Source of the DNA: Candidatus Omnitrophota bacterium
Lineage (GTDB): Bacteria > Omnitrophota > Omnitrophia > Omnitrophales > Aquincolibacteriaceae
Assembly (NCBI GenBank): GCA_018883425.1
Contig: VFQY01000001.1
Coordinates: 432 to 64,431 of the forward strand
Direction of reading: 5' to 3'
Length of the DNA: 64,000 nucleotides
This document shows positions 1 through 64,000 of this stretch, piece after piece. The notes under the pieces were generated by a model that saw only the letters and a program-made list of their open reading frames with translations, did no database searches and was not told where the DNA came from. How positions within the stretch are numbered: the first letter of the stretch is position 1; each line of letters opens with the position of its first letter. The translations under genes were made by a program, and so were the position numbers.

Positions 1-2383
1 GCTCATAACTTTCCGCAATCACAGCCCGTATACCAAGCAGCGCGGGTCCCTTGGCCGCCCAGTCACGGGACGAACCGGAACCATATTCCTTTCCGGCAAT
101 CACAAGAAGCGGTGTCTTAGACGCGGCGTACTGCACAGAAGCATCGTAGATCGCAACCTTTTCTCCATCAGGCCAATGGCGGGTCCACCATCCTTCGGCG
201 CCGGGGACAAGCAGGTTCTTGAGCCGCACATTCGCAAAAGTTCCCCGGACCATAATCTCATGATTGCCGCGCCGCGCGCCGTAGGAATTAAAATCTCGAG
301 GCGGCACTCCGAGCGACTGCAGGTATTGCCCCGCAGGACTGTCCTTGGCGATGTTTCCAGCCGGGGAAATATGATCCGTCGTGACCGAGTCTCCCGCCAT
401 GACAAGCACACGCGCTCCCGAAATGTCGCAGAGAGGAGCGGGCTCCTTGGGCATCGCATCAAAGTAAGGAGCTTTCTTGATGTAGGTTGATTTTTCATCC
501 CAGGTGTAGGTATCCCCGGCCGGTGATTGAATCGCCTGCCACAGACTGTCGCCCGCGAAAACGTTTTCGTACTGCCGTTTGAACATGGCCGACTGCACCT
601 TGCCCATCGCTTCCTGAATTTCAGCGCTGCTCGGCCAGAGATCCTTCAGGTAGACGCTTTTTCCCGCAGCATCCGTTCCTATCGGCTCAGCGGTCAAATC
701 CATGTCAGCCGAGCCGGCTAGAGCATAAGCAACCACCAAGGGAGGCGAGGCCAAATAATTCGCACGCACCTGCGGGTTGACTCGCCCTTCGAAGTTGCGG
801 TTGCCGGACAGCACCGCCGCAGCCACAATGTCCTTCTCTTTCACAGCGCGGCTTACAGGTTCGGGCAAGGGACCCGAATTGCCGATGCAGGTTGTGCAGC
901 CGAAACCCACGACATGAAATTTCAGTTTTTCGAGGAAGGGCAGAAGTCCCGTTTCCTGGAGATAATCCACAACAACTTTGGAACCCGGAGCCAAACTGGT
1001 CTTGACCCAAGGCTTCACCGAAAGCCCTTTCTCGACCGCCTTTTTCGCGACAAGCCCTGCCGCGATGAGCACGGCGGGATTCGAAGTGTTCGTGCAGCTC
1101 GTAATCGCGGCGATCACAACTGCGCCGTCTTTCACTTCATACGAAGCGTCTCCGTCGCGCACAAGCGCTGTTCCGTCATCCTGAAGCAGCGGCTGAAAAG
1201 AAGTGCGGAACGAATCCCGAACTTTGCCCAAGGCCACACGGTCTTGAGGGCGCTTGGGACCAGCCAGACAAGGCTCGACGTCGGCCAAGTTTAATTCCAG
1301 CGTATCAGAAAAGAGAGGGTCCGGACTTCCAGGCTGTCTCAGAAGCCCCTGTTCACGGCAATAGATTTCAACCCTTTGGATTTGCTCCTCGGTCCGGCCC
1401 GTAAGACGCAAATAATTCAGCGTCTCGGCATCAATCGGGAAAAAACCCATCGTGGCGCCGTATTCAGGCGCCATGTTGGCAAGTGTGGCGCGGTCGGCAA
1501 GCGAAAGCTCATCGACCCCGGGACCGAAAAATTCCACAAACTTTCCGACGACTCCTTTTTTCCTCAGCATCTGCGTGACCGTCAAAACAAGATCGGTTGC
1601 CGTAATGCCTTCGCGCAGCTTGCCCGAGAACCTGAACCCGACCACCTCGGGAATCAGCATCGAACACGGCTGACCCAGCATGGCGGCTTCGGCTTCGATT
1701 CCGCCCACACCCCATCCCAAAACTCCAAGCCCGTTAATCATGGTCGTGTGCGAATCCGTTCCGACGAGAGAATCCGGATAAATGAGCGTTTCGGGACCAT
1801 TTTTTTTCGTGAAAACAACGTGGGCCAGATATTCCAAGTTGACCTGATGGACGATACCCGTGCCCGGCGGGACGACCTGGAAATCACGGAAAGCCTGCTG
1901 ACCCCAGCGCAAAAACTGATAGCGTTCCCGGTTGCGTTCATACTCAAGCGCGACGTTTTCACGGTACGCGGAATCGCTTCCGAAAGCATCCACCTGCACC
2001 GAGTGATCGATGACAAGATCCATCGGTTCGAGAGGATTAATTTTCGCGGGATCTCCTCCCATCAGACGGATGTGGTCGCGCATCGCGGCAAGATCGACAA
2101 CGACCGGGACCCCGGTAAAATCCTGAAGCAGGACACGGGCGGGTGTAAACGAGATCTCTTTTTCGGATTTGCGGGCGGGATCCCATTGGGCCAGCGCCTG
2201 GATATCCTCTTTACGGACAGACTTGCCGTCTTCGGTTCTGAGAAGATTTTCCAGAAGAATGCGTATCGAATACGGAATACGCGCCATCTGAAACCCCGCT
2301 TTTTCGAGGGCATCCAAACGAAAGAGGGTGAAGGTTTCACTGCCGATCTTGAGGGTCGACTTGGATTGAAAGCTGTTCATGAC
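1..2383 (-). CDS. acnA: Aconitate hydratase (aconitase A), partial; C-terminus lies beyond window start
   Basis: Reverse-complement translation starting at ATG 2383-2381 reads [30 protein letters not shown]... with [25 protein letters not shown] and CTNTSNP aconitase-family motifs. This frame has no stop to position 1, so it is not listed as an M-start ORF in the track. Confidence 0.9.
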
Positions 2384-2473
2384 GCTCCGGATTTTACCGG
2401 CCCCTGGAAGAGGCCGGACGCAATTGTTGGGACGCCGCCGCGGGCGTCCCGGTTGTTGTCGGGTATGAAACGG

Positions 2474-3418
2474 CTAAGGTTTCACCTGTGTCGTGCTGAT
2501 CTTCGCGCAGTTTTCCCGCACATGCTCCGCCGACACATGAAGCGCCTTACGCTGATCCTCGGTAATCGGAAGTTCGACAACCTCCAGAATTCCGGAACGG
2601 CCCAAACGGGCCGGAACCCCGCAGTAAACATCGCGGATTCCGTATTCTCCTGTCAAGTAGGCGCAAACCGGTATCACTTCCCGCGTGTCGCCGAGCACGG
2701 CGCGGACCATACGGACCGCCGAGGATGACGGCGCGTAATAAGCGCTTCCGGTCTTGAGATATTTTACGATTTCAGCGCCGCCGTCGCGGGTTCGCTGATT
2801 GATTTGCTCAATCTTATCGGCAGGCAGCAGCTCAGTCACCGGACGGCCCTGAACAAAGGTGTGCTGAGGCACAGGCACCATTTCGTCGCCGTGTCCGCCG
2901 AGCACCATCGCCTTGACATCCGCTGGTTTGCATCCCAAAGCCTCTGCGATGAAATAGGCACAGCGGGCCGAATCGAGCTCGCCGGCCATACCGAAGACGC
3001 GGCGGGTTTCAAAACCGGATTTTTTCCAGGCCAGATACGTCATCACATCCAGCGGATTTGTGACGGTGATGATCACCGCGCTGGGCGAGTACCGCGCGCA
3101 CTGTTCAACAATCCCGCCGACAATCTCGGCATTTTTAAAGAGGAGGTCATCACGGGTCATACCGGGTTTCCGAGCTAAACCGGCCGTGATCACAATCACG
3201 TCTGAATCCTGAGTATCCTCGTAGCGGTTGGTTCCCAAGATGGCTGTCGAAAATCCCTCGACCGGAGCGGATTCCATCATATCGAGCGCTTTGCCCTGCG
3301 GCAGCCCTTCGACGACGTCGATCAGAACCACATCCGCGATTTCTTTTTCCACGAGACGCTGAGCCGTCGTCGACCCGACGAAGCCTGCGCCCACAACAGT
3401 TACCTTAGGTTTTGCCAT
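2474..3418 (-). CDS. mdh: Malate dehydrogenase (LDH-like MDH family)
   Basis: MAKPKVTVVGAGFVGSTTAQ Rossmann N-terminus; ITAGLARKPGMTRDDL and GGHGDEMVP motifs typical of NAD-MDH. Confidence 0.9.
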   Translation of the reverse strand: MAKPKVTVVGAGFVGSTTAQRLVEKEIADVVLIDVVEGLPQGKALDMMESAPVEGFSTAILGTNRYEDTQDSDVIVITAGLARKPGMTRDDLLFKNAEIVGGIVEQCARYSPSAVIITVTNPLDVMTYLAWKKSGFETRRVFGMAGELDSARCAYFIAEALGCKPADVKAMVLGGHGDEMVPVPQHTFVQGRPVTELLPADKIEQINQRTRDGGAEIVKYLKTGSAYYAPSSSAVRMVRAVLGDTREVIPVCAYLTGEYGIRDVYCGVPARLGRSGILEVVELPITEDQRKALHVSAEHVRENCAKISTTQVKP

Positions 3419-3460
3419 GTTCTTATCTCCTTAAGAAGACCGCGCCAGGCGCGGAATGTT

Positions 3461-4567
3461 TTAACGTCCAGCTTTGGAAAGTTCCATTTTGCGGATGATG
3501 GCATCTCCCATTTCACGGGTCCCCACCGCAGTCGGATCATTCCGGCTGGCTTTCATATCGTAGGTGACGTCCTTGCCCTCGCGAATCACCTCTGCCACAG
3601 CCTGCTCGAGACGATCGGCCGAATCATGCTCTTCCAGGTAGCGGAGCATGAGAACCCCGGAGAGGATCATCGCCGTCGGATTAACCTTATTCAGACCCTT
3701 GTACTTCGGCGCAGACCCGTGCGTCGCTTCAAAAAGAGCTCCGTTGGATCCGATGTTGGCTCCAGGCGCGACTCCCAGACCTCCGATGAGACCTGCGCAG
3801 AGATCAGAAAGAATATCGCCGTAAAGATTGGGAAGCACCAGCACATCGTAAAGCTCCGGCGTTTGAACAAGCTGCATGCTCATGTTATCGACGATCCGGT
3901 CATCGAATTCGATGTCGGGATACTGCTTGGCAACTTCGCGCGCCACTTCAAGAAAAAGCCCGTCTGAAAACTTCATGATGTTGGCTTTGTGAACCGCGGT
4001 GACCTTCCTGCGCTTGTACTTGCGGGCATACTCAAACGCGTAGCGGACGATGCGTTCCGTCCCGAAAACCGAGATGGGCTTGATGCTGACGCCAGAATCC
4101 GGCCGGATCTTCTTGGCCGCATACCGGTTAATAAACTCAATGACTTCCTGACATTCTTTCGTGCCTTTCTGGAATTCAATACCGGCATAGAGGTCTTCGG
4201 TGTTTTCCCTCACAATCACCAGATCGATATTCTGATAGCGTGAACGGACGCCTTCGTAGCTCTTGCAGGGGCGCACGCAGGCATACATATCGAGTTCCTT
4301 GCGGAGGGCAACGTTGACAGAGCGGAATCCCGTGCCGACCGGCGTCGTGATCGGCGACTTGATGGCAATTTTATTTTTTCTGATCGATTCCAGCACACTG
4401 TCGGGCAGCGGCGTGCCGAGCTTGGCCATTACATCCACTCCAGCTTCCTGAACATCCCAACGGAATTGAACGCCGGTAGCTTCAAGACACTTGCGTGTCA
4501 CCTCGGCGAGTTCAGGACCGATGCCGTCTCCCGGAATAAGGGTAATATCGTAAGTCTTCATGACCAT
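3461..4567 (-). CDS. icd: Isocitrate dehydrogenase, NAD-dependent homodimeric type (isocitrate/isopropylmalate dehydrogenase family)
   Basis: [12 protein letters not shown]-terminus; [27 protein letters not shown] signature. Adjacent to acnA and mdh. Confidence 0.85.
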
Positions 4568-4694
4568 CTCCTTGAAAAGTCGAGGGTAAAGTCCTCATGC
4601 TTGGGAGGGGGTCCCGAAGAGCACTTGACTTTAGGGGTTTTCATTGCAAAATAAGGCCGTCTTAATTCTTTCCTGCGAGAAGCGCGTATTTTAT

Positions 4695-5474
4695 ATGAAC
4701 ACAGAAAAAATTAAAAGCACCCTATTCGAAGCCTTGAAAAAGGCCGGATCCATCGCCCGCGAAGCGATCCACGCCCCCAAAGAAGTCCAGATTAAAGCCG
4801 AATACAGCATTGTCACCCAGACGGATATGGAATGCGACCGCGTGATCGTCGAAACAATCCGCCGGGAATTTCCGGATCACGCCTTCTTAACTGAGGAGTC
4901 CCCGGCAAGCGGCCATTCCTCATCGCGGTGGATTATCGATCCCATTGACGGCACCACCAATTTTGCTCACGGCTACCCGGTTTCCTGCGTCTCCATCGCG
5001 TTTGAATACGAGTCTCAGGTGCTCATGGGCGGGATCTTGGATCCGTTTCGGGACGAGCTTTTCTTTGCCGAGAAGAACCGAGGCGCCTTCATGAACGGCA
5101 AGCCCATCCGCGTGTCCGCAGTCTCAAAACTTACGGAAGCTCTCATCAGCACAGGCTTCCCCTACGATACCCGTCAGCACGTCGACGAATACCTTGCGGT
5201 TTTCAAACAGTTCCTGCTCGCCTCTCAGGGCGTACGCCGGGCCGGAGCTGCTGCGCTCGACCTTTGCTATGTCGCATGCGGCCGTTTCGACGCCTACTAT
5301 GAAAAAAATCTTCAGCCCTGGGATAAGGCCGCGGGTCTGCTGATCGTCGAGGAGGCCGGGGGAAGAATTTCTGACTATGCGGGAAATGCTCTCAAGCTCA
5401 CAGACCGCGCCAACCTCGCCTCGAATGGGGTCCTGCACGATTCGATGATGGCCGTCCTCCGGCCCTACGCCTGA
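4695..5474 (+). CDS. suhB: Inositol monophosphatase family protein (SuhB-like)
   Basis: FLTEES, WIIDPIDGTTNF and LDLCYVACGRFDAYYE motifs. Track ORF begins at 4644; ATG at 4695 (MNTEKIK) is the more likely start. Confidence 0.8.
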   Translation: MNTEKIKSTLFEALKKAGSIAREAIHAPKEVQIKAEYSIVTQTDMECDRVIVETIRREFPDHAFLTEESPASGHSSSRWIIDPIDGTTNFAHGYPVSCVSIAFEYESQVLMGGILDPFRDELFFAEKNRGAFMNGKPIRVSAVSKLTEALISTGFPYDTRQHVDEYLAVFKQFLLASQGVRRAGAAALDLCYVACGRFDAYYEKNLQPWDKAAGLLIVEEAGGRISDYAGNALKLTDRANLASNGVLHDSMMAVLRPYA

Positions 5475-6268
5475 GCAGAATTCTTTTTCTCAGACAATAT
5501 CTTTTCCAGAAAAGCTGCCGGTTTGTCCCAGTAATCCTCGCCAGCCTTGATGGGAAGATCGTTATGGCGCCCGTCGGCGATTGAAAAAAACTCCTTGGGA
5601 AGGGGCGCCTTTTCAAAAAGTTCTCCCGCCATGGCGTACGGGCAGATTTCATCTTCCATTCCGTGAAGAATGAACAGGGGTGCCTTGAGCCCTGCGATGT
5701 AATCTTCATTAGGGAAGGTGAAGTCACGGACGAGCGCCGAGGGCACGAAGGGATAGTGGATTTTGCCGAGATCCGCAAACGAAGTAAACGGGGCTTCGAG
5801 AATCACAGCCGCCGCGGAATGCTCAACGCCCAGGCGGATTGCCGGATGCGTCCCCAGAGATTCCCCGTAGAAAACAACTTTGGACAGAGGCCAGTTTTTT
5901 TCTTTCATGAGCCATTCAAGAGAGGCCTCAGCATCCCGCATCACATCGTCCTGATGCTCGATTCGTCCCTGGCTGGCGCCGTAGCCCCTGTAATCGACGA
6001 GACACACAGCGTATCCGCGCCGAACCCATCCGTCAGCTTTGGCAAGTCGGCCGGAAATATTTCCCGCGTTGCCGTGAAAAAAAAGCAGAACTGCTTTTGC
6101 GCCAGGAGCGGGAAGGTACCAGCCGTGCAGATCCACCCCGTCAGACGTGCGAATGAGCGCGTTCTCAAAAATCAGTCCGTAGTCGGCCGGTTTTTCATAA
6201 AAGGCCTTTTCCGGAAAAAAAATCATCGAAGCAATCATAAGTTTAAGCAATCCTTCCCAGAAATTCAT
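5465..6268 (-). CDS. Alpha/beta-hydrolase fold protein (serine hydrolase, GESLG nucleophile elbow) with N-terminal membrane anchor
   Basis: HGNAGN, YRGYGAS and GESLG motifs. Track ORF starts at 6337; start at MNFWEG (6268) is more likely. Confidence 0.7.
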   Translation of the reverse strand: MNFWEGLLKLMIASMIFFPEKAFYEKPADYGLIFENALIRTSDGVDLHGWYLPAPGAKAVLLFFHGNAGNISGRLAKADGWVRRGYAVCLVDYRGYGASQGRIEHQDDVMRDAEASLEWLMKEKNWPLSKVVFYGESLGTHPAIRLGVEHSAAAVILEAPFTSFADLGKIHYPFVPSALVRDFTFPNEDYIAGLKAPLFILHGMEDEICPYAMAGELFEKAPLPKEFFSIADGRHNDLPIKAGEDYWDKPAAFLEKILSEKKNSAQA

Positions 6269-6368
6269 CGCAAGGTCTCTCCGTGCAAGCTTAGTCAATC
6301 CGGCTTTAAAACTCAATGACAAACCCGCCCGTTGCAAAAGAACCGCGATCTTTCTAAACTAGGGGTCC

Positions 6369-7442
6369 ATGAAACCTCATTTACTTCATCCGCTGAGAAA
6401 AAAACTCCTTGCCTGGTACCGCTCGGAGGCGCGCAAACTCCCATGGAGGGAAACGCGGGATCCCTACGCAATCTGGGTTTCCGAGATTATGCTTCAGCAA
6501 ACCCAGGTCGATACCGTCATCCCGTATTACGGGCGCTGGCTTCAAAAGTTTCCGGATGTCCAAACCCTCGCAAGCGCGCCGCTCGAAGAAGTTCTGTCCG
6601 CCTGGGCCGGGCTGGGCTATTACCGCAGAGCCCGCAGCCTTCACCAGGCCGCTCAGCTCCTTGTGGAAAAACACGGCTCTAAAATGCCGCGCCAGGCCGC
6701 TCAACTCATCCTCCTGCCCGGCGTCGGCCGCTACACGGCCGGTGCCGTAGCCAGTATCGCTTTCGGAGAAAGGACTCCCCTCGTCGACGGAAATGTGATC
6801 CGGATCCTGACGAGAATTTTTGCCATTCCGCGCAGCACCGCCGAACCGGCAACCCAAAAAGAAATCTGGGCTCTTGCCGGCGCTCTGGTCCCGGACGGCA
6901 GTCCCGGCGATTTCAACCAGGCCCTGATGGAGCTGGGTGCAGTCCTCTGTACTCCCAGGAATCCGCTCTGCAGCGCTTGCCCTGTTGAGCGGCAATGCCG
7001 GGCAAGGGCTCTTGGAAATCCCACCCGCTTTCCTGTACAGCCGCGGCGCGTAAAAATTGAAAAAATCCGGAACTTTTCGCTCGTCCTGAATCAGCGCGAC
7101 AAAGTCTGGCTTCAGAAACAATCCGCAGAAGGGCGCTGGGGAGGTCTGTGGATGTTTCCTTTTTGGGATAACCTAAAATCGCTGCTGCAAGCCGCGGATG
7201 ACGCAGGAGGAGCCGCCCAAAAATGGTTCAGCCTGAAACACGGCTACACGAAATTTCAGATCCAGCTGGACGTTTATCATGCGGCGGTTTCCGCCGTTGC
7301 GCGCACATGCAAGCGCGGCACGAGCGGGCGATGGGTGCGGCTCGAGGAACTCAAGGGTTACGCACTGCCGGCGCCGCACCGTAAAATCGCGGAAAAACTA
7401 ACCGCCGGCTCTGCCCGGAAGGACCGATATGACGCAGCCTGA
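6369..7442 (+). CDS. mutY: A/G-specific adenine DNA glycosylase
   Basis: HhH-GPD superfamily: WYRSEARKLPWRETRDPYAIWVSEIMLQQTQV, LPGVGRYTAGA. 4Fe-4S cluster cysteines CTPRNPLCSACPVERQC. Confidence 0.85.
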   Translation: MKPHLLHPLRKKLLAWYRSEARKLPWRETRDPYAIWVSEIMLQQTQVDTVIPYYGRWLQKFPDVQTLASAPLEEVLSAWAGLGYYRRARSLHQAAQLLVEKHGSKMPRQAAQLILLPGVGRYTAGAVASIAFGERTPLVDGNVIRILTRIFAIPRSTAEPATQKEIWALAGALVPDGSPGDFNQALMELGAVLCTPRNPLCSACPVERQCRARALGNPTRFPVQPRRVKIEKIRNFSLVLNQRDKVWLQKQSAEGRWGGLWMFPFWDNLKSLLQAADDAGGAAQKWFSLKHGYTKFQIQLDVYHAAVSAVARTCKRGTSGRWVRLEELKGYALPAPHRKIAEKLTAGSARKDRYDAA

Positions 7443-8436
7443 TTCCTTCTCACAGGAAGAAACTCTTCTTTTTACACCGCTGCCTTGCGACGCTCTGCGC
7501 GTGCGGGGCAAAGACAGGGTAAGCGTTCTTCACCGCCTCCTCACTCAGGATATCCGCGCCCTGGCGCCGAACCTCGGAACGGAATCCGCACTCTTGAACG
7601 CCCGGGGCAAAGTGCTCGCCCTCATGAAAGTCGAAGCGTTTGGGGATTCTCTGCGCATTTCTGTCGAACAAGACTTCGGAAAAAAAACCCGTGAGGCACT
7701 TGAAAAACTCATCATCACAGAAGATGTCCAAATCGAAAGCGAGGAGAACCTCGTGCGGATCATCCTTACGGGCCGGCGGGCAAGAACGATACTCGAAACG
7801 GCTTTCTCGCTGTCCTTAGCCCCGCTGCGCTCCGAAAGGTTCTTTGACCTTGCCGAATTTTCGTGGGGCGGGAATGCCGCTGTCCTTGCGGAAATTCGGC
7901 CGGATTTTTTTGAAGTCCTCCTTCCGGCGTCCTCCGCCCCTTCCTTCGAAGAGCGTCTTGTCCAATCGGAACAGGCGGCGCAGCTCAGCTGCCGAGACCT
8001 CGGAGGCTGGGAAGTTTATCGAATCGAACACGGTCTGGCGAAGCTCGGCATCGACATCACGGAGGAAGACACACTTCCGGAAACCGGATTGGACGGAATT
8101 CTAGCGAGCGGCACCAAGGGCTGTTACCCCGGTCAAGAAGTTGTCGCAAGAACGAATACCTACAGCGGTCATGCAAAAAAGTTGCGGGTCCTCATGTTCA
8201 CATCGCAAAGGGTTCCCAACCCGGGCAGCCCGATCTTTTCAGGGGGCGGGGAAATCGGCCGAATTACAAGCTCCTGCTTTTCAGCACGGCAGCAGAAAAC
8301 CATGAGTTTTGCATATCTCAGGAGAGGGCACTTCGAAATCGGCAGCAAAACGTTTTTGACGATCAACGGCCTCGAGTCAGAGACGGCCGTGCTCGACCCG
8401 CGGGATTTGAGAAATCAATCGGGCCGCCAAGGCTGA
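7429..8436 (+). CDS. ygfZ: YgfZ/CAF17-like folate-binding protein (GcvT-domain, Fe-S cluster repair/tRNA modification family)
   Basis: GcvT-like aminomethyltransferase fold signatures, including a conserved C-terminal KGCYPGQE motif. Overlaps the mutY stop by 14 bp. Confidence 0.65.
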   Translation: MTQPDSFSQEETLLFTPLPCDALRVRGKDRVSVLHRLLTQDIRALAPNLGTESALLNARGKVLALMKVEAFGDSLRISVEQDFGKKTREALEKLIITEDVQIESEENLVRIILTGRRARTILETAFSLSLAPLRSERFFDLAEFSWGGNAAVLAEIRPDFFEVLLPASSAPSFEERLVQSEQAAQLSCRDLGGWEVYRIEHGLAKLGIDITEEDTLPETGLDGILASGTKGCYPGQEVVARTNTYSGHAKKLRVLMFTSQRVPNPGSPIFSGGGEIGRITSSCFSARQQKTMSFAYLRRGHFEIGSKTFLTINGLESETAVLDPRDLRNQSGRQG

Positions 8437-10856
8437 TAATCAGGCACGGCTGAACAAAGCGCTCTGAGAATCGCGTCCCGATCCGAGCCCAGGGATGCCT
8501 GCTTAAGAAGGAATTCCATCTTCTTGCGAAAATCAGCGTCTGTGACGGGGGCTTCCCAAATTTGAATCTTGGAGCATTCGGTCGGGATCAACCGCTCGCC
8601 TTTCATCTGGATCTCCTCTTCGAGTTTCTCGCCCGGCCTGAGACCGATGTAGCGGATGGGAATCTGATCCGGCGCGGCGCCCATGAGCTGCATAAGATTA
8701 CGGGCTAAATCGGCAATCCTCAGAGGGTCGCCCATGTCCAGAACGAAAATTCTTTTACCTCCGCCGATCCTGGAGGCCTCCAGGATCAAAAAAACCGCCT
8801 CCGAGATATCCATAAAATAGCGTTTGACGTCCGGATGCGTCACGGTGACCGGACCGCCCCTTTCAATCTGGGATCTAAAAAGCGGGACGACGCTGCCCCG
8901 GCTGTTGAAAACGTTTCCAAAACGGACTGCCATGAACTGGGTTTTTGCGGAGCTCATGGTCTGCAGATAAAGTTCTCCGATCCGCTTCGTGGCCCCCATC
9001 ACGCTCGAGGGACGAATCGCTTTATCCGTGGAAACCATCACGAATTTTTCCGATTCAAACTGGGCCGCCAAATCCGCAGCATTGCGGGTACCGAGCACAT
9101 TATTCAGGATACCCTCGGCAACATGATGCTCGAGAAGCGGCACATGTTTGTAGGCCGCGGCGTGATAGACGATCTCGGGACGATGACTGGAAAAAACTTT
9201 TTCAAGAGCGGCGCGGTCCCGAATATCCCGCAGATAAGGCACCACCCGAACCCCGGAAGCTGCCGATGCCGCAAGCTCCATTTCGATCTCATAAAGATTA
9301 CTTTCTGACTGATCGACCAAAACGATTTCATGCGGATGATGCTCGTGAATTCTGCGGGCAAGCTCCGACCCGATGGATCCGCCGGCCCCAGTAATGAGAA
9401 TTCGCTTCCCGGCCAGAAAGTTTTCAAGACGGCCCGCATCCGCTTTGACCAAACTTCTTCCGAGAAGGTCGGCGACATCGACTTCTTTGAGCTGGAGCGG
9501 CACGATCTGGGGGGGCAGAATGTTTGCCATGCGCGGCATGATGCGGCAGATCAGATCCAAGCGCCTCCCTTCGCTGAGAATGGTCTGGATCGTTTGTCCT
9601 GAGACCTCTGTCAGCGCAATGATCAAGGCCTCGGCTTTTTTGACCCGGGCAGCCTGCGTCAGGTGATTCAACCCCCCGAGAACTTTGATACCGTGAATGC
9701 GGACCCCCGCCTTGAGCGGGTCTTCATCCAGAATGCCGACCGGGCGGTAACCCAGGCCGGGCCTTTTCATCAACTCTCGGATCAAACGCTCGCCGGCGTC
9801 ACCCGCCCCGAGGATAAGCGTATTTTTCGACTTGTGTCCGGTGCGGGGAACGCGGAGACGCTCTGCCGTCACCTTAAAAAAAATACGTGAAAAGCCAAGC
9901 GCCAAAATCAGGATGAGCCAATCCAAAACCAGCGTGGATCGGGGCTGATAACCCGTCTGTGCCAAAAAACTTACGACAGGCAGGAGCAGAGAACCCGCCG
10001 TCACGGACTTGACGATCGCAATCAGTTCGGTCAGTCCCAGATATTGCCAAAGCGTCTGATAAAGTCCGAAAGAAACGTAACAAAACCCCCGGAGGATCAG
10101 CACCCAGGGCAGCATGGCCCAGAAAATGGCGAGCTGATCTTCGGGGACCTGATTTTCGAACCTCAGAAGAAAGGCAGCCGCGTAGGAGGCTGCGGCCAGC
10201 ACCAAATCAAACGCAAGAAAAGAAATTCTGCGCCGGCTTTCGAAGATATATCCCCATTTAAAAAAACCGGAAGTCAGAGCGGGCACGGCTCGGAAAACGA
10301 TTTTCAAATCCTTCAGGGGGTCCCGGCTTCGCACATAATCCAGATCGCACTGTATTTTTGCTTTCAGGATATGTTCCCGGTAAAAAGCTTCAATATCTCC
10401 GGTCTCGGGCAAAATTTTCTCTTCATCGCGCCAAAGAAGCTGCGATGAACCCAAAATGCCGGGCCTGGTTTCAAAAATTTCAGCGCGCTCGCTCTCCGCA
10501 TAAAGATCCATCATGCGGGGCACCTCGGGACGCGGCCCCACCAGGCTCATCTCGCCTAAAACCACATTGAAAAGCTGCGGAAGCTCATCCAGCTTTGACT
10601 TTCTTAGAACACGGCCGATCCTCGTAATCCGCACATCGTTCTTAGCCGTAATTTGTGCGCCGAGGGATTCAGCGTCTTCCACCATCGTACGGAATTTCCA
10701 AATCCAGAACACCTGACCTCTCCGCCCCACTCTCTCTTGCCGAAAAAAAACACTGCCCTCGGCATCAAGCTTGATGAGCAGCGCAGTCAAAATCATCAGC
10801 GGGGACAGAACCGCGAGAGCCGTCAGACTGACCGCAAAATCCAGAACTCTCTTCAT
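8415..10856 (-). CDS. Bifunctional fusion: N-terminal PglC/WbaP-type phosphoglycosyl transferase domain, a polytopic membrane segment, then a C-terminal PglF/WbpM/CapD-type UDP-sugar 4,6-dehydratase domain
   Basis: N-terminus MKRVLDFAVSLTALAVLSPLMILTALLIKLDAEGSVFFRQERVGRRGQVFWIWKFRTM...DELPQLFNVVLGEMSLVGPRP matches bacterial sugar transferases. After four predicted TM helices, RILITGAGGSIGSELARRI...VDQSESNLYEIEMEL...YHAAAYKHVPLLE matches Polysacc_synt_2 (CapD) dehydratases. Confidence 0.8.
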   Translation of the reverse strand: MKRVLDFAVSLTALAVLSPLMILTALLIKLDAEGSVFFRQERVGRRGQVFWIWKFRTMVEDAESLGAQITAKNDVRITRIGRVLRKSKLDELPQLFNVVLGEMSLVGPRPEVPRMMDLYAESERAEIFETRPGILGSSQLLWRDEEKILPETGDIEAFYREHILKAKIQCDLDYVRSRDPLKDLKIVFRAVPALTSGFFKWGYIFESRRRISFLAFDLVLAAASYAAAFLLRFENQVPEDQLAIFWAMLPWVLILRGFCYVSFGLYQTLWQYLGLTELIAIVKSVTAGSLLLPVVSFLAQTGYQPRSTLVLDWLILILALGFSRIFFKVTAERLRVPRTGHKSKNTLILGAGDAGERLIRELMKRPGLGYRPVGILDEDPLKAGVRIHGIKVLGGLNHLTQAARVKKAEALIIALTEVSGQTIQTILSEGRRLDLICRIMPRMANILPPQIVPLQLKEVDVADLLGRSLVKADAGRLENFLAGKRILITGAGGSIGSELARRIHEHHPHEIVLVDQSESNLYEIEMELAASAASGVRVVPYLRDIRDRAALEKVFSSHRPEIVYHAAAYKHVPLLEHHVAEGILNNVLGTRNAADLAAQFESEKFVMVSTDKAIRPSSVMGATKRIGELYLQTMSSAKTQFMAVRFGNVFNSRGSVVPLFRSQIERGGPVTVTHPDVKRYFMDISEAVFLILEASRIGGGKRIFVLDMGDPLRIADLARNLMQLMGAAPDQIPIRYIGLRPGEKLEEEIQMKGERLIPTECSKIQIWEAPVTDADFRKKMEFLLKQASLGSDRDAILRALCSAVPDYQPWRPD

Positions 10857-12088
10857 AACGGCCTCTTGAGGTCTGCGCTCTGCAGGATTTCGAGAACTTT
10901 CTGAGCGACGAAGCCGGCATCTTCATCCGACATCCCGGGATAGATGGGCAGAGAAACAATTCTTTTGAAGCAGTCTGAGGTGTTGGGAAAATCTTCGGGC
11001 TTGAGCCCGAGTTTTTCCTGATAATACGGGTGTTCACTGAGCGGAATAAAATGGACGCTTGTTCCGATACCGGCAGAGCGCATCTTCTCCATGAATTCGT
11101 CGCGGCTGATCGAAAGCTTCTCGATCTCAAGCTTGATCACAAACAAATGCCAGGCATGCGACTCAAAACTGCCGCAAGCCGGTGTACGGAGAAGTTCACA
11201 GCCCCGGAAGGCCTCCAAATAGCTCGCCGCGATCCTCCGCCGCCTCTCGAGGAAGCGTGCGCTTTTTCGAAGCTGCTGAAGACCAATGGCTGCCTGAATA
11301 TCGCTCATATTATATTTTCGGCCGAGCGTCACCACATCGTAGCGCCAAGCGCCTGGATTTTGATAGCGCTTCCAGGCGTCGCGCGTAATCCCATGAAGGG
11401 AAAGCAGCCGCGCCCGCTCGATCACCTCATCATGAGGCGTCACCAGCATTCCTCCTTCACCCGTGGAAAGTGTCTTGGTCGCGTAGAAACTAAAACAAGT
11501 AGCATCGCCGAAAACGCCGACTTTTTTTCCTTCGTAAAGCGTTGGAAAACTGTGCGCGGCATCTTCCACCAGCTTCAAACTGTAGCGCTCTGCGATCCTC
11601 TTGATGGGATTCAGCTCACACGCCTGCCCCGCAAAGTGGACAGGCAAAATAGCCCGGGTCCGGGCGGTGATTTTTTCCTCGATTCTGTCAGCCAGAATGT
11701 TGAAGCTCTCAGGACTGCAATCCACATAAACCGGTTTAGCCTTGCAATAGAGAATGACCTCAGAAGTGGCGACAAAAGTAAAAGGGACCGTAATCACCTC
11801 GTCGCCCTCTTTGATCCCAAGAGCCTCGAGCGCTACGTGCATCGCTGCCGTCCCGCTATTGACGGCCAACGCGTGTTTGACCCCGATCTCGGCCGCAAAG
11901 GCCCGCTCGAAATCCCGGACTTTCGGCCCCGTCGTAATCCAACCGCTGCGGATCGTCTCCGTCACTTCGCGGATTTCTTCTTCTCCATACTCCGGTTTAT
12001 GAAATGGAATCTTAAGCTCTTCCAAAGCTGTCCCCTTCGGCAAGAAATTTTTCAAGGATAGAAACAATGCGCTCCGCTGCGCCGCCAT
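10853..12088 (-). CDS. DegT/DnrJ/EryC1/StrS-family PLP-dependent sugar aminotransferase (ArnB/PglE-like)
   Basis: IPFHKPEYGEEEIREV...GWITTGPKVRDFERAF and the ATKTLSTGEGGMLV lysine region. Track ORF starts at 12166; nearest ATG is at 12088. 4-bp overlap with the downstream fusion gene. Confidence 0.85.
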   Translation of the reverse strand: MAAQRSALFLSLKNFLPKGTALEELKIPFHKPEYGEEEIREVTETIRSGWITTGPKVRDFERAFAAEIGVKHALAVNSGTAAMHVALEALGIKEGDEVITVPFTFVATSEVILYCKAKPVYVDCSPESFNILADRIEEKITARTRAILPVHFAGQACELNPIKRIAERYSLKLVEDAAHSFPTLYEGKKVGVFGDATCFSFYATKTLSTGEGGMLVTPHDEVIERARLLSLHGITRDAWKRYQNPGAWRYDVVTLGRKYNMSDIQAAIGLQQLRKSARFLERRRRIAASYLEAFRGCELLRTPACGSFESHAWHLFVIKLEIEKLSISRDEFMEKMRSAGIGTSVHFIPLSEHPYYQEKLGLKPEDFPNTSDCFKRIVSLPIYPGMSDEDAGFVAQKVLEILQSADLKRPL

Positions 12089-13109
12089 CCCAAAGAGGGA
12101 TAGCTGTCGGAACAGGCCGCGGCTCTTCCAGGATCCTGAAAGCCTGCTCAATGATTTTCTTTTCATGGACAGCGCAGAGCCGGTTTGTTCCCTGAGTCAA
12201 AGTCACCGGCCTTTCGGTATTCTTTCGCAGAGTGATGCAGGGGACAGCCAAAGCTGAAGTTTCCTCCTGCAGTCCTCCCGAGTCCGTCATCACGAAGGCG
12301 GATCCGGCCGTCAGCGAGAGAAAGTCGAGATACCCCAGCGGTTCCGTCAGCGTTACCCCCGACCATTCAGCTCCGAGGACTTCGATGCGCTGAAGTGTCC
12401 GCGGGTGAATGGGAAACACAACGGGGATCCGGGATGCAATTTGACAGACCGCACGGTTCAACTCAAGAAGCGTTGAGGGCCGATCGACATTCTCAGGACG
12501 ATGCAGAGTCAAAAGAGCGTAAGATTTCTCCCGAAAACCGTACCTCTCCCAAGCCCTTCTCGTCAGGGCTTTTTCGAGCCCCCGAATCAGGCTGTCGATC
12601 ATGGTATTGCCGCTATCGAATATCTTAGCCGCGTCAACACCTTCGCGGAGTAAATTTTTCCGCGCACTCGGCTCCGTGGCAAAGAGCAGCGACGAGAGGT
12701 GATCCGTAATAACCCGGTTGATTTCCTCCGGCATAGCTCGATCAAAAGATCTCAAACCTGACTCGATATGAGCAACAGGTACTTGCATTTTTGCCGCCGT
12801 CCAAGCACAGGCGGCTGTCGAATTCACATCGCCGGCAACAATCACAATTCGGGGCTCGGCTTGAGCGCAGACGGGTTCAAAGGCCTTCATGATCTCTGCT
12901 GTTTGAGATGCATGCGAACCCGAGCCGGCACCCAAATTCATATCCGGCTTCTGCAAATCGAGATCCCGAAAAAAAACATCCGACATCTCGGGGGAGTAAT
13001 GCTGTCCCGTATGAACAAGCATATGCGGAAGTTTCCTGCGGCTGATCTCGCGGACTACCGGGGCCATTTTGACAAAGTTGGGACGGGCACCGACAACCGA
13101 TAGGATCAT
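12012..13109 (-). CDS. wecB: UDP-N-acetylglucosamine 2-epimerase (non-hydrolysing)
   Basis: MILSVVGARPNFVKMAPV...HTGQHYS...SGSHASQTAEIM...VAGDVNSTAA...HIESGLRSFDRAMPEEINR. Confidence 0.9.
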   Translation of the reverse strand: MILSVVGARPNFVKMAPVVREISRRKLPHMLVHTGQHYSPEMSDVFFRDLDLQKPDMNLGAGSGSHASQTAEIMKAFEPVCAQAEPRIVIVAGDVNSTAACAWTAAKMQVPVAHIESGLRSFDRAMPEEINRVITDHLSSLLFATEPSARKNLLREGVDAAKIFDSGNTMIDSLIRGLEKALTRRAWERYGFREKSYALLTLHRPENVDRPSTLLELNRAVCQIASRIPVVFPIHPRTLQRIEVLGAEWSGVTLTEPLGYLDFLSLTAGSAFVMTDSGGLQEETSALAVPCITLRKNTERPVTLTQGTNRLCAVHEKKIIEQAFRILEEPRPVPTAIPLWDGGAAERIVSILEKFLAEGDSFGRA

Positions 13110-14335
13110 GACGGCACCGGACTGATCAGCATATGGATGAATTCTTCCTGGATCTTTCTTCGGTCATAACGTTTTTTAACTTCAGCTTTGCCGGCATCAC
13201 CCATGGTCTTACGCAATCCTGCATCGCGGGACAAGACCTCCACGGCCTCGACAAACTGCTCGGTATCTTTGGGTTTGACCACAATACCGCAGCCGCAGCC
13301 TCTGACAATACCTGCAGCTTCCCCCTCTGCCGCCAAAATGACGGGTTTAGCCGCAGCCATCGCTTCATAGAGCTTGGATGGAACAGCTCCTGGTAGAGTT
13401 CCAAGCAGGGGAACCATGAGAATATCGGCCGCCGCGAGCATTTCAGGAACTCTGTCGTACGGTCTTCCATCAAAAAAAGACACATTTTTAAGGTCTCTAT
13501 CTTTCGCCAGCTTTATCAATGCCGATTTTGCGGGCCCGTCACCGGCAAGAACATAATGGACCGGAAGATGCCGGGTTCGGGATGCCGACTCCAGTATTTG
13601 TTCCAACCCCTGCGCCAGACCGTGAAGGCCGGCGTAAAGAGCAAGACACGGTTTTTGAGGATGGTTCGGGATTCCCGGAAAGACCTCTTGGCGCCGGGCC
13701 GCCGGGAGAAGATCGAACTTTTCGAGATCCGCCCCATTAGAGAAAAGTGCTGTTCTCACTCCGGGAAACCTCGATGAGATGTCAGCAATAATCTCCCGCG
13801 ACTGTCCTGTCACCAGCCAGGCCCTTTGGTAGAAAAAGGCTTCCATCAGACTGCATGCATGAAAAACAGGACCGCCCGCGCGGAGCTTACCGAGCCGAAC
13901 GGCGGAGTCCGGCCAAAGGTCTGACACATTGAAAATCCAGCGGGCACGCTTCCATCGGCTGAGAAGAAATCCGCTGATTCCAAGGAAAAGAGGCGGACTT
14001 TCTGTAAAAAAATAATCGGCTTTCGGCAGGAAAAAAATGCCGTAGACAAACGACGCCAAAACAAACGAGAAATAATTGAAAAGTCTTTTCAGCAGACCCT
14101 CGCTCTGTGCAGGATAAATAGGCGTTCGAATCACCTGAACACCCCGAACATCCTCCTTGCGGAAAAACCCGCCGTAGCCCGGATAAATCCTTCCCTCCGG
14201 ATAGCTCGGCATCGCTGTCAGCACAGTCACCGAATGGCCGCGCAGAACGAAGGCCTCCGCCAAGCTCGAAAGTCTGGCCTGCGGGGCCCCTTTCTCCGGC
14301 GGATAATACTGTGTGTGAAGGATAATCTTCATCAT
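13106..14335 (-). CDS. GT4-family glycosyltransferase (WcaI-like, N-terminal GT4 domain)
   Basis: IILHTQYYPPEKGAPQARL N-terminus; C-terminal GT-B catalytic half. Preceded by a good RBS (AAGGAGAGAGG). Confidence 0.8.
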   Translation of the reverse strand: MMKIILHTQYYPPEKGAPQARLSSLAEAFVLRGHSVTVLTAMPSYPEGRIYPGYGGFFRKEDVRGVQVIRTPIYPAQSEGLLKRLFNYFSFVLASFVYGIFFLPKADYFFTESPPLFLGISGFLLSRWKRARWIFNVSDLWPDSAVRLGKLRAGGPVFHACSLMEAFFYQRAWLVTGQSREIIADISSRFPGVRTALFSNGADLEKFDLLPAARRQEVFPGIPNHPQKPCLALYAGLHGLAQGLEQILESASRTRHLPVHYVLAGDGPAKSALIKLAKDRDLKNVSFFDGRPYDRVPEMLAAADILMVPLLGTLPGAVPSKLYEAMAAAKPVILAAEGEAAGIVRGCGCGIVVKPKDTEQFVEAVEVLSRDAGLRKTMGDAGKAEVKKRYDRRKIQEEFIHMLISPVPS

Positions 14336-14450
14336 CGAGTGCGCCTCTCTCCTTCTTTTTAGTGCGCGAAAATAGACATTTCTTAATGACGAGCCTTGAT
14401 CAAACTGTCCCCCCCTGAAAATGACCGTAAATCCCGCGAGGCGAAAAATA

Positions 14451-14510
14451 GCATCCGGGAGCAGACCCCCCGAAGGTTCCGCATGCGCCCCCGGATGGGA
14501 GTTTTTTCTC
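14451..14510. promoter_or_regulatory. Stem-loop (CATCCGGG / CCCGGATG arms, about 30-nt loop with CGCATGCG palindrome) plus T-run, inside a 287-bp ORF-free gap in the glycan operon. Possible attenuator or internal terminator, or protecting hairpin
   Basis: Inverted repeat at 14451-14458 and 14489-14496. T-runs on both strands (TTTTTT on plus after the stem, TATTTTT on minus). Confidence 0.25.
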
Positions 14511-14622
14511 CACTCCTTTCCGGAAAGCTTAGGCTTTCATCGACTCAGGGAACAGCCGCCTTGATTTCCGGGCGTTTCGCAAGCTGTCACGATTCAGAAG
14601 ATCCCCGGAGGACCTAAACACT

Positions 14623-15252
14623 TCATAACTTCTTCGTCATCAAAAGACCCTGGCCGCCGTCGTCGACGGCGCCGCTCAAGACCCACCCGAGCTTTCTATG
14701 AAAAAATAACGCCTGATGATTATTCTTATCCACAGACAGGTGCATCTGTTTTTTTCCCCTGTGCCTAGCCTCTTTCGCAAGCTCACCCATAAGACGCCGG
14801 CCCAAACCTGTGCGCTGAAACTCAGGATCCACCGCAAGCACTAGGACGCCGAAACTGTCTTCGCATATAGAAAACCGAGGTTTCGTATCACGTTTCCCCA
14901 ACAGCCGTATCAAAGGGGCAAGGACCTTCCGTAAAAATCGAGCCTGAACCCATGCGCGGGGACTTACGAGCAAGCGGCAAAAAAGAAATCGTCGATTTTT
15001 TTTGACGAAACCGCTCACTGCGCCTTTAAAAGCGCCTCCCATGGCATATGCGGCTAATTTTCCGTCCGACGAAATTCCCACCGAAAAACATTCATGCGGT
15101 CCCGTCAGAAGCCAACGATAATAACGCCGCACGGCCTCAACGCCCAAGAGAGTCAGAAAGCTGTCCGGAAAAGCCCTCCTATGGAGACGCGCCGCTTTGT
15201 CCGCATCTTCACCACCCAGTCGGAATAAGGAGAGAGAGGTCTGTGGAGTCAT
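14623..15252 (-). CDS. GNAT-family N-acetyltransferase
   Basis: C-terminal LAVDPEFQRTGLGRRLMGELAKEA acetyl-CoA binding motif. ATGA overlap with the upstream CapK-like gene. Confidence 0.7.
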   Translation of the reverse strand: MTPQTSLSLFRLGGEDADKAARLHRRAFPDSFLTLLGVEAVRRYYRWLLTGPHECFSVGISSDGKLAAYAMGGAFKGAVSGFVKKNRRFLFCRLLVSPRAWVQARFLRKVLAPLIRLLGKRDTKPRFSICEDSFGVLVLAVDPEFQRTGLGRRLMGELAKEARHRGKKQMHLSVDKNNHQALFFHRKLGWVLSGAVDDGGQGLLMTKKL

Positions 15253-16658
15253 AACTTGTCTGAAGGAGCCTCATCCTTTGACATGCGGCTGATCACTGCG
15301 CGGAATTTGCCGTTCGAACCGCGGGGAATAAGCCGGCTGTATTGGATCTGGATCAGAGCCGGTCCGGTGAGGTTCTTCATGCGTTGAATCACGGCTTGTT
15401 CCTCCTCTGCAGAAAGGGGTCTCGAACAATTCATAACAACGCTGAAGACATCCAATTTTTCCTGAACAATCTGAGATTCCCGGACAGGGAGACCGGAAAA
15501 AACGGGGTTGAAATACCAGACCTTGCGGCCGTCCCTGAGGCTGAGAACATCGTGTTTGCGGCCATCGAAAGCTCGTATTGCTGGAAGCTTTCTACCGCAG
15601 GCGCAGGGCGGGGCATCTTCCGGGGCCAGACTCAGCCTATCGCCCGTTTCATAGCGAATCAACGGCATGTCGCGATGAATAAAACCTGTTGTGATCAGCT
15701 CGCCGATCTGACCTGCTGGCACATGGACCCCTTGTTCCAAGACTTCCAGATAACCCGTTTCGGGCCACAGATGCAAAACACCCTTCTCGCATTCTCCCGC
15801 GGCGGCGCCCATTTCTGACATCCCGTAGGTTTCCCGGACAGGGCATCGGAAAGCTTTTTCCATAGCCGCCTTTTGCGACGGACTGACAGGCTCTGCGTTG
15901 GTTATCACAACCTTCAGCGGAGGCACCGTCAAATTGCGCTCAAGAATTTCACAGGCTAAAAAATGCAATGCTGAGGTATAACCCAGCAGATAAACAGCCC
16001 GGCATTTGCGGACCGCTTCCAGACATTCCGGGATGAATTCAGGAAATAGGTGATAACAGGAGATATAGAGCTGATTCGAGCCGGCGTTCCAAACCCAGAA
16101 AGGAGGCTTTCGAGCAGCGGGCCCAACGATCTTCTGGGCTCCTATAATCGCCCATCGATCATGACGCGAGACTCCGTACCACCTCCTCCAGCGCGCCTCA
16201 AACAAAGCATACCACTCCCGCAAGGTATCGCGGCTTTGCCAAAGTTTGAGGGGAGTCCCTGTCGTTCCGCCGGTCGACTCAAGATAAAGTGTTTCTCTCC
16301 GGCCGGATTCTCTGAGAAAAGCCTGAGGATTTGAGCGCACCTCCTCTTTCGAAAGGGTGGGCCAGTTCTGCAAATCTCTCCAATCCGACAGATCTCCCTG
16401 TTTTCTTCTCGACTCCCACATCGCTCGGTAGTAGGGTACTTTCCTGGCCGCATCCTCCAAAAAATCGGGAAGTTTCTCATCCCTCCAAGCTTTCCATTGC
16501 GACGCATCCCAAAACTCTCTCTCAAGCGCTTCAGCAACCAACCTCTCGGTTTCCGGCCCGTAACGAAGCATCCTGAGATGGTATCCCCAAAGACTCGCGC
16601 CAAGGCATCGGAAAGTATACGGCAGCGCTTGATAAATACAGGTCACCCGAGAATTCAT
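15249..16658 (-). CDS. CapK/PaaK-like adenylate-forming enzyme (phenylacetate-CoA ligase / F390 synthetase family)
   Basis: STGGTTGTPLK P-loop-like AMP-binding motif of the PaaK family. Track ORF starts at 16721; ATG at 16658 makes an ATGA overlap with the upstream GT. Confidence 0.75.
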   Translation of the reverse strand: MNSRVTCIYQALPYTFRCLGASLWGYHLRMLRYGPETERLVAEALEREFWDASQWKAWRDEKLPDFLEDAARKVPYYRAMWESRRKQGDLSDWRDLQNWPTLSKEEVRSNPQAFLRESGRRETLYLESTGGTTGTPLKLWQSRDTLREWYALFEARWRRWYGVSRHDRWAIIGAQKIVGPAARKPPFWVWNAGSNQLYISCYHLFPEFIPECLEAVRKCRAVYLLGYTSALHFLACEILERNLTVPPLKVVITNAEPVSPSQKAAMEKAFRCPVRETYGMSEMGAAAGECEKGVLHLWPETGYLEVLEQGVHVPAGQIGELITTGFIHRDMPLIRYETGDRLSLAPEDAPPCACGRKLPAIRAFDGRKHDVLSLRDGRKVWYFNPVFSGLPVRESQIVQEKLDVFSVVMNCSRPLSAEEEQAVIQRMKNLTGPALIQIQYSRLIPRGSNGKFRAVISRMSKDEAPSDKL

Positions 16659-17746
16659 CGTTCCATACCCTCTTTCCCCGTGAGAAGAATTTTTTCCCAT
16701 TCCGGAAGAATAGAATCCCAACCGAATCGTTCAGCGTTAACTCTCGCTTCACGCGAAAACCGGACTGCAAGCTCCGGCTGACACAGCAGCTGCTTGACAG
16801 CTTCTGCAGCCCCTTTCGGATCTCCCGGGTTAAATAAAAGCGCGTTCTTTCCTGCCTCCCAGATTCTAGGGATTTCCCCCGCGTTCGAGCTAACGATGCA
16901 AAGACCGCTCGCCGCAGCTTCCATGACAGAAACGCCGAAGCTTTCAAGGGTTGTGGTATTGAGAAAAATGTCATGCTCTTGGAAGAGTTCGGGAAGTTTT
17001 GCATTAGGGATTCCTCCGCAAAGACGGACCGCCTTCTCTAGCCCAAGCTCGCGAATCGTCTGAAGAACTTTCCGGAACGTTCCATCTCCGGTGTCCGGAC
17101 CCGCCATGGTGAGCACTGCTTCAGGGAAGTCCTGGAGAATCAGCGCCAGAGTAGTCAAAGCAGTTTGAGGATCATAAATTTTATGGAAAGCTCGAACCCA
17201 ACAAAGCCGGGGACGCGGGCTCCGCCTTGAATGAAAAAAAAACTTTTTTAAATCGATGCCGTTCGGCAGGTACTCGATTTCGATCCCCGGGCAGCTCAGA
17301 GAATCCCTAAGATGGTAGGATGGACAAATTACCCGCTCTGCTTGGATTAGAAACCGTTTGAATTTTTTTTCAAAATGCCCTGCAAACGCAGGCAGATCCC
17401 CTCCATGCAGAGCTGCGACATAGGGTTTTCGAAGCACCCTCAGAAGAAAACCAGCTGCCTCGGCCCAATAAAAGGCTCTTCCGCTGTACACCAGAATGAC
17501 CGCTTTGTCATAAGCACCGCGGGAAAACACAATAGCGCACGCCATGCTAAGTGCGCGGATCCACCGAGTTTTGAAAACAGAGGCTCGGGAAACTCTCCAA
17601 CCCCGGGAGGACAGCCGCGACAAGAGATCTTCATAGGGGGATTTGATGGGCGATGCCTTGATGAAATTCCCGATAAAGAGCACCCGCTTTCCACTTTCTC
17701 GTTCCCCGAGAGTTTTGTCAGGCATATCTGCCTTCTTCCCTATCAA
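16655..17746 (-). CDS. GT4-family glycosyltransferase
   Basis: C-terminal GT-B motif FLNTTTLESFGVSVMEAAASGLCIVSSNAGEIP. Confidence 0.8.
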   Translation of the reverse strand: MIGKKADMPDKTLGERESGKRVLFIGNFIKASPIKSPYEDLLSRLSSRGWRVSRASVFKTRWIRALSMACAIVFSRGAYDKAVILVYSGRAFYWAEAAGFLLRVLRKPYVAALHGGDLPAFAGHFEKKFKRFLIQAERVICPSYHLRDSLSCPGIEIEYLPNGIDLKKFFFHSRRSPRPRLCWVRAFHKIYDPQTALTTLALILQDFPEAVLTMAGPDTGDGTFRKVLQTIRELGLEKAVRLCGGIPNAKLPELFQEHDIFLNTTTLESFGVSVMEAAASGLCIVSSNAGEIPRIWEAGKNALLFNPGDPKGAAEAVKQLLCQPELAVRFSREARVNAERFGWDSILPEWEKILLTGKEGMER

Positions 17747-18288
17747 GGTTCGTCATCGTGAACTTCCTTCACGGCCCTGGCTGAAACGCCGGCATCGAGC
17801 GTATTATCAGGACTCTTGCCGGCAGTTGCGCAGGAATTTTCGGCCAAAATGCATCCGGCCCCAATAACCGCCCCATCGAGAACAGAGGCATGAGTCCCAA
17901 CCCATGTACCGCGTCCGATACGAATGGGCCGGGCAATAACCTTCCCTTTTCGGAACGAACCGCTTTTTCGTGTGTGCCTCCCGCTCGCCACGACAGCATA
18001 AGGCGAGATCATCACGTCATCTTCGATACACACGTCATGATTTGCAAGGATCACCACCCCATAGGCAAGATAAACGTCCTGGCCCAGATGAATTCGAGAG
18101 GGTTGATAAAATGATACATACCGCCCCAAAACGAGCCGGGGCCCGAATTCAGCAGAAAAGAAAGATGCCAACCAACCCCGAAAACGCATCAAGGAAGCTC
18201 GGTCCGGCATCCATGCGCAAAGAAAAAGAACCGTACGAAGCGGCCAATCATGACGTAATTGAATCCGAAAATTACGCACCCTGTTCAC
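17743..18288 (-). CDS. Hexapeptide-repeat (left-handed beta-helix) sugar O-/N-acetyltransferase (WcaF/PglD-like)
   Basis: Repeating [LIV]G..x..[LIV] hexads: IRIGRGTWVGTHASVLDGAVIGAGCILAENS. Confidence 0.8.
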   Translation of the reverse strand: MNRVRNFRIQLRHDWPLRTVLFLCAWMPDRASLMRFRGWLASFFSAEFGPRLVLGRYVSFYQPSRIHLGQDVYLAYGVVILANHDVCIEDDVMISPYAVVASGRHTRKSGSFRKGKVIARPIRIGRGTWVGTHASVLDGAVIGAGCILAENSCATAGKSPDNTLDAGVSARAVKEVHDDEP

Positions 18289-19447
18289 CTCTCCAAAGCT
18301 GAAGATGTTCGGCCATCATCTCAACTTGACGATCAATCACAACGCTGCGCGCCAAATCGAAACCCGATCGGATCATCTGCATTCTGCTCTCAGAATCACC
18401 CATGAGGTCGAGCAGCGCCTCTGCAATATCGTGAGGCATCTGAGGGGGGACGATCCTTAAGGCCTTTGCGGCATATTCAGAAATCGACCCCACGTCTGTC
18501 GCAATCACAGGAAGCCCTTGCGAGAACGCCTCACTGATTGCACGGGGGAAACCTTCCGAAGAACGTGAAGCGGTCACAAAAAAATCCGCCTCCCGATAAT
18601 AGTTCCAAAGCTGCGGCCCAAGGGGAACATACCCGTGATAAAAAACCCGCTCTGAAACACCTGCATCTCGGGCTCTTCCAAAGACCCTCTCCAAAACCCT
18701 ATCCCGAGGATCTAGCGGGCCAACGAGATCCCATCGAACAGAAACACCTTTATTCGAGAGAAGAATCACCGCTTCGAGAACATCCTCGAGGCCTTTTGCG
18801 CTATCCATGCGGCCGGTATAGAGAAGCCTGATAACTTGCCCCCGGCAAGTGTCTTCCCGGTAAAAAAAATCGTTTTCCCCAAACGTGCTCGTCCGAACTT
18901 CTACTAATTTCGCAGCGACACCTTCCAACTGATGAAAGAGCGGACGATTGTTCACAAACGTTAAGGCCCGGCGGCAAAGTTTATTTTGCTGACTTCGGTT
19001 CCATCGGCTCCACATTGAAATCCCTAGCCGTTTTAATCCCGAACAGGCAAGGCTTGAGATCCCTTTTTCGTAATCCCCAACAAGCAGCAAGGCCAGCGGG
19101 ATGTGAGGGGCTCGGCTTGCAAGGGCTTTTAAAAGCGGGGAGGGGCCCCGGAGCAGCAATAAGTCAACCTCTCGGAGCTGCTGCCTGACCCTCCCCGCGA
19201 TTTGATGGCCGAAAAGAATCTGAAGGATTGCGCGCTGATGCTCCCCCAGGCTGCACAAGCTCACATTCCGAGCCTTGATTCTGCAATCCATCATCGCCGC
19301 CTCCCCGGACGCAGGCGAGGGCATAAAGCAGACGATCCTCTCGAAATGTCTCGCAAGCCTTTCCACAAAAACCGCCTGATAACCCGGCATATAGAGGCCG
19401 TCCTGTTTCCTCAGAGCCGGCAGATGGTAGTAATAACCCAGCTTCAT
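18272..19447 (-). CDS. GT4-family glycosyltransferase
   Basis: C-terminal EGFPRAISEAFSQGLPVIATDVGSISEY. Track ORF extends to 19642; ATG at 19447 gives an ATGA overlap with the upstream Wzy-like gene. Confidence 0.75.
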   Translation of the reverse strand: MKLGYYYHLPALRKQDGLYMPGYQAVFVERLARHFERIVCFMPSPASGEAAMMDCRIKARNVSLCSLGEHQRAILQILFGHQIAGRVRQQLREVDLLLLRGPSPLLKALASRAPHIPLALLLVGDYEKGISSLACSGLKRLGISMWSRWNRSQQNKLCRRALTFVNNRPLFHQLEGVAAKLVEVRTSTFGENDFFYREDTCRGQVIRLLYTGRMDSAKGLEDVLEAVILLSNKGVSVRWDLVGPLDPRDRVLERVFGRARDAGVSERVFYHGYVPLGPQLWNYYREADFFVTASRSSEGFPRAISEAFSQGLPVIATDVGSISEYAAKALRIVPPQMPHDIAEALLDLMGDSESRMQMIRSGFDLARSVVIDRQVEMMAEHLQLWRGEQGA

Positions 19448-20799
19448 AGGACAACCGCTCTTTCGGTTACTTGCCCCTCGGAGCTTCTCTGCGTCCTGAG
19501 AAATCGGCGGATATTTGCAGAGGTTACGATCATGCCCGCAACAAGACCGTACTTGAGCCAGGGCATTGTCCCGGTCAAACCCGCGAGCGACCAGAGATGA
19601 ATCGACATTGCGATAAAACTGGCATAAAGGGCTGCTGCCCAATAGTGCTTGCGGCGAGTCATGAAAACCGCTGCGCTATACCCCCTCCCTAAGAACAGCA
19701 CAAGAAGTGTGAGGTAGGGAAGGCCCCCAGCCAACCCTGTTTCGGCAAAAAATTGCATGTAAGCGTTATGCGAGGATTTGCTCTCAAACTTCTGCGATGA
19801 AAAATGACGAAGCGCCCTCGGCATTTCAAGCTCAACTCTCGTGAAGCGAAAGCGGCCGGGTCCACACCCCCACAAGGGATGTTTCTGCATAATCTTTATC
19901 GCTTTCTGGATCATCACCTTTCTAATTTGATACGACTTGTCCTGATCCAGGCTTTCGAGAGTCGAAAATCGCGAGACAAAACGCTCACGAACCTCCTGCG
20001 GCGCAGCTCTTGAAAAAATCCCCATCAAACCGCCAAGCAGCACAAGAAATAGAGCTGCTTTGAAGATGCCCCTTCCCTTTTTGGGATCTGCTGCGGCGCA
20101 AATCCATCCAAACACCGCAAACGATGCCGCAATAGCAATCCAGGAGGACCGGGAACCATTCATGAGAACGACAGCCAAAACAATGCCTAGCCCTAAAATC
20201 GCGAGCATCCTTTTTCGCGCTTCAGCTTGCATGAGAAATCCCGCGATGAAAACCGTATTGGCCGAAAAAATAAACGCGTACTCATTTTGAGTCATAAACT
20301 TCAATTCCATCCAAGCCCCGTAACTTCCGTATCGGATAGCCTCATAGAGCCTCACGAGTGCCAGCAGGAAAACGCTGAGCGAAAAAACTCCAGCCGTCAG
20401 CGGAAAAATCCAGGGTCGAAGAGACGCGAACAAAAGCGTCGTCACAAAAACAATCAGCCAGTAGGTGCAGCGGATGAGAACGATCATTTCGGTTTTTCCA
20501 AAGGAACTGCCGCTGCTGGATAACCCATTCACGAGAGCGCTGAAAAAGAAACCAGCACCCAGCCAGAGCGCCAGCCTGATCCATCCGCCCGCACGGATAT
20601 CTACCCGGCGGCGAGCCTTCAAAAAAACGTCCATAAAAAGGAGATAAAAAAGAATGGCTGACAGCGAGAGCCCTACAAAAGGAAGCTCAAGGAAAGGCAG
20701 CACCGTGTAGCCTGCGGCCAAAGCAAAAACTTTGGCTGACCAAGGAATTTTTTTAGACTCTCTAAAACAAGGGTCGAAACCCGGGGCAGCCCTCATCAC
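19444..20799 (-). CDS. O-antigen ligase / Wzy_C-family polytopic membrane protein (Wzy polymerase, WaaL ligase or PglL-type O-oligosaccharyltransferase; cannot distinguish)
   Basis: About 10-12 hydrophobic helices with a large loop containing ESKSSHNAYMQFFAETGL (Wzy_C-like H...N/AY motif region). Confidence 0.7.
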   Translation of the reverse strand: MMRAAPGFDPCFRESKKIPWSAKVFALAAGYTVLPFLELPFVGLSLSAILFYLLFMDVFLKARRRVDIRAGGWIRLALWLGAGFFFSALVNGLSSSGSSFGKTEMIVLIRCTYWLIVFVTTLLFASLRPWIFPLTAGVFSLSVFLLALVRLYEAIRYGSYGAWMELKFMTQNEYAFIFSANTVFIAGFLMQAEARKRMLAILGLGIVLAVVLMNGSRSSWIAIAASFAVFGWICAAADPKKGRGIFKAALFLVLLGGLMGIFSRAAPQEVRERFVSRFSTLESLDQDKSYQIRKVMIQKAIKIMQKHPLWGCGPGRFRFTRVELEMPRALRHFSSQKFESKSSHNAYMQFFAETGLAGGLPYLTLLVLFLGRGYSAAVFMTRRKHYWAAALYASFIAMSIHLWSLAGLTGTMPWLKYGLVAGMIVTSANIRRFLRTQRSSEGQVTERAVVL

Positions 20800-21914
20800 T
20801 CGGCCCCTCCGAGATATTCACTCTGCAGGTTTTTCCGCCGGGTCAAGTCCCGCTGAGCATCCCCTCGCCAATCCACCCTGGGAGCCAGCAGCCAGGACCT
20901 TGGGGGCACAATCAGCCCGAGGACCGCACCTGCTCCGTATCCCAGAAACCCTTGGAGTCTCGCTAGACTGGGCGCAGCGAACAACCTGGTGAGGAAAACG
21001 AGTGCTCCTCCGGCATAAGATTTCAGAAGGTTGAGGCGGTCACAAAATGAAGGCCGCCGATCCCCGCGGTAATGATCATTGAGAAAACGGCGGCTGTAGG
21101 CAGACGCGAAGCCGAAGCGGAAGGGTCTGATGGGATATGCGCAGGGAAGAGCTTCGCCAGGATGTTCAATGCCCTCGCTTTCCAGCAAAAGCAACTTCCC
21201 GGCTCGTCCCGCCCGGCGGGAAAGATAAGTATCCTCTCCTAAACCGCAACCGCGAGCAGTTAATGCGAACAGGTCATCCGAATAGCAACTCTCATTCAAG
21301 ACGCTCATGCGGTAAAACATCACACCGCCTCGAAGCCACTGAGTCTCATAGATCATTTGACCAGGAATTTGACGAAGAGGCAAACGATGCCCAGCAGCGC
21401 TAAGCCCGCCGGGCGAGGCTGTGCGCGAAGACTGGAAAAGTTTTAGGAAAACCGAATTCGTCCAAGGGGTTTTTGTTTTTTTTTGATCCGACAAAACATC
21501 GTGACCGCTCAGCTTTCCGCTATCCGTGAACTTGAGGGAAACAGTAAGTCCCGCTGCGCATGTTTTTGTTTTCATGATCCCCAGCATGTCTCGAACAATC
21601 GCGGAATTTCGGAGCCGAAGATCGTCATCGAAATAAAGCAAATATTCTACGGACATTCGTGCAGCGTTCAGCCAGGCCAAGTACCTCTGATACGCAAGAT
21701 TAGCATGCTGAGAGGGCTGATAGACCGCTTGTTTTTGGGTCCTCATCGCCCAATCTTCCAAGAGCCTGGAGATCTCCGGATCTTCGGGGGCGCCGTCGAC
21801 AACAATCAAGACATCCGGCACCGTCTCCTGAAGAGCAAGATCATCCAGAAGTTTTTCCAAAAGACGCGGTCTTTTATACGTACAGACAGCCGCAGCAAAA
21901 CGGACTTCAGACAT
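20796..21914 (-). CDS. GT2-family glycosyltransferase with about 150-aa hydrophobic C-terminal extension
   Basis: AAAVCTYKRPRLLEKLLDDLALQ...VLIVVDGAPED...YFDDD GT-A motifs. Start at MSEVRF (21914) preferred over the track start 21971. Confidence 0.7.
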   Translation of the reverse strand: MSEVRFAAAVCTYKRPRLLEKLLDDLALQETVPDVLIVVDGAPEDPEISRLLEDWAMRTQKQAVYQPSQHANLAYQRYLAWLNAARMSVEYLLYFDDDLRLRNSAIVRDMLGIMKTKTCAAGLTVSLKFTDSGKLSGHDVLSDQKKTKTPWTNSVFLKLFQSSRTASPGGLSAAGHRLPLRQIPGQMIYETQWLRGGVMFYRMSVLNESCYSDDLFALTARGCGLGEDTYLSRRAGRAGKLLLLESEGIEHPGEALPCAYPIRPFRFGFASAYSRRFLNDHYRGDRRPSFCDRLNLLKSYAGGALVFLTRLFAAPSLARLQGFLGYGAGAVLGLIVPPRSWLLAPRVDWRGDAQRDLTRRKNLQSEYLGGAE

Positions 21915-22974
21915 TCGCTCCCCCTTCGGATGCTGTCTTGAGAAGATCTTCGAGGGCGGCCAAAACCGCATCGACCGAGTAAAACTTCACAGCGCGCTCC
22001 CTCCCAGCCCGACCCATCTGAGCGAGCTTATCCCGGTTCTGCACAGCCCAGGTCAGACTCGCTCTCCATTGATCAAAAGTGCTGCAGTGAAATCCCGTTT
22101 TGTCATGATTTACAATTTCTCGATTCACGCCGACAGGCGAGACCAGCGCCGGAATTCCGCACGCCATGTATTGGACCGCTTTCAAACCGCACTTTCCTCT
22201 CTCAAAAGGACTGTCTTCGAGCGGCATCAAACCCACGTCAAAATCTTGAATGAGCTCAACCTCACTGCGTTCCGTCCAGCGGCGGTAAATGACTCTGCGC
22301 CCCCCCCAGTTGACCCTCGGATCCTTTTCAAGGACCAGCACGAATTCGGCTTCCTGATCAACCTCAGTGAGGCACTCAGAAATCTTTTTTAAAAGCGGTG
22401 CAGCCAGTGAGAAAGAACCGACTGATCCTGACCAGCCCGCACGAAAGGGTCCAGCCCGCCTCTCTTTTTGAGGCACCCAGCGCAGCGTATCCGCCACCGT
22501 GGGGATCACCGCGCATCGTCGGGGCTGAAAGGCCCGCGCAAAGGCAGCCAGCGTATCATTTCCCGCAGCGGCGCCTTGAGATAACTTCAAGATGCCTTCG
22601 ATTTTTTCCCTGCGGGGGCCGAGATGAATGGCATCGTCAAAATCAAAAACGATCTTGGCTTTCCGGGAATACATCCAAGGCTCGAGAAAACGCACTTTCA
22701 CTTCCGGAACAAGATCTCGGTTCATCATGACCACATCAAATTTTTCAAGATCACGGATGCGCCACACGGCATTGATCAGACGGCCGGCAGCACCCAGACC
22801 CGAGTGCATCCGGCGAAACACACCGTCAGGAAGTGCACTCTTCCATTGCCTTGAGGGCACCGAGGCTCGCACAGCCACCTCATGACCTCGAGCTCTCAAG
22901 GGCTCGGCAAATTGAAGGATGCGGAAGCGCGAGGCAGGGTCGGTCATCGAACCGCTGAGCATAAGAATTCTCAC
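21907..22974 (-). CDS. GT4-family glycosyltransferase
   Basis: MRILMLSGSMTDPASRFRILQFAEPLRARGHEV N-terminal GT4 domain; C-terminal GLKAVQYMACGIPALVSPVGVNREIV. Confidence 0.75.
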   Translation of the reverse strand: MRILMLSGSMTDPASRFRILQFAEPLRARGHEVAVRASVPSRQWKSALPDGVFRRMHSGLGAAGRLINAVWRIRDLEKFDVVMMNRDLVPEVKVRFLEPWMYSRKAKIVFDFDDAIHLGPRREKIEGILKLSQGAAAGNDTLAAFARAFQPRRCAVIPTVADTLRWVPQKERRAGPFRAGWSGSVGSFSLAAPLLKKISECLTEVDQEAEFVLVLEKDPRVNWGGRRVIYRRWTERSEVELIQDFDVGLMPLEDSPFERGKCGLKAVQYMACGIPALVSPVGVNREIVNHDKTGFHCSTFDQWRASLTWAVQNRDKLAQMGRAGRERAVKFYSVDAVLAALEDLLKTASEGGANV

Positions 22975-24215
22975 GCTTCATTCCCTCTCTTCGAACGAAA
23001 TTCTCTTACCCAATAATTTCCAAGAAGTTCCATCCAGTAACCGAGGCTTCGCGACCGCAGCCTCCGTTTCAGCATCTCATTCTCTTTGACGGCCGCGGCA
23101 AGACGTGATTGAAGCCTGGTCGGGTTTGCTTCAGAAAAAATTTGATGGCCTGGGTAGAGCGCTGCAAGCAGAGGCAGGTAACTGACGAAAATCGGCGTCG
23201 AATCCAGCATTGCCGGCGGCAGAGCTACAGACTGACGCTTGCGCAGCTGGTCCCGGAACTCTTCGACCATCTTCAGGATCAAATCAAAAACACGGCTTGC
23301 CGAGGGCTCAGTGTTTTGAAGAACATCGTTCAGGATGTCATTCTGATAAGCCATTTTGGCAGCTCCGGGATTCAAAAGGTCCGCAACGGCAGTACTCAAA
23401 TGACTCTTCGCTGAGATCTGCCAAACGGCCGGAAAAAAACGGGGTGAATTTGTGTAATCTAGAAAAGCGACCGGCCGGGAAAGCATCATGCTTTCAATCG
23501 CGGCCGTGCTCGGAGTCGTTATCACTGCATCCGCGGACTCGATCAAACGGATGAGCCCCGCTTGGCCCTTATCGGTTTCATGATTCTCGACGCCGAGAAT
23601 GCCGGGAATATCCCGCGTTAATCTCCAAAGGACTTGAATCTCAGGCTTGCTGGACAGAAACTCCTTAAGATCCCGAAGGGATTGCAAAACGAGATTTCTC
23701 TGTTTGTCATCGAACCATGGTTTCTGGGCGGTCATGACAAGAAGCGTTTTCCCCGGCCTGGCCGGCGGCCTCCAGGTTTGACTCTGCAGAATCCGATCAA
23801 GTCTCGGCATACCTGTGACCTCAACCTTGGCGGCATTTCCCCATGCGGCCATCTGACGGGCGCTCTGATGACCCAGACAGCCTATTTTGTCCGCCATGAC
23901 GGGCTGATGCTGGGGCGGTCCGCCCCCGCTGCCGAAAAGTGGGTTTTCATACTGGCACCGCCATTCAAGAATTCCGTCCTGAAGAGCCAGCGAAGGGATG
24001 TTTTGATGACGGGCCTCTTCGATAAACCGCATTTCTTCATGAAGGACTCCGCTGGTAATCAGCACCAAATCAGGTTTGATCTTGGAAAAGACCTCAGCAT
24101 CAAACTCCTTTAGAAAAAAAAATTGTGCCTTCTCTCCAGCCGCCTTGCGGACAGCCTCCGCCTGAGGATCATCTTCACCGCCGACAGCGAGAATTTTCAG
24201 AGGAATAAATTCCAC
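22971..24215 (-). CDS. Hypothetical surface-carbohydrate biosynthesis protein, possibly GT-B-like (KpsS/TagF-like); function uncertain
   Basis: No firm motif. Embedded in the operon with a 4-bp overlap to its neighbour; mixed alpha/beta composition compatible with a GT-B fold. Confidence 0.35.
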   Translation of the reverse strand: MEFIPLKILAVGGEDDPQAEAVRKAAGEKAQFFFLKEFDAEVFSKIKPDLVLITSGVLHEEMRFIEEARHQNIPSLALQDGILEWRCQYENPLFGSGGGPPQHQPVMADKIGCLGHQSARQMAAWGNAAKVEVTGMPRLDRILQSQTWRPPARPGKTLLVMTAQKPWFDDKQRNLVLQSLRDLKEFLSSKPEIQVLWRLTRDIPGILGVENHETDKGQAGLIRLIESADAVITTPSTAAIESMMLSRPVAFLDYTNSPRFFPAVWQISAKSHLSTAVADLLNPGAAKMAYQNDILNDVLQNTEPSASRVFDLILKMVEEFRDQLRKRQSVALPPAMLDSTPIFVSYLPLLAALYPGHQIFSEANPTRLQSRLAAAVKENEMLKRRLRSRSLGYWMELLGNYWVREFRSKRGNEA

Positions 24216-24308
24216 TCAAAGACTCCGGACTTCTCGATTTATTTCCGATTCGAACAGCAAAAAAACCGGCTCATTTGCCTTGCGCCGATGCAGCCATGAT
24301 TTGCGGCT

Positions 24309-25343
24309 TTACCGAGACCCATGATCCGGTCTTTGGACTGCCTGTCCGCCTTCATTCCAGCTCGGGGGCATATTTTTCAAAATTTCAATGTTCTTGAACG
24401 GCCGGCTCTGACGGACGCCGGTCTTTTGGGCCCAAGCCGCCATTTTTTCAATGCCGCGCTCCAACTCCACTGAGCCCTGATATCCAAACAGGCTTTTGGC
24501 CTTGTGATGTTGCGCAAAAGCATGCTGAACTTCCAGGCGGGGTGGTAAATAGTTCACTTGCGGGTTCTTTCCAAAAACCTGCCCAATCACTCTCGCCAAC
24601 TCCTTGATGCTGTAGGGCTGATCCGCTCCGATATTGATCACCTGGCCTCGAGCCTCCGGTATTCCCGGGCTTTCGGCAATGTGCGGGGCAACGTCATCAA
24701 TGTAACTGAAAGCCCGGGTCTGGGAGCCGTCTCCAAAAACAGTCAGCGGTTTATCCTGCATGATCTGATTCATAAAAATACCGATCACATTCCGGTAACG
24801 GTCACCAAGATTCTGGTGCTCTCCATAAACGTTGTGCGGCCGGAAAATAATGTAAGGCAAACCGAACATCTGATGAGCTGCCCGGAGATCCAGCTCTACG
24901 GCAAACTTGGCAATGCCGTAAGGATCCTCCGGACGGGGATTCGTCTCTTCGCTGACGGGAGGCGGCGCGCTCCCGTAAACAGCAATTGAGGAAGTAAAAA
25001 CAAAACACTTCACCTCATGCCTGACCGAAGCATTGATCAGATTGATGCTTCCAAGAACGTTGTTTGTATAATTAAAATGCCTTATGAAATGCGAAAGTCC
25101 TTCCGCCGCGTACGCTGCAAGGTGATACACGTAATCAAATCTGTACTCTTGAAAAAGCCGCTCAACGAGCTCCCCATCGGTCACGCTGCCCTGGACAAAA
25201 ACAGCTCCAGCAGGAACCTGATCCCGGAATCCTCCGCTCAAGTCGTCCAGAACCACAACCTGATGCCCCTCATGCTCGATACAATGCCTCGCCACATGGG
25301 ATCCGATGAAACCTGCCCCTCCCGTCACCAACGATCTTGCCAC
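24309..25343 (-). CDS. NAD-dependent nucleotide-sugar epimerase/dehydratase (SDR family)
   Basis: VTGGAGFIGSHV Rossmann motif; catalytic S...YGIAK (YxxxK). Confidence 0.85.
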   Translation of the reverse strand: MARSLVTGGAGFIGSHVARHCIEHEGHQVVVLDDLSGGFRDQVPAGAVFVQGSVTDGELVERLFQEYRFDYVYHLAAYAAEGLSHFIRHFNYTNNVLGSINLINASVRHEVKCFVFTSSIAVYGSAPPPVSEETNPRPEDPYGIAKFAVELDLRAAHQMFGLPYIIFRPHNVYGEHQNLGDRYRNVIGIFMNQIMQDKPLTVFGDGSQTRAFSYIDDVAPHIAESPGIPEARGQVINIGADQPYSIKELARVIGQVFGKNPQVNYLPPRLEVQHAFAQHHKAKSLFGYQGSVELERGIEKMAAWAQKTGVRQSRPFKNIEILKNMPPSWNEGGQAVQRPDHGSR

Positions 25344-25361
25344 AGCTCCCCCTGCAGTATC

Positions 25362-27200
25362 TTAGGCGTCCGCAAAACTTTGTTCAGTCCAGTAACGGTA
25401 AAAAAAATCTTTCTTACTGAGAAGCTCTCCGAAAGCGCCTTGTTCAACAACCCGGCCTTTCTCCAGGACAATAATCTTATCGGCTTTCTTTACCGTAGAA
25501 AACCGATGGGCGATAACGATCAGAGTTTTTTCTGCAGCCGCCTCTTCAATCGCCTCCTGTATTTTCTTTTCGGTAACTGAATCGAGTGCGCTCGTGGCTT
25601 CATCAAAAATCAGAATAGGCGAACCCCGAAGAATGGCTCTCGCAATGGCCAACCGCTGTCTCTCTCCTCCGGATAAACGCACGCCCTTGTCGCCGATAAC
25701 GGTCTCAAGACCCTGAGGCAGGGTTTGAATGAGATCTTCAAGCCTGGATTTCAGGATCACGTTTGCCAAATCTTTCTCAGAAACACTTTTATCGGCTCCA
25801 TAAAGGATGTTGCTTCGTATCGTGTCATTAAAAAGAAGCGTCTCTTGGCTGACGATAGCGAAACATTTTCTCAAAGCATCCAGCGTCAAAGTCCGGATAT
25901 CCCGGCCGTCCATCAGAATACTTCCCGCCTGGGGCTCATACAGCCTGAGGAGCAGATTCACAACGCTTGTTTTTCCGGCGCCTGAACTTCCGACAAGGGC
26001 GGTCATGCGGCCTTTTTCGAACTTCAGATCAATCCCGGCTAAAGCCTTTTTCCCGCCTTTGTAGGTCAACTCGACCCCCCGCAGCTCAAGGGCATGTTGA
26101 AAGTCAACGGCATCAACGGATCCCTGTACTTCACCCCATGCTGACTCTTGGGACAGGATTTCTTCAACCTCGCTCATAGGTCCCATCATTCTGGAAATAT
26201 GGGCCCGGATGTGTCCCAAGGCACCGAAATTGCTCAACGCTCTTCGAAGCGTAAAGAAAAAAATCAGCAATTTTGCAATATCCTGCTCGGCCTTCGTCTG
26301 AAGAAACAGCGCCGCCAGACACATCATGACAAGAAGGGCAAACAGCGCTCCCAGCTCGTAGATCACAGGAACAAGCTCCTGCTTCTTTTCCATGCTGAAT
26401 CGAGCCCTGGCAGATTGAAGACTGCCCGCTTCAAATCTTTTCTCCTCTGCGTCCTCAGTTCTAAAAGCTTTGACCAGCCCAAGATTCATGAGCACATTGG
26501 ATGTCCGGCTGACCCAATCTGCGTTCATCTTAGAGTAAACCTTCGAGCGTTCCTTGATCCTCCGTATCAAACCCGAAATTGTCCTCATAAAGAGCGGCGC
26601 CATGAAAAGCGTCAAAAGCGTCAGGGGCAGCGAAATATAAATCATGACGGCCAGGTAAGGAAAAATCAGCAGACCCGAACAAAGGCTTCGGAATAACGCT
26701 TTCATCGAAACAGCCGTCTCTAGTACCGCCGATGAGATCGTATTGAGGAGGGTGCCCTGGTTTAGCTCATCAAGGCGGCTTTTCGAAGAATGAATAATAC
26801 GGCTGAACAATTTAAGGCGAATGCGGTGGATCGAATCGCAGAGAATGCGGTCCGCAAGGACCAGGGATGCATATTGGAGTAAATTTTTCAACACCGCAGT
26901 AAGAAACACTGCTGACACGAGGAAAATCATCAGCACACTCTGCGGTGTCTTATCTATCGAAAAGCCGAAAAGCACCTTCGCCGCACTGAAAACACGGCTC
27001 TCGAACAGAAAGCCGAAATCGCTCTCGAGAATGCCCTTCAGGAGCGGCATGAGGAGCCCCAAAGTAACCCCCTCGAACAAGACGGCTCCCGCAGAAAGCA
27101 CACAAGCGGCGAAAAACTGATGCCCTCTCAATTCAGCAATTCTGCACAACCGCTGCAGCAAGCGCCATTCAAGAAGCGGCAGCCTGCCTCCTTTATTCAT
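25362..27200 (-). CDS. ABC exporter, fused permease plus ATPase (MsbA/PglK/Wzk-like; candidate lipid-linked oligosaccharide flippase)
   Basis: N-terminal 6-TM domain. Walker A GSSGAGKTS, signature LSGGERQRLAIARA, Walker B ILIFDEATSALD. Confidence 0.85.
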   Translation of the reverse strand: MNKGGRLPLLEWRLLQRLCRIAELRGHQFFAACVLSAGAVLFEGVTLGLLMPLLKGILESDFGFLFESRVFSAAKVLFGFSIDKTPQSVLMIFLVSAVFLTAVLKNLLQYASLVLADRILCDSIHRIRLKLFSRIIHSSKSRLDELNQGTLLNTISSAVLETAVSMKALFRSLCSGLLIFPYLAVMIYISLPLTLLTLFMAPLFMRTISGLIRRIKERSKVYSKMNADWVSRTSNVLMNLGLVKAFRTEDAEEKRFEAGSLQSARARFSMEKKQELVPVIYELGALFALLVMMCLAALFLQTKAEQDIAKLLIFFFTLRRALSNFGALGHIRAHISRMMGPMSEVEEILSQESAWGEVQGSVDAVDFQHALELRGVELTYKGGKKALAGIDLKFEKGRMTALVGSSGAGKTSVVNLLLRLYEPQAGSILMDGRDIRTLTLDALRKCFAIVSQETLLFNDTIRSNILYGADKSVSEKDLANVILKSRLEDLIQTLPQGLETVIGDKGVRLSGGERQRLAIARAILRGSPILIFDEATSALDSVTEKKIQEAIEEAAAEKTLIVIAHRFSTVKKADKIIVLEKGRVVEQGAFGELLSKKDFFYRYWTEQSFADA

Positions 27201-27316
27201 ACGCTATCCTTGCGCAGGTTTTATGCCCTGCTGTTAAGCGGCAGGCGGAAGAAGTCCTTGTTATGACTGTGTCCCCCGCCCGCTCTCTGACCTTTTCTGA
27301 TGCGGTGAATGAAAAG

Positions 27317-27523
27317 CTATTTGCTCATCCGGCTCATGAGCCAGGCATCCAGGACATCTTTCTTGAACCGCCATTGACCGCCGATTTTTGTCGCAGGGAT
27401 CTCTTGTTTTTTGAGGAGTCGGTAGATTGTGACCAGATGAAACCCTAAATACTTCGCAGCTTCCTTTGGAGTCATGATTTGAGTTCTCTCGGGACGTTTC
27501 GGTGTATTCTTAGATTCTTCCAT
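27317..27523 (-). CDS. Small HTH DNA-binding protein, excisionase-family (HTH_17/MerR-like). Copy A, first gene of the main glycan operon
   Basis: MTPKEAAKYLGFHLVTIYRLLKKQEIPATKIGGQWRFKKDVLDAWL matches the excisionase-family HTH. Its paralog is at 30425-30682. Confidence 0.75.
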   Translation of the reverse strand: MEESKNTPKRPERTQIMTPKEAAKYLGFHLVTIYRLLKKQEIPATKIGGQWRFKKDVLDAWLMSRMSK

Positions 27524-27577
27524 GAATGGACCCCTTGATTTACTGTTTTTGCTTGTTTTAGTTATAATCTATTTCAA

Positions 27578-27606
27578 ATATTAATGTCATAATTATAAAT
27601 AGTCAA
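27578..27606 (-). promoter_or_regulatory. Putative sigma70 promoter of HTH copy A (minus strand TTGACT-N17-TAATAT)
   Basis: Read on the minus strand: TTGACT at 27606-27601, 17-nt spacer, TAATAT at 27583-27578. About 55 nt upstream of ATG 27523 with an AAGGGG RBS. Confidence 0.4.
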
Positions 27607-27609
27607 CTC

Positions 27610-27633
27610 TTGCTATTTATTTTTATATAGCAA
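27610..27633. promoter_or_regulatory. Perfect inverted repeat TTGCTAT-N10-ATAGCAA immediately upstream of the -35 of the HTH-A promoter (candidate operator/activator site). The spacer carries the shared TATTTATTTTTA motif
   Basis: 7-bp arms at 27610-27616 and 27627-27633, read directly from the sequence. Confidence 0.45.
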
Positions 27634-27681
27634 AAACGCCTTATTTCCTTTTCCTGCCAACATTTCCTAATAATCAATAAA

Positions 27682-27713
27682 ATCCTTTTCTCGACCGCTT
27701 TTAGTGCTATAAT
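27682..27713 (+). promoter_or_regulatory. Putative extended -10 promoter (TGcTATAAT) for the secreted repeat-protein gene
   Basis: TGCTATAAT at 27705-27713, about 75 nt upstream of ATG 27790 (RBS AAAAGGAG). Confidence 0.4.
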
Positions 27714-27789
27714 ACGGCCTTTGTTTTTATCACCTAAGCATCCTCGATCAGTTTTCTACCTAGATTCTGGAACCAAAAGGAGTGTTGAA

Positions 27790-28353
27790 ATGAAACTTCG
27801 TTCTGCCTTACTCGCTGTCATGCTTTGCATGACGCTCACGACCCCCCGCCTCCTGGCATCTGAGGATGTCTGGGATCTTGCTGAATCCGAGCAATATGGT
27901 AAGAAAAGCGCCGGCATGGTCGGCCGCGGTCTGATCAATGCCGCAACAAGCCCCGTTGACCTTGTCGTTCAGACTGTAGAAAGCACTCAGGAAGGACCTC
28001 CTTTTTTTGGAACCCTCACGGGGCTCTCTTCAGGCCTTGGCTGCACGGCGCTGCGTGCCTCTTCAGGCATTATGGATGTGGCGACTTTCTGGGTCCCTGG
28101 ATTTAACGGGTTCAAGGTGTCCCGCTCCTACTCGAACTGTCTGGAAGCCGAATACACGAAAGCCCGCTACACACCGGTTCGTGAACCGCAAACCCAAGTG
28201 ATTGAGCAGCCTCAGGTCGTGGTTGTTCAAGAGCCTGCCAAACCCGTTGTGGTGCAGGCTCCGAACCCTATGGACTATGTGAAGAAAGGCGATGCGCCTG
28301 ATCCGATGGCGTACGTTAAGAAGGGCTCCAACGAGAATTCTTACGTAAAATAG
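27790..28353 (+). CDS. Secreted hypothetical protein with signal peptide and C-terminal Pro/Val/Gln-rich region ending in YVKKG repeats
   Basis: MKLRSALLAVMLCMTLTTPRLLASEDV signal peptide. PQTQVIEQPQVVVVQEPAKPVVVQAPNPMDYVKKGDAPDPMAYVKKGSNENSYVK. RBS AAAAGGAGTG. Track ORF 27721 includes an upstream in-frame extension. Confidence 0.6.
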   Translation: MKLRSALLAVMLCMTLTTPRLLASEDVWDLAESEQYGKKSAGMVGRGLINAATSPVDLVVQTVESTQEGPPFFGTLTGLSSGLGCTALRASSGIMDVATFWVPGFNGFKVSRSYSNCLEAEYTKARYTPVREPQTQVIEQPQVVVVQEPAKPVVVQAPNPMDYVKKGDAPDPMAYVKKGSNENSYVK

Positions 28354-28380
28354 TTCCTGGCAAGTTTTTTTCAAAAAAAT

Positions 28381-28412
28381 AAAGCCGCTTGGACCTCATC
28401 CAAGCGGCTTTA
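28381..28412. terminator. Bidirectional Rho-independent terminator (AAAGCCGCTTGG-loop-CCAAGCGGCTTT flanked by A-run and T-run)
   Basis: 12-bp perfect stem followed by TATTTTTG on plus and preceded by TTTTTTTCAAAAAAAT. Sits between convergent genes. Confidence 0.7.
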
Positions 28413-28427
28413 TTTTTGCCTGCAAAC

Positions 28428-29207
28428 TTAAACTTTAACGATATACGCCCTATCCGGAAATTTAGGAACAATCGGTTTTTCAGCTTTATCCAGAAAGAAT
28501 TCATCTACAGCCTTTCGGGCTCCGGGCCATGCGGGGTCATCGTATTCATCAAAAACCATCACCGCTCCAGGATTCATTCTCGGATAAAAAAACTCCAGGC
28601 AAATCTGATAGGATTCGTACAAATCACAATCGAGAAAGACAAAGGCAAACCGCTCACTCGGCAAATGCCGGAGCGATTCCTCAAAAAAACCGGGGATCAC
28701 CTGGACGTCCTTCTCCAAGCCGAAGGCCCTGAGTTTACTCCTCACAAGGGCGATCGAGGTATTGCCGAATCCGCCGATGCTTTTCCTTGAGGACTTCTCT
28801 CCGGATTGATCAATTGCACTCATCACTGAATCATCAAAACCCGCAAAAGAATCAAACGCATAAATTCTTTTTGAGGGCATGATTTTTTTTGCCTGATAGG
28901 CAATAGGTATCAAAGAAGCGCCCTGGTAAACTCCGCATTCGGCGGCTGCTCCAGGCACGTTTCCCACGCGCCTCAGTTTTTCTAGAATGTGCGCCATTCT
29001 CCCCGGTTGCCCTGAAGGAAAAGGGACGTCGATTCCGCAAAGCTCACCGAACCAGCAAGGCCAATCGTGAACATCCTGAACACCCAAACAACGCAGAATC
29101 AATCGGCCCGCCCGCCAAAAAAAAGGGGCGAGCCCTGATTTACGGTAAATATATCGAACCTTGGGAGGGTTCATCTGGGGGGCACTATCGGGTTTTAAAG
29201 AAATCAT
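28428..29207 (-). CDS. TylF/MycF/NovP-family SAM-dependent sugar O-methyltransferase
   Basis: ECGVYQGASL, DSFAGF, FLDCDLYESY and VFDEYDDPAWPG motifs characteristic of macrocin-O-methyltransferase-like enzymes. Confidence 0.75.
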   Translation of the reverse strand: MISLKPDSAPQMNPPKVRYIYRKSGLAPFFWRAGRLILRCLGVQDVHDWPCWFGELCGIDVPFPSGQPGRMAHILEKLRRVGNVPGAAAECGVYQGASLIPIAYQAKKIMPSKRIYAFDSFAGFDDSVMSAIDQSGEKSSRKSIGGFGNTSIALVRSKLRAFGLEKDVQVIPGFFEESLRHLPSERFAFVFLDCDLYESYQICLEFFYPRMNPGAVMVFDEYDDPAWPGARKAVDEFFLDKAEKPIVPKFPDRAYIVKV

Positions 29208-30315
29208 CTAGCACGGAGCAGACATATTCCTGATCCGTTCTGCTAAGCTCAGGGTAGATGGGGAGAGCTAAGGTTTCACGGCTCGCTTTCTCGCTTTCCG
29301 GAAAGTCTCCCTCGCGATAGCCCAGAAACGCAAAACACTCCTGTAGATGAAGGGGCCTAGGGTAATACACTTCGGTGCCCACGCCGCGTTCGGCCAGATA
29401 GGCCATAAGATCATCGCGCCGCTGAACCCGAATCACATACTGGTTGTAAACATGCCTGCCGGCTTTCTTCCTCGGCGGGATAACGCGCCCAGAATCAGCC
29501 AGACCGCTCTGCTTGAAAAATTGGTCGTAGAACGCTGCATTGCTTTGACGCTGCCGGGTCCAGGCGTCTAAATATTTCAGTTTCACAATCAAAACGGCCG
29601 CTTGCAGCGCATCAAGCCTGAAGTTGCCGCCGACGGTTTTATAGTAATACTTTTTTTCGGATCCGTGATTGCGCAGAACTTTGATTTTCTTGATGATCGA
29701 TTCATCATGACTCACGACCATTCCGCCGTCACCGAAGCAGCCCAAATTCTTTGAAGGAAAAAACGACAAGCATCCATAGAGCCCCATCGATCCGGCGCGG
29801 CGCCCTTCATCCTCAGCTCCAATAGCCTGAGCAGCGTCTTCGATCACAGAAATTTTGAAGCGTTCGGCCAACTCCAGCACAGGATCCATGTCCGCGGTCT
29901 GCCCGTAAAGATGAACGGGCATCAGCGCCTTGGTTTTCGGGGTGATCCGGCTCTCGAGCTGCAAAGTATTCCAATTGTAGGTTTCCGGATCAATGTCGGC
30001 AAAAACCGGTCTTGCCCCTAAACGCACAATGGATCCTGCAGTCGCAAAAAACGTGTAGGGCGTGGTCAAGACTTCATCCCCGGGACCGATCCCTTCACTC
30101 ATGAGCGCCGCCAGCAGAGCATCGGTTCCCGATGACACTCCGCATCCGTAAGCCACGCCGCAATAGCGCGCTAAAGCGGATTCACACTCCTCAACACGAG
30201 CACCGAGAATGAATTGCTGCTGCTCAAAAAGCTCTGCCATCACCCGGTCGATCTCGGGTTTGATGGTTTGGTATTGAGCCTTGAGATCTAGAAGAGGAAC
30301 CTTCATTAAATTCAC
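29185..30315 (-). CDS. DegT/DnrJ/EryC1-family PLP-dependent sugar aminotransferase (second copy, WecE/PseC-like)
   Basis: LLDLKAQYQ, GVSSGTDAL, and FFPSKNLGCFGDGG lysine region. Confidence 0.85.
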   Translation of the reverse strand: MNLMKVPLLDLKAQYQTIKPEIDRVMAELFEQQQFILGARVEECESALARYCGVAYGCGVSSGTDALLAALMSEGIGPGDEVLTTPYTFFATAGSIVRLGARPVFADIDPETYNWNTLQLESRITPKTKALMPVHLYGQTADMDPVLELAERFKISVIEDAAQAIGAEDEGRRAGSMGLYGCLSFFPSKNLGCFGDGGMVVSHDESIIKKIKVLRNHGSEKKYYYKTVGGNFRLDALQAAVLIVKLKYLDAWTRQRQSNAAFYDQFFKQSGLADSGRVIPPRKKAGRHVYNQYVIRVQRRDDLMAYLAERGVGTEVYYPRPLHLQECFAFLGYREGDFPESEKASRETLALPIYPELSRTDQEYVCSVLDDFFKTR

Positions 30316-30424
30316 TCAGTTTGAAAGGTTAGCGGTTTAATAGGAGCGGCTATTCTACTCGGAAACTGCGGGAAAGTCTTGCGGAGGAATGTTACGGCTG
30401 GTAATCCGTTCAACCCAGTCTGCT

Positions 30425-30682
30425 TTACTGATTCATCCGGTTCATGAGCCAGGCATCCAGGACATCTTTCTTAAAACGCCATTGTCCGCCGATTTTCGTA
30501 GCGGGAATCTCCTGCTTCTTGAGAAGACGGTAGATGGTCACGAGGTGAAACCCGAGATATTTCGCAGCTTCCTTAGGCGTCATGATCTGGGTGCGCTGCC
30601 GCTGCTGCTGAGGCTGCTGTGAATCAGATTTATTCGTTTCCATAGTCTCTCGCCTGTTTAGAGTGGCTGGTTTTTTCCCCAA
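30425..30682 (-). CDS. Small HTH DNA-binding protein, excisionase-family (HTH_17). Copy B, first gene of the HTH-DegT-TylF sub-operon
   Basis: 50-aa core identical to copy A (TQIMTPKEAAKYLGFHLVTIYRLLKKQEIPATKIGGQWRFKKDVLDAWLM); distinct Gln-rich N-terminus. Confidence 0.75.
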   Translation of the reverse strand: MGKKPATLNRRETMETNKSDSQQPQQQRQRTQIMTPKEAAKYLGFHLVTIYRLLKKQEIPATKIGGQWRFKKDVLDAWLMNRMNQ

Positions 30683-30702
30683 GTCGACAGCAAATGAGGG
30701 AA

Positions 30703-30731
30703 ATCCTAGGCTTTTGACTATATCTTGTCAA
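30703..30731 (-). promoter_or_regulatory. Putative sigma70 promoter of HTH copy B (minus strand TTGACA-N17-TAGGAT). The -35 is part of inverted repeat TTGAC-N8-GTCAA (30714-30731)
   Basis: Read on the minus strand. The shared TATTTATTTTTA motif lies at about 30738-30750, just upstream. Confidence 0.4.
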
Positions 30732-30793
30732 GAATTGTTATTTATTTTTAGTCCGGAGCTCTTTTTAGTTGAATCCTGCAGAAATTTCCAATG

Positions 30794-31360
30794 CTAGACC
30801 TTGGAGGGGAATTCCCCCGCCAGAACATCTTGAACCGAAAAAATAGGTGAATAATTGTATCCTGCTAAAACCTGATCGGCGCCTTCGGCCCGATCCACAA
30901 GACACACAACCTTCACAACCTTAGCTTTGAGCTTTTCAACTTCGTGAATGGCCTTAAGAACAGACCCGCCCGTCGTGATCACATCCTCAACCATGACCAC
31001 CCGATCCCCCTCTTCAATCGCCGGCCCTTCAATCATCCTCTGCATGCCGTGATCCTTCGACTCTTTTCGGACAATAAAAGCTTTGAGGGGGTGACCGGAC
31101 TGCGAGCTGAGAAGGGAAACCGCCGCAGCAATCGGATCGGCGCCGAGCGTCGGACCGCCTACCGCAGAAGCGCCTGTTCCGTGCAGCATATTCAAAATAA
31201 CTTTCCCAGTGAGAAAGAGACCCTGGGGATCGAGCGTTACTTGCTTGCCGTCGATGTAAAAATTCGAGGTTTTTCCCGAAGCAAGAGTCCGGCTGCCTTT
31301 CATCAAGGCTTTCTGTTTCAAGAGGGCAAGCAGTTCTTCTTTCAACTTAGCTTCATCCAT
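30794..31360 (-). CDS. pyrE: Orotate phosphoribosyltransferase
   Basis: PRPP-binding motif VVMVEDVITTGGS. Start at MDEAKLKEELL (RBS AAGGAGACG) rather than the track start, which reads through the G/C repeat as MPPPARAR. Confidence 0.8.
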   Translation of the reverse strand: MDEAKLKEELLALLKQKALMKGSRTLASGKTSNFYIDGKQVTLDPQGLFLTGKVILNMLHGTGASAVGGPTLGADPIAAAVSLLSSQSGHPLKAFIVRKESKDHGMQRMIEGPAIEEGDRVVMVEDVITTGGSVLKAIHEVEKLKAKVVKVVCLVDRAEGADQVLAGYNYSPIFSVQDVLAGEFPSKV

Positions 31361-31427
31361 AGAGCATCGTCTCCTTAAGTGAGATTCCCATGATACGTTC
31401 AAGCGATTCAAATTGCAATGATCAGGC

Positions 31428-31452
31428 CCGCGCGCGCGCGCGGGGGGGGGCA
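31428..31452. repeat. Simple-sequence repeat: (CG)7 followed directly by a G9 homopolymer, in the pyrE/trmJ intergenic region
   Basis: Sequence cccgcgcgcgcgcgcgggggggggc read directly; coordinates plus or minus 1. Confidence 0.6.
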
Positions 31453-32172
31453 TCAGGAATTTTTGGGATATTTCTGAACGGCCCTTTCGACGATACGGCG
31501 CGACAAGCCTTTAATCATTTCCCCTTCACTCCTAAGAAGGCCCTGGCGCTTGAGAAGCGCGCGAAAAGTCGAATCAATTCTCCGGGCAATTGCGGGTTTG
31601 TATTCAAGAGACTCCACCGCCCTCATGAAGCTGGCCATCACAGACTCAAATTCCTCTTTTGAAACCTGATCCCACTTTTCATACCCCTCAGCTTTGACCG
31701 TCCCTTGAAAGAGCGAGAAACAGACAATCATCACGGCCTGCGCCAGGTTAATCGAGGGATATTCGTCACCTGTGGGAATCGTGGTAAACCAGTCACAGAC
31801 ATGAAGGTCTTCGTTCGAAAGCCCCTTGGATTCCTTCCCGAAAATGATCGCTGCTGTTTTTTCGCGGCTGACGTCACGAAGTTTCCGAACCGCTGCATGG
31901 TATTCCAGGAACGCCCGCCGCCGTCCGCCCTGGCGGCGCGTTGTCCCTATAACCCAAACCGTGTCGCGGACGGCTGACTTCAAATCGTCATAGATTTTGG
32001 CCTGGTCTAAAAAGGGATCTGCTCCCACCGCCAGTTTGCGGGCTTTCTCACGCCAGCCTCCCGGCGGCTTTACAAGCCTGAGATCGTTCAAACCCATATT
32101 TTTCATGGCTCGGGCGACAGCCCCGATATTGTCGGGAATTTCAGGTTCGACGAGAACAATCGCGACAGACAA
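31453..32172 (-). CDS. trmJ: SpoU/TrmH-class RNA 2'-O-methyltransferase, TrmJ-like
   Basis: IVLVEPEIPDNIGAVARAMKNMGL, IFGKESKGLSNEDL, SINLAQAVMIV. Confidence 0.7.
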   Translation of the reverse strand: MSVAIVLVEPEIPDNIGAVARAMKNMGLNDLRLVKPPGGWREKARKLAVGADPFLDQAKIYDDLKSAVRDTVWVIGTTRRQGGRRRAFLEYHAAVRKLRDVSREKTAAIIFGKESKGLSNEDLHVCDWFTTIPTGDEYPSINLAQAVMIVCFSLFQGTVKAEGYEKWDQVSKEEFESVMASFMRAVESLEYKPAIARRIDSTFRALLKRQGLLRSEGEMIKGLSRRIVERAVQKYPKNS

Positions 32173-32196
32173 GGTACTCTCCTTTTAAGTTACTGC

Positions 32197-33018
32197 TTGA
32201 ATCCTCTGGAGCGCATCCCTCATAATCTTCTTATGAGTTCAAAAATCCCTTGGGTGATTGGTCACCGGGGCGCCTCAGCCCTGCTTCCCGAAAACACACT
32301 GGAATCCTTCCGCCTGGCTTTCGGTGAGCATGCGGCGGACATGATCGAATTTGATGTCCATCTTTCAGCCGACGGCGTCCCTGTCGTCATTCATGATGAG
32401 ACCCTTGAAAGGACTACCGACGGACAAGGTCCTGTCGTAGACCGGACACTTGCGGAACTTCAAAAGTTCGACGCAGGATTCCGGTTCGACCCCGGGGGCC
32501 TGGCTTCCTTTCCTTGCCGCGGCAAGGGGATCAGAATTCCATCGCTGGAAGAAGTCCTCCGAGAGTTTCAAGGCCGCCGCCTAGCCGTGGAAATCAAGGC
32601 AACGGACCCATCTCTCGTTGCTAAGGTGCTTCAGCTGATCAAAACATACGGCGCCGAAAAAAACTGCATTGTCGGTTCCCTGGAGGATACGGTTTTTCAA
32701 AATATCCTGCGGGCTGATGCACCGACCCGCGTGTTCACTTCAAAAAAAGCTGTTTTCCGCCTGCTCGCCGAATCCTTTTTTCATCCTTTGAACCCCCGAA
32801 AAACACCCAAGCTCGTTGCTTCGCTCCCGGCCGAAAGCCGTTTCCCGGATCTGAAGAAAAAAAATTGGATCGATTGGCTTCACCGCAAGGACATTGAGGT
32901 CTATTATTGGACCGTGAATGACCCGGAAAAAATGCGTCTGCTGGCAGACAGAAAAGCCGACGGCATCATGTCCGACAATCCCGGGCTTATCCGCAAAAGC
33001 CTTCTCCAGGCTTCCTGA
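32197..33018 (+). CDS. Glycerophosphodiester phosphodiesterase (GDPD/UgpQ family)
   Basis: IGHRGASALLPENTLESF, EFDVHLSADGVPVVIHDETLERTTDG. Confidence 0.8.
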   Translation: MNPLERIPHNLLMSSKIPWVIGHRGASALLPENTLESFRLAFGEHAADMIEFDVHLSADGVPVVIHDETLERTTDGQGPVVDRTLAELQKFDAGFRFDPGGLASFPCRGKGIRIPSLEEVLREFQGRRLAVEIKATDPSLVAKVLQLIKTYGAEKNCIVGSLEDTVFQNILRADAPTRVFTSKKAVFRLLAESFFHPLNPRKTPKLVASLPAESRFPDLKKKNWIDWLHRKDIEVYYWTVNDPEKMRLLADRKADGIMSDNPGLIRKSLLQAS

Positions 33019-33364
33019 ACTGCTCCCTTAAGCGCAGAAACCGGGCTTCATAAATCATGCGGTAGGTTTCCATCTTATCAGGAAAGAACCCTGCGGCTTT
33101 CTCCCTCAGCTTGTCCTGCGCAATCTGAATATCGACATCCTCAAACCGGTCGTCAAGAATCATGCGGCAGATCTCTTCCGCATCGCTTTGAATTTCGAGG
33201 GCTTTGACACGTTCATCTTCACTTTCAAAAAACCGCAGGAAATCCTCAACCGTTTCTAACCCGAGAACATCCAGCTCACGCCCGCAAACACATCGTATTT
33301 TACGGTCCCCCTCGAACTCCGTCACATCATGCTTGCGGCCGCAGCCGGGACATTGAACGGGCAT
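32987..33364 (-). CDS. Hypothetical zinc-ribbon protein
   Basis: CPGCGRKH...CVCGRE four-Cys ribbon at the N-terminus; no other recognisable domain. Confidence 0.4.
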   Translation of the reverse strand: MPVQCPGCGRKHDVTEFEGDRKIRCVCGRELDVLGLETVEDFLRFFESEDERVKALEIQSDAEEICRMILDDRFEDVDIQIAQDKLREKAAGFFPDKMETYRMIYEARFLRLREQFRKPGEGFCG

Positions 33365-33379
33365 AAGATCTGCCTCTTC

Positions 33380-33754
33380 TTAGGCGCGGCTTTCGCTGAT
33401 TTGCCAGGGATAATCGCTTAGACCCATAGCATCGGTCAGCGGAGAGAGATCGGCGCTAAAGGGCTGCACAAAAGGCGTCAGCACGATGTCATAGACTGCT
33501 GAAATGGCCCTTGTAAAAATATTCGTCACGGTTCTGGGAACGGCCGTAACAGGCCAAAGGCGGGGGTGAATCGCGGACTCCTCTGCGGGTGTGCGTACAA
33601 GCTCCGCGGGCATGCCCAAAACATTCAAAAAACCTCTAGCCTCCGCTTGCGCCATGCGGTCGAAAACTCCGGCCTCGCTGCGGCCCGTGTCGTAGGCGAA
33701 GGCCGGAAAAATTGGAAGAAGAACACAAAGAAAAAAAAGGCTCACTTTTTTCAT
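33380..33754 (-). CDS. Hypothetical secreted protein (signal peptide)
   Basis: MKKVSLFFLCVLLPIFPAFA signal peptide; 4-bp overlap with rsmB. Confidence 0.4.
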   Translation of the reverse strand: MKKVSLFFLCVLLPIFPAFAYDTGRSEAGVFDRMAQAEARGFLNVLGMPAELVRTPAEESAIHPRLWPVTAVPRTVTNIFTRAISAVYDIVLTPFVQPFSADLSPLTDAMGLSDYPWQISESRA

Positions 33755-35106
33755 ATGCTTGATGTCTCCATGTCTGTAGTTGCTTCTATCTTTTCGGCTG
33801 CAGCTGCAAAAAATCCATCGTTTTCATCGGAAGGCCAGAGTCTGGAACCCCAGGCTGAGACAGTCCCAAATCCGCTCAGAGGGATCAGGCGGAAGTCTTT
33901 ACGGTTCGAAAAAACCTTCTCGATCACGGCTTCATTTTCTTCTTTCTCCAGCGAACACGTCACATAGAAAACACGGCCGCCCTTACGCAATCTCGGGAGA
34001 ACCCCTTCGAGTATTTTAACCTGCTCACTTTGCTGCCTCAAAAAAAGATCCTCGGTGAGTTTCCACTTTGCGTCGGGATTGCGCCTCAACGTTCCGGTTC
34101 CCGAGCACGGCGCATCCACGAGAATACAGTCAAAGCCTTGACGGGCTGAGCGGATTTCATCCATGCGGTTCAGGTCCGCAGGAAAAACATTGAAAAGCCC
34201 CGCCCGCTTAGCCCTTTTTTTAAGATCCTGAAGCTTCTGAGGGCGGATATCGGTTGCCACAATACGTCCTTTATTCTCAAGGATCGCCCCCATCAGCAGA
34301 CTTTTACCGCCGCCCCCCGCGCAGGCATCCCAAACAAGCTGACCGGGCTTGAGACCCAAAACCTCGCAAACCTTTTGACTGCCGGCATCCTGCACTTCAA
34401 AAAGTCCCTGTTTAAATTCCTCGAGATCAAAAACAGCCGCTCTCTCCTCAAAGACAATAGCCCAGGGAGTCAGGCCGCAAGTGCGCACAGAAAATCCCGC
34501 CTTTTTAAACTTCTGCATCAGGTCATGGCGGCTGATTTTAACGGGGTTGACCCGTACGGTGAGCGGCGGCCGTTTTTCGTAAATTTCCAGCAAGGGACGC
34601 ACGCGCCCGGATCCGAAATCCCGGAGCCAGCGGGCGACCATCCACTCGGGAAAAGAAAATCTCAAGGCCAGAGCCGGAGATCCTGAAGCCGGCTCCAGGA
34701 CTGGAAACTTGAAGGCCAGAAACGATGCGCATTTTTTAGAAACGAAAGCCGTTTGCTTTTCATTCAGCGGAGAAGCCTCCGCCCATTGCGCGCCGGTAAT
34801 CTGGCCGTCGAGGAGCGCCCCGAGACTGGCCCACAGCAGAGCGTCATGGGGTCCGCCCAGAAAGTCGGCCCATGCCGCAATGTAACTGCGGTGACGAAAA
34901 AGCGAGTAAATGGTTTGCGATAAAAATCTGCGGTCCTGAGAACCCAGCTTTTTTCTGTTCCTAAAAAAATAGTTTCCAAGCCATCGGTCCGCCGGCGCCG
35001 ATGCGATCCGGATTTCCTCCCAAAGGGAGGCCGCATGACAGAGCCGGGCATGCTGTCTTCTCGAGGACACAGGATCGCTTCCCTCGGCGCGCAGCGGAGT
35101 GCTCAA
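33751..35106 (-). CDS. rsmB: 16S rRNA (cytosine-C5)-methyltransferase RsmB/Sun family
   Basis: NusB-like N-terminus; DACAGGGGKS SAM motif; DAPCSGTGTLRRNPD catalytic motif. Confidence 0.85.
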   Translation of the reverse strand: MSTPLRAEGSDPVSSRRQHARLCHAASLWEEIRIASAPADRWLGNYFFRNRKKLGSQDRRFLSQTIYSLFRHRSYIAAWADFLGGPHDALLWASLGALLDGQITGAQWAEASPLNEKQTAFVSKKCASFLAFKFPVLEPASGSPALALRFSFPEWMVARWLRDFGSGRVRPLLEIYEKRPPLTVRVNPVKISRHDLMQKFKKAGFSVRTCGLTPWAIVFEERAAVFDLEEFKQGLFEVQDAGSQKVCEVLGLKPGQLVWDACAGGGGKSLLMGAILENKGRIVATDIRPQKLQDLKKRAKRAGLFNVFPADLNRMDEIRSARQGFDCILVDAPCSGTGTLRRNPDAKWKLTEDLFLRQQSEQVKILEGVLPRLRKGGRVFYVTCSLEKEENEAVIEKVFSNRKDFRLIPLSGFGTVSAWGSRLWPSDENDGFFAAAAEKIEATTDMETSSI

Positions 35107-36248
35107 GCTCCGCCTCCCCGAGCTGCTTCATCGCCCTGCGGAAACTCGGCAAAGGGCTCCCTCGGCGCAAGCTGCTCAATGCGGGCGAACAAACTGCGGA
35201 ACCCGAGCTTCTCCTTGGCTGAAATAAGAATCCCTGCCGGCCACTCTCCCTGAATCCGGTCCTGAGCTTCACGGGTCATAAGATCGGCTTTGTTAAGGGC
35301 GAGAATGACGGGTTTAGAACCCGCCCCGATTTCTCCGAGAACTTTCTCAACGGCCGCCTTCGTGTCCTGAGGACTCGGAGCGGATGCATCCAAGACATGG
35401 ACAAGAACATCAGCTTCGGAAACTTCTTCAAGCGTCGCATGGAAGGCGCGAATGAGCCCGTGAGGAAGATCGCGCAGAAAGCCGACAGTGTCCACAAAAA
35501 GAAGATCCTTTCTGCCGCTCATTTTGGGAGCGCGGGTCGTGGTGTCGAGCGTCGCAAAAAGCTTGTCTTCCACATACGTCGAGGCTCCGGTCAAAGCATT
35601 CAGCAAGGTCGATTTGCCCGCATTGGTATAGCCCACAAGAGCGACCGTCGTCAAACGCCTCCGCCGGCGTCCAGCCCTGAGAAGTTCGCGGTGCTTCTTA
35701 ACCTTCTTGAGCTCTTCTTTAACGCTTTGAATCCGTTTACGAAATTTGCGGCGATCCGTCTCAAGTTCCGTTTCTCCAGGGCCCCTCGTTCCGATACCGC
35801 CTCCGAGACGCGAAAAAACGACTCCTAAACCGCCTAATCTTGGGAGCATGTATTCCAGCCGCGCGAGCTCTACCTGAAGCTTACCTTCACTGGTCTTCGC
35901 GCGGCGGCCGAAGATGTCGAGGATCAGTCCCGTTCTATCGACGGCGGGAATCTTGGTAAACTTCTCGATGTTGCGAACCTGCGCAGGCGTCAAATCGACG
36001 TTAAAAAAAAGAGTATTCGCTCCCGCTGCTTTAGCTTGCTGACGAATTTCCTCGAGTTTACCTTCTCTGAGAAAATGGCTTGGGCTAGGGTGCGGCAGAT
36101 GGGCTTGGGTCACTCCCGTCACCTCGACGAGACAGGATCGGGTAAGCTCCATCATCTCCTGCGTGCTCTCCTCAAGAAATGATTTCGATCGCTGCCAGGT
36201 CTGGAGAATTACGAGGTACGCTCTGCTGCGCCCTTTTTGATAGATCAC
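35103..36248 (-). CDS. hflX: GTPase HflX
   Basis: G1 VALVGYTNAGKSTLLNALTG; DTVGF. HflX N-terminal domain. Track ORF extends to 36389 across yciH; GTG at 36248 is more plausible. Confidence 0.85.
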   Translation of the reverse strand: MIYQKGRSRAYLVILQTWQRSKSFLEESTQEMMELTRSCLVEVTGVTQAHLPHPSPSHFLREGKLEEIRQQAKAAGANTLFFNVDLTPAQVRNIEKFTKIPAVDRTGLILDIFGRRAKTSEGKLQVELARLEYMLPRLGGLGVVFSRLGGGIGTRGPGETELETDRRKFRKRIQSVKEELKKVKKHRELLRAGRRRRRLTTVALVGYTNAGKSTLLNALTGASTYVEDKLFATLDTTTRAPKMSGRKDLLFVDTVGFLRDLPHGLIRAFHATLEEVSEADVLVHVLDASAPSPQDTKAAVEKVLGEIGAGSKPVILALNKADLMTREAQDRIQGEWPAGILISAKEKLGFRSLFARIEQLAPREPFAEFPQGDEAARGGGA

Positions 36249-36252
36249 GCTT

Positions 36253-36611
36253 TTATCCTTTGCAGACAATTCCCTGGGACGCCAAAATTTTTCGAATATT
36301 CTCTCTTTTGTCTCCCTGGATCTCGATGAAACCGAACTTGTCCCCGTAGCCGAAAGTTCCTCCGGCGCCGCAGCGGTTCTTGAGTTCACGCGAGAGTTTC
36401 AGCAAGAGGGATTCCGCCCTAGGAAAACCGTCAATCACCGTGACTATCTTTCCGCCCCGCCCGGATTTCTCAAGCCGCAGACTAACGCGCAGGGACGTTC
36501 AGCAGATTCCTCCGGCCGGCACACACAGGATTCCTTCAGTTCACGGCATTGGGGACATTTTTTATTTTTTTCCGGATCCGTGGAATACACCAGACGGGAC
36601 TCGCTCACGCG
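36253..36611 (-). pseudogene. yciH: Translation initiation factor SUI1/YciH family with apparent -1 frameshift at a CCC run (plus coords about 36492-36494). Pseudogene, sequencing error or programmed shift
   Basis: N-terminal part (SRLVYSTDPEKNKKCPQCRELKESCVCRPEESAERP) is in one frame. C-terminal part (LRVSLRLEKSGRGGKIVTVIDGF...CGAGGTFGYGDKFGFIEIQGDKRENIRKILASQG) is in the adjacent frame. Inserting one C restores ...ESAERPLRVSLRLEKSG..., which matches the family alignment. Confidence 0.6.
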
Positions 36612-36697
36612 AAAACTCCGAGGGCGGGGTGCCCGCGGCGTGAACACCGGGCAGCTCTGAGGATACAATAAACTTCGGCTGAGGGTCGCATGAAATC

Positions 36698-36913
36698 TCA
36701 GCCGCTTACTTTTTTGAAAGCGTAGCGTTCCCGGATGTTCTCGCGGAAGAAACACCCGTGAGATTCCGCTTTCAAGAAGGCCCGGTAGACATCCGGCGGG
36801 ACCTGTTCATAGTGATAAACACCTCCTGCCCTAAAGGCGACTTCGAGGGAAGCTTTTGACTCATCATATCCGATGACGGCAATATCACGCGACCGCACTG
36901 CGATTCTTTCCAT
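36698..36913 (-). CDS. KTSC-domain protein
   Basis: IAVIGYDESKASLEVAFRAGGVYHYEQVPPDVYRAFLKAESHGCFF matches the KTSC domain. Start at MERIAV with RBS AGGAGAAG. Confidence 0.6.
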   Translation of the reverse strand: MERIAVRSRDIAVIGYDESKASLEVAFRAGGVYHYEQVPPDVYRAFLKAESHGCFFRENIRERYAFKKVSG

Positions 36914-37001
36914 GTCACTTCTCCTGAGGGCGTCTTTTTGATTTGCGCTTATTATATTCAGCCTCGATTGGGATTGCCAGACATCCAAAAATATATTTAT
37001 T

Positions 37002-37424
37002 TTAAAAAAATTTCCCCGCGGCGTCCTCGGCCAGCCCATGGATTCTTTCTACCTCGCCGGCCCTTCTCGTTAGACCCCTGAGCGAGAGCTCGGCAAGCAG
37101 GACCCTTCGGACCAGCTCAGCAGCCTTCTGACGATTCGTTTTAAGCACGTCCTGGCGAGCCATAAAATCCTCGCAGCTGCAACGGATCAGCGTCACTAAG
37201 CTTTCTAAATCGGGCCCCGAATACTTCCGGCTTCTTAAGTAAGCTTCCGCGGTTTTTTCCCACCGCCCTTCTTCAGAATGCTCCGTTTGGGAGTATTGAA
37301 CATAGAGGCCGCAGATTTTTCGAGCGTGTTTTTTCGCGATCCGGTGAGGACGAACGGCGCGCCCAATGAGGACGGCGGCAAGCAGCAGGAGAAAGAATAC
37401 AGCTGTAAAGAAAAAAATGCTCAC
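37002..37424 (-). CDS. Hypothetical membrane-anchored protein
   Basis: N-terminal TM helix FFFTAVFFLLLLAAVLIG; no recognisable domain. Confidence 0.4.
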   Translation of the reverse strand: MSIFFFTAVFFLLLLAAVLIGRAVRPHRIAKKHARKICGLYVQYSQTEHSEEGRWEKTAEAYLRSRKYSGPDLESLVTLIRCSCEDFMARQDVLKTNRQKAAELVRRVLLAELSLRGLTRRAGEVERIHGLAEDAAGKFF

Positions 37425-37431
37425 TTCAAAA

Positions 37432-38109
37432 CTAGACTTTCTGGAATGACGCAGGCATCAGATCGGGAACGGGCAGCGTGTCCTGCTGCCGTAAATCCTG
37501 AAGATTTTGCTTGAGCGCCGACACGTCAAGCTCCAAAGCTCCTTTGATTCTCCGTGACCCGAGCTGATCCAAGAGCATTTCGAGTTTAGCCGCTGTGACA
37601 GCTTTAGCTTCAAGCTGATGCATAAAATTCCGCCGAAGTGCTTGAATCTCATCTCCCGAGTTTTTCAGTTCCAGGGATAAACTCTCGGCTCTGGCTTCGG
37701 CCACCCGAGCCCGAATCTCAAACTCGCGGGTCGCTTTGAGAACCTGAACCTCCGTGCGCAGATTCGAGCCCCACGAAATTAACAGGCTGCCCGCTCCGAG
37801 CCCGGCACAAAGGGCGAGGGCGCTCAGACGCATCGTTTTCAGGCTATAGCTCGCCGCAAGATTCAGGCGGTATTGGTTCTGCTCAGCCCGCTCTGAGTTT
37901 AAAGAGGTTTGGAGCTCAGAAACACTCGCTTTGAGCCTCGACACCTCCCGGCGCGCCGTCTCGGCATAAGCCTCAGCCGACTGAGCTTTTTTCAAGGCCT
38001 TGCTGAGTTCCTTGCGGGAACGGAACTTCTCAGCCCAAAACCCGGTCCATGCCGCCGTCAAAACGCCTAAGGTTATAAGACCCAGCTCGATCAGCTCTTT
38101 TTCCGCCAT
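37432..38109 (-). CDS. Hypothetical coiled-coil membrane protein
   Basis: N-terminal TM, central TM, and heptad-rich segments (SRLKASVSELQTSLNSERAEQ...). Confidence 0.4.
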   Translation of the reverse strand: MAEKELIELGLITLGVLTAAWTGFWAEKFRSRKELSKALKKAQSAEAYAETARREVSRLKASVSELQTSLNSERAEQNQYRLNLAASYSLKTMRLSALALCAGLGAGSLLISWGSNLRTEVQVLKATREFEIRARVAEARAESLSLELKNSGDEIQALRRNFMHQLEAKAVTAAKLEMLLDQLGSRRIKGALELDVSALKQNLQDLRQQDTLPVPDLMPASFQKV

Positions 38110-38187
38110 GACCCGCTCCTTTGTTGGATTCGACCGTTACATTATCGGCCTAGGCGTGCTTTTTCATGCGCGAAAAATCGAACATCA

Positions 38188-39003
38188 TCAGAGCTGCGTT
38201 CCAAAAGCTGGGGAACGTTTCGATTGAGTTCTTTTTTCGAGAAGGTCCTGAATCTCAAGGTCGGAGTGACCGCTTTCGCGTTTCAATTCGACAAGAAGAC
38301 CCCGCCGCTGTTCTTCATCCAGAGTCTCTGAGATTCGATCCAGAGCGGCCTCCGTCAGCTTTGAATCGCGGACATAGTCCACCGACCACCGTCCGCGGTG
38401 AAGGACAAGATGGGCCTCTCCCGGAGTTAATCCGTCCGGGCGCAGGATTTTGATTTCGAACCTCGCCCTTCTTGCGGTTTTCTCGATTTCATTCATGCCC
38501 GAGGGCTTCCCAGGAAGAACCGCTTTGACCGTGGGGCTGCCGATCAGCGGCTGGCGCCGGGTCTGGGCATAAACTTGGGGAGACGCGTAATGCCTTTTTC
38601 GCTCGGGACTGAGCAGATCAAACTGCTTGTCAAATTGTGAAAGGCTCTCCAGACGCAGATAATCCTCCAAAATTTTGACGGGAGTTTTCTCTGCCACGGG
38701 CGGCTTCACGAAGTGAAAAACGATCGGGATACCGCACAGGGCGATCACAGCGGCAGCCAAGGGCATCCCGTAACTCAAAAACTCCTGTAACTTGGCAGAT
38801 CTCTTAGCGCTTGAGCGCCTTGCCTCGAGAGGGGGGCCCGCAGTTCGCGAGGAAGCCTCTGCATCTTCCTCAATCTCCAAGACTTCGAGCCGGCGGCGTT
38901 CGAGTTCAGCACGGGCGGCCTCTTCTGTGTCAGCTTTGAGGCTTCCCGCACACGTGAAGCCCCGAATGTCCCTTGCCTGATATTTAAAATATCGCATACT
39001 CAT
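38188..39003 (-). CDS. Hypothetical protein with GspF/PilC-like N-terminal motif, one TM helix and a C-terminal soluble domain
   Basis: RYFKYQARDIRGFTCAGSLKADTEEAARAELERRRLEVLEIEE resembles the N-terminal domain of type II secretion/pilus F proteins. Unconfirmed. Confidence 0.35.
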   Translation of the reverse strand: MSMRYFKYQARDIRGFTCAGSLKADTEEAARAELERRRLEVLEIEEDAEASSRTAGPPLEARRSSAKRSAKLQEFLSYGMPLAAAVIALCGIPIVFHFVKPPVAEKTPVKILEDYLRLESLSQFDKQFDLLSPERKRHYASPQVYAQTRRQPLIGSPTVKAVLPGKPSGMNEIEKTARRARFEIKILRPDGLTPGEAHLVLHRGRWSVDYVRDSKLTEAALDRISETLDEEQRRGLLVELKRESGHSDLEIQDLLEKRTQSKRSPAFGTQL

Positions 39004-39009
39004 TCCCCC

Positions 39010-39894
39010 TTAAACTCCCAAGAGAGCGGCTCCTAGAACTCCGGCCGAATCTCCAAGCCGGTTTTTGACGATAGGCGTACCGCTCTCGCCGCCGAAAATC
39101 CGGCACCGCGTCTGACGCAGTCCTTGCGTGTAAAGTTCCCGGACGTTGGAAACTCCTCCCCCTAAAACCACGATATCGGGATCAAGAATGTGGATCAGGT
39201 TCGCCATCGCCCGGCCGAAGTCTTTAAAAAAAATCTTCATGATGCTTTTGGCTCGAGGTTCCCCTCTCCGGAACCCCTCGACGATCCCGGTCAGCTGCAG
39301 GCTGTGCCCGTAAAGCCTGCGGTATTTTTTTTCCAGCCCTCCGCCGCTGATGAGAGTTTCCACACATCCTCGTGAACCGCAATAACAGCGGGGGCCGTAA
39401 GGATCGATGGCCATGTGTCCCCACTCACCGGCGAGCCCCTGCCGACCCCGCAGCAGCCGTCCGCCTTCCACAATTCCGCCGCCGCACCCAGTCCCAAGAA
39501 TAACACCAAAGACTCTCGCCTGGCCGCGCCCGGCTCCCAATAAAGCTTCGGCGAGGGCAAAACAATTGGCGTCGTTTTCAAGGGTCAACGGCCTTCTGAA
39601 GACGCGCTTTAACTCCGCCAGACTAAGACGGCCGTTCAGGCAAAGGGTATTCGAGTTTTTCAGCTTACCGGTCTTCGACGAAAGTGTGCCCGGCGTTCCG
39701 ATGCCCAGAGTGTGCGGGCGGTTTTGTGCCGCGGTTTTCATGGAATTGTAGAGACGGGCTAGATTGCCGAGGATTGCGCGGTAGCCTTTTTTCTGCTCGG
39801 TCGGAATGCGTTCACGAAAAAGGACCCGCCCGCGCTGATCGAGCACAGCTCCCTCGATTTTAGTCCCTCCCAGGTCAAGCCCGAAACGAAGCAT
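39010..39894 (-). CDS. ROK-family sugar kinase (glucokinase/GlcNAc kinase-like)
   Basis: [14 protein letters not shown]; zinc motif [10 protein letters not shown]. Start at MLRFGL (39894). Confidence 0.75.
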
Positions 39895-39997
39895 TACCCG
39901 CTTCTCCCAAAATGCTTTTTTACGTTCATTGATACACCCCGGCAGATCCGTTATTATACTCCTGTTAGCGCACAACACCCAAGACTGGAATCAACCG

Positions 39998-40651
39998 ATG
40001 AACGAACGCAAGATTGCTCCTCCCGGGGGCGAAAAAAAAGTACTCCTTCACTCCTGCTGCGCTCCCTGCTCCGGCTCGGTGATCGAAGACATGCACCAAG
40101 CAGGCCTGGAACTCACGGTTTATTTTTACAATCCCAATATTCATCCCCGCGAGGAATACGAGATACGCAAGGAAGAAAATATCCGGTACGCCCAGAAACT
40201 CGGCATACCTTTCATCGACGCGGACTATGACGCCGAGCGCTGGTTCCAAGAAATGAAGGGCCATGAGCTCGACGAAGAGCGCGGTGAGCGCTGCTCCATG
40301 TGTTTTGAAATGCGCTTCGTTAAAACCGCCGAATACGCCTCTAAGAACGGTTTCAAAATTATCACAAGCTGCCTCGGAATTTCGAGGTGGAAAGACTTCG
40401 ATCAGGTCACCCGGGCAGGCGCTGCCGCGGCTGCGCTTTTCCCGGGTATCCATTATTGGGACTATAACTGGCGCAAAGACAACGGCTCCCAGAGAATGAT
40501 CCAGATCGCAAGAAATGAGTCTTTTTATCAGCAGCAATACTGCGGCTGCGCCTATTCGCTCAGGGACACGAATCAATGGCGCTTGTCTCAGGGCCGGGAA
40601 AAAATTGAGTTTGGGAAAGATTACTACGGTCCGAAGTCCGCAAACTCCTGA
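39998..40651 (+). CDS. queH: Epoxyqueuosine reductase QueH (DUF208)
   Basis: HSCCAPCSG...CSMCFEMRF...QQYCGCAYS cysteine pattern of QueH. Confidence 0.8.
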
Positions 40652-40676
40652 ACCAAAAGCTTTCGGACAAAAAAAA

Positions 40677-40706
40677 AGCCCCTCCGGAATACCCGGAAGG
40701 GCTTTT
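40677..40706. terminator. Bidirectional Rho-independent terminator between convergent queH and hypothetical gene
   Basis: AAAAAAAAA-GCCCCTCCGG-aatac-CCGGAAGGGC-TTTTTTTA. Confidence 0.6.
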
Positions 40707-40717
40707 TTTATTGGGCG

Positions 40718-41182
40718 TTATGAGGCGTAACCAAGTTCCGCGGCTTGGCGCATACGGTCGCGGAGGTCGCTGCGCTGAGCTTGTTCCCGGTCAAAACGGC
40801 GCTGGCGGGAATACTCGAGAGTACGCTGAGCATCGTCCACCTGCGTCTGCATCATGGGCTCCTGCTGGGGATTTCGGCGCGCGACTTTATAGGCGTCCGA
40901 GGCGCTCCAAACACGGTTGGCAAGCATCGGTCCGAGGCCGATCCACACCAGTCCGCCGCTCACCGTCGTGCCGAGAACAACAGCCGTCGTCACACTGGCA
41001 ACTTCAATCGCACCCATGACTTTCGTCTTGCGGGATCGGATCTCACCATTAAGAGCCTGACCCGTTGTCGGAAGAAGCAGAGAGGCGCCTGCTTCACGAA
41101 GTCCTTGAGCTTGGGCTGTCTGCGGCTGTACGGAAACTGCCATGGTAAGAGCGAGTATCAGTGCTGGAAATTTTATTCTCAT
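40718..41182 (-). CDS. Hypothetical secreted protein
   Basis: MRIKFPALILALTMAVSVQPQTAQA signal peptide; Gln/Arg-rich C-terminus. Confidence 0.4.
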   Translation of the reverse strand: MRIKFPALILALTMAVSVQPQTAQAQGLREAGASLLLPTTGQALNGEIRSRKTKVMGAIEVASVTTAVVLGTTVSGGLVWIGLGPMLANRVWSASDAYKVARRNPQQEPMMQTQVDDAQRTLEYSRQRRFDREQAQRSDLRDRMRQAAELGYAS

Positions 41183-41284
41183 AGGGTCCTCCGAATCAAG
41201 GGTGTTCAAAAAAATCAGGTTTGAATGCGTGATTGCGAATGTTAACGGTTTTAGAAATCGATGTCAACGGATCGAAAATCTAAC

Positions 41285-42808
41285 TTAGTCTTTTTGACTC
41301 AGAAGTTTCAAAAAGAGACGGACACCGACCCCTGTCGATCCAAAAAGACAATCATGACGCGCTGTTTCGCACCAGGCAGTGCCCGCAATGTCCAGATGAG
41401 CCCAGGGGGTTTTAGCAGGCACGAATTCCTTGAGAAACATACCCGCCGTGATCGTACCGCCGTTGGAACCGCCTATATTTTTTAAATCAGACTGTTTACC
41501 TTGGATGAGCGGCCTGTATTCGTCCCAAAGAGGCAGCTCCCAACAGCGTTCACCGGACTCTTGACCTGCAGCCTTCACTTTTTCTACGAGGTCAGAATCT
41601 GTCCCCATCAGACCAATCGCTTGGTCGGCAAAAGTTGCCGCGCACATCCCGGTGAGCGTCGCAATATCGACAATCATTCCGGGCTTGAAACGCTCCGAGA
41701 AAGCGAGGGCATCTGCGAGAATTAGCCTGCCTTCGGCATCCGTATTCAACACCTCAACCGTCTTGCCGTTGAACATGCGGATGATGTCGCCTGGACGCTG
41801 CGGATTATTTGAGATGTTGTTTTCCACGGCGGGTACGAGTCCGACAATGTGCCGTTTGAGTCCGAGGGATGCCGAAGCCTTGAGAGCGCCGAGAACTGCG
41901 GCTGAACCCGCCATATCGTATTTCATCTTTTCCATACCGCCGGCAGGTTTGAGCGACAAGCCGCCGGTATCAAAAGTGACGCCTTTGCCAATCAGGCAAA
42001 CGGTCCCGCGCGAAGCAAACTTCTTTCCGTACTCCATCAGAATCAAAGCGGGGGGCGTCAAGCTTCCCTGGCTGACCCCGAGAATGCCTCCCATTTTGAG
42101 CTTTTCCATCTCTTTGATTCCAAGAACGCGGCATTGAATACCCTCTGCCTTGCACATCTTGCGGGCGGCAGCGGCCAGGGTCTGCGGATTGACCACATTG
42201 GCCGGTTCGTTGACCAAATCTCTTGCAAAAATGACTCCGTCGGCGGTTTTGCGGGCTTTTTCTGAAATCCTCTTAAGCGGAGCGCAATCACGTTCCCGGG
42301 AAACCATAAACTCGAAGATGATCGGCTGCTGGGGCTCAGCGTCAGCGGATCGCTTATACTTGCGGAAATCATAAGTACCCAAAAGAATCGTCTCTGTAAA
42401 AAGGTCTGCCAACGATTCTTTGGACACTTCCGGGCTGACGAAGGACTCCAGCAGGATTCTGACACGTCCGGCTTTTCTTTCACGCACGGCTTTGACAAGG
42501 TTGCCGGCGGTTTTCCGGGCGCAGAGTTTGAAAAATTTATCCCGCGGGCCAAGCCCTAAAAGCATCGCTTCCGAGGCCTCTCTGAATTTCAGCCCAAAAC
42601 TCGCCAGAGTTTCTCCAAATTTCCCCGAGAAGCGGTGGCGTTTTACTGCTGTTTTGGCGCCCATGGAAAACTCGGGCTCTAAAGCTAACAGCGCCCGGTC
42701 AAGGTCCTGACCGCTGAAACATCCCGTTATGAGCAAATCCGCCTTGGTTCGGCGCTCTGAAGAACCAACAAAGACAATCTTGACCATGGATCTTCTCCCC
42801 TTCAACAT
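41285..42808 (-). CDS. pepA: Leucyl aminopeptidase (M17 family)
   Basis: NTDAEGRLILADAL and related metal-binding site motifs. Confidence 0.9.
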   Translation of the reverse strand: MLKGRRSMVKIVFVGSSERRTKADLLITGCFSGQDLDRALLALEPEFSMGAKTAVKRHRFSGKFGETLASFGLKFREASEAMLLGLGPRDKFFKLCARKTAGNLVKAVRERKAGRVRILLESFVSPEVSKESLADLFTETILLGTYDFRKYKRSADAEPQQPIIFEFMVSRERDCAPLKRISEKARKTADGVIFARDLVNEPANVVNPQTLAAAARKMCKAEGIQCRVLGIKEMEKLKMGGILGVSQGSLTPPALILMEYGKKFASRGTVCLIGKGVTFDTGGLSLKPAGGMEKMKYDMAGSAAVLGALKASASLGLKRHIVGLVPAVENNISNNPQRPGDIIRMFNGKTVEVLNTDAEGRLILADALAFSERFKPGMIVDIATLTGMCAATFADQAIGLMGTDSDLVEKVKAAGQESGERCWELPLWDEYRPLIQGKQSDLKNIGGSNGGTITAGMFLKEFVPAKTPWAHLDIAGTAWCETARHDCLFGSTGVGVRLFLKLLSQKD

Positions 42809-43089
42809 CGCGATGATTTCTTTGAATAAGTGCTGCTCTTAATTTTCGGCTTCTGGAAGGAAAACATTACCCCTTAAAAAAAGTCCGGCGGGGACGAGCA
42901 CCTCTCCGGGTATGGGATGAGACTCTTAGGGATCAAGCGCATCTCCCTCGCCCAGCACGGAGCTTACGGAGTCTTCTCAGCAGTTTTTTCCTCTAAAACC
43001 CTCTCGAAAAAAATCTTGTATTTATCCCTTCAAAAACCTAAGCATTTATCGGAATATGACTTTGACACTCTCGGGGGAATTGGCATAAG

Positions 43090-43749
43090 ATGTCATCCAT
43101 GCACACAAACCGACGGCGGCATTTCCTCATCAATAAACCCCTCCAGCTTCGATTCATGCTTTACATCTCACTTCCCCTGTTCACGGCAACCACCGTGATT
43201 CTGCTGGGACTTTACATCGGTATCTGGGGCAGCATTCTGGGGGCCTTCACCCAAGAGGATCTGCGCAACGACCTGCTCACCGCTTCGCGCCTGACGGACT
43301 ACGAAGAAGCCCGGCAAGGATCTGCTTCGTCCGGCTCATCAGAGCTGAGTTTTTTCAAACAAGCCGAAAAACTCAGCGTAAGACAGAGAGAGGTCTTCAA
43401 ACAGATTCTCGACGAGTCCAATAAAGATCTTTTTCCCAAAGCGTTGCTGCTTCTCGTGCTCATCGCCTGGGGTTCGATTTTTATTTCTCACAAAGTGGCT
43501 GGGCCTTTTTACCGCTTCTGCCGTTCCCTGGAGGATGTGCAGAAGGGAGATCTTCGTGCGCGGATGCAATTGAGAAAATTTGACGAGGGCCAGGGTCTGG
43601 CGAAAACCTTCAACGCTTCTGTAGCGACCGTCGACGAGACGCTCTCTAAAGTAAAAACTATCATCCGGCAAAATGAGGCTGACCCGGCCCGAGCCCTGAC
43701 CCTTCTTAAAGCTGAACTTTCGCGGCTCAAAACCAGTGCGGATAACTAG
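43090..43749 (+). CDS. Membrane protein with two TM helices and a HAMP domain, no output domain
   Basis: TM1 FMLYISLPLFTATTVILLGLYI; TM2 ALLLLVLIAWGSIFI followed by HAMP-like SHKVAGPFYRF...DLRARMQL. Confidence 0.55.
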   Translation: MSSMHTNRRRHFLINKPLQLRFMLYISLPLFTATTVILLGLYIGIWGSILGAFTQEDLRNDLLTASRLTDYEEARQGSASSGSSELSFFKQAEKLSVRQREVFKQILDESNKDLFPKALLLLVLIAWGSIFISHKVAGPFYRFCRSLEDVQKGDLRARMQLRKFDEGQGLAKTFNASVATVDETLSKVKTIIRQNEADPARALTLLKAELSRLKTSADN

Positions 43750-45016
43750 GCTTCTCCGCTCAATTTCTTTCAGCGTCCTGTGTTTCTCTCTCCCGGCCTC
43801 TGTGCTCTCAGCCGAAGCTCTGAGCGTCAAAGACCTTGACCTCTTAAAGAAAATCCAACGCGATTCCTTCCAGTACTTCCCTCGCTTATCGGATAAAAAT
43901 ACCGGCTTCACCAGGGATACTTCAAAGCCGGGATCCCCTGCATCGATTGCCGCAACGGGGTTTTCGCTGGCCTCGACTGCCATTGCAGCCTCCCATCAGT
44001 GGATACCCTCAGAATGGGCTGAAGCCGCGCTGCGCAAAACCATGAAAAGCCTGCTGACCAAAGCCCAGCATGAACGCGGTTTTTTTTATCACTTCTTGGA
44101 TGCCCAAAGCGGCCGGAGGGTGTGGGCCTCAGAAGCCTCATCTATCGACACGGCTCTCCTTGTGGCCGGCGCTCTGGTGGCAGCACAATACTATCCGGGA
44201 ACAGAGATCGAACGGATGGCGCATGCTCTTTATGAACGCGTCGACTGGCCGTGGATGCTCAACGGAACCGATTTGATGTCCATGGGATGGACACCGGAAT
44301 CGGGGTTCCTCCCTTACTATTGGGATACGTACAACGAACACCTGATTCTGCAGGCCCTGGCTCTGGGATCACCCTCCAAGCCTGTGACCAAGGATGCATG
44401 GAACGCCTGGGAGCGCCGCGAGGACGAATTTAACGGGCGTAAAATCGTCTATGCGCACTCCGGGAGCCTTTTCACTTACCAATATCCCCACGCCTTCATC
44501 GATTTCAGAGACCTTGACGATGTGGGCATCAACTATTTTGAAAACTCAAAACAGGCCGTACTCGCAAACCGGGAATACACGCTGGGATTCCGGCATCTTT
44601 ACCGGTCTTATTCTGAAAACTCCTGGGGTGTTTCGGCGTCCGCGGGACCGGGCGGCTACAAAGCATACGGCGCTAAACCGGGAGAGGGACTTCATGACGG
44701 TACCATCACGCCCTATGCGGCTCTTGCATCCATTGTTTTCACACCGGAAGAATCCATGGCAGCTGCTCGATTTTTCTTTGAGCAGCATAACAAGAAACTC
44801 TATGGACATTTTGGCTTTAAAGACGCTTTCAACATCGACAAGGACTGGTGGGCCGACGAATACATCGGAATTGACCAAGGAATCATCGTCCTGATGCTGG
44901 AGAATTTCCTCAATCAGGGAGCCGTTTGGCAGAAGTTCATGGCCTTAAATGCCGTCCGGCAATGGATCAGAGTGTGCTCGCTTCAAAAGAAAGAGAAAAT
45001 CACTCCTTCGTCATAA
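43736..45016 (+). CDS. Secreted glucoamylase-like (six-hairpin, DUF3131-type) glycoside hydrolase-like protein
   Basis: Signal peptide. (alpha/alpha)6-barrel-like aromatic-rich composition resembling bacterial glucoamylase-related and beta-1,2-glucan-active proteins. No search was run. Confidence 0.45.
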   Translation: MRITRLLRSISFSVLCFSLPASVLSAEALSVKDLDLLKKIQRDSFQYFPRLSDKNTGFTRDTSKPGSPASIAATGFSLASTAIAASHQWIPSEWAEAALRKTMKSLLTKAQHERGFFYHFLDAQSGRRVWASEASSIDTALLVAGALVAAQYYPGTEIERMAHALYERVDWPWMLNGTDLMSMGWTPESGFLPYYWDTYNEHLILQALALGSPSKPVTKDAWNAWERREDEFNGRKIVYAHSGSLFTYQYPHAFIDFRDLDDVGINYFENSKQAVLANREYTLGFRHLYRSYSENSWGVSASAGPGGYKAYGAKPGEGLHDGTITPYAALASIVFTPEESMAAARFFFEQHNKKLYGHFGFKDAFNIDKDWWADEYIGIDQGIIVLMLENFLNQGAVWQKFMALNAVRQWIRVCSLQKKEKITPSS

Positions 45017-45272
45017 AGCGTATGGCAAGGCGGGCAGCTGTCTCTTCGATCATCTCGCGGGTAAAGTAAGTGCCTTTTTTGAGTTCTTCCTTGATTTCAC
45101 GAACTCTTCCGAAGTTCGGATCCGGTTCCGAGGGAATCAAATCAGCGAACTTCTTGACCTCACCCCACAAAATCTCATCTTCATGATTCTGAACAACAGG
45201 TCCTGTAATCCGGACCCGTTTAAATGATGACGAGGGATTCTGGCCGGGGTGCTCACGTCTAGGTAGATTCAT
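45000..45272 (-). CDS. flgM: Anti-sigma-28 factor FlgM-like
   Basis: C-terminal RVREIKEELKKGTYFTREMIEETAARL resembles the FlgM sigma-28-binding helix region. Lies directly downstream of fliA. Confidence 0.55.
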   Translation of the reverse strand: MNLPRREHPGQNPSSSFKRVRITGPVVQNHEDEILWGEVKKFADLIPSEPDPNFGRVREIKEELKKGTYFTREMIEETAARLAIRFMTKE

Positions 45273-45391
45273 ATCGCCCTTTAAATCGAAAAGAATAACG
45301 CTGTTTCGCTGCGGCCAGTTAGAAGCCGCGATCTTTTCGTTTATCGGCCCATCCCACCTTGAACTTAAGGCGCCCTTTGAAAACTGCTGCT

Positions 45392-46171
45392 TCAGGCATC
45401 CAAGGTCAGCTCGCCCACCCTCCTCGTCAGATGAGAGCGAAGCCTGGTAACAACCTTGGTGTGAATCTGACAGACTCTCGATTCGGAAACATCAAGGATC
45501 TCGCCGATTTCACGGAGCGTCAGGTTTTCATAGTAATACAGAACAACGACGAGCTTTTCCTTCTCCGGAAGATCGTCGATCGAGTGCGCCAGAATCTCCT
45601 TCACCTCATTCTGATGCACATAGCTGAACTGATTGGTGATCAGCGAGTCTTCGATGGTCTGAAGTCTTGAAATCGGCTTATTTCCGTCATCATTCTGCCA
45701 GACTTCGTCGAGGGAAAGAAAGGTCGTTGAGTTGAGATCGCTGTAGATGCCGTTCAGTTCATCGGTTGAAATGTTGAGGGCCTCGGCCAATTCATCATCG
45801 CTCACCGATCTGCCGTTTTTTTCTTCCAGTTCTTTGCACTTCTTTTCGATTTCCCGAGCCTTTTTACGGAGCAGGCGCGGAGCCCAGTCCAGTTTACGGA
45901 GCTCGTCCATGATCGACCCCCGGATTCGGGAAACCGCGTAGGTTTCGAACTTGTTGCCCTGAGAAACATCGTATTTCGTAATCGCATCGAAAAGACCCAG
46001 GATTCCGTAACTGACCAGATCGTTGAACTCAACGTTCGGGGGAAGACCAATCGCGACTCGGCCCGCCACATATTTCACCAAATACAGATACTTTTTAACG
46101 ATTTCTTCCCGCAACGCCTGGCTTTTCGTCCTCTTGAACTTTTTCCACATCCTGACTTCTTCTTCGCGCAT
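45392..46171 (-). CDS. fliA: RNA polymerase sigma-28 factor (FliA/WhiG)
   Basis: Region 2 YAVSRIRGSIMDELR; region 4 LTLREIGEILDVSESRVCQIHTKVVTRLR. Confidence 0.85.
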   Translation of the reverse strand: MREEEVRMWKKFKRTKSQALREEIVKKYLYLVKYVAGRVAIGLPPNVEFNDLVSYGILGLFDAITKYDVSQGNKFETYAVSRIRGSIMDELRKLDWAPRLLRKKAREIEKKCKELEEKNGRSVSDDELAEALNISTDELNGIYSDLNSTTFLSLDEVWQNDDGNKPISRLQTIEDSLITNQFSYVHQNEVKEILAHSIDDLPEKEKLVVVLYYYENLTLREIGEILDVSESRVCQIHTKVVTRLRSHLTRRVGELTLDA

Positions 46172-46203
46172 AGGGGACTCCTCCGGTTATAAAGAACGAT
46201 GAA

Positions 46204-46444
46204 TTACTTTTTTTCTTTCTGCTGCTCTAAAATTTTTTTTATCTGAAGCAAGGTATAGTTTTTGGTCTGAAGAATCTTGATTTGCTCGAGACGGTCAAAA
46301 ACGCCCTCGTCGTAAAGGCGATGCCCCGAGGCTGTTCTCCGCGCCTCCTGAATGAGACCCGTGAGGGTGTAGTTGTGAAGCGTCTGGCGGGAAAGCCCCG
46401 TGTACTGCATCACTTCGCCGATCTTGAAGAGTTTTTCTCTTTTC
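46204..46444 (-). CDS. MerR-family transcriptional regulator (short)
   Basis: LFKIGEVMQYTGLSRQTLHNYTLTGLIQEARRTASGHRLYDE HTH. GTG start likely near 46444. Confidence 0.6.
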
Positions 46445-47102
46445 ACGAGTTCAGCGCCTCTCTTTGTTTGATCTGTTCGTACTGTCTCGTAGCATCCTTG
46501 TCGCCCGGAGCGAGGAGCAGGATTTTTTCGACTGTCAGCTTTGCCGCGCCCCACTGCCCTGAATCCATCAGCTGTCCGGCTTTTTTCCGGTAACGCACGA
46601 TTCTTTCTCTGGCCTCATCGCGGTACATGCCCTTGAGAAAAACCTCATTCTGTTTGCCTTCCGCAAAGACTTGTTTGCGGATCTCATCCACTAACTCGGA
46701 GGCTTGCCGGTTCTCCGCGTCATAGGCAAAAACTTTTTCGGCAGTCACCATGGCCTCTTCGTACTGCTTTGCCCGGAACATTTCCCGGGAGCGTTCCAAC
46801 AGCGTTTTGATTTCTTCCTCGGATTCCGCCTGCGATTTTTCGAAGGGCCTCTCTTCGAAAGCTTCTTTCTGTTGAGCGATTTCCCGTTCAAGAATCGACG
46901 CCATGAGCTTCGACGCTTCTTCTTCCTGGGGAGATTGACGAAGGACTTGTTCGGTCAGCTTGCGGGCCTTGAAGTACTCGCCCTGGCGCATCGCGTCCTG
47001 TGCCTGCTGCCTGAGCTCAACAGGATCAGCAGCCCTCTGCCTGGAAACCGTCTGGCATCCGACCATCATGAACACAACTCCAAGGCTTATCGTTTTTTTC
47101 AT
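46443..47102 (-). CDS. Lipoprotein with TPR-like/coiled helical repeats
   Basis: Lipobox LGVVFMMVGC; Glu/Gln/Arg-rich helical repeats. Confidence 0.5.
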   Translation of the reverse strand: MKKTISLGVVFMMVGCQTVSRQRAADPVELRQQAQDAMRQGEYFKARKLTEQVLRQSPQEEEASKLMASILEREIAQQKEAFEERPFEKSQAESEEEIKTLLERSREMFRAKQYEEAMVTAEKVFAYDAENRQASELVDEIRKQVFAEGKQNEVFLKGMYRDEARERIVRYRKKAGQLMDSGQWGAAKLTVEKILLLAPGDKDATRQYEQIKQREALNS

Positions 47103-47319
47103 TTTATAATTTGTAGTTTACATTTTATAAATTACAATCTATAAAAAGTAATCGTACATGGTCAACATTTATTTACAACTTTTTTTAGCAAAATGTAGCA
47201 ATTGTGTATTTTTTTTAGGCGGGCACAATTAGTAGGGGGGCTTGCATCAAAAAAAAGTCTAAAGTTGAGGCTTGCGGTTTAAGAAATGGCGAGAGTTTTG
47301 GAAGGCTTTTCGAGTTTGG

Positions 47320-47351
47320 AGAAAAAAAAGCGCTCGATCACTCGAGCGCTT
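47320..47351 (-). terminator. Rho-independent terminator of accA (minus strand AGCGCTCGA-GTGA-TCGAGCGCT followed by TTTTTTTTCTC)
   Basis: 9-bp perfect stem read directly, with T-run on the minus strand. Confidence 0.6.
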
Positions 47352-47381
47352 GGAAAGCAAACTTAGGGTTTTTTTCGAAGT

Positions 47382-48440
47382 TTATCGGACGGTAAAGACC
47401 CCCATTTTCCGGAATTTTTCATACCTCTCCCCAGGGAGGTCCTTCCGGGGGATTTCAGCGAGTTCTTGAAACGCCGAATTGACTGTCGCCCGGATATTCT
47501 CGGCCGTGGCCTCAAAATCCCGATGAGCACCCCCCAGCGGCTCCCGAATCATGTCGTCAATGACGCCCAGTTCTTTGAGGTCGCGGGCTGTGAGCTTCAA
47601 GGCTCGGGCCGCGTCCTCTGAGCGGGAAGAATCCTTCCAGAGAATGGCCGCACAGCCTTCCGGCGAAATCACGGAGTAATACGCATTTTCCATGACGTAA
47701 ACCCGGTCGCCGACACCAATACCCAGCGCCCCTCCGCTTCCGCCCTCTCCAATGACAATCACCACGATGGGCACAGTCAAATCACCCATCTCGCGGAGGT
47801 TATAGGCGATCGCCTCAGCTTGTCCGCGCTCCTCTGCCCCGACGCCGGGGTAAGCCCCCGGAGTATCGACAAAACAGAGGATGGGCGTTGCGAACTTTTC
47901 CGCCAAACGCATGATGCGCATCGCTTTGCGGTAACCTTCGGGATGCGCACTTCCAAAGCTGCGCATAAGATTTTCTTTTGTGTCGCGTCCTTTCTGGTGA
48001 CCGATAACACAAATGGGCTTTCCCTGCCACTTCGCAAAACCGGCAACGATCGCGCGGTCGTCACTAAAGTGCCGGTCGCCGTGGAGCTCAACAAAATCTG
48101 TGGTGAGATACTGAATATAGTCCATCGTGTAGGGGCGCAGAGGGTGCCTTGCCACCTGAACTCTTTGCCAGGGCGTCAGGTTGTCGAAAATGTCTTTGAG
48201 CGCCTTCTCCATTTTCTTTTCCGCACTGCTGATCTCTCCGGAAAGATCGATGCCTTGAGCCGCAGAGGCACGCAGCTCATCAATTTTCTTCTCGAGTTCG
48301 ATCACGGGCCTTTCAAAAGAAAGACATGCCTCGGCCAGTTTGCGCGTGCCGAGCGTTCTGGGTTTTCGAACCGGCAGGACTTCGGTTTCTTGATTTTGTT
48401 TCTTTTTTTTACTCATGAGATCGGGATCCTTTTCGTTCAA
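47382..48440 (-). CDS. accA: Acetyl-CoA carboxylase carboxyltransferase alpha subunit
   Basis: VVIVIGEGGSGGALGIGVGDRVYVMENAYYSVISPEGCAAILWKD. Confidence 0.9.
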   Translation of the reverse strand: MNEKDPDLMSKKKKQNQETEVLPVRKPRTLGTRKLAEACLSFERPVIELEKKIDELRASAAQGIDLSGEISSAEKKMEKALKDIFDNLTPWQRVQVARHPLRPYTMDYIQYLTTDFVELHGDRHFSDDRAIVAGFAKWQGKPICVIGHQKGRDTKENLMRSFGSAHPEGYRKAMRIMRLAEKFATPILCFVDTPGAYPGVGAEERGQAEAIAYNLREMGDLTVPIVVIVIGEGGSGGALGIGVGDRVYVMENAYYSVISPEGCAAILWKDSSRSEDAARALKLTARDLKELGVIDDMIREPLGGAHRDFEATAENIRATVNSAFQELAEIPRKDLPGERYEKFRKMGVFTVR

Positions 48441-48460
48441 AAATCCGATGACAAAACCGA

Positions 48461-49270
48461 TTAATTTTTGATCCTGACGCTCGTGCCGACAGGCACAAGG
48501 TCATAGAGCTCTTCCACATCCTTATTGAGCAGTCTCACACAGCCGAGACTCTCCTGCTTGCCGATCGACTCCGGAAAGGTCGTACCATGGATGCCGTAAC
48601 CTTTCAGATCAAAACCCATCCAACGCGTCCCTAAGTAGTTGTCGGGACTTCCGGGCGGAACTACGGCGCCGGCATAGTACCAGGTCGGGTTTTCCAGCTT
48701 CATGTTGATTTTGAAATTCCCCACGGGTGTTGAATTGTTTTTTCCCGTTGAAACTCGGTAACTTTTGAAAAACCGCCCCCCCAGCTGAAGAGTCAAAATG
48801 TTGTCTGACTTGTCCACCCGCATCGAAAAGGGCGCGTTCAAGACTTTAAGTTTTGCCCCGGGAACGATCACGTCTGACTTGATGCCGTTGCTTCGCTTTA
48901 AAAGCGCCACCGTGGTACCGAACCGCTGAGCAATCTTGTAGAGACTATCGCCCGCGGCAACTTCGTAGAGATCACTTTCGGGGGTTTCCAGTTTTGAGTG
49001 AACGATTTTGACGTTCAGCTGGCCGATTTTCTTCCTGGCCGCTTCTTTCAGGCCCGGAACTTCTTTTTTGCTGGCCAGGATATTTTCGTAAACTTTTCTC
49101 GCCTGCAGAAACTTCCCGTTTTTTTCCAGCTGTCTAGCCTGTTCAAGCTGAGCGTGGTAAACACCGCTTGGCTCGGAGGCTCGAAGCCCCTGCCCCTCTT
49201 CTATCCCCGCGAAGAGGACAACAAGAATCGACACCAGTCCGGCTTTCCAGCGCATCAGCGCATTCCGCAA
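48461..49270 (-). CDS. LysM-domain L,D-transpeptidase (YkuD family)
   Basis: LysM: YEVAAGDSLYKIAQRFGTTVALLKRSNG. YkuD catalytic region: GIHGTTFPESIGKQESLGCVRL. Confidence 0.8.
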   Translation of the reverse strand: MRNALMRWKAGLVSILVVLFAGIEEGQGLRASEPSGVYHAQLEQARQLEKNGKFLQARKVYENILASKKEVPGLKEAARKKIGQLNVKIVHSKLETPESDLYEVAAGDSLYKIAQRFGTTVALLKRSNGIKSDVIVPGAKLKVLNAPFSMRVDKSDNILTLQLGGRFFKSYRVSTGKNNSTPVGNFKINMKLENPTWYYAGAVVPPGSPDNYLGTRWMGFDLKGYGIHGTTFPESIGKQESLGCVRLLNKDVEELYDLVPVGTSVRIKN

Positions 49271-49710
49271 AAGAGGAACGAGATTAAAATTCCGAGGAAA
49301 GCTCCCGCAAAAACCTCTACAGGAGTGTGCCCCAGCAATTCTTTGACTCGCTCCTCGGCGAACTGCCCTTTCTGATAAAGCTCGTCGAGCATTTTGTTGA
49401 GAACCTGTGCCTGCCTTCCGGCACTGCGCCTCACACCAGCGGCATCGAACATCGTAATAATCGTGAAAACCAGCGTCATCAAGAAAGGCATGGATAGGAA
49501 TCCGTAATACAGCCCCATCGAGGTCGCGAGACTGGCCACAGAGGCGGAGTGAGAACTCGGCATTCCTCCGGTATCAAAGATCCAGCGGAAGTTGAAGCGC
49601 CTTTCCCGAATCATCCCGCGGATCACTTTGGCGAGTTGGGAGAGAGCCCAGCTGAGAAAGACCGCCCAGGCGGCAAGGACAGGCTCAAAAGGCTGATCTA
49701 AAGGTGTCAC
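49255..49710 (-). CDS. Divergent PAP2-family membrane protein (DUF212)
   Basis: GGMPSSHSA motif plus hydrophobic helices. Confidence 0.7.
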   Translation of the reverse strand: MTPLDQPFEPVLAAWAVFLSWALSQLAKVIRGMIRERRFNFRWIFDTGGMPSSHSASVASLATSMGLYYGFLSMPFLMTLVFTIITMFDAAGVRRSAGRQAQVLNKMLDELYQKGQFAEERVKELLGHTPVEVFAGAFLGILISFLFCGMR

Positions 49711-49862
49711 GGGCGTAAAGTTCTCTCGGAAGGATTGACTCGATACTTGAAATATGATTTAATATAAAAAAATTATTCATATTATTAATAATCATACTCC
49801 CATCGAAGCAGGGATGGGGGGCATTATAGGTAGCGAACCCTTGAAATGCAAGGAGGTTTTGG

Positions 49863-51389
49863 TTGATCGCCATCACAGAAAGTGCCGTCTGCTCAGGCAT
49901 TCAAGCCTGTCCCGTTCAAGTCGAAGTAGACGTAACTACGGGCCTGCCGCAAATGATTGTGGTTGGTCTTCCTGACACCGGGGTGAAGGAATCCCGAGAG
50001 CGCGTCCGCTCTGCCATCAAAAACTCGGGCTTCAGCTTTCCGCCCGATAAGATCACGATCAATCTGGCGCCCGCAGATCTTCGCAAAGAAGGTTCAGCGT
50101 TCGATCTGCCCATGGCCCTGGGTATTCTGGCTGCATCCGAGCAGATCCCTCAGGAGAAAGTAACCCCGTACATTTTTTTAGGCGAACTCGCTCTGGACGG
50201 CAGTCTTCGCCCAATCAAAGGGGCGATCGTCATCGCCGAGAGTCTCAAACAGCAGCGCGCTCTTGTTCTACCTGAGGAGAACGCGCGCGAAGCAGCTCTG
50301 GAAAAAAGGGCCCGGATTTACGGCGCTCGAAATCTCCGGGATGTTGTGGATTTCCTCAAGGGAGATAAGCCCCTTTCGCGCACCCTATCTCCGGAGCAAG
50401 ATTCAAATCTCGGCACACCTTCCGGGGTGCCTGATTTTAATGAGGTGAAGGGTCAGTTCATGGCAAGACGCGCTGCAGAAATCGCTGCCGCCGGCGGACA
50501 CAACCTTCTCATGCTGGGCTCACCGGGGTCCGGTAAAACTATGCTGGCAAGACGCATTCCCGGCATTCTGCCTCCGCTGGATTTCGAACAAGCCCTCGAG
50601 ATCACGAAAATCTACAGCATCGCCGGACTGGGGCGAGGGTCCTATGAGACGCTGGTCAAAACGCGCCCCTTCCGGGATCCTCACCATTCGGTATCCGCGG
50701 CGGCCATGGCCGGCGGCGGGTCTTGGCCGAAACCGGGAGAAATTTCATTCGCTCATGGGGGAGTTCTATTTCTGGATGAACTTCCGGAATACCGCCGCGA
50801 CGTGATCGAAACTTTGCGCGCACCCCTGGAGGAAGGCAGCGTGTCGATTTCCCGCGCCAAATCCCAGGCGGTTTACCCGTGCCGTTTCATGCTGGTTGCT
50901 GCCATGAATCCCTGTCCGTGCGGCTTCCTGACGGATCCGGGAAGGAAATGCCGATGTTCGCTGATGCAGATTAAAAAATATCAGTCGCGCGTTTCGGGTC
51001 CGATTCTGGACAGGATCGATCTCCATGTGGAAGTGCCTGCCCTGACCTATCAAATGATCACGGACGAAACCAAAGCCGAGAGTTCCGAGGTGATCCGGGC
51101 CCGGGTTATCGCTTGCCGGGCAATTCAGCAGGAGCGCTTCTCCAAGAAGTCCAGACTGCTGAACGCTTTCATGCGGCCCCGGGATATCAAACTCTTCGCG
51201 TCTCCGGACCAGGCGGGTAAAAAGTTACTGGAAAGCGCCATGCGTGATCTGCACCTGTCGGCACGCGGCTATTTCAAAATTCTCAAGATCGCCCGAACGA
51301 TCAGCGATCTCGCGGGCTGTGAAGAGATACGAAGTGAGCATATCGCAGAGGCCATCCAATACCGCTCCCTGGACCGTCAATGGGGTTGA
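49863..51389 (+). CDS. comM: Mg-chelatase-like AAA+ ATPase YifB/ComM
   Basis: Lon-like N-domain; Walker A GSPGSGKTM; FLDELPEY; C-terminal Mg-chelatase subunit ChlI domain. Confidence 0.85.
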   Translation: MIAITESAVCSGIQACPVQVEVDVTTGLPQMIVVGLPDTGVKESRERVRSAIKNSGFSFPPDKITINLAPADLRKEGSAFDLPMALGILAASEQIPQEKVTPYIFLGELALDGSLRPIKGAIVIAESLKQQRALVLPEENAREAALEKRARIYGARNLRDVVDFLKGDKPLSRTLSPEQDSNLGTPSGVPDFNEVKGQFMARRAAEIAAAGGHNLLMLGSPGSGKTMLARRIPGILPPLDFEQALEITKIYSIAGLGRGSYETLVKTRPFRDPHHSVSAAAMAGGGSWPKPGEISFAHGGVLFLDELPEYRRDVIETLRAPLEEGSVSISRAKSQAVYPCRFMLVAAMNPCPCGFLTDPGRKCRCSLMQIKKYQSRVSGPILDRIDLHVEVPALTYQMITDETKAESSEVIRARVIACRAIQQERFSKKSRLLNAFMRPRDIKLFASPDQAGKKLLESAMRDLHLSARGYFKILKIARTISDLAGCEEIRSEHIAEAIQYRSLDRQWG

Positions 51390-51532
51390 GACCTCTCAGG
51401 ACTGAATCGGGAAATGTTCAAAATAATCCATGGGGATACAACATACGGACTCGTGCTGAGCGTTCAGAGGAAAGCTTCACAAGCCGGGAATATGAACGCC
51501 GGCTGGAATGAAGCTCGCAGGGGGCCACGCGT

Positions 51533-52027
51533 TCATGAGGGTTCCGGAGTTTCCGTCAGTGACCCGCCGAGAATTTCCTCGAATCGGCGGTTTTCCTGGC
51601 TCCATCCAAAAACACGGAAATGATTCGCTCGTCCCGCCCGTACGCTGACAACGAGATGAAGAACCCCGGGATACGCAGGATGCCCGTTCATCAGGGCCGC
51701 CCTCTCGTCTTCCTCAGAAAAATAGGCATCGGCATCGATGTGGGAGTGATAAATAACCGCTGTGAAACGGCCGGACTCCCTGTTTTTTTTTTCGGTATCA
51801 AGCAGCTCCCGCGGCTCCATAAAAAAGGCATCACGGGCGGTCCGCTGAAAAAGGCTGGGGTTCTCCCGATGAAGGCGGTCTTGAGCATTCGTGACAGGAA
51901 GGACGACAAGAGGCCCCAGCAGGCCTGACGATAACGGTGCTGTTAAAAAACCGCAGCATTCCTGGGGATATTCGCGCTCGGCGTGCCATCGTATAGCCCG
52001 TTTATTTTCGGGTGAGAGCAGCAGCAT
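51533..52027 (-). CDS. JAB/MPN (Mov34) domain metalloprotease-like protein
   Basis: JAMM motif E...ECCGFL...HSHIDADAYFSEED. Confidence 0.7.
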   Translation of the reverse strand: MLLLSPENKRAIRWHAEREYPQECCGFLTAPLSSGLLGPLVVLPVTNAQDRLHRENPSLFQRTARDAFFMEPRELLDTEKKNRESGRFTAVIYHSHIDADAYFSEEDERAALMNGHPAYPGVLHLVVSVRAGRANHFRVFGWSQENRRFEEILGGSLTETPEPS

Positions 52028-52055
52028 AGAGACACCGATACGTCAGAAGGCAGGC

Positions 52056-53702
52056 TTAATTTTCGTGGACAATTCCGAGAATACTTTTCGCGTCGAGTTC
52101 CACCCTGACGACGGGCGAAAGCTGAGTCATACCGGGACGCCGTGTCCGTATAAGAACATGGACTTGAGAAGCTGAGGTAAACCAAGCCGCATCGAGCCGA
52201 AGGTTCGTCTGCGCAGACTCGAGCGAAGCGATGCTGCGGGCACGTCCGTTTTCGACAGCTAGAACTTCAAAAGTATAGGAAGTGCCTTCAGCAGGTAAAA
52301 ACCCCTCATCAACAGCCAGATCCTTGAAGGTTAGCACCGAACCGTCGCTCTCAAAATTATCTAAAGGGTTAGCCTCACGGAACCAGTGCCGGGCAAGAAT
52401 GTCGCGCCGATCCGCGAGAATCTTCGTCAGCGTTTGAGCGTCCGCCGGATTGGAATAGGCTCCTGCTTCCACCAAAGCGCGAAGGTCTTCATCAGAAAAC
52501 GTGCGGATGATTTTAGCGGCCCAGAAACCGTCAGCACGGGTGACATCCTTGAAAGCATAATTCTGAAGCTGCGTCTTGAATTGCCCGGGATCAAAGTAGC
52601 GGTTATCAAAATAGCCCACGGCGGGAGAGGCCGACACTTTTTCACCTACTTCGCGCCAGCGCCGCTGCCAGGGTTTTTCCCACAGCCCCAACGTGAGGAA
52701 CGCTTTGGCAACTTCACGAAAATCAAAAAGCGATTCATGTCCATGCATCGGGGGCTTGGGGCCTTTCGATGCCGCTCCGAGCGCTGAAGAGAAAGAAACC
52801 AGGTAGTGTTTCAGCACCTCTTGGCCATTCTCGTTCACGAGCACATCCTCAGTCGTACCAGGGCGCACGTCGGTGTTGTTCAGCCAGGAGGAAAAAACTT
52901 GGAGGGCCCTCAGGGAGCGGCGTCTTTCCTGATCGACAGCGTCTTGGGGGTCACCGCGCCGTTTGCCGAGAAAATCAAAAGATCCCTTGTCCTGACCCGT
53001 AATGATTTTAGTTGCCGAAGCACGGTAGTTGCCCTGATCGTCCGTAGGAAGAAAAAGCAGGTATTCTTCGAGTTTTTCCTGTGTGAGATCTTTGGCGAAA
53101 CCAGTGTCGTCGGTGACTTTCGCGCCGGGAGCGGCCGCAAGCGATCCTGAGGGAATGGACACAATCGTCATTTGCGGGACGTTATACCCCAAGGCATAGT
53201 AGAAACGGCTCGCAATAACTTCCGCGCCCGTCACCAACTCGAAACTGTCGGAAGGGTCGAAGCGCAGGAGGTAGCGGTCCCCGGCGCTGTCCTTGATTTC
53301 ATAGACCGGCTGCAGACCTTCGAATACCCCGCCCACAACTTGAATGGCCCCTGAAATTTGAGGACCCTGATTCTCACGAAAACCCTGCTTTAATTGATCT
53401 GACGTAAGACGGGACCTAGAATGCCGATTTGTAAAAAACGATGAGTCCGGCACTTCATCGTAAACATTGACGTCCTCGGCGGGTGCGGCCTTACCAAAGA
53501 GGGCTCTATAAAGCCGATCCAGTCTCAGGAAGGAAGTGCCTTCATAGTAACCGGCCTGCTCAAAAAGATCCTGGTAGTAAGAGGTCTCCTGAGCTTTGAT
53601 CTCGAGCGCACCTTGCGCAAGACCGCCCCCCAAAGGGGCGCTGAGCAAAACGGCCAAGAGTGACAGCCTGAGCAGCTTAGAAAGGCGTACTTGTTCTGAC
53701 AT
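52056..53702 (-). CDS. Large hypothetical secreted protein
   Basis: Signal peptide MSEQVRLSKLLRLSLLAVLLSAPLGGGLA (start chosen at 53702; track ORF extends to 53852). No recognisable catalytic motif. Confidence 0.4.
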   Translation of the reverse strand: MSEQVRLSKLLRLSLLAVLLSAPLGGGLAQGALEIKAQETSYYQDLFEQAGYYEGTSFLRLDRLYRALFGKAAPAEDVNVYDEVPDSSFFTNRHSRSRLTSDQLKQGFRENQGPQISGAIQVVGGVFEGLQPVYEIKDSAGDRYLLRFDPSDSFELVTGAEVIASRFYYALGYNVPQMTIVSIPSGSLAAAPGAKVTDDTGFAKDLTQEKLEEYLLFLPTDDQGNYRASATKIITGQDKGSFDFLGKRRGDPQDAVDQERRRSLRALQVFSSWLNNTDVRPGTTEDVLVNENGQEVLKHYLVSFSSALGAASKGPKPPMHGHESLFDFREVAKAFLTLGLWEKPWQRRWREVGEKVSASPAVGYFDNRYFDPGQFKTQLQNYAFKDVTRADGFWAAKIIRTFSDEDLRALVEAGAYSNPADAQTLTKILADRRDILARHWFREANPLDNFESDGSVLTFKDLAVDEGFLPAEGTSYTFEVLAVENGRARSIASLESAQTNLRLDAAWFTSASQVHVLIRTRRPGMTQLSPVVRVELDAKSILGIVHEN

Positions 53703-55041
53703 ATAAATTAGTTCCTTCATCTCCATGCGCGACTTCGATTCCAAGGAGCATGTGGTTGGCGACACTGAATCGGAAGCCGCCTCCGTAAGATTCACGGAAA
53801 TTATCCATTTCAAATTCATGGAATTCAGCAAAGACCTGACCGAGATCCGCAAACGTCACGGTATCCATCCGGAAGTTTTTACTCTCCCAAACCGTGTAGC
53901 GGTATTCCAAGTTCATAAGAAAACTGCTTTCGTCGGAAAATCGGTTTACGTCATAGCCGCGAAGCGTGCGGCTAAGCCAGGGACCTAAACCATGCCCGCC
54001 AAGGCGGGCCATCTGATGAAAGGGTACAACGCCGGAGTCCCCGAGCTCATCGTTGTGCTCGCCATAGGCGTGATAGGCCAAAACTCGGCGGGGTGAACCT
54101 AGAGCAAAATACTGACTGAATTCGGCCTGGTATTTGAGAAATTGCGCATCGGATCCTGAAATGCCGTCGTTGAGGGCCAACCCCAAGCGCCGCAATCCCC
54201 CCGAGGTGGACAGCTCTCGCTGATTGCGGGTATCGTGCTGAATCTCACCGCCGTAAACAAGAAGTTCGTCGCCAGCCAGCCCGGGGATGGAGCCTGCTGG
54301 GAAAATTTCGTCAATGATGCCCCGGCCTCCGTCTTCGCCGTTAGTGATATTGACGTTTTTATAATGAAAGTACAGATCGCCCTTGAGGGTAGGGCGCGGA
54401 TCGTAATTGAGCTTCACGCCCGCCGTTGTCGTTTCCATTTTGTAGGAAGTGCCGTTGCCGGCGCTTGTTTCGGGACCCAGGCCATAAAAATGTTCTTCTG
54501 GCCGGCTTTCGTAGTCCACAAAGACCGCGCTGCCGACACCCGTTCCGGAGATATCCTGCCAGCCGAGTTCAGAGCCCGCGTCAAAACGCACACTGTTGGA
54601 ATATTCAACCCAGCTTTTGGCGACCAGATCCGGCAGATCCGTTTTACGCCGGAAAAGACGGACATAATCCACGTCCAGCCCGCCCGATCCCCCCGTCACG
54701 CTGAAAAGTCCGACCTTGGGGGTCAAACCGTTTTCAGTGAGTTTGTCATAGGCCCACTTGGCTTTATTGTCCAAGTGATACTTTTCGGTCAGGTAAAGCG
54801 ACTTACTTGCGGGAATTCTGAGAAGTTCGAGCGGGTAGGTCAAAAAATCACTCGAAACTTTGGAGGCCGAACTGCGGGGTTCGGAGACTCGGGGCAGTGA
54901 AGCATACCGGTCATAACTCGCTTCAGCCGCTTGGAGCAGGCCGTATCCAAGAGTCAACCCTGCTGCCAACACCGCAATGAACGGATAGATTCGGCTTTTT
55001 ATTTTAATCACGGATTCTTCTATCTTTCTTTTGAACAGCAT
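53677..55041 (-). CDS. Putative outer-membrane beta-barrel protein
   Basis: N-terminal signal/anchor; alternating amphipathic beta-strand pattern; C-terminal ...NLYVRTSTPF aromatic terminus typical of OMPs. Confidence 0.45.
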   Translation of the reverse strand: MLFKRKIEESVIKIKSRIYPFIAVLAAGLTLGYGLLQAAEASYDRYASLPRVSEPRSSASKVSSDFLTYPLELLRIPASKSLYLTEKYHLDNKAKWAYDKLTENGLTPKVGLFSVTGGSGGLDVDYVRLFRRKTDLPDLVAKSWVEYSNSVRFDAGSELGWQDISGTGVGSAVFVDYESRPEEHFYGLGPETSAGNGTSYKMETTTAGVKLNYDPRPTLKGDLYFHYKNVNITNGEDGGRGIIDEIFPAGSIPGLAGDELLVYGGEIQHDTRNQRELSTSGGLRRLGLALNDGISGSDAQFLKYQAEFSQYFALGSPRRVLAYHAYGEHNDELGDSGVVPFHQMARLGGHGLGPWLSRTLRGYDVNRFSDESSFLMNLEYRYTVWESKNFRMDTVTFADLGQVFAEFHEFEMDNFRESYGGGFRFSVANHMLLGIEVAHGDEGTNLYVRTSTPF

Positions 55042-55102
55042 GGTGACTCGAAAGTGGGGTTATTATACCCAGAGACTTTCCGGGATCAAGCGATTCCTGA
55101 AC

Positions 55103-55504
55103 TTAGTCTCCGGAGAGATCAAAGGCATCCTGAATCAGGCGGAATTCCGGCCCGGAAGCTTTGTTCCAGGTAAGAGCCAGCACATCAAAGGAAATCTTTT
55201 CGGGTAAGTTTTCATGATCACGCAAATACGATTGCGCTAATCGGACTAACTTCTCCTGTTTGCGCGCATGAACAGCCTCCTCAGGCGCCCCTCGGGCGTG
55301 GTCGCGGCGGGTCTTAATCTCAATAAAGGCGAGACGGTCTCCGCGCACCGCGATCACATCCACCTCTCCCAAACGGCAGCGGTAATTCGTTTCAAGAATC
55401 CGGTATCCCGAGCGCACGAGAAAAGCAGCTCCCGCCATCTCTCCCCGTTCTCCCAAAGTCAGCCGGAAGGGTTTTTTGTTTTTAATCGAAAAAATTCTTT
55501 TCAT
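55103..55504 (-). CDS. yraN: YraN-family (UPF0102) endonuclease-like protein
   Basis: GERGEMAGAAFLVRSGYRILETNYRCRLGEVDVIAVRGDRLAFIEIKTRR. Confidence 0.75.
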   Translation of the reverse strand: MKRIFSIKNKKPFRLTLGERGEMAGAAFLVRSGYRILETNYRCRLGEVDVIAVRGDRLAFIEIKTRRDHARGAPEEAVHARKQEKLVRLAQSYLRDHENLPEKISFDVLALTWNKASGPEFRLIQDAFDLSGD

Positions 55505-56135
55505 GCGGTCCTTTTTTTTCAGAGGCCTCTACGGGAGAGAAAGAGCGGCGGTGTACCGGACAAGGGCCTAGGGCATCCAACCGCTCCAGATGAACCCGGG
55601 TGCCGTAGCCTTTGTGCCGGGAAAAAAAATAGCCCGGATAAATTTCATCCAGGCCGGACATGAGAGCATCCCGATAGACCTTCGCCAAAATGGATGCAGC
55701 CGCAATCGAGGCCGAAAGCGTATCGCCTTTGACGACTGCCTGCTGAGAAATCGGAAGATCCAGGGACATGGTGCCGTCTATGAGGAGAAATGCAGGCGTC
55801 AATCCGAGATTCAGCACGGCTCGCCGCATCGCCAGGCGAGTCGCCTGATAGATATTTAGTTGGTCGATTTCTGAGCTCGTGGCCGAGCCGATTCCCGTCA
55901 GGCCATTCTGGAGAATTTTAAAGAAAAGAGACTTGCGGCGGACTGCTGACAGCTGTTTGCTGTCATTGAGATAGGGGTCCTCGAGCGGGCGCTTAAGAAC
56001 AACAGCGGCGGCAACCACAGGGCCCGCAAGGGGGCCTCTGCCGGCTTCGTCCACACCGGCAAGAAAACCCGGCGAACACCTCGTCTGGTACGGTTCGTCG
56101 AAAGCTCTGAGCTTCTCTGAAAGACCCGGTTTCAT
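55482..56135 (-). CDS. rnhB: Ribonuclease HII
   Basis: AGVDEAGRGPLAGPVV, DSKQLS. Confidence 0.9.
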   Translation of the reverse strand: MKPGLSEKLRAFDEPYQTRCSPGFLAGVDEAGRGPLAGPVVAAAVVLKRPLEDPYLNDSKQLSAVRRKSLFFKILQNGLTGIGSATSSEIDQLNIYQATRLAMRRAVLNLGLTPAFLLIDGTMSLDLPISQQAVVKGDTLSASIAAASILAKVYRDALMSGLDEIYPGYFFSRHKGYGTRVHLERLDALGPCPVHRRSFSPVEASEKKGPHEKNFFD

Positions 56136-56229
56136 AAGGCTCGCGGCCTTCCGCCTGGGCCTGCGCGCCGAGGCGCGAGGCCGGGCTCTATGCCGTTTTA
56201 ATCCGTGCGGCCCGCTTCAAAAAAGGGCC

Positions 56230-56544
56230 TTAGGCCTTCTTCTTGCGCAGATGATACATGCGGGCGCGGCGGGTTTTCCCTTCCTTAACAACCTGAATCT
56301 TCTCGATTGTCGGAGAGTAGAGAGGGAAGATTTTTTCGACGACGTCGCCGTGCGTTTCCTTCAAAACAGAAAAGCTGGCATTGATGGAACTCCCGCGTTT
56401 ACGGATGCAGGTTCCTTCAAAGATCTGAATTCGGGTTTTATCGCCTTCCTTGACGCGGATGTGAATCTTGAGTGTATCGCCCACGCGGAACGGAGGCACT
56501 TCTTTCTTGATCGCTTCTTTTTCAACTTTTTCGATGGCTTTCAT
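56230..56544 (-). CDS. rplS: 50S ribosomal protein L19
   Basis: FRVGDTLKIHIRVKEGDKTRIQIFEGTCI...RARMYHLR. Confidence 0.9.
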   Translation of the reverse strand: MKAIEKVEKEAIKKEVPPFRVGDTLKIHIRVKEGDKTRIQIFEGTCIRKRGSSINASFSVLKETHGDVVEKIFPLYSPTIEKIQVVKEGKTRRARMYHLRKKKA

Positions 56545-57227
56545 TTTTCGCTCCTTTTAATCAAATCCGGTCTCTTTTCGCGCGTCAACTTGCGCGCCTG
56601 GCGCTTTCGCCAGTCTTCTACTTCACGATGATTGCCCGAAACAAGAACCTCAGGCACTTTCCAGCCTTTAAAATCTCTCGGACGAGTGTACTGCGGGTAT
56701 TCCAGGTGTCCCGAGTGAAAGCTTTCATGCTTCAAGGATTCACTGTTGCCTAAAACACCGGGCAGCAAGCGCACCACAGCCTCGATCACGCAGACCGCCG
56801 GAGCCTCACCGCCCATGGTGACAAAATCGCCGATGGAAACTTCTTCATCCACCAGATGCTCATGGATTCTGTAATCCAGACCTTCGTAGTGTCCCGCAAT
56901 CAGCACAATCTGTTTTCGGCCCGCAAGTTCCGCGGCCTTCTCCTGCCGAAAGGGCTGACCATGAGGCGAAAGGAGAACTACCCAGCTCTCCTCACCGCAA
57001 ATGTCCTCGAGGCACTCAAAAACCGGTTCGGGTTTAATCACCATACCGGCCCCGCCCCCGAAGGGTTTGTCATCGACGGTCCGATGACGGTCGTGGGTGT
57101 AGTCCCGAAGGTCGTGAACCTTGATTTCAACCTGTTTTTTTTCCTGGGCCCGTTTGAGGATAGACTCGCTCAAAGGACCCTGAAAAAATTTAGGAAACAG
57201 GCTGACCACGTCAATCCGAAGCGCCAC
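56541..57227 (-). CDS. trmD: tRNA (guanine37-N1)-methyltransferase
   Basis: IDVVSLFPKFF, GGGAGMV, IAGHYEGLDYRI, SIGDFVTMGGE. Confidence 0.9.
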   Translation of the reverse strand: MALRIDVVSLFPKFFQGPLSESILKRAQEKKQVEIKVHDLRDYTHDRHRTVDDKPFGGGAGMVIKPEPVFECLEDICGEESWVVLLSPHGQPFRQEKAAELAGRKQIVLIAGHYEGLDYRIHEHLVDEEVSIGDFVTMGGEAPAVCVIEAVVRLLPGVLGNSESLKHESFHSGHLEYPQYTRPRDFKGWKVPEVLVSGNHREVEDWRKRQARKLTREKRPDLIKRSEK

Positions 57228-57242
57228 GTCCGCGCCCGCCCC

Positions 57243-57536
57243 TTACTTCTTCTTTTTTTCGGGAGCTGCTGCTTTCTTGGCTTTCTTCTCGACCCGCTTG
57301 ACCAGGCTCTTCACCGAAGGTGAAACCTGCGCGCCCTTTTCGACCCAGTATTTGAAGCGGTCGGATTTAACGACAATCACTTCATTAGCGGGAAGCGGAT
57401 CATAATGACCGATTTCCTCAATGAAACGGCCGTCGCGGGGCATCTTCGCCTCCGCCACAACAATGCGCCATTGATCGCGGTTCTTTGTTCCAAAACGTTT
57501 AAGTCTGATCTTGACTGCCAAGGTATCCTCCTCCAA
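57243..57536 (-). CDS. rpsP: 30S ribosomal protein S16
   Basis: AVKIRLKRFGTKNRDQWRIVVAEAKMPRDGRFIEEIGHYDP; Lys/Ala-rich C-terminal tail. Confidence 0.85.
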   Translation of the reverse strand: MEEDTLAVKIRLKRFGTKNRDQWRIVVAEAKMPRDGRFIEEIGHYDPLPANEVIVVKSDRFKYWVEKGAQVSPSVKSLVKRVEKKAKKAAAPEKKKK

Positions 57537-57563
57537 TGCCTCTCCGGAAACTCCGGAAAGGGT

Positions 57564-58829
57564 TTACTCCTTCTCCCGGTGAATCGATGCGCCGAGAGAA
57601 GAAAATTTTGTTTCCAGCCGCTCATACCCGCGGTCCAGGTGATAAACGCGGTGGACTTCCGTTGTGCCTTCGGCCACAAGGCCGGCGATCACGAGCGCCG
57701 CGCTGGCGCGCAAGTCGGACGCCATCACCGGAGCCCCGCTGAGCTTTTTCACGCCGTGTATAATGGCCGTCGGCCCCTCGAGAAAAATATTCGCACCCAT
57801 ACGGTTCAGCTCGCTGACGTGCATAAAACGATCCGGATAAATTTTTTCTGTGATCACACTGATGCCCGGCGCCGCGGCCATCAGGGCCATCATCTGAGCC
57901 TGAAGGTCTGTGGGAAAAGCCGGATACGGAAGCGTCGTCACATTGACAGGCTTTAATTTGGCCGTCCCCCGTACTCGGAGAGTTGATTTTCCCTTATCGA
58001 TGCGCACACCCGCCTGGCGCAATTTATCGATGACGACATTCTGATGGGAAGGATCCGCCTTTTTAATCAGAACATCCCCGGCTGTCATGGCCGCAGCAAA
58101 CATGTACGTTCCCGTTTCAATCCGGTCAGGGATGATCGCATGACGGGCTCCGTGCAGTTTTGTGACGCCGGTAATTTCGATGCAGGGTGATCCTATCCCC
58201 TCGATTTTAGCACCCATTTTCTGAAGAAAACGGGCCAAATCGACGATTTCGGGTTCGCAGGCGGCGTTCTCAAGAACCGTTCTTCCCTTGGCCATCGTGG
58301 CCGCCATCATCACGTTCGCCGTCGCAAGAACGGAGGAACCAAAGGCCCCGCCGAGATAAATCTCGGCTCCGCTCAGACGCTTGGCAACACGCGAAGTCAC
58401 GTAGCCGTGCTGAATTTCGTTTTTCGCGCCCAAGGCTTCCAGACCTTTGAGGTGAAGATCAATCGGCCTGGGTCCAATCACGCAGCCGCCCGGAAGAGAG
58501 ACTTCGGCATGTCCGATACGGGCCAGCAGGGGCCCCATCACGCAGACCGATGCCCGCATCGTGCTGACCAGCTTGTAGGGAGCGAGCGGCTGAAGACTGT
58601 TTCCCGGCTTAACCTTGACCGTTCCCTTCTCGAAAACAGCTTTGGCACCCAAGGACCGCAGAAGGCGGATCATCGTATGAATGTCGCGCAGGTCCGGAAC
58701 GTTTTCAATGATAGACTCTCCGTCCGCGAGAAGCGCCGCTGCCATAATCGGAAGAGCCGCGTTTTTCGCGCCGGAAATTTCAACTTCCCCTTTGAGCTTT
58801 CGTCCGCCTGTAATAACGATCTTATCCAT
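57564..58829 (-). CDS. murA: UDP-N-acetylglucosamine 1-carboxyvinyltransferase
   Basis: MDKIVITGGRKLKGEVEISGAKNAALPI; catalytic Cys region LPGGCVIGPRPID. Confidence 0.9.
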   Translation of the reverse strand: MDKIVITGGRKLKGEVEISGAKNAALPIMAAALLADGESIIENVPDLRDIHTMIRLLRSLGAKAVFEKGTVKVKPGNSLQPLAPYKLVSTMRASVCVMGPLLARIGHAEVSLPGGCVIGPRPIDLHLKGLEALGAKNEIQHGYVTSRVAKRLSGAEIYLGGAFGSSVLATANVMMAATMAKGRTVLENAACEPEIVDLARFLQKMGAKIEGIGSPCIEITGVTKLHGARHAIIPDRIETGTYMFAAAMTAGDVLIKKADPSHQNVVIDKLRQAGVRIDKGKSTLRVRGTAKLKPVNVTTLPYPAFPTDLQAQMMALMAAAPGISVITEKIYPDRFMHVSELNRMGANIFLEGPTAIIHGVKKLSGAPVMASDLRASAALVIAGLVAEGTTEVHRVYHLDRGYERLETKFSSLGASIHREKE

Positions 58830-59682
58830 GAGATCCCGCGCGGGCCATCACGACCCTTTCAACGTTGATGTCGTCTTTAAAAATTTTGATATCGGTGAAG
58901 TTTTTCCGGACTAAAAGATCCCGCACCTCGGGCGCTTGACCCCGTCCGACTTCTAAAAAAAAGGGCGCTGAAGGATACAGCCTTTCAGAGACCGATTCAG
59001 CGATGTTCCGGTAAAAAAAAAGTCCGTCTTGACCGCCATCAAGAGCTTCGCGGGGTTCCTGAAGAACTTCCGCATCCGCTTCAGCCCAATCGCTTTCTTT
59101 AAAATACGGCGGATTGGATACAAGAGCGTCCCAACGGTCTTTGCCGCAAGCCCCGAAAAGATCGGTTTTCACAAGACGGCATCTTTCACCGAGAGCATAC
59201 TTCTCGACATTCTTCGCCGCCAGCTCAAGCGCTTTTTCCGAACAATCGAGAAAAACACAGCGGGCTTTTTCGAAATGTCTCAGCAGAGCGATCCCAATCG
59301 CGCCGCTTCCGGCTCCAAGATCCGCGAAGGTAAATGCACTGGTTTGGGAAAACCCCGAAGCATCGACAAACGCCTTCACGAGCGTTTCGGTCTCAGGCCG
59401 GGGCACCAAACAACCCGGCCCTACAATCAGCGTTTCGTTCCAGAAGTAAGCGGTCCCTGTCAAATAAGCGGTAGGTATCCGTTGCTTGCGGCCGGCGATC
59501 CAGGTCCGATAATGCCGGGATTCTTTTTCCGGCACTTCCCGACGGGCCTCTAAATATAAAGAGGTTCTGGAAAGACTCAGAACCTCCGATAAAAGAACTC
59601 GTGCGCTCGCTTCAGCTTCTTCGGCGCCCAGATCCGCAAGTTCTTTGCGGCCCCACTCTAACAGCTCACGAACGGTCGTCAT
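58822..59682 (-). CDS. prmC: Release factor glutamine N5-methyltransferase PrmC/HemK
   Basis: DLGAGSGAIGIAL and VSNPPY motifs. Confidence 0.85.
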   Translation of the reverse strand: MTTVRELLEWGRKELADLGAEEAEASARVLLSEVLSLSRTSLYLEARREVPEKESRHYRTWIAGRKQRIPTAYLTGTAYFWNETLIVGPGCLVPRPETETLVKAFVDASGFSQTSAFTFADLGAGSGAIGIALLRHFEKARCVFLDCSEKALELAAKNVEKYALGERCRLVKTDLFGACGKDRWDALVSNPPYFKESDWAEADAEVLQEPREALDGGQDGLFFYRNIAESVSERLYPSAPFFLEVGRGQAPEVRDLLVRKNFTDIKIFKDDINVERVVMARAGSHG

Positions 59683-59729
59683 TCAAGCACATGGGATGCG
59701 GCGCTTTGCAAAAACGCTCTTCGCCTTTT

Positions 59730-60809
59730 TCAGGCCGCGCTCATCAGTTTGCGGTTGCGCTCGTCCCTCTCCAAAGCTCCGACCATTTCGTCCAAATGGC
59801 CGTTTAAAATATCATTCAGACTATGCAAAGTCAAACCGATTCGATGATCCGTAACCCTCTGATCCGGGTAATTGTAGGTTCGGATCTTGCCCGAACGGTC
59901 CCCGCTTCCGATCTGAGCTTTGCGTTCACGGGACTGCTCAAGCTGACGGCGCTCCTGCTCGGCTTCATAAAGCCGGGCTCTTAAGACGCGCATGGCGCGG
60001 GCCTTATTCTTGTGCTGGGAGCGCTCGTCCTGGCATTGAACAATGACGCCGCTAGGCAAGTGGGTGATTCGGACGGCCGACTCCGTCTTGTTGACGTGCT
60101 GACCCCCTGCACCCGAAGCCCGGTAAACGTCGATTTTGAGGTCCGCCGGGTCGATGTTAATTTCCGTTTCATCCGCCTCAGCCATAATCGCTACCGTGAC
60201 GGCCGAGGTGTGAACCCGTCCGCTGGCCTCTGTCGCAGGCACCCTTTGAACGCGGTGGATCCCGCTTTCGTATTTGAATTTAGCGTAAGCTCCCGAGCCG
60301 CTGACGGCAAAAATAACTTCCTTGAAGCCGCCGATCCCCGTCGGGTTGGAATCCATGACTTCAAGCCTCAGCCCAAGAGAGGAAGCATAGCGGGAATACA
60401 TCCTGAAAAGATCCGCAACAAAAAGCGCAGCTTCCTCTCCGCCCGTTCCGGCCCGAATTTCAGCGATCACATCTCGGCCGGAGCGCGGATCATCATCGCG
60501 GATCAGCATAGTCTCGATCTGCTCGAGAAGCGCGTCTTTTTTTTGTTTCAGCGACTTTTCTTCCTCGCGGTACAGATCGCGCATTTCCGCATCAAGCTTT
60601 TTGGAATTCAGCTCTTCGGACAGAGCGGCAAGTTCCTCTTCGGCTCTGCGGTATTCCGCGTAAGCGCCGACCAAGGGGCGGATTTCCGCCATTTCCTTGG
60701 TCAGCTTTTGGTACTTCGCCTGGTCCTTGACGACTTCCGGCTGGCTGATTTCATGTTCGATCTGAGCCAGCCTTTTTTCGGTTTTCTGAAGCTTGTCTGC
60801 GTAAATCAC
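59730..60809 (-). CDS. prfA: Peptide chain release factor 1
   Basis: [21 protein letters not shown] (GGQ motif); PxT-region RF1 features. Confidence 0.9.
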
Positions 60810-60830
60810 GTCTGGGCTGAAATCGTCGGC

Positions 60831-61178
60831 TTATTCAGCCTTCGGGGCTTCCGCGCCAGGCTTCTGCTGAGCAGCCTGCTTGAGCTTGTCCTTGATAGAC
60901 AGCTTGGAAGAAGAAGCCTGGGCCGCGGGGCGAACCGCAGCGGGGGCAATTTTCTTCACGGGAGCAGCGGCAATTTTGTTGCCGAACTTTTTCTTCAGAC
61001 GGTCAATGCGGCCGGCCGTATCCATCAGCTTCTGCTTGCCGGTGAAAAACGGGTGGCACGCTGAACACACGTCCGTCTGAATTACGTTGTCCTTGGCGGC
61101 GCTGCGCGTCTCGAACGAACTGCCGCAAGCGCACTGAACGGTAACGGTTTGGTACTGGGGATGAATATCTTGTTTCAT
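60831..61178 (-). CDS. rpmE: 50S ribosomal protein L31 (type A, Zn-ribbon) with about 45-aa Ala/Lys/Pro-rich C-terminal extension
   Basis: MKQDIHPQY...CACGSSF...[13 protein letters not shown] followed by [26 protein letters not shown]... Confidence 0.8.
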
Positions 61179-61179
61179 T

Positions 61180-62568
61180 TTATTTCTCCGCTTTATTCAT
61201 GCTGATAAGAAACTCAGCATTGGTTTTCGTTTTCTTAAGCCGATCCGTGAGTAGTTCCATGGCCTCGGCAGGGTTTAATTCGTTGAGAACCTTTCGAAGC
61301 ATCCAGACGCGGCTAAGCTCATCGGGGTGCATGATCAGATCCTCTTTACGAGTATTGGATTTCTTCACATCAATAGCCGGGTAAATGCGCTTCTGGAACA
61401 GGTTGCGGTCCAGCTGCAGTTCCATGTTGCCCGTGCCCTTGAATTCTTCAAAAATGACTTCGTCCATACGCGAGCCTGTATCGACAAGCGCCGTTGCAAT
61501 GATCGTCAGACTGCCGCCTTCCTCGATATTGCGGGCCGCTCCGAAAAACCGCTTCGGGCGATGGAGAGCGTTGGAGTCCACACCGCCGGACAAAATCTTA
61601 CCGGAATGCGGAACCACCGTGTTGTAGGCGCGCGCCAGACGCGTGATGCTGTCCAGCAGAATGATAACATCGCGCCGGTGCTCCACAAGACGCTTCGCCT
61701 TTTCGAGAACGATTTCCGCGACTTGCACATGACGCTCAGCAGGCTCGTCAAAAGTCGACGAGACGACTTCCCCGCACACCGAACGCTGCATGTCGGTCAC
61801 TTCTTCCGGACGTTCGTCAATGAGAAGCACGATGAGGTACGCTTCCGGAAAATTGGTCGTGATCGCGTTGGCGATCTTCTGCAGCAGGATCGTTTTACCG
61901 CTGTACGGCGGGGCGACGATGAGTCCGCGCTGACCGAAACCGATCGGCGTTAAGAGATCCATGACGCGCATGGAAACCTCTTCGGTATTCGTCTCCATGA
62001 AAAGCCTTTTGAGCGGGTAGAGCGGCGTCAGGTTATCAAAGGGAATCTTGTCCTTGATAGACTCCGGATCTTCGAAATTGACCACTTCGACTTTGAGAAG
62101 CGCAAAGTACCGCTCACCCTCTTTAGGCGGCCGGATTTGACCGCTCACGCAGTCGCCGGTGCGCAAATTGAAGCGGCGGATCTGGCTCGGGCTGACGTAA
62201 ATGTCGTCGGGTGAAGGTAGGTAGTTGTAATTGGGAGAACGCAGGAAACCGAACCCGTCTTCCAGGATCTCCAGAACACCTTCCCCGTACATGAGACCCG
62301 ACTGCTCAGCCTGGCCCTGCAGAATCTTGAAAATCAGATCCTGTTTTTTCATGCCGGTCGTGGGACCGATATTAAATTTTTTACCAAGTTCGTGGAGATC
62401 GCCCATCTTCATTTCCTTGAGCGTCGCCACGTCCATGACTTTTTCACCGGCAGCATTCACGGTTTCCGGTTCGTTCTCCCTTTCATGGTCGCCCGCGGGG
62501 GCACCTTGTCCGGGTCTTTTGGGCGGGAAATTAGTCCGTCTCGGGTGGTGGGTTCTTTCTTTAGGCAT
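61180..62568 (-). CDS. rho: Transcription termination factor Rho (with about 45-aa basic/Pro-rich N-terminal extension)
   Basis: Walker [11 protein letters not shown]; Q- and R-loops; OB-fold NTD FGFLRS. Confidence 0.9.
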
Positions 62569-63196
62569 AATGCGATACGTCTCCTTTCGAGGCGTTGTTG
62601 AGGGTCTTCCAGATTTTTTCCACTTGTTTGCGTACTCCTTCTAAATCTCCGCTGTTGTCGATCACATAAGCGGCTCGTTTGAGTTTTTCCTCCGGGGACA
62701 TCTGCGCCTTCTGACGGCGGCGGATTTCTTCGGGACCGAAACCTCGTTCAGCCAGGCGCTTCTCAATAATATCCTGAGGCGCTTGGACAACCACGCAGAC
62801 ATCGCAGCTGCGGTCAAAGCCCGTTTCAAAAAGAAGCGGGATTTCCAGCACAATCACGCGCGCGTCTGCCTCCGCAATTTCCGCAGCGAGCCGCTGAAAC
62901 ACATACGGATGAATGATGCTTTCCAATTCCTTCCGGGCTTCGCCGTCGCTGAAAACACACGCGGCCAGCTTCACTCGGTCCATCCCCCCCGTCCCTAGCG
63001 CTTCAGGGAAACGCTTCGTGAGGGCGGGGTAAACCGCACTGCCTTCCAGAAGAGCCTCGTGGGCTATCCGGTCCGCATCAAGAACCTCCGCACCCAGAGG
63101 TTCAAAGAACCTCGCGGCAGTACTTTTGCCCGAACCGAAGGTTCCCGTCAGACCGACCAGAGTTCGTCCGGCTTTTGTTTTTAGTTCTTGTACCAT
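62561..63196 (-). CDS. coaE: Dephospho-CoA kinase
   Basis: [13 protein letters not shown]-loop; IHPYV. Confidence 0.85.
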
Positions 63197-64000
63197 GAGT
63201 CCCCAATAAAGAAATCCGCGCGAAGCGGCACGCGGAGCTCGTAAGCTTTTTCCATGCCCTCGCGGACCATCCCCTCGAGTGCTTTCATTTCATCTTCGGG
63301 TCCGTCGAAAACCAGCTCGTCATGAACCTGCATGATCATTCGGGATTCGAGCCCGCGCTTGACGAGCTCGCCCTCGATGCGGATCATCGCGAGCTTGATC
63401 AGATCAGCCGCCGAACCTTGAATCGGCGCATTGATCGCCGCCCGTTCTGCAAATTGCCGGAGCGGCACGTTTTTGGAATTGATATCAGGAAAATAAGCTC
63501 GTCTTCCGAGAAGTGTCGTCAGGAATCCTTGTTCGCGGGCTCTTTCCTTCTGCGATTCGAGATAGGCGCGGATACCGCTGTAACGGTCAAAATAATTCCG
63601 GATAAATTGATCGGCCTCTCCGACAGGAATATGAAGATCCTGAGACAGACCAAACGCTGTCTTCCCGTAAATAATACTGAAATTGATCGTCTTGGCGACA
63701 CCGCGCATTTCGCGCGTCACCTCTTTTTCACTCACGCCGTAGAGCAGCGTTGCCGTGAATGTGTGAATGTCGCGCTCCTCACGGAACGCCTTGAGCAGCT
63801 GCTCGTCGGATGAAAAATGCGCCAGAATTCTCAGCTCAATCTGAGAATAGTCTGCCGACAGAATCCGGCCTCTTCCCGAAGTTCTAGGCCGCGCAACAAA
63901 AGCCTTGCGTACCAGCCTCCCGGCCTGAGTTTTGATCGGAATATTCTGAAGATTCGGATCCGAGCTGGAAAGACGCCCCGTGACCGTTGTCGTCTGGTGA
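63181..64000 (-). CDS. polA: DNA polymerase I, C-terminal polymerase domain (partial; N-terminus beyond window end)
   Basis: KTINFSIIYGKTAFGL (motif B) and QVHDELVF (motif C). Reading frame stays open to the window edge. Confidence 0.85.
   Translation of the reverse strand, partial: HQTTTVTGRLSSSDPNLQNIPIKTQAGRLVRKAFVARPRTSGRGRILSADYSQIELRILAHFSSDEQLLKAFREERDIHTFTATLLYGVSEKEVTREMRGVAKTINFSIIYGKTAFGLSQDLHIPVGEADQFIRNYFDRYSGIRAYLESQKERAREQGFLTTLLGRRAYFPDINSKNVPLRQFAERAAINAPIQGSAADLIKLAMIRIEGELVKRGLESRMIMQVHDELVFDGPEDEMKALEGMVREGMEKAYELRVPLRADFFIGDSWYKN

What the first reader, a model, noticed from the sequence alone, without database searches (positions are those of the whole stretch)
8415..30682. 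About 22-kb co-directional glycan assembly locus with PglK/Wzk-type flippase and Wzy_C-family ligase but no Wzx/Wzz: candidate O-antigen or protein O-glycosylation system
Twenty-plus genes lie on the minus strand with minimal spacing and at least six ATGA stop/start overlaps, implying tightly coupled translation. The gene set is: initiating PGT fused to a dehydratase, two DegT aminotransferases, WecB, five GT4 and one GT2, a hexapeptide acetyltransferase, CapK-like ligase plus GNAT, a TylF O-methyltransferase, an SDR epimerase, an MsbA/PglK-like fused ABC exporter, and a Wzy_C/O-antigen-ligase-family protein. This is the architecture of pathways that build a complete oligosaccharide on Und-PP and flip it with an ABC transporter (Campylobacter PglK, Helicobacter Wzk), then transfer it en bloc via WaaL to lipid A-core or via PglL-like O-OTase to proteins. 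A heavily decorated (N-acyl, O-methyl, amino, deoxy) glycan is predicted.
Basis: partly seen in the sequence, partly recalled or inferred. Interest (0 to 1): 0.7.

Follow-up and report, generated by a model that had tools for sequence, protein, structure and literature searches.

The report
Surface-sugar gene island in Omnitrophota
This is a real but fairly ordinary 22-kb gene island that builds a decorated surface sugar chain in an uncultured Omnitrophota bacterium, using an ABC pump instead of the usual Wzx flippase; what the chain is finally attached to cannot be settled from sequence.

Summary
Window 8415-30682 is a compact glycan-assembly island bounded by housekeeping genes. It has 19 minus-strand genes, one plus-strand gene and eight 4-bp start/stop overlaps. 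The listed gene content is confirmed, with corrections:
- There are four clear GT4 genes, not five.
- One weak GT2-like gene is present.
- One 414-aa protein without a Pfam family models as a GT-B fold.

No Wzx, Wzz, Wzc or Wza gene is present in the 64 kb. The only multi-pass membrane proteins are the PGT-dehydratase fusion, the ABC exporter and the Wzy_C protein.

Related loci support the ABC protein as the glycan flippase. All six homologues whose surroundings I examined (37-60% identity) lie in sugar loci. Its membrane domain is only remotely MsbA-like.

The Wzy_C protein belongs to a small subfamily. In 13 of 18 informative loci it sits beside an ABC exporter, either MsbA-type or Wzm/Wzt. 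Most of these loci are in Chloroflexota, which are generally held to lack LPS. This favours an en bloc ligase or O-oligosaccharyltransferase (about 0.5) over a Wzy polymerase (about 0.3). It does not prove it, because two related loci also carry Wzc-like genes.

I class it as a new member of a known kind, of moderate interest.

The parts
8415..10856 (-). Fusion protein (813 aa). It comprises an N-terminal small monotopic phosphoglycosyl transferase (res 1-195), four TM segments, a CoA_binding_3 domain, and a Polysacc_synt_2 PglF/WbpM/CapD-like UDP-GlcNAc 4,6-dehydratase.
   Evidence: Pfam Bac_transf 193 bits and Polysacc_synt_2 352 bits. TIGR03025 315 bits, above its cutoff of 295.6. TM segments. 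The same fusion occurs in L001 (73% id) and L008 (62%).
10853..12166 (-). DegT-family sugar aminotransferase 1, PglE/PseC/ArnB-like. The true start is probably TTG near 12025-12043.
   Evidence: PF01041 431 bits. PseC 385 bits, below its cutoff of 423.5. Start candidates.
12012..13109 (-). WecB, a non-hydrolysing UDP-GlcNAc 2-epimerase that makes UDP-ManNAc.
   Evidence: TIGR00236 328.5 bits, above its cutoff of 210.
13106..14335 (-). GT4 glycosyltransferase, WcaI-like.
   Evidence: Glycos_transf_1 and Glyco_trans_4_4. NF007640 190 bits, below its cutoff.
14623..15252 (-). GNAT N-acetyl/acyltransferase.
   Evidence: PF00583 58 bits.
15249..16721 (-). CapK/PaaK-like adenylate-forming ligase. 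The probable start is ATG 16658, giving an ATGA overlap.
   Evidence: AMP-binding at threshold. DVU1553-family 122 bits. PaaK structures 47-77 bits. Orthologues carry PF27533 CapK_C.
16655..17746 (-). GT4 glycosyltransferase.
   Evidence: Glycos_transf_1 89.7 bits.
17743..18288 (-). Hexapeptide-repeat acetyltransferase, WcaF-like.
   Evidence: PF00132 44.7 bits. NF007797 65.5 bits, below its cutoff.
18272..19642 (-). GT4 glycosyltransferase. The probable start is ATG 19447, giving an ATGA overlap and a 391-aa product.
   Evidence: Glycos_transf_1 90.4 bits. Start candidates.
19444..20799 (-). Wzy_C-family membrane enzyme of subfamily 'A1' (450 aa from ATG 20796). It is the candidate en bloc glycan ligase/O-OTase, with Wzy polymerase as the alternative.
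   Evidence: PF04932 67.8 bits. 100% identical to an NCBI 'O-antigen ligase family protein [Candidatus Omnitrophica bacterium]'. AF2 pLDDT 82.9, about 12 TM helices plus a periplasmic insert. Top PDB fold is WaaL 7tpg. The profile hits WaaL at 32 bits and an oligosaccharyltransferase, 9rmk, at 30 bits.
20796..21971 (-). GT2-like glycosyltransferase (weak). The probable start is ATG 21914.
   Evidence: No Pfam hit. GlfT1 N-terminus 27.6 bits. Orthologues in L001 and L003 carry PF00535.
21907..22974 (-). GT4 glycosyltransferase, matched only over the C-terminal half.
   Evidence: Glycos_transf_1 41.2 bits.
22971..24215 (-). Soluble 414-aa GT-B-fold protein from a widespread family with no Pfam model. 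It is a putative glycosyl- or phosphoglycosyl-transferase, or an epimerase-like enzyme.
   Evidence: No Pfam hit. More than 247 homologues at 40-60% id, all 'hypothetical'. AF2 pLDDT 83.8. Foldseek matches to SenB, UDP-GlcNAc 2-epimerases, TagF, MurG and MshA.
24309..25343 (-). GalE-like SDR sugar epimerase/dehydratase.
   Evidence: PF01370 179 bits. GalE 168 bits, below its cutoff.
25362..27200 (-). Fused TMD-NBD ABC half-transporter (type IV exporter). It is the candidate flippase for the Und-PP-linked glycan.
   Evidence: ABC_membrane + ABC_tran. HepA-family 448 bits, MsbA 396, PglK 238, all below cutoffs. TMD alone: MsbA 33-35 bits, Sav1866 30, PglK 24.5. The six homologues whose surroundings I examined all lie in glycan loci.
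27317..27523 (-). HTH_17 (excisionase-family) small DNA-binding protein 'a', the first gene of the long operon.
   Evidence: TIGR01764 64 bits. 96% aa identity to L001 and L008 counterparts.
27578..27606 (-). Sigma-70-like promoter (TTGACT-17-TAATAT) inside a conserved operator-like palindrome upstream of HTH 'a'.
   Evidence: The consensus scan as a whole is not enriched over shuffles; the support is conservation across six upstream regions.
27790..28353 (+). Secreted TIGR04073-like protein ('exosortase system-associated' family) on the opposite strand. It is a conserved companion of the island; a role in the pathway is unproven.
   Evidence: TIGR04073 46.8 bits against a cutoff of 50. Signal-peptide-like N-terminus. 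It aligns almost without change to the L001 and L008 copies over the mature region (76% to L008 by BLAST over the longest ORF). It is also present at the same site in L033.
28428..29207 (-). TylF-family sugar O-methyltransferase.
   Evidence: PF05711 92.5 bits.
29185..30315 (-). DegT-family sugar aminotransferase 2.
   Evidence: PF01041 382.6 bits.
30425..30682 (-). HTH_17 small DNA-binding protein 'b', a paralogue of 'a' and the first gene of the short operon.
   Evidence: PF12728 65.4 bits. DNA alignment with gene 'a'.
30703..30731 (-). Sigma-70-like promoter (TTGACA-17-TAGGAT) upstream of HTH 'b'.

Best explanation
The island is a lipid-carrier (undecaprenyl-phosphate) pathway for a decorated surface hetero-oligosaccharide in a diderm Omnitrophota bacterium.

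Inferred steps:
1. The dehydratase half of the fusion protein and DegT-1 convert UDP-GlcNAc into a UDP-4-amino-4,6-dideoxy-HexNAc. This is N-acylated by the hexapeptide transferase, or by the GNAT together with the CapK-like adenylating enzyme.
2. The small PGT half of the same protein puts this bacillosamine-like sugar-1-phosphate on Und-P.
3. Four GT4 enzymes, a GT2-like enzyme and a GT-B-fold protein add about six more residues at the cytoplasmic face. Donors come from WecB (ManNAc), the SDR and DegT-2. The glycan is O-methylated by TylF and O-acetylated.
4. A homodimer of the ABC half-transporter flips the finished Und-PP-oligosaccharide, taking the place of Wzx.
5. The single Wzy_C-family enzyme transfers it en bloc to an acceptor on the periplasmic face. 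The acceptor may be lipid A-core or a secreted protein and is not determined.

Two paralogous HTH_17 proteins behind near-identical promoters probably control the two operons.

Shown here: gene content, order, coupling, boundaries, absence of Wzx/Wzz/Wza in 64 kb, and conservation of context. Inferred: every enzymatic step, the flipping, and the ligase role.
For: Gene content and boundaries.

Membrane proteins: only three ORFs in the window have four or more TM segments, namely PGT-PglF, ABC and Wzy_C. Seeds for Wzx, MOP, Wza and Wzc find nothing in the window.

The organism is diderm: an Omp85 gene lies at 53677-55041.

The ABC protein is tied to glycan loci:
- It holds the same position in L001 (60% id) and L008 (46% id).
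- The next full-length homologues I looked up (37-40% id) all lie among sugar genes.
- One of these, L033, is a different cassette at the same chromosomal site in another Omnitrophota MAG.
- The TMD scores only 33-35 bits to MsbA, so it is not a housekeeping MsbA orthologue.

The Wzy_C protein:
- Its fold and conserved Arg/Arg/His positions align with WaaL and an O-OTase.
- Its subfamily is small: 168 clusters at E<=1e-30 against 23,982 at E<=1e-3.
- In 18 distinct loci with at least 11 kb of context, it sits with an MsbA-type ABC in 3 and with Wzm/Wzt in 10. Wzm/Wzt systems export completed chains and need a ligase, not a polymerase. This matches the S-layer slg clusters with the Wzy_C O-OTase WsaB (PMC2943079).
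- Similar cassettes in a classical Wza/Wzc/MOP locus (Pedosphaera, L035) and in L036, L037 and L032 use a non-A1 Wzy_C (A1 HMM 0-24 bits).

There is precedent for an ABC flippase working with WaaL: H. pylori Wzk/WaaL (PMC2841628, listed; its title and abstract were seen, not the full text).
Against: - Pfam Wzy_C does not separate ligases from polymerases, and no solved Wzy was available for comparison.
- The gene is translationally coupled to glycosyltransferase genes on both sides and diverges at their rate (56% and 41% id against 38-56% for the GTs). This is the usual picture for Wzy polymerases. Many WaaL genes lie instead in core-oligosaccharide loci (background knowledge).
- Two A1-type loci (L017 Levilinea and L019) also carry Wzc/PCP-like genes.
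- Five of 18 loci show no exporter within view.
- Distant Bacteroidota relatives (A1 HMM 100-121 bits) sit with Wzx.
- The ABC protein misses every curated NCBIfam cutoff: HepA 448 of 725, MsbA 396 of 602, PglK 238 of 1000.
- Only 64 kb of the genome is visible, so Wzx, Wzz, WaaL or Wza could lie elsewhere.
Confidence: 0.5

Rival explanations
1. Repeat-unit polymerase pathway. The same Und-PP-linked unit is flipped by the ABC half-transporter, standing in for Wzx. The Wzy_C protein then polymerises it as a Wzy into an O-antigen, capsule or exopolysaccharide. Chain-length control, ligation and outer-membrane export genes would lie elsewhere in the genome.
For: - The Wzy_C gene sits in the middle of the glycosyltransferase genes with ATGA overlaps on both sides. 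It co-varies with them and keeps the same GT neighbours across phyla, which fits an enzyme specific for one repeat unit.
- Wzc/PCP-like genes occur in A1-type loci L017 and L019.
- An MsbA-like ABC homologue (38% id) coexists with a Wzc-like PCP and another Wzy_C in L032.
- A near-identical sub-cassette in Pedosphaera lies beside Wza, Wzc and a 13-TM MOP-like protein.
- Wzy_C-domain proteins such as ExoQ are regarded as polymerases (background knowledge).
Against: - No Wzz, Wzc or Wza in 64 kb.
- Ten of 18 A1-type loci carry Wzm/Wzt, a system that exports finished chains and needs no polymerase.
- The Wzy_C proteins in the clearly Wzx/Wzc/Wza-type loci belong to other lineages (A1 HMM 0-24 bits).
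Confidence: 0.3
2. The ABC protein is not part of the pathway. It would be a generic exporter or the cell's lipid A flippase that happens to lie here. The glycan would be flipped by an unlinked Wzx, or by another protein.
For: The best curated matches are to HepA and MsbA families, and to ABCB1/MsbA structures driven by the ATPase domain. No curated cutoff is reached.
Against: - The gene holds the same position in L001 and L008 and diverges in step with the locus (60% and 46%).
- Four of four further homologues examined are in sugar loci, including in Peribacteraceae. This group belongs to the CPR bacteria, which are generally held to lack lipid A (background knowledge).
- The TMD is only 33-35 bits to MsbA.
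- It is the first enzyme-coding gene of the long operon, 18 bp upstream of the next gene.
Confidence: 0.1
3. The island is a chance juxtaposition of two or three unrelated sugar operons making different products. It would not be one assembly line.
For: There are at least two transcription units with their own promoters and HTH genes. There is also a 287-bp gap with a terminator-like hairpin at 14474-14454.
Against: - The same units recur together and in the same order in L001 and L008.
- Both promoters share one conserved operator-like element.
- There is only one initiating PGT, one exporter and one Wzy_C protein.
Confidence: 0.07

Closest known systems
Helicobacter pylori LPS O-antigen pathway (WecA, Wzk ABC flippase, WaaL ligase)
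   Same: The glycan is built completely on Und-PP in the cytoplasm. It is flipped by a fused PglK/MsbA-class ABC half-transporter instead of Wzx. No Wzy/Wzz step is used, and transfer by a Wzy_C-family ligase is proposed (PMC2841628, seen as title and abstract).
   Different: The H. pylori genes are scattered, whereas here they form one island. Initiation here is by a small PglC-type PGT fused to a PglF-like dehydratase, not WecA. The ABC protein is not a close relative of PglK (238 bits against a cutoff of 1000; TMD 24.5 bits). The acceptor is unknown.
Campylobacter jejuni pgl N-glycosylation locus (PglF/E/D/C initiation, PglK flippase, PglB)
   Same: It uses the same initiation logic: a 4,6-dehydratase, an aminotransferase, an acyltransferase and a small PGT making a bacillosamine-type reducing-end sugar. 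It has about six further GTs, an ABC half-transporter flippase, and tight operon organisation.
   Different: There is no PglB/STT3 oligosaccharyltransferase. The last enzyme here is a Wzy_C protein. PglF and PglC are fused here. Extra decoration genes are present (TylF, CapK-like, GNAT, second DegT).
S-layer glycan (slg) clusters of Geobacillus stearothermophilus and Paenibacillus alvei (Wzm/Wzt + WsaB/WsfB)
   Same: An ABC-exported Und-PP-glycan is handed to a Wzy_C-domain O-oligosaccharyltransferase encoded in the same cluster, and start/stop codons overlap (PMC2943079). The Chloroflexota relatives L005-L007 and L014-L017 have this gene make-up.
   Different: The window uses an MsbA-type half-transporter, not Wzm/Wzt. 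No S-layer or other acceptor gene is identified. I did not compare sequences with WsaB itself, because no sequence was available to the tools.
Wzx/Wzy-dependent capsule/EPS loci (for example Staphylococcus aureus cap5/8, or succinoglycan with ExoQ)
   Same: The enzyme repertoire is similar: a CapD-like dehydratase, a small PGT, WecB, an SDR, a hexapeptide O-acetyltransferase, GT4s, and a Wzy_C-type membrane protein amid the GTs. The Pedosphaera locus L035 shows the same sub-cassette beside Wza, Wzc and a MOP-like protein.
   Different: The window has no Wzx, PCP or OPX genes. The Wzy_C proteins of L035, L036, L037 and L032 belong to other lineages than the window's.
HepA-family ABC exporters of cyanobacterial heterocyst envelope polysaccharide
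   Same: This is the best NCBIfam match of the ABC protein (448 bits). It is an MsbA-like half-transporter encoded in a polysaccharide island.
   Different: The score is below the family cutoff of 725. The HepA substrate and mechanism are themselves not defined.

Membership tests
PglK/Wzk-type lipid-linked-oligosaccharide ABC flippase | Fused TMD-NBD type IV ABC exporter architecture | tested here: met
   ABC_membrane (res 86-303) plus ABC_tran (388-537), 612 aa.
PglK/Wzk-type lipid-linked-oligosaccharide ABC flippase | Sequence membership in the curated PglK family | tested here: not met
   NF050066 238 bits against a cutoff of 1000. TMD to PglK 5c73 is only 24.5 bits.
PglK/Wzk-type lipid-linked-oligosaccharide ABC flippase | Encoded with, and conserved alongside, a PGT and glycosyltransferases in a locus lacking Wzx | tested here: met
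   Window, L001 and L008. Further homologues lie in glycan loci. No Wzx in 64 kb.
PglK/Wzk-type lipid-linked-oligosaccharide ABC flippase | ATP-dependent flipping of an Und-PP-oligosaccharide | not testable with these tools
   Needs complementation of pglK, wzk or wzx mutants, or an in vitro flipping assay.
MsbA (lipid A-core flippase) | Score above the curated equivalog cutoff and a conserved TMD | tested here: not met
   TIGR02203 396 bits against 602, and NF008381 312 against 867. TMD alone is 33-35 bits.
HepA-family ABC transporter | Score above the curated cutoff | tested here: not met
   NF045513 448 bits against 725.
WaaL O-antigen ligase | Wzy_C domain, about 12 TM helices and a periplasmic insert between late helices | tested here: met
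   PF04932 67.8 bits. AF2 helices with a periplasmic segment at about 265-345. Foldseek top hit 7tpg, E 1.4e-7, TM 0.57-0.62.
WaaL O-antigen ligase | Conserved Arg residues and a His aligned with those of WaaL (Und-PP binding and catalysis) | tested here: met
   Invariant R216, R292 and H343 in 20 sequences. They align to NGTR, VGVR and AHN of 7tpg. The proposed roles of these residue types are from PMC12800693. The same residues would be expected in O-OTases, so this does not discriminate.
WaaL O-antigen ligase | Lipid A-core as acceptor, in an organism that makes LPS | tested here: inconclusive
   The window's organism is diderm (Omp85), and a preprint reports LPS genes in Omnitrophota. Most members of this subfamily are in Anaerolineae/Chloroflexota, and one is in Patescibacteria. 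These groups are generally held to lack lipid A (background knowledge, not tested here).
PglL/PilO/PglS-type protein O-oligosaccharyltransferase | Wzy_C core with catalytic His | tested here: met
   The profile hits 9rmk 'Oligosaccharyltransferase' at 29.7 bits over the same core.
PglL/PilO/PglS-type protein O-oligosaccharyltransferase | Accessory PglL_A or Wzy_C_2 domains, or a large C-terminal periplasmic domain | tested here: not met
   Only PF04932 was reported at E<=1e-3. The protein ends after the last TM helix.
PglL/PilO/PglS-type protein O-oligosaccharyltransferase | A glycosylated acceptor protein | not testable with these tools
   Needs glycoproteomics. The conserved TIGR04073-like secreted protein (27790-28353) is only a candidate.
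Wzy repeat-unit polymerase (Wzx/Wzy-dependent pathway) | Co-occurrence with a Wzx flippase and a Wzz/Wzc co-polymerase | tested here: not met
   None in the 64-kb window. Wzc-like genes are present in 2 of 18 related loci. Wzx is present only in distant Bacteroidota relatives and at the edge of L005. The rest of the genome was not seen.
Small monotopic phosphoglycosyl transferase (PglC-like) | Bac_transf catalytic domain preceded by a single hydrophobic helix, about 200 aa | tested here: met
   Res 2-193 match PF02397 at 193 bits. Hydrophobic segment at res 4-38. A stand-alone 210-aa version occurs in L003.
PglF/WbpM/CapD-type membrane UDP-GlcNAc 4,6-dehydratase | TM segments + CoA_binding_3 + Polysacc_synt_2 | tested here: met
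   Res 211-329 are four TM segments. CoA_binding_3 covers 263-437 and Polysacc_synt_2 covers 486-766, 352 bits.

The most novel reading that the evidence does not exclude
The small 'A1' Wzy_C subfamily defines an uncharacterised, phylum-spanning en bloc glycosylation module: GT2-like, Wzy_C, GT4, hexapeptide transferase, GT4 and CapK-like ligase. The module plugs into whichever ABC exporter the host has, either an MsbA-type half-transporter or Wzm/Wzt. It would attach the glycan to proteins rather than to lipid A, which would explain its abundance in Chloroflexota, generally held to lack LPS. In Omnitrophota, the nearly invariant secreted TIGR04073-like protein encoded inside the island would be an acceptor or partner.
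Probability: 0.2. Interest if true: 0.6.

Novelty: new member of a known kind. Interest (0 to 1): 0.35.

Why it matters
Omnitrophota are uncultured, often ultra-small bacteria whose cell surfaces are unknown. This island predicts a heavily decorated surface oligosaccharide: amino, deoxy, N-acyl and O-methyl. It occupies a chromosomal site where different cassettes are swapped between relatives, so it is a likely determinant of phage, host or predator interactions.

More generally, the comparison gives a concrete and testable handle on a common annotation problem, telling ligases from polymerases within Wzy_C. One small subfamily travels with ABC exporters of two unrelated types. If that subfamily proves to be an O-oligosaccharyltransferase, it would add a compact enzyme (450 aa, no accessory domain) to the glycoengineering toolbox.

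As it stands, the locus is built from known families following known logic.

Tried and rejected
- Rfam on the whole window found nothing.
- RNA folding of the 287-bp gap at 14336-14622 gave a z-score of +0.97, so there is no special structure.
- The promoter and terminator consensus scans were not enriched over shuffles. I kept only the two promoters that are supported by cross-genome conservation.
- tblastn of the Wzy_C protein against plasmids found no match. I had hoped to compare it with pSymB ExoQ.
- I could not retrieve the PNAS 2021 PGT-network paper to ask whether PGT-PglF fusions are already catalogued.
- Literature searches linking Chloroflexi, Omnitrophota and O-antigen ligase gave nothing specific to this cassette.
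- NCBIfam gave no informative subfamily for the Wzy_C protein. The only hit was IctB at 44.5 bits, far below its cutoff.
- I first took the Pedosphaera locus (Wza/Wzc beside the same sub-cassette) as strong evidence for a polymerase. Its Wzy_C then turned out not to be orthologous.
- An exosortase/PEP-CTERM system was considered because of the TIGR04073 hit. No exosortase and no TIGR03097-type ligase hit were found, so I did not pursue it.
- A mobile-element origin was considered. The two 'excisionase-family' HTH genes have no integrase or transposase partner in the window, and they are chromosomal fixtures in four genomes.

Full report
**1. What is there**

ORF listing and composition show an almost unbroken run of minus-strand genes from 8415 to 30682. 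Pfam and NCBIfam scans give the following, in the direction of transcription.

Short operon:
- HTH_17 'b' (30682-30425)
- DegT-2 (30315-29185)
- TylF methyltransferase (29207-28428)

On the opposite strand:
- a secreted TIGR04073-like protein (27790-28353)

Long run:
- HTH_17 'a' (27523-27317)
- ABC half-transporter (27200-25362)
- GalE-like SDR
- 414-aa protein with no Pfam family
- GT4
- GT2-like protein
- Wzy_C
- GT4
- hexapeptide acetyltransferase
- GT4
- CapK/PaaK-like ligase
- GNAT
- a 287-bp gap
- WcaI-like GT4
- WecB
- DegT-1
- an 813-aa fusion of a small phosphoglycosyl transferase with a PglF/WbpM/CapD-type membrane dehydratase (10856-8415)

Eight junctions are 4-bp start/stop overlaps. 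Five or six are ATGA, one is TTGA and one is GTGA.

The flanks are housekeeping genes: MutY and YgfZ on one side; ComF-like, SpoU, GDPD, RsmB and HflX on the other.

G+C dips to 0.48-0.51 at 24-32 kb, against 0.54-0.57 in the flanks.

**2. Corrections to the observation**

- I count nineteen minus-strand genes, not twenty-plus. One gene is on the plus strand.
- Four genes, not five, reach GT4 thresholds.
- The 414-aa protein is soluble. It belongs to a large unnamed family. Its AlphaFold model (pLDDT 83.8) is a GT-B fold resembling SenB, UDP-GlcNAc 2-epimerases, TagF, MurG and MshA.
- The 'GT2' is supported only weakly in the window itself. Support is better for its orthologues.
They are paralogues, about 85% identical in DNA over the HTH part. 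Each lies behind a sigma-70-like promoter.
- The promoters sit in an element, TAAATAGCAA-N3-TTGACTATTTA, that is conserved upstream of the corresponding genes in three other genomes.
- The island therefore has at least two operons with a shared control element. There may be a third unit after the 287-bp gap. That gap shows no Rfam match or unusual structure.

**3. Organism**

The Wzy_C protein is 100% identical to an NCBI entry from a Candidatus Omnitrophica MAG.

An Omp85 gene in the window indicates a diderm envelope. A recent preprint reports O-antigen ligase, LPS exporter and heptosyltransferase genes in Omnitrophota.

**4. No Wzx, Wzz or Wza**

Family scans of essentially all sizeable ORFs in the window found none.

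Iterative searches seeded with Wzx, MOP, Wza and Wzc proteins from related loci hit nothing in the window.

Only three ORFs of at least 120 aa in the whole window have four or more hydrophobic segments: the PGT fusion, the ABC protein and the Wzy_C protein. The rest of the genome is unseen.

**5. The ABC protein**

It is a type IV exporter. Its best curated matches are HepA-family (448 bits), MsbA (396) and, further down, PglK (238). All are below their cutoffs.

Whole-protein PDB matches are dominated by the ATPase domain. With the membrane domain alone, only MsbA (33-35 bits), Sav1866 (30) and PglK (24.5) are found. It is therefore a divergent lineage whose nearest solved relatives are lipid flippases. 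It is not an MsbA orthologue.

Context is the stronger argument:
- Its closest homologues (60%, 53% and 46% identity) are the genes at the same position in sister islands.
- The next full-length homologues I looked up (37-40% identity) all lie among sugar-nucleotide and glycosyltransferase genes.
- One of these, L033, is another Omnitrophota MAG. The same chromosomal site (M17 peptidase, RsmB, SpoU, ComF-like, opposite-strand small gene, HTH_17) carries a different cassette led by a NusG paralogue, an SDR and the ABC gene.

This is the signature of a replaceable surface-glycan island whose constant parts include the exporter. I take the flippase role as likely (about 0.85) but inferred.

**6. 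The Wzy_C protein**

The AlphaFold model (pLDDT 82.9) has about 12 TM helices and a periplasmic insert. Its best solved match is the WaaL ligase, followed by the SEDS proteins FtsW and RodA.

A profile of 20 relatives matches WaaL (32 bits) and an O-oligosaccharyltransferase (30 bits) equally. Invariant R216, R292 and H343 fall on the WaaL NGTR, VGVR and AHN positions. The roles of such residues are discussed in PMC12800693.

None of this separates ligase, O-OTase and polymerase.

**7. Comparative test**

A scan of species-representative genomes found 23 loci. Most are Anaerolineae/Chloroflexota, including Levilinea saccharolytica. Others are Thermodesulfobacteriota, Bryobacteraceae, Bacteroidota and one Patescibacteria contig.

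I mapped ORFs in these loci and in metagenomic loci against the window's proteins. A core recurs almost everywhere: GT2-like, Wzy_C, GT4, hexapeptide transferase (optional), GT4, CapK-like.

Scoring with an HMM of the subfamily ('A1') separates three groups:
- True members score above 360 bits when full-length.
- Bacteroidota relatives score 100-121 bits.
- Unrelated Wzy_C proteins score 0-24 bits.

Among 18 distinct A1 loci with at least 11 kb of context, the exporter is:
- an MsbA-type half-transporter in 3 (window, L001, L008);
- Wzm/Wzt with a Wzt_C domain in 10;
- not in view in 5.

Wzm/Wzt systems export finished chains and need a ligase, not a polymerase. S-layer slg clusters pair Wzm/Wzt with the Wzy_C O-OTase WsaB in this way (PMC2943079).

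The 414-aa/SDR/GT4/GT2 sub-cassette also occurs in Pedosphaera parvula next to Wza, Wzc and a 13-TM MOP-like protein. That is a classical Wzx/Wzy arrangement, but the Wzy_C there is not an A1 protein (score 0). The same holds for L036, L037 and L032.

So the lineage of the Wzy_C protein tracks the export mode. That is what one expects if A1 proteins are en bloc transferases.

The subfamily is small. It has 168 clusters at E<=1e-30, out of 23,982 Wzy_C-like hits among 1.84 billion representatives.

**8. Why this is not proof**

- Two A1 loci with Wzm/Wzt (Levilinea L017 and L019) also carry Wzc-like genes.
- L005 has a short Wzx-like gene at its edge.
- Distant Bacteroidota relatives sit with Wzx.
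- The gene's position amid glycosyltransferase genes, and its GT-like rate of divergence, are typical of polymerases.

I put the ligase/O-OTase reading at about 0.5 and the polymerase reading at about 0.3.

As to the acceptor, the prevalence of A1 in phyla generally held to lack lipid A argues that lipid A-core cannot be the acceptor for the whole family. In a diderm Omnitrophota either lipid A-core or protein remains possible.

**9. Mechanism proposed**

All enzymatic steps are inferred from family membership. The PglF-like domain and DegT-1 make a UDP-4-amino-4,6-dideoxy-HexNAc. An acyltransferase caps it; this is the hexapeptide enzyme, or the GNAT fed by the CapK-like adenylating enzyme. 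The fused PGT loads it on Und-P.

About six transferases extend it, using ManNAc from WecB and products of the SDR and DegT-2. TylF methylates it. The ABC dimer flips it. The Wzy_C enzyme transfers it.

The identity pattern against sister islands is typical of surface-antigen loci under diversifying selection, with conserved ends and a variable centre:
- regulators 96%
- DegT and PGT 62-81%
- ABC 46-60%
- Wzy_C and GTs 38-56%

**10. Verdict**

The locus is a new member of a known kind of system, closest in logic to H. pylori Wzk/WaaL and to the slg clusters. Interest is moderate.

The most useful by-products are:
- the link between the A1 subfamily and ABC exporters;
- the unnamed GT-B family;
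- the strongly conserved HTH_17, operator and TIGR04073-like set that marks this island site in Omnitrophota.

Noticed in passing
window 27317-27680 and 30425-30793 (minus strand); also L001:820-1183 and 3190-3548, L008:2670-3027, L033:5630-5993: Two paralogous 'excisionase-family' HTH_17 genes each open an operon. Their proteins are 96% identical to counterparts in genomes whose neighbouring enzymes are only 40-60% identical. All lie behind a conserved element, TAAATAGCAA-N3-TTGACTATTTA, with 7-bp inverted arms around the -35 box. This is likely an autoregulated operator. No integrase is nearby.
   Followed up: partly
window 27790-28353 (+): A secreted TIGR04073-like protein (46.8 bits, just under the cutoff of 50) is encoded against the grain of the island. 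Its mature region aligns almost without change to the L001 and L008 copies, so it is far more conserved than the surrounding enzymes. It is also present at the same site in L033, where the sugar genes differ. Its function is unknown. It could be a glycan acceptor or an envelope partner.
   Followed up: partly
window 22971-24215 (-): A 414-aa soluble protein from a large, well-conserved family (more than 247 homologues at 40-60% identity, in Verrucomicrobiota, Gemmatimonadota, Acidobacteriota and Omnitrophota). It has no Pfam model and only 'hypothetical' names. The model is a GT-B fold with a long C-terminal helical extension. The family always sits between an SDR and a GT4 in glycan cassettes.
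   Followed up: partly
L033 (GCA_041666865.1, Omnitrophota MAG), whole locus: The same chromosomal site as in the window (M17 peptidase, RsmB, SpoU, ComF-like, HTH_17) carries a different glycan cassette. It has a NusG paralogue (possible operon-specific antiterminator), an SDR, an ABC half-transporter, a CMP-sugar synthetase and GT2s. This points to a hot spot for swapping surface-glycan cassettes.
   Followed up: partly
L005:1779-3443, L015:1277-2362, L012:17207-18295 and 18338-19666: Multi-pass membrane proteins (9-12 TM segments) with no Pfam family lie in Chloroflexota relatives of the island. Those of L005 and L015 lie between wzm and wzt; the two in L012 lie at the locus edge, where no wzm/wzt was seen. 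The L012 (17207-18295) and L015 proteins are homologous to each other. Their role is unknown.
   Followed up: partly
window 36444-39003 (-): A run of five ORFs (103-271 aa) lies between HflX and a ROK-family gene. The four that were scanned have no Pfam match; the fifth (36698-37039) was not scanned.
   Followed up: no
window 52056-55041 (-): A 598-aa ORF with no Pfam match lies immediately downstream of, and overlaps by annotation, an Omp85-superfamily gene (53677-55041). It may be an outer-membrane assembly or translocation pair.
   Followed up: no
window 1376-2728 (+): A 450-aa ORF with no Pfam match overlaps the malate/lactate dehydrogenase gene on the other strand by about 255 bp. It may be a wrongly extended or spurious ORF.
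   Followed up: no
window 14336-14622: A 287-bp non-coding gap inside the long gene run has a terminator-like hairpin at 14474-14454. It has no Rfam match and no unusual folding energy. It is possibly an internal operon boundary.
   Followed up: yes

What the first reader, a model, noticed from the sequence alone, without database searches (positions are those of the whole stretch)
8415..10856. Unusual single-polypeptide fusion of a PglC-type phosphoglycosyl transferase to a PglF/WbpM-type UDP-sugar 4,6-dehydratase
The 813-aa ORF begins with a complete small-PGT module (reentrant helix LDFAVSLTALAVLSPLMILTALLI, then catalytic DEL/PRP motifs). It then runs through four predicted TM helices and ends with a full CapD/Polysacc_synt_2 dehydratase (GAGGSIGSEL ... 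YHAAAYKHVP). In characterised bacillosamine-type pathways the dehydratase catalyses the first step and the PGT the last cytoplasmic step before glycosyltransfer, and they are separate proteins. The known bifunctional precedent, Neisseria PglB, fuses the PGT to an acetyltransferase instead. Fusing the first and fourth steps would physically couple nucleotide-sugar modification to membrane commitment. The pathway aminotransferase is immediately upstream with a 4-bp overlap.
Basis: partly seen in the sequence, partly recalled or inferred. Interest (0 to 1): 0.75.

Follow-up and report, generated by a model that had tools for sequence, protein, structure and literature searches.

The report
Sugar-priming enzyme fused to sugar dehydratase
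One 813-residue membrane protein joins the enzyme that starts a cell-surface sugar chain to the enzyme that begins making its unusual first sugar; the join is real but common in uncultured bacteria, and probably arose when two neighbouring genes lost the stop codon between them.

Summary
Window 8415..10856 on the MINUS strand is one uninterrupted 813-aa ORF. It reads, in order: small monotopic phosphoglycosyl transferase (PGT, aa 1-196), an 11-aa linker, four TM helices, a Rossmann-like domain, and a PglF/WbpM-type UDP-GlcNAc 4,6-dehydratase (aa 457-779). Catalytic residues of both enzymes are invariant across 62 fusion homologues. An independent assembly gives the same ORF, so it is not a chimera.

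"Unusual" does not hold. Of 278 homologues retrieved, 184 have this architecture. That includes at least 57 clusters at 50% identity, from many phyla.

A DegT aminotransferase lies immediately upstream in every fused locus I examined. The same order, DegT -> small PGT -> 4TM-dehydratase, occurs as separate genes, some with only a stop codon and 0-9 nt between the last two. One example is Shigella sonnei wbgX-wbgY-wbgZ (49/43/39% identity). Stop-codon loss is therefore the likely origin.

The PGT domain lacks the diNAcBac signature of PglC and aligns end to end with WbgY. The primer sugar is probably a 4-amino-4,6-dideoxy-HexNAc, FucNAc4N-like rather than bacillosamine.

Verdict: an uncharacterised member of the known bifunctional monoPGT class. 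Interest is modest.

The parts
8415..10856 (-). Whole fused gene, 813 aa plus stop: PGT, linker, 4TM, Rossmann-like domain, dehydratase
   Evidence: ORF list and translation; Pfam; AF2 model with mean pLDDT 90.4
10269..10856 (-). Small monotopic phosphoglycosyl transferase domain, aa 1-196
   Evidence: PF02397 E 3.9e-57. PglC 8E37 E 5e-26 over aa 1-144. 43% identity to S. sonnei WbgY over aa 1-196
10764..10850 (-). Re-entrant membrane helix, aa 3-31, with the Ser18-Pro19 break
   Evidence: Hydropathy peak 2.24. AF2 helices 2-16 and 18-31. Aligns to the PglC Ser23-Pro24 helix
10584..10589 (-). PGT catalytic Asp90-Glu91 dyad
   Evidence: Aligned to PglC Asp93-Glu94. Invariant in 62 fusion proteins. 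Coordinates checked
10527..10535 (-). PGT Pro108-Arg109-Pro110 nucleotide-binding motif
   Evidence: Aligned to the PglC PRP motif. R109 and P110 invariant, P108 at least 90% conserved
10236..10268 (-). Join: an 11-aa linker, GFFKWGYIFES, aa 197-207
   Evidence: Lies between the end of the WbgY-like alignment (aa 196) and the start of the WbgZ-like alignment (aa 209). Median linker in 184 fusions is about 10 aa. pLDDT dips to 67-74 here
9852..10235 (-). Four transmembrane helices, aa 208-335, of the PglF/WbpM type
   Evidence: Hydropathy. AF2 helices 208-232, 239-262, 275-299, 306-335. Aligns with the N-terminus of WbgZ
9489..9830 (-). Cytoplasmic Rossmann-like domain, aa 343-456 (CoA_binding_3 / 'DUF' of LgPGTs and PglF-like dehydratases)
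   Evidence: PF13727 E 6e-13. PDB 3NKL E 5e-7 over aa 343-478. Second stretch of the TIGR03025 match
8520..9488 (-). PglF/WbpM-type NAD-dependent UDP-GlcNAc 4,6-dehydratase domain, aa 457-779
   Evidence: PF02719 E 3.4e-105. C. jejuni PglF 5BJU E 1e-76. Foldseek TM-score 0.95 on the target, rmsd 2.0 A
9369..9389 (-). NAD-binding GAGGSIG, aa 490-496
   Evidence: G490, G493, S494 and G496 invariant in 62 fusions. Coordinates checked
9021..9029 (-). Dehydratase catalytic Thr610-Asp611-Lys612, equivalent to PglF T395-D396-K397
   Evidence: Alignment to 5BJU 'STDKAVRP'. D611 and K612 invariant, T610 at least 90% conserved. PglF variant structures T395V and D396N/K397A are listed
8985..8999 (-). Met620-x-x-x-Lys624, replacing the SDR YxxxK as in PglF (M405)
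   Evidence: Alignment to 5BJU. K624 invariant, M620 at least 90% conserved
10853..12025 (-). DegT-family UDP-4-keto-sugar aminotransferase. It overlaps the fused gene by 4 bp. The likely start is TTG 12025 (390 aa), not the 437-aa ATG ORF
   Evidence: PF01041 E 3.7e-129. 49% identity to S. sonnei WbgX, starting at ORF residue 53. Sequence at the start. Called as 390 aa in the independent assembly
12012..27200 (-). Rest of the co-directional glycan-assembly cluster: WecB 2-epimerase, GT4, GNAT, PaaK/CapK-like AMP ligase, GT1, WcaF-like hexapeptide acetyltransferase, GT1, Wzy_C protein, two ORFs without a Pfam family, GT1, SDR epimerase, MsbA/PglK-type ABC transporter
   Evidence: Pfam and NCBIfam scans

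Best explanation
The gene encodes a bifunctional inner-membrane enzyme that both feeds and starts a lipid-linked glycan pathway.

Proposed pathway:
1. The C-terminal PglF/WbpM-type domain, held at the membrane by four TM helices and a Rossmann-like domain, uses bound NAD to convert UDP-GlcNAc to UDP-4-keto-6-deoxy-GlcNAc.
2. The translationally coupled DegT aminotransferase converts this to a UDP-4-amino-4,6-dideoxy-HexNAc. This is most likely FucNAc4N-like and possibly N-acylated afterwards.
3. The N-terminal small monotopic PGT domain, anchored by a re-entrant helix, transfers the sugar-1-phosphate to undecaprenyl phosphate through its Asp-Glu dyad. That primes the glycan built by the glycosyltransferases, the Wzy_C protein and the ABC transporter encoded upstream.

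Topology is self-consistent. The re-entrant helix leaves the PGT C-terminus in the cytoplasm, and an even number of TM helices returns the chain there for the dehydratase.

The fusion probably arose when the stop codon was lost between a tightly coupled, collinear gene pair (small PGT -> 4TM-dehydratase) that exists unfused in many bacteria. Its likely benefit is fixed 1:1 stoichiometry and co-localisation of the first and last cytoplasmic steps, not new chemistry.

Shown here: the architecture, intact catalytic residues, conservation, gene context, and collinearity with split modules. Inferred: the enzyme activities, the sugar identity, the order of steps and the benefit of fusion.
For: Domains and order.

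PGT domain:
- Aligns with PglC and WbaP structures (E about 1e-25), with the DE dyad and PRP motif aligned.
- Aligns end to end with WbgY, 43% identity.

Dehydratase domain:
- Matches PglF 5BJU at E 1e-76 with TDK and MxxxK aligned.
- The model superposes at TM-score 0.95 and 2.0 A.

Both active sites are under selection. D90, E91, R109, P110, G490, G493, G496, S609, D611, K612 and K624 are invariant in 62 fusion proteins of 37-70% identity.

The fusion is real and recurrent:
- 184 of 278 retrieved proteins are PGT-4TM/DUF-DH, including at least 57 clusters at 50% identity.
- Independent assemblies give the same ORF.

DegT lies immediately upstream of the fused gene in homologues of 70%, 42% and 41% identity.

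Split collinear versions exist:
- DegT -> smPGT -> 4TM-DH is seen in L005, L027 and L043.
- The PGT stop and the dehydratase ATG are 0-9 nt apart and in the same frame in L002, L005, L007, L019 and L023.
- S. sonnei pSS_046 has aminotransferase / sugar transferase / dehydratase in the same order with a 14-nt gap. Identities are 49, 43 and 39%.
- Fusobacterium has the three genes adjacent in the order DH -> PGT -> DegT. An F. nucleatum small PGT is assigned UDP-FucNAc4N (PMC11626204, Table 1).

The 4TM/DUF part is of the dehydratase kind. My HMM scores 126-288 bits on unfused dehydratases against 53-92 bits on LgPGT N-termini.
Against: - No activity was measured.
- Identity to WbgX/Y/Z (39-49%) and to the Fusobacterium PGT (42%, E 3e-41) is far below the E of about 1e-61 at which small-PGT clusters become isofunctional (PMC11626204). 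The sugar assignment is therefore weak and C4 stereochemistry cannot be read from sequence.
- No PglD-like N-acetyltransferase is adjacent. The hexapeptide protein at 17743..18288 looks like a WcaF-type O-acetyltransferase. Whether the 4-amino group is acylated before transfer is unknown.
- A large group of small PGTs uses the 4-keto product directly (PMC11626204), which would change the order of steps.
- The genome scan was cut at 600 stretches, and only one of its 80 best loci was truly fused. Frequency among species genomes is not measured.
- By dehydratase-only similarity, fused and unfused proteins interleave beyond the nearest 37 or so. A single simple origin is not shown.
Confidence: 0.72

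Rival explanations
1. Consecutive-step coupling. The PGT domain takes the dehydratase product UDP-4-keto-6-deoxy-GlcNAc (UDP-KdgNAc) directly, as R. etli WreU and V. vulnificus WbfU do. The sugar is then finished, by amination or reduction, on the undecaprenyl-diphosphate carrier or by other routes. The fusion would then hand a labile keto-sugar from one active site to the next.
For: PMC11626204 (read) reports a large cluster of small PGTs specific for UDP-KdgNAc, with sugar modification after lipid attachment. Fusions of exactly these two enzymes recur in both orders (PGT-...-DH, and DH-PGT in P0195 and P0197) and without the 4TM/DUF module (P0201, P0218). The PGT domain lacks the diNAcBac signature.
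Against: A DegT aminotransferase is directly upstream in every fused locus I examined and in the window overlaps the fused gene. To my knowledge, characterised DegT-family enzymes act on nucleotide sugars, not lipid-linked sugars. The best named matches of the PGT domain (S. sonnei WbgY, a Fusobacterium PGT) come from FucNAc4N-type three-gene modules. I could not compare directly with WreU or WbfU.
Confidence: 0.15
2. One reading: a bacillosamine (diNAcBac) pathway in which a PglC-type PGT is fused to PglF. A PglE-like aminotransferase and a PglD-like acetyltransferase act in between.
For: The dehydratase domain's best solved relative is C. jejuni PglF. The PGT domain's best solved relative is PglC. 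An aminotransferase is adjacent. Acetyltransferases (a GNAT and a hexapeptide protein) are in the cluster.
Against: - The GLLLP motif is absent; the region reads GAQITAKND.
- Aromatic-box Tyr118 is Met115 here.
- The alignment to PglC stops at aa 144, so Trp150, Phe154 and Phe197 have no counterpart (motif definition from PMC10186338).
- The aminotransferase is far closer to ArnB and WbgX than to PglE.
- The hexapeptide protein resembles the O-acetyltransferase WcaF, not PglD. It scores 39 bits on the NeuD/PglB/VioB model against a cutoff of 161.
Confidence: 0.1
3. Pseudo-enzyme or scaffold. One of the two catalytic domains is inactive and serves only to anchor or regulate the other.
For: The Rossmann-like domain shared with LgPGTs has been proposed to be regulatory (PMC10942596). 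Some relatives add a response-regulator receiver domain (P0053, P0067, P0119).
Against: All known catalytic and cofactor-binding residues of both domains are invariant across 62 diverse fusions. No other small PGT domain was found among the cluster ORFs I scanned.
Confidence: 0.02
4. Artefact. An assembly chimera, or a missed stop or frameshift, joins two separate genes.
For: Many genomes have the two genes separate, in the same frame, with a single stop codon between them. A sequencing error at that codon would therefore mimic a fusion.
Against: - The same uninterrupted ORF appears in an independent assembly (SRR19514065, one substitution) and on 7 and 3 further contigs.
- 184 homologues from NCBI, JGI, ENA and Logan have the same architecture.
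- The linker is conserved in length.
- GC content is flat across the join.
Confidence: 0.01

Closest known systems
Shigella sonnei / Plesiomonas shigelloides form I O-antigen genes wbgX-wbgY-wbgZ (plasmid pSS_046, NC_007385.1 202976-206671)
   Same: Same three functions in the same order and orientation: DegT aminotransferase, 196-aa small PGT, 639-aa 4TM-Rossmann-dehydratase. Identities to the window are 49%, 43% (full length) and 39%. Only 14 nt separate the PGT and dehydratase genes.
   Different: There the PGT and the dehydratase are two proteins; here they are one. Identity is too low to transfer substrate specificity with confidence. That the S. sonnei O-antigen contains FucNAc4N, and the wbg gene names, come from my own knowledge and were not checked here.
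Campylobacter PglF (PDB 5BJU) and PglC (PDB 8E37/8G1N) of the N-glycosylation pathway
   Same: These are the best solved relatives of the two catalytic domains. The PglF T395-D396-K397 and M405 equivalents are present, as are the PglC Asp-Glu dyad, PRP motif and Ser-Pro re-entrant helix.
   Different: They are separate proteins in Campylobacter. The PGT domain here lacks the GLLLP and aromatic-box signature of diNAcBac PGTs and diverges from PglC after residue 144.
Bifunctional monoPGTs (BiPGT class), e.g. Neisseria PglB (PGT + acetyltransferase)
   Same: A monotopic PGT core is fused to another catalytic domain of the same pathway. The class is defined in PMC10186338 and PMC11626204.
   Different: The partner here is a membrane-anchored 4,6-dehydratase, not an acetyltransferase or a glycosyltransferase. 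The survey that catalogued fusion partners (O'Toole, Imperiali and Allen, PNAS 2021, PMC7848588) is not held in the paper library. I could not check whether this partner is listed there.
Large monoPGTs (WbaP / WcaJ / EPS_sugtrans, TIGR03025)
   Same: They contain the same three modules as the N-terminal 456 residues: 4 TM helices, a CoA_binding_3 Rossmann-like domain and a Bac_transf domain. TIGR03025 scores 314.8 bits (cutoff 295.55) in two stretches. The homology between the LgPGT and PglF N-terminal modules was noted as 'puzzling' in PMC10942596.
   Different: The order is permuted: the PGT comes first here and last in LgPGTs. The 4TM/DUF module is of the dehydratase type, scoring 126-288 bits on unfused dehydratases against 53-92 bits on LgPGT N-termini.
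R. etli WreU and V. vulnificus WbfU: small PGTs that use UDP-4-keto-6-deoxy-GlcNAc
   Same: They show that a PGT can act directly on the product of a PglF-type dehydratase. Under that reading the fused steps would be consecutive (PMC11626204).
   Different: They are separate proteins.

Membership tests
Monotopic phosphoglycosyl transferase superfamily (Bac_transf, PF02397) | Profile match above the curated threshold | tested here: met
   193.1 bits against a cutoff of 27; aa 2-193 cover profile positions 1-176 of 179
Monotopic phosphoglycosyl transferase superfamily (Bac_transf, PF02397) | N-terminal re-entrant membrane helix with a Ser-Pro break | tested here: met
   Hydrophobic segment aa 3-33; S18-P19 aligned to PglC S23-P24. 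The AF2 helix breaks at residue 17. P19 is at least 90% conserved
Monotopic phosphoglycosyl transferase superfamily (Bac_transf, PF02397) | Asp-Glu catalytic dyad and PRP motif | tested here: met
   D90-E91 and P108-R109-P110 aligned to PglC. Invariant in 62 homologues
Monotopic phosphoglycosyl transferase superfamily (Bac_transf, PF02397) | Transfer of sugar-1-phosphate to polyprenol phosphate | not testable with these tools
   Needs an enzyme assay
UDP-diNAcBac-specific PglC subfamily | GLLLP loop motif (Cc PglC 71-75) | tested here: not met
   The aligned region reads GAQITAKND with no Pro (motif from PMC10186338)
UDP-diNAcBac-specific PglC subfamily | Aromatic box Tyr118, Tyr122, Trp150, Phe154, Phe197 | tested here: not met
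   Tyr118 is Met115 here and Tyr122 is Tyr119. The alignment ends before Trp150, and there is no free C-terminal loop to supply Phe197
PglF / WbpM / CapD-type membrane-bound UDP-GlcNAc 4,6-dehydratases (Polysacc_synt_2, PF02719) | Profile match and fold | tested here: met
   351.9 bits against a cutoff of 20.2. PglF 5BJU E 1e-76. Foldseek TM-score 0.95, rmsd 2.0 A
PglF / WbpM / CapD-type membrane-bound UDP-GlcNAc 4,6-dehydratases (Polysacc_synt_2, PF02719) | Catalytic Thr-Asp-Lys triad and Met in place of the SDR Tyr; GxxGxxG NAD site | tested here: met
   T610-D611-K612, M620...K624 and G490-x-x-G493-x-x-G496
PglF / WbpM / CapD-type membrane-bound UDP-GlcNAc 4,6-dehydratases (Polysacc_synt_2, PF02719) | Four TM helices plus a Rossmann-like domain preceding the catalytic domain | tested here: met
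   Aligns with WbgZ from its residue 13
PglF / WbpM / CapD-type membrane-bound UDP-GlcNAc 4,6-dehydratases (Polysacc_synt_2, PF02719) | Retaining 4,6-dehydration of UDP-GlcNAc | not testable with these tools
   The inverting types PseB and FnlA score far below their cutoffs (150.8 against 407.75; 135.4 against 730). That argues against those families but is not a positive test
Bifunctional monoPGT (BiPGT) class | [quoted passage not shown] | tested here: met
   A dehydratase domain lies C-terminal to the PGT core on one ORF. Class definition is in PMC10186338 and PMC11626204
Large monoPGT (WbaP-like, TIGR03025) | 4TM bundle and Rossmann-like domain N-terminal to the PGT domain | tested here: not met
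   The order here is PGT, then 4TM, then Rossmann. The TIGR03025 score exceeds its cutoff only by adding two out-of-order stretches
Neisseria PglB-type PGT-acetyltransferase fusion | Hexapeptide acetyltransferase domain on the same polypeptide | tested here: not met
   No Hexapep or PglD_N hit in the 813-aa protein
wbgX-wbgY-wbgZ-type (FucNAc4N) initiation module | Collinear aminotransferase -> small PGT -> 4TM dehydratase, each homologous | tested here: met
   Order confirmed in NC_007385.1. Identities 49, 43 and 39%
wbgX-wbgY-wbgZ-type (FucNAc4N) initiation module | Product is UDP-2-acetamido-4-amino-2,4,6-trideoxy-D-galactose, and the PGT is specific for it | not testable with these tools
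   Identity is well below the isofunctional threshold described in PMC11626204

The most novel reading that the evidence does not exclude
The fusion, together with the many stop-codon-separated PGT/dehydratase gene pairs, may be 'Rosetta-stone' evidence for a physical complex. In that reading, small monoPGTs normally dock onto the 4TM-plus-Rossmann module of PglF/WbpM-type dehydratases, much as the PGT domain sits beside the same module in large PGTs such as WbaP.

[quoted passage not shown] It would also imply a membrane metabolon. In its strongest form, the dehydratase product would be handed directly to the PGT.
Probability: 0.25. Interest if true: 0.55.

Novelty: new member of a known kind. 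Interest (0 to 1): 0.3.

Why it matters
The fusion gives guilt-by-fusion evidence that small PGTs of this type work with PglF/WbpM-type dehydratases and a DegT aminotransferase as one unit.

It corrects an annotation gap. The GenBank entry MBU3758310.1, a 99%-identical member of the same protein cluster, is named only 'NAD-dependent epimerase/dehydratase family protein'. That name hides the enzyme that initiates the glycan. Separately, TIGR03025 passes its cutoff on a protein that is not a large PGT.

It offers a natural single-chain construct for studying how full-length membrane-bound dehydratases sit relative to a PGT. That question was raised but left open by the WbaP structure work.

It does not reveal new chemistry or a new kind of system.

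Tried and rejected
- Plus-strand reading. The plus-strand translation of 8415-10856 is full of stops; the ORF is on the minus strand.
- Literature. The key survey of monoPGT fusions (PNAS 2021, PMC7848588) is not held. Searches for PGT plus dehydratase-fusion terms and Pfam accessions found no description of this architecture. Its explicit prior description is therefore neither confirmed nor excluded.
- AFDB search for the same full-length fold. The library is not available.
- Genome-collection scan. It was cut at 600 stretches. The 'full-length' tblastn matches turned out mostly to be two adjacent genes, so it gives no frequency. It did reveal the split collinear pairs.
- WreU comparison. I looked for R. 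etli WreU among plasmid hits to test the keto-sugar rival. The Rhizobium phaseoli hit examined is not next to a WreQ-like gene, so the comparison was dropped.
- Inter-domain packing of the PGT against the 4TM/Rossmann module. Only pLDDT and pTM (0.60) are returned, with no coordinates or PAE, so this could not be judged.
- Rfam. No RNA family was found anywhere in the window.
- Single origin of the fusion. The test was inconclusive. The nearest 37 or so relatives by dehydratase domain are nearly all fused, but further out fused and unfused proteins interleave.

Full report
**1. Observation**

The finding's coordinates hold an uninterrupted 813-codon ORF, but on the minus strand. The plus-strand translation is full of stops.

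Pfam places three families in order:

| Family | Residues | E-value |
|---|---|---|
| Bac_transf PF02397 | 2-193 | 3.9e-57 |
| CoA_binding_3 PF13727 | 263-437 | 6e-13 |
| Polysacc_synt_2 PF02719 | 486-766 | 3.4e-105 |

Hydropathy gives one N-terminal hydrophobic segment (aa 3-33) and four more (aa 211-233, 241-265, 277-299, 307-329). An AlphaFold2 model built on 62 homologues has mean pLDDT 90.4 and pTM 0.60. It shows a broken helix 2-16/18-31 and four long helices at 208-232, 239-262, 275-299 and 306-335.

The upstream DegT gene ends at 10853, a 4-bp ATGA overlap. An AAGAGG ribosome-binding site lies 5 nt before the ATG of the fused gene.

**2. Is it an artefact?**

Reads are not available, but several lines argue against an artefact.

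- The window's protein belongs to the cluster of GenBank MBU3758310.1, a Candidatus Omnitrophota MAG protein seen on 7 contigs, and is identical to it at the one residue that separates the two variants.
- A variant with one substitution (L396V) was assembled independently from run SRR19514065, with the same ORF and the same neighbours.
- A 70% homologue occurs on 13 contigs from other samples. It has conserved synteny on the downstream side: GCV_T-like, MutY, hydrolase, IMPase, Icd, Mdh. This matches window 1-8436.
- GC content is flat across the join.

**3. How common is the architecture?**

- In the 5.8-billion-protein collection, 119 of the 120 best clusters (38-100% identity, about 790-1000 aa) carry PF02397, PF13727 and PF02719 together.
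- Source names include Omnitrophota, KSB1, Nitrospirota, Deltaproteobacteria, Fibrobacterota, Gemmatimonadota, Chloroflexota and Nitrospinaceae. JGI already names them 'FlaA1/EpsC-like NDP-sugar epimerase / ... glycosyltransferase'.
184 are PGT-4TM/DUF-DH, including at least 57 representatives of 50%-identity clusters.
- Other arrangements also exist: DH-PGT (P0195, P0197), PGT-DH without the 4TM/DUF module (P0201, P0218), and PGT-4TM/DUF without DH (P0210).
- L070 carries a DH-DegT fusion, and some relatives add a C-terminal receiver domain (P0053, P0067, P0119).

The fusion is therefore a recurrent theme and not a curiosity. 'Unusual' is not supported.

**4. Are both halves functional?**

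*PGT half.*
- It aligns with PglC (8E37/8G1N, E about 1e-25) and WbaP.
- The Asp-Glu dyad (D90-E91), the PRP motif (108-110) and the Ser-Pro helix break (18-19) all match.

*Dehydratase half.*
- It matches C. jejuni PglF (5BJU) at E 1e-76.
- T610-D611-K612 and M620...K624 align to PglF T395-D396-K397 and M405.
- The model superposes on PglF with TM-score 0.95 and rmsd 2.0 A.

*Conservation.* In an alignment of 62 fusion proteins (37-70% identity to the window), several catalytic and cofactor residues are invariant: D90, E91, R109, P110, G490, G493, G496, S609, D611, K612 and K624. Both active sites are thus under purifying selection.

**5. Where did the fusion come from?**

A scan of species-representative genomes was cut at 600 stretches, so it is not quantitative. 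It returned many loci whose tblastn match spanned residues 1 to about 800.

My domain parse showed that all but one of these (L001) are two genes: a small PGT followed at once by a 4TM-DUF-dehydratase. In L002, L005, L007, L019 and L023 the two are in the same frame, with one stop codon and 0-9 nt before the dehydratase ATG. A single substitution in that stop would give the window's architecture.

The window's join is only 11 residues (GFFKWGYIFES, aa 197-207). It lies between the end of the WbgY-like alignment and the start of the WbgZ-like alignment. Across 184 fusions the linker is short, with a median of about 10 aa.

The 4TM/DUF module is of the dehydratase type. It scores 126-288 bits on unfused dehydratases against 53-92 bits on LgPGT N-termini.

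By dehydratase-only similarity, the nearest 37 or so proteins are nearly all fused. Further out, fused and unfused proteins interleave. This suggests repeated fusion or fission, but I did not build a tree.

**6. Context and the likely pathway**

DegT is immediately upstream of the fused gene in the window, in the 70% homologue, in a KSB1 MAG (42%) and in a 1.9-Mb contig (41%). Split genomes show the same DegT -> PGT -> dehydratase order (L005, L027, L043).

The best named relative of the PGT domain among plasmid records is the 'sugar transferase' of the Shigella sonnei form I O-antigen cluster. There the annotated order is aminotransferase / sugar transferase (196 aa) / epimerase-dehydratase (639 aa). 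Identities to the window are 49%, 43% (end to end) and 39%.

A Fusobacterium record has the three genes adjacent in the order DH -> PGT -> DegT. An F. nucleatum small PGT is assigned UDP-FucNAc4N (PMC11626204, Table 1).

By contrast, several features argue against a bacillosamine pathway:
- The diNAcBac signature of PglC-type PGTs (GLLLP, aromatic box; PMC10186338) is absent.
- The aminotransferase is much closer to ArnB (E 2e-87) than to PglE (E 7e-37).
- The cluster's hexapeptide protein looks like a WcaF-type O-acetyltransferase and not like PglD.

I therefore favour a FucNAc4N-like 4-amino-4,6-dideoxy-HexNAc as the primer sugar. These identities are far below the level at which small-PGT clusters become isofunctional (PMC11626204), so this part is an inference held with low confidence.

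The rest of the cluster (12012-27200, minus strand) encodes:
- WecB;
- four GT1/GT4 glycosyltransferases;
- a GNAT;
- a PaaK/CapK-like AMP ligase;
- a Wzy_C protein;
- an SDR epimerase;
- an MsbA/PglK-type ABC transporter.

This fits an en bloc lipid-linked glycan pathway.

**7. Mechanism and its rivals**

*Best model (confidence 0.72).* Both domains are active. The dehydratase makes UDP-4-keto-6-deoxy-GlcNAc, DegT aminates it, and the PGT domain transfers the sugar phosphate to Und-P. The fusion fixes stoichiometry and proximity. Topology is consistent: the re-entrant helix keeps the PGT C-terminus cytoplasmic, and four TM helices return the chain to the cytoplasm.

*Main rival (0.15).* The PGT uses the keto-sugar directly, as WreU and WbfU do (PMC11626204). 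The fused steps would then be consecutive. The conserved adjacent DegT argues against this but does not exclude it.

**8. Comparison with what is known, and novelty**

The protein meets the definition of a bifunctional monoPGT (PMC10186338, PMC11626204). It is a member of both the monoPGT and the PglF/WbpM families by every sequence feature I could test.

It is not a large PGT, because the module order is permuted, even though TIGR03025 passes its cutoff through two out-of-order stretches. It is also not a PglC-type diNAcBac PGT.

From memory, O'Toole, Imperiali and Allen (PNAS 2021) catalogued fusions of monoPGTs with sugar-modifying enzymes. That paper is not held, so I could not verify whether this partner is listed. 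No held paper describes it, and I know of no biochemical characterisation.

*Verdict.* This is a new, uncharacterised member of a known kind, widespread in databases. I score interest at 0.3.

*Most novel reading not excluded.* The fusion and the tight gene pairs may report a physical small-PGT/dehydratase complex mediated by the 4TM-Rossmann module. [quoted passage not shown] I give this a probability of about 0.25.

Noticed in passing
window 10853-12166 (-): The 437-aa ATG ORF of the DegT aminotransferase is probably too long. Homology to WbgX begins at ORF residue 53. A TTG at 12025 preceded by AAGGGGA gives a 390-aa protein that overlaps the end of WecB by 14 nt. The independent assembly also aa.
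   Followed up: yes
window 14623-16721 (-): A GNAT acetyltransferase and a PaaK/CapK-like AMP-dependent ligase (DVU_1553 family, 122 bits, below its cutoff) sit between the glycosyltransferases. The 70% homologue's locus keeps the ligase (with a CapK_C domain) but swaps the GNAT and GT4 for a GT2 and a methyltransferase. This may mean an unusual N-acyl decoration of the amino sugar.
   Followed up: partly
window 19444-20799 (-) and 25362-27200 (-): A Wzy_C-family protein (O-antigen ligase, polymerase or O-oligosaccharyltransferase family) and a fused MsbA/PglK-type ABC transporter lie in the same cluster. No Wzx-type flippase was recognised. The pairing recalls PglK-type flipping, but I did not examine it.
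   Followed up: no
window 20796-21971 (-) and 22971-24215 (-): Two ORFs of 391 and 414 aa inside the glycan cluster have no Pfam family at E <= 1e-4.
   Followed up: no
window 28428-30315 (-): A second DegT aminotransferase (376 aa) and a TylF-type O-methyltransferase lie just beyond the ABC transporter. They are separated from it by a 210-aa plus-strand ORF with no Pfam hit. This may be a second sugar-modification module of the same locus.
   Followed up: no
P0195, P0197, P0201, P0218, P0210; L069 7701-11338; L070 5-2989: Other permutations of the same enzymes occur in relatives. They include dehydratase-PGT order, PGT-dehydratase without the 4TM/Rossmann module, and PGT-4TM/Rossmann without a dehydratase. 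In a Verrucomicrobiota MAG the last of these is followed by a separate 4TM-dehydratase. A Rokubacteria MAG has a dehydratase-DegT fusion.
   Followed up: partly
P0053, P0067, P0119 (L085 8001-10925): Some PGT-dehydratase fusions carry an extra C-terminal response-regulator receiver domain (PF00072). This hints at phosphorylation control of glycan initiation, in line with the EpsW-EpsZ report (PMC12802240).
   Followed up: no
window 8415-10856 (-); GenBank MBU3758310.1: The public annotation 'NAD-dependent epimerase/dehydratase family protein' misses the PGT domain. Conversely, NCBIfam TIGR03025 (EPS_sugtrans, a large-PGT model) passes its cutoff by summing two out-of-order stretches. Automatic naming could go wrong either way.
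   Followed up: yes
L003, L004, L026, L037, L040, L073 (Anaerolineales/Chloroflexi MAGs): In these loci a large PGT (4TM-DUF-PGT) is followed directly by a 4TM-DUF-dehydratase, or by one after a short SDR gene. Two copies of the homologous membrane module are therefore encoded side by side.
   Followed up: no
window 1-8436 and L081 10451-18460: The housekeeping flank (YgfZ-like GCV_T, MutY, alpha/beta hydrolase, inositol monophosphatase, isocitrate/isopropylmalate dehydrogenase, malate/lactate dehydrogenase) is syntenic with the 70% homologue's contig. The middle of the glycan cluster differs, as expected for a variable surface-glycan locus anchored at a conserved end.
   Followed up: partly

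What the first reader, a model, noticed from the sequence alone, without database searches (positions are those of the whole stretch)
14623..16658. CapK/PaaK-like adenylate-forming enzyme plus GNAT acetyltransferase pair inside the operon (predicted unusual N-acyl or aminoacyl decoration of an amino sugar)
The 470-aa protein carries the STGGTTGTP AMP-binding signature of the phenylacetate-CoA ligase/CapK family. It is translationally coupled (ATGA overlaps on both sides) to a GNAT. Such pairs are implicated in attaching non-acetyl acyl or amino-acid groups to amino sugars in capsules. Here they sit next to two aminotransferases, implying an amino sugar bearing a non-standard amide.
Basis: partly seen in the sequence, partly recalled or inferred. 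Interest (0 to 1): 0.55.

Follow-up and report, generated by a model that had tools for sequence, protein, structure and literature searches.

The report
Polysaccharide amide ligase with partner acetyltransferase
Two overlapping genes in a surface-polysaccharide gene cluster of an uncultured Omnitrophota bacterium encode an ATP-dependent amide-forming ligase and a specialised acetyltransferase that almost always accompanies such ligases, so together they probably add an acetyl-capped amide side group to a sugar; this is plausible but unproven and only moderately unusual.

Summary
The gene pair is real. A 469-aa CapK/PaaK-type adenylate-forming ligase (15249..16658, minus strand) and a 209-aa GNAT (14623..15252) are joined by ATGA overlaps, inside a Wzy-type polysaccharide locus of a Candidatus Omnitrophota MAG. 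The immediate neighbours are glycosyltransferases, not aminotransferases; those lie 2.4 kb and 12.5 kb away.

The ligase is not a true phenylacetate-CoA ligase. It belongs to the CapK family and is a full-length homologue (29% identity) of a ligase that sits in the VpsH position of a VPS-like locus. VpsH is the Vibrio cholerae enzyme needed to add glycine as an amide to a lipid-linked sugar.

Comparative genomics links the two genes. The GNAT belongs to a distinct subfamily, and 20 of 23 informative loci carry a CapK-like ligase within 1.6 kb, in either gene order. Only 13 of 80 ligase loci carry this GNAT, and the closest relative (73% identity) lacks it.

Best reading: the ligase forms the amide bond itself, and the GNAT is an optional step that acetylates a free amine. 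Nearby genes point to an amino sugar as acceptor rather than a uronic acid. Substrates remain unknown. I rate it a new variant of a known kind, of moderate interest.

The parts
15249..16658 (-). CapK/VpsH-type (PaaK-fold) adenylate-forming ligase, 469 aa
   Evidence: ORF and motif LESTGGTTGTP. Precomputed Pfam hits CapK_C PF27533 plus a weak AMP-binding hit. NCBIfam hits are all far below the equivalog cut-offs. The AF2 model has pLDDT 89, and Foldseek gives TM 0.70-0.76 to PaaK1/BT_0428. It shares 28.9% identity over its full length with the VpsH-position ligase of L168. The invariant residues that I read as the ANL core motifs are conserved.
14623..15252 (-). GNAT acetyltransferase of a distinct subfamily associated with CapK-like ligases, 209 aa
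   Evidence: Pfam Acetyltransf_1 at 58 bits. The subfamily signature is H..AFPDS.LT.LG.EAVRRYY.W..GPH, with motif A QRTGLGRRL. There are 385 representatives at E<=1e-30. The AF2 model has pLDDT 85.6 and a cationic helical insertion at residues 78-119. Of 23 informative loci, 20 carry a ligase within 1.6 kb.
16655..17746 (-). GT4 glycosyltransferase, translationally coupled upstream of the ligase; the commonest neighbour of the ligase
   Evidence: Pfam Glycos_transf_1. A GT4 occupies the -1 position in 28 ligase loci. A homologue is present in 9/9 loci with the GNAT and 32/43 without it.
14336..14622 (-). 287-nt non-coding gap after the GNAT, with a terminator-like hairpin at 14474..14454; a possible transcription-unit boundary
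   Evidence: Sequence and pattern scan. The number of terminator-like sites is not above the shuffled expectation, so this is weak. No Rfam match.
17743..18288 (-). Hexapeptide-repeat (LbH) acetyltransferase, WcaF/LacA-like
   Evidence: Pfam Hexapep. NCBIfam WcaF family at 65 bits and NeuD/PglB/VioB at 39 bits, both below cut-off. Absent from the syntenic locus L004.
10853..12166 (-). DegT/PglE/PseC-like sugar aminotransferase (public gene calls give 390 aa, so the true start is probably internal)
   Evidence: Pfam DegT_DnrJ_EryC1 at 431 bits. NCBIfam PseC at 385 bits, below the cut-off of 423. Gene calls.
8415..10856 (-). 813-aa fusion of an initiating phosphoglycosyltransferase (Bac_transf) with a PglF/CapD-type UDP-GlcNAc 4,6-dehydratase
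   Evidence: Pfam Bac_transf at 2-193 and Polysacc_synt_2 at 486-766. NCBIfam EPS_sugtrans at 315 bits, above the cut-off of 296.
12012..13109 (-). WecB, non-hydrolysing UDP-GlcNAc 2-epimerase (makes UDP-ManNAc)
   Evidence: NCBIfam TIGR00236 at 328.5 bits, above the cut-off of 210.
13106..14335 (-). WcaI-family GT4 glycosyltransferase
   Evidence: NCBIfam PRK10307 at 190 bits, below the cut-off of 276. Pfam hits.
29185..30315 (-). Second DegT-family sugar aminotransferase at the far end of the cluster
   Evidence: Pfam DegT_DnrJ_EryC1 at 383 bits.
19444..20799 (-). Wzy/O-antigen-ligase-like polymerase
   Evidence: Pfam Wzy_C at 67.8 bits.
25362..27200 (-). HepA/MsbA/PglK-like ABC exporter, a candidate flippase for the lipid-linked repeat unit
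   Evidence: Pfam hits. NCBIfam HepA family at 448 bits, below the cut-off of 725, and PglK at 238 bits.

Best explanation
The two genes form a tailoring module of a Wzy-type surface-polysaccharide pathway in an Omnitrophota bacterium.

Shown:
- The ligase has the fold and the conserved core motifs of a PaaK-type adenylate-forming enzyme.
- It belongs to the CapK family and is homologous to VpsH-position ligases.
- The GNAT belongs to a separate subfamily that is found almost only beside CapK-like ligases.

Inferred mechanism:
- The ligase uses ATP to adenylate a carboxylate and passes the acyl group directly to an amine, forming an amide on the growing repeat unit. It probably acts while the unit is still lipid-linked at the membrane, as proposed for VpsH, and needs no CoA intermediate.
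- In this lineage the amine is most likely on a sugar. One candidate is a 4-amino-4,6-dideoxy-HexNAc, which the cluster's dehydratase and aminotransferase could plausibly make. The acid is a small free acid, most plausibly an amino acid.
- The GNAT then uses acetyl-CoA to acetylate the free amino group that the ligase step leaves. The result would be an N-acetyl-aminoacyl type substituent.
- The GNAT is an optional add-on. Most relatives of the ligase work without it.
For: Ligase chemistry:
- The P-loop STGGTTGTP is present. T277-Y278-G279-E282, Y336-G339-D340, G366-R367-D370 and G450-K451 are invariant; I read these as ANL motifs A5, A7, A8 and A10, from general knowledge of the superfamily.
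- The fold matches PaaK1/BT_0428 and the amide/ester-forming NatL2 and AjiA1.
- It scores 66 against a cut-off of 646 for the PaaK equivalog, so it is not a catabolic PaaK.
- It is homologous over its full length, including the N-terminal helices that the phmmer alignments to PaaK did not cover, to the ligase in the VpsH position of VPS-type loci.
- VpsH is genetically required for the glycine amide on a BPP-linked disaccharide (PMC13463779).

Coupling of the two genes:
- Both junctions are ATGA overlaps.
- 20 of 23 informative non-redundant GNAT loci have a CapK-like ligase within 1.6 kb.
- Both gene orders occur, and two ligase subfamilies (43-53% and 25-29% identity) are involved.
- Ligases with the GNAT are scattered over the ligase tree, with about 20 gains or losses.
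- One in-frame ligase-GNAT fusion exists at L032.

Ligase self-sufficiency:
- Only 13 of 80 ligase loci have the GNAT.
- About 65 of 80 have no GNAT-profile or hexapeptide acyltransferase within 5 kb.
- The syntenic 73%-identical locus L004 keeps the dehydratase, aminotransferase and ligase but has no acetyltransferase among its called genes.

Amine on the sugar:
- DegT or NodB-type deacetylase genes occur in 33 of 80 ligase loci, against 2 of 80 with a WecC/Ugd-like gene. There is none in the 64-kb window.
- DegT is enriched in loci with the GNAT: 6/9 and 11/17, against 11/43 without it.

GNAT as an amine-capping enzyme at the membrane stage:
- The nearest solved folds include enzymes I know as alpha-amine or small-amine N-acetyltransferases: PaiA, RimI, Ard1, puromycin and phosphinothricin N-acetyltransferases.
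- The subfamily has an insertion with 10 K/R and no D/E.
- Natural fusions of the subfamily are with GT4 and GT2 glycosyltransferases.
Against: - No substrate has been identified, and everything about the acid, the amine and the order of steps is inference from context.
- The only characterised relative, VpsH, works in the opposite orientation (sugar carboxylate plus free glycine). The window ligase is only 29-31% identical to VpsH-position ligases.
- A WecB (UDP-ManNAc) gene is present, so a ManNAcA made by a dehydrogenase encoded elsewhere cannot be excluded.
- Fewer than half of the ligase loci show an amine-generating gene in the fetched flanks.
- The loci are not phylogenetically independent, and the enrichment counts are small.
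- GNAT fold neighbours are weak predictors of substrate.
- Ligase-GNAT fusions are rare: 1 of about 35 adjacent pairs and none among the top 150 GNAT representatives.
- The GNAT could act first, acetylating the free amino acid that the ligase then activates.
Confidence: 0.4

Rival explanations
1. Acyl-CoA relay. The ligase converts an unusual carboxylic acid into its CoA thioester. The GNAT then uses that non-acetyl acyl-CoA to N-acylate an amino sugar.
For: - PaaK-type enzymes are classically CoA ligases, and the nearest solved structures are CoA ligases.
- The GNAT has the CoA-binding motif QxxGxG.
- The GNAT subfamily almost never occurs without a CapK-like ligase. This is what a dependence on the ligase's product would predict.
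- Aminotransferases are enriched in loci with the GNAT.
Against: - About 65 of 80 ligase loci have no GNAT-profile or hexapeptide acyltransferase within 5 kb, and L004 has none among its called genes. Most ligases would therefore lack a transferase.
- PaaK-fold enzymes that form amides or esters directly exist among the structural matches, namely NatL2 and AjiA1.
- VpsH is proposed to act without a partner transferase.
Confidence: 0.2
2. VpsH-like orientation. The ligase adenylates the carboxyl group of a uronic acid or another acidic sugar in the lipid-linked repeat unit. It amidates that group with an amino acid or a diamine. The GNAT acetylates the remaining free amine of that substituent.
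For: - VpsH, the only family member with a genetic function, is needed to add glycine to GulNAcA, which derives from ManNAcA.
- The window encodes WecB, the first enzyme on the route to ManNAcA.
- Homology to VpsH-position ligases is full-length.
- An AAC(3)-family N-acetyltransferase lies two genes upstream of the ligase in the Pseudoalteromonas VPS-like locus.
Against: - There is no UDP-sugar 6-dehydrogenase in the 64-kb window. Only 2 of 80 ligase loci and 1 of 80 GNAT loci have one, whereas both VPS-type loci examined carry wecB-wecC in the same locus.
- After amidation by a simple amino acid no free amine is left to acetylate, so a diamine or lysine-type substituent would be required.
Confidence: 0.15
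3. Independent functions. The GNAT is simply the N-acetyltransferase that completes a bacillosamine-type sugar (dehydratase, aminotransferase, acetyltransferase). The ligase does something unrelated to it, and the overlap is only operon packing.
For: - The cluster has the dehydratase and aminotransferase and needs an N-acetyltransferase for a di-N-acetyl sugar.
- DegT is enriched in loci with the GNAT.
- GNATs such as WecD and PseH do acetylate 4-amino sugars (established knowledge).
- The GNAT is absent from most ligase loci.
Against: - A generic sugar N-acetyltransferase would not be expected to sit within 1.6 kb of a CapK-like ligase in 20 of 23 informative loci. That proximity holds in both orders, with two ligase subfamilies, and with about 20 independent gains or losses.
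- 6 of 17 long GNAT loci show no DegT.
- The match to the WecD model is negligible, at 19 bits against a cut-off of 219.
- None of the listed fold neighbours is described as a sugar N-acetyltransferase.
Confidence: 0.15
4. The ligase is a true phenylacetate-CoA ligase, or an F390-synthetase-like nucleotidyl transferase, with no role in amide formation.
For: Public annotation calls it a 'phenylacetate--CoA ligase family protein'. There are weak hits to the PaaK and F390-synthetase models.
Against: - The scores are 66/646 for PaaK and 32/459 for F390 synthetase.
- No paa catabolic genes were seen among the window's ORFs.
- The gene is embedded between glycosyltransferases in nearly all loci.
Confidence: 0.03

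Closest known systems
VpsH (VC0924) of the Vibrio cholerae VPS locus, a CapK-like ligase required for the glycine amide on L-GulNAcA (mBio 2026, PMC13463779)
   Same: - Same CapK/PaaK-fold family, with full-length homology to ligases in the VpsH position of VPS-type loci (28.9% identity, E 1.5e-52).
- Both are embedded among GT4 glycosyltransferases of a Wzx/Wzy-type pathway.
- Both are dispensable-looking tailoring steps, likely acting on lipid-linked intermediates.
   Different: - Identity is only about 29-31%.
- There is no wecC or uronic-acid dehydrogenase in the window or in nearly all related loci, so the carboxylate is probably not on the sugar.
- A dedicated GNAT partner is present here. 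The V. cholerae paper describes no GNAT partner for VpsH, and no relative of this GNAT was found in the Pseudoalteromonas locus.
- The V. cholerae VpsH sequence itself could not be fetched, so the comparison uses synteny-defined orthologues.
PaaK phenylacetate-CoA ligases (PaaK1/PaaK2 of Burkholderia cenocepacia, BT_0428)
   Same: Same two-domain ANL fold (TM 0.70-0.76) and core adenylation motifs.
   Different: - 20-22% identity.
- Fails the PaaK equivalog models by a wide margin.
- Has extra N-terminal helices that the phmmer alignments to PaaK did not cover.
- The genomic context is glycan assembly, not aromatic catabolism.
NatL2 / AjiA1 / BagE-type PaaK-like ligases that form esters or amides directly from an acyl-adenylate
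   Same: Same fold and sequence family. From my own knowledge of these enzymes, they are a precedent for CoA-independent bond formation by this scaffold.
   Different: They act on aromatic amino-hydroxy acids in natural-product pathways and have no link to glycans.
S. aureus type 1 CapK, which gave the family its name
   Same: Same family name and Pfam domain (CapK_C), and a capsule locus. From memory, the type 1 capsule carries amide-linked taurine on GalNAcA.
   Different: Its function has never been shown biochemically, as far as I know and as far as the searched literature shows. It was not compared by sequence here.
GNAT N-acetyltransferases of 4-amino sugars (WecD, PseH)
   Same: GNAT fold and use of acetyl-CoA; they act in amino-sugar pathways that use DegT-type aminotransferases.
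   Different: - Negligible match to the WecD model, at 19 bits against 219.
- This GNAT has its own N-terminal signature and a cationic helical insertion.
- It tracks CapK-like ligases rather than aminotransferases.

Membership tests
ANL superfamily, PaaK-type adenylate-forming enzymes | P-loop/A3 motif [ST]-[ST]-G-[ST]-T-G-x-P | tested here: met
   LESTGGTTGTP is in the sequence. T129, G131 and G134 are invariant in 26 homologues. It aligns to SSSGTTGNP of BT_0428.
ANL superfamily, PaaK-type adenylate-forming enzymes | Core motifs A5 (YGxxE), A7 (YxTGD), A8 hinge (GRxD) and the A10 catalytic lysine (GK) | tested here: met
   T277/Y278/G279/E282, Y336/G339/D340, G366/R367/D370 and G450/K451 are invariant. 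Assignment to the A-motifs rests on general knowledge of ANL enzymes.
ANL superfamily, PaaK-type adenylate-forming enzymes | Two-domain PaaK-like fold | tested here: met
   AF2 model with pLDDT 89. Foldseek E 2e-23 and TM 0.70-0.76 to 4r1m and 2y27.
PaaK proper (phenylacetate-CoA ligase equivalog) | Score above the curated cut-off of TIGR02155 / NF041878 | tested here: not met
   66 bits against 646, and 77 bits against 700.
PaaK proper (phenylacetate-CoA ligase equivalog) | paa catabolic gene neighbourhood | tested here: not met
   The neighbours are glycosyltransferases in the window and in the related loci.
CapK family (Pfam PF27533 CapK_C) | Match to the CapK_C domain | tested here: met
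   A precomputed Pfam hit is recorded for the identical protein P0001 and nearly all homologues. The model is not in the local Pfam copy, so no score was seen.
VpsH-type polysaccharide amino-acid ligase | Sequence homology to VpsH over the whole length | tested here: met
   28.9% identity, residues 8-456 against 6-436, E 1.5e-52 to the VpsH-position ligase of L168. 31% identity to that of Vibrio L167. The orthology of these two to V. cholerae VpsH is inferred from gene order only.
VpsH-type polysaccharide amino-acid ligase | Uronic-acid (ManNAcA/GulNAcA) supply genes in the locus | tested here: not met
   WecB is present, but no WecC/Ugd homologue is in the window. Only 2 of 80 related loci have one.
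VpsH-type polysaccharide amino-acid ligase | Amide formation on a polyprenyl-diphosphate-linked glycan | not testable with these tools
   This needs LC-MS of lipid-linked intermediates or an in-vitro assay.
DVU_1553 family AMP-dependent CoA ligase (best NCBIfam hit) | Score above the curated cut-off | tested here: not met
   122 bits against 300.
GNAT superfamily | Acetyltransf_1 domain, motif A Q/RxxGxG/A, and the GNAT fold | tested here: met
   58 bits against a cut-off of 20.7. QRTGLGRRL has G149 invariant. Foldseek E 1e-11 to PaaK-unrelated GNATs such as PaiA and RimI.
Sugar 4-amine N-acetyltransferases of the GNAT type (WecD model NF008212) | Score above the curated cut-off | tested here: not met
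   19 bits against 219.
RimI (the name given by JGI to relatives) | Score above the TIGR01575 cut-off | tested here: not met
   39.5 bits against 86.4, matching only the C-terminal CoA-binding half.

The most novel reading that the evidence does not exclude
The CapK-like ligase and its dedicated GNAT are a widespread two-enzyme cassette that builds N-acetyl-aminoacyl (or similar capped) amide side chains on amino sugars of lipid-linked repeat units. This chemistry is known from O antigens such as E. coli O121, O114 and O63, and I found no enzyme assigned to it in the literature I could search. The GNAT-less version would leave a free amine, giving a zwitterionic polysaccharide.
Probability: 0.3. 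Interest if true: 0.6.

Novelty: new variant of a known kind. Interest (0 to 1): 0.4.

Why it matters
Amide-linked amino acids and other non-acetyl N-acyl groups are common antigenic determinants of bacterial surface polysaccharides. In the literature I searched, the only CapK-family enzyme linked genetically to such a group is VpsH (2026).

The analysis shows three things about this family:
- The ligase subfamily is very large, with thousands of homologues in Acidobacteriota, Chloroflexota, Planctomycetota, Verrucomicrobiota, Omnitrophota and other phyla.
- It usually sits between glycosyltransferases.
- A specific GNAT subfamily (about 385 representative clusters) is an accessory of these ligases.

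If the proposed division of labour is right (the ligase makes the amide and the GNAT caps the amine), glycan side-chain chemistry could be predicted from sequence. It would also supply candidate enzymes for N-acetyl-aminoacyl sugars. If it is wrong, the pair remains an ordinary, generically annotated tailoring pair in an environmental polysaccharide locus.

Tried and rejected
- I could not obtain the V. cholerae VpsH sequence. I used synteny-defined VpsH-position ligases from Vibrio sp. THAF191d and Pseudoalteromonas sp. THAF3 instead.
- I looked for ligase-GNAT fusions as Rosetta-stone evidence. Several apparent long ORFs (L008, L061, L036) were frame artefacts of my ORF caller. Only L032 is in frame. 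Among the top 150 GNAT representatives the fusions are with GT4 or GT2, not the ligase.
- I took the frequent AsnB-like neighbour as a possible uronamide synthase. In Pyrinomonadaceae it belongs to a cassette that looks like a lasso-peptide gene set (PqqD, a ~147-aa protein, AsnB-like, ABC), so I did not count it as evidence.
- Literature searches for CapK, phenylacetate-CoA ligase or F390 synthetase in polysaccharide loci found nothing beyond the VpsH paper.
- The S. dysenteriae type 7 / E. coli O7 Qui4N paper is not held. The O-antigen cluster survey does not mention such ligases. I therefore could not test whether E. coli O121, O114 or O63 clusters contain the pair.
- Rfam found nothing in the window. 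The promoter scan found nothing, and terminator-like sites were not above expectation.
- A word-index protein search with the GNAT found only 11 relatives. The exhaustive profile search was needed.
- The pocket residues of the ligase could not be analysed, because model coordinates are not returned.
Full report
**Observation**

On the minus strand, 14623..15252 encodes a 209-aa GNAT and 15249..16658 encodes a 469-aa protein carrying LESTGGTTGTP. The upstream gene (16655..17746) ends in a TGA that overlaps the ligase ATG. The ligase TGA overlaps the GNAT ATG, so both junctions are ATGA overlaps. The mechanical ORF can be extended to a TTG at 16721, but homologues and public gene calls begin at the ATG.

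The statement that the pair sits next to two aminotransferases is inaccurate:
- The upstream neighbour is a GT4 glycosyltransferase.
- Downstream there is a 287-nt gap and then a WcaI-family GT4.
- The two DegT aminotransferases are at 10853..12166 and 29185..30315.

Exact-sequence look-up places the window in a Candidatus Omnitrophota MAG. There the two genes are annotated generically as 'phenylacetate--CoA ligase family protein' and 'GNAT family N-acetyltransferase'.

**The surrounding locus**

The region from about 8415 to 30315 on the minus strand is a Wzy-type polysaccharide cluster. In order along the window it contains:
- an 813-aa fusion of an initiating phosphoglycosyltransferase with a PglF/CapD-type 4,6-dehydratase;
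- a PseC/PglE-like aminotransferase;
- WecB (above its equivalog cut-off);
- a WcaI-family GT4;
- the GNAT, the ligase and a GT4;
- a hexapeptide acetyltransferase and another GT4;
- a Wzy-like polymerase;
- further glycosyltransferases and two proteins with no family hit;
- an SDR epimerase/dehydratase;
- a HepA/PglK-like ABC exporter;
- a TylF-like methyltransferase and a second DegT aminotransferase.

The cluster can therefore plausibly make a 4-amino-4,6-dideoxy-HexNAc and ManNAc. This is an inference from the established PglF/PglE and WecB pathways. No UDP-sugar 6-dehydrogenase is encoded anywhere in the 64-kb window.

**What the ligase is**

- Pfam's AMP-binding model is hit only at threshold.
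- NCBIfam models for DVU_1553-family ligase, PaaK, FlxY, BagE/FevW and F390 synthetase are all hit far below their cut-offs. PaaK, for example, scores 66 against 646.
- The precomputed Pfam annotation of the identical database protein is CapK_C (PF27533).
- Invariant residues that I read as the ANL core motifs are conserved in the subfamily: the P-loop, YGxxE, YxxGD, the GRxxD hinge and the C-terminal GK lysine.
- An AlphaFold model (pLDDT 89) matches PaaK1 and BT_0428 at TM 0.70-0.76 with 20-22% identity. The next matches include NatL2, AjiA1, ClxA and a 2-hydroxyisobutyryl-CoA ligase. From my own knowledge, NatL2 and AjiA1 form bonds directly from the acyl-adenylate.

It is therefore a functional-looking adenylate-forming enzyme of the PaaK fold, but not a PaaK.

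**Link to VpsH**

A 2026 paper shows that V. cholerae VpsH is required for adding glycine to L-GulNAcA on the bactoprenyl-diphosphate-linked VPS disaccharide. VpsH had been predicted to be a phenylacetate-CoA ligase and is described there as CapK-like. The authors propose ATP-dependent carboxylate activation (PMC13463779).

A tblastn search of the plasmid collection found CapK-like ligases in two VPS-type loci. One is in Vibrio sp. THAF191d, where the gene order follows that of vpsA-K. The other is in Pseudoalteromonas sp. THAF3, where NCBI annotates VpsD- and VpsF-family neighbours. The window ligase aligns with the Pseudoalteromonas protein over its whole length (28.9% identity, E 1.5e-52). 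This alignment includes the N-terminal helices that the phmmer alignments to PaaK did not cover. The ligase is thus a distant member of the same CapK/VpsH family.

**Are the two genes functionally coupled?**

Forward direction, starting from ligase homologues:
- Among 80 genome loci with ligase homologues (43-53% identity; Acidobacteriota, Chloroflexota, Planctomycetota, Verrucomicrobiota, Armatimonadota and others), a homologue of this GNAT lies nearby in only 13.
- The commonest neighbours are a GT4 immediately upstream (28 loci) and a GT2 with a hydrophobic C-terminal tail, which I read as transmembrane segments, immediately downstream (25 loci).
- The closest relative (73% identity, same flanking housekeeping genes) has a GT2 and a methyltransferase after the ligase. 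It has no GNAT or hexapeptide transferase among its called genes.

Reverse direction, starting from the GNAT:
- The GNAT belongs to a distinct subfamily with a conserved N-terminal signature. It has about 385 representative clusters at E<=1e-30.
- The 80 metagenome loci seeded with it collapse to 63 non-redundant groups.
- Of the 23 groups with at least 1.6 kb on both sides, 20 carry a CapK/PaaK-like ligase within 1.6 kb. One of the other three has it 4 kb away.
- Both gene orders occur.
- The partner ligases belong to two subfamilies, at 43-53% and 25-29% identity to the window protein.
- Ligases with the GNAT are scattered over a neighbour-joining tree, with about 20 parsimony changes among 110 ligases.
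- One in-frame ligase-GNAT fusion exists at L032. Other apparent fusions were frame artefacts.
- Among the top 150 GNAT representatives the natural fusions are with GT4 (four) and GT2 (two) glycosyltransferases.

Conclusion: the GNAT is an accessory of CapK-like ligases, and the ligase does not need the GNAT.

**Which partner carries the amine?**

- WecC/Ugd-like dehydrogenases are found in 2 of 80 ligase loci and 1 of 80 GNAT loci, and in none of the window. Both VPS-type loci examined carry wecB-wecC in the same locus.
- Amine-generating genes occur in 33 of 80 ligase loci despite truncated flanks. These are DegT aminotransferases or NodB-type polysaccharide deacetylases, and the deacetylases often lie one or two genes upstream of the ligase.
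- DegT is more frequent in loci with the GNAT (6/9 and 11/17) than in loci without it (11/43).
- FemAB-like genes appear next to the ligase in a few loci.

This favours a sugar amine as acceptor and a free acid as the activated substrate. The counts are small and the loci are not independent.

**Relay or direct ligation?**

About 65 of 80 ligase loci have no GNAT-profile or hexapeptide acyltransferase within 5 kb. L004 keeps the dehydratase, aminotransferase and ligase with no acetyltransferase among its called genes. This argues that the ligase completes the bond itself, as proposed for VpsH. A relay through an acyl-CoA handed to a transferase looks less likely.

Four observations fit a GNAT that caps a free amine of a membrane-bound intermediate, but none proves it:
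- Its nearest solved folds include enzymes I know as alpha-amine or small-amine N-acetyltransferases: PaiA, RimI, Ard1, and puromycin and phosphinothricin N-acetyltransferases.
- Its match to the WecD model is negligible.
- Its subfamily-specific insertion (residues 78-119) has 10 K/R and no D/E.
- Its natural fusions are with glycosyltransferases.

Chemically, capped and uncapped amino-acid amides are both known in O antigens. [quoted passage not shown] The review passages I read did not name the responsible enzymes.

**Verdict**

| Reading | Confidence |
|---|---|
| CapK/VpsH-type ligase makes an amide on the repeat unit, probably a small or amino acid onto a sugar amine, and a dedicated GNAT acetylates the amine left free | 0.4 |
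| Acyl-CoA relay | 0.2 |
| VpsH orientation on an acidic sugar | 0.15 |
| Independent functions | 0.15 |

The ligase is a new member of a known but barely characterised family. The dedicated GNAT partnership and the amino-sugar context make the pair a new variant of a known kind. I rate the interest as moderate (0.4).

Noticed in passing
window 8415..10856 (-): An 813-aa single protein fuses a small PglC-like phosphoglycosyltransferase (N-terminal) to a CoA_binding_3 domain plus a PglF/CapD 4,6-dehydratase. The same fusion occurs in the related loci L004 (819 aa) and L007 (811 aa). It couples synthesis of the first sugar to initiation.
   Followed up: partly
window 14336..14622, hairpin at 14474..14454 (-): A 287-nt non-coding gap lies directly after the GNAT and contains a GC-rich hairpin followed by a T-run. 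It may end a transcription unit (...GT4-ligase-GNAT). There is no Rfam match, and the number of terminator-like sites is not above the shuffled expectation.
   Followed up: partly
L043, L044, L076, L077, L083, L084 (downstream of the ligase-GT2 pair): A conserved cassette of PqqD-like, ~147-aa, asparagine-synthase-like, ~317-aa and ABC transporter genes looks like a lasso-peptide gene set. In Pyrinomonadaceae MAGs it lies directly next to the polysaccharide locus.
   Followed up: no
L049 10448..16291, L058, and shorter versions in L062 and L074: A 1.3-2.0-kaa ORF whose N-terminus looks like an NRPS adenylation domain lies immediately downstream of the ligase-GT2 pair or nearby. It was not annotated with any profile. 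It might supply or attach amino acids, or it may be an unrelated gene cluster.
   Followed up: no
L039 5891..7992, L023: A deacetylase-like gene and a FemAB-like/Acetyltransf_6 gene lie directly upstream of the ligase (plus the GNAT in L023). NodB-type deacetylases also lie within two genes of the ligase in L011, L014, L018, L054, L038, L026 and L081.
   Followed up: partly
P0149, P0192, P0244, P0253, P0254, P0274 (database proteins): Members of this GNAT subfamily are naturally fused to GT4 or GT2 glycosyltransferases, in both domain orders. P0132 is a tandem double GNAT.
   Followed up: partly
L168 7136..8985 (Pseudoalteromonas sp. THAF3 VPS-like locus): An AAC(3)-family N-acetyltransferase and a hypothetical protein sit just upstream of the VpsH-position ligase. 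In the Vibrio sp. THAF191d locus the gene just upstream of the ligase is a serine-acetyltransferase-like gene. This is another pairing of an N-acetyltransferase with a ligase.
   Followed up: no
window 27721..28353 (+): A 210-aa ORF on the opposite strand, between the ABC exporter and the methyltransferase, has no family hit. It has a hydrophobic N-terminal segment and a C-terminal repeat (PMDYVKKGD / PMAYVKKGS).
   Followed up: no
window 22971..24215 (-) and 20796..21971 (-): Two proteins of the cluster (414 and 391 aa) have no Pfam hit. They give only weak NCBIfam hits, to 'surface carbohydrate biosynthesis protein' and to GlfT1/HpsN-like GT2. Both are conserved in the syntenic locus L004.
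   Followed up: no
window 10853..12166 (-): The mechanical ORF of the DegT aminotransferase (437 aa) is 47 codons longer than public gene calls for the identical locus (390 aa). The longer form would overlap wecB by about 150 nt, so the real start is probably internal.
   Followed up: partly
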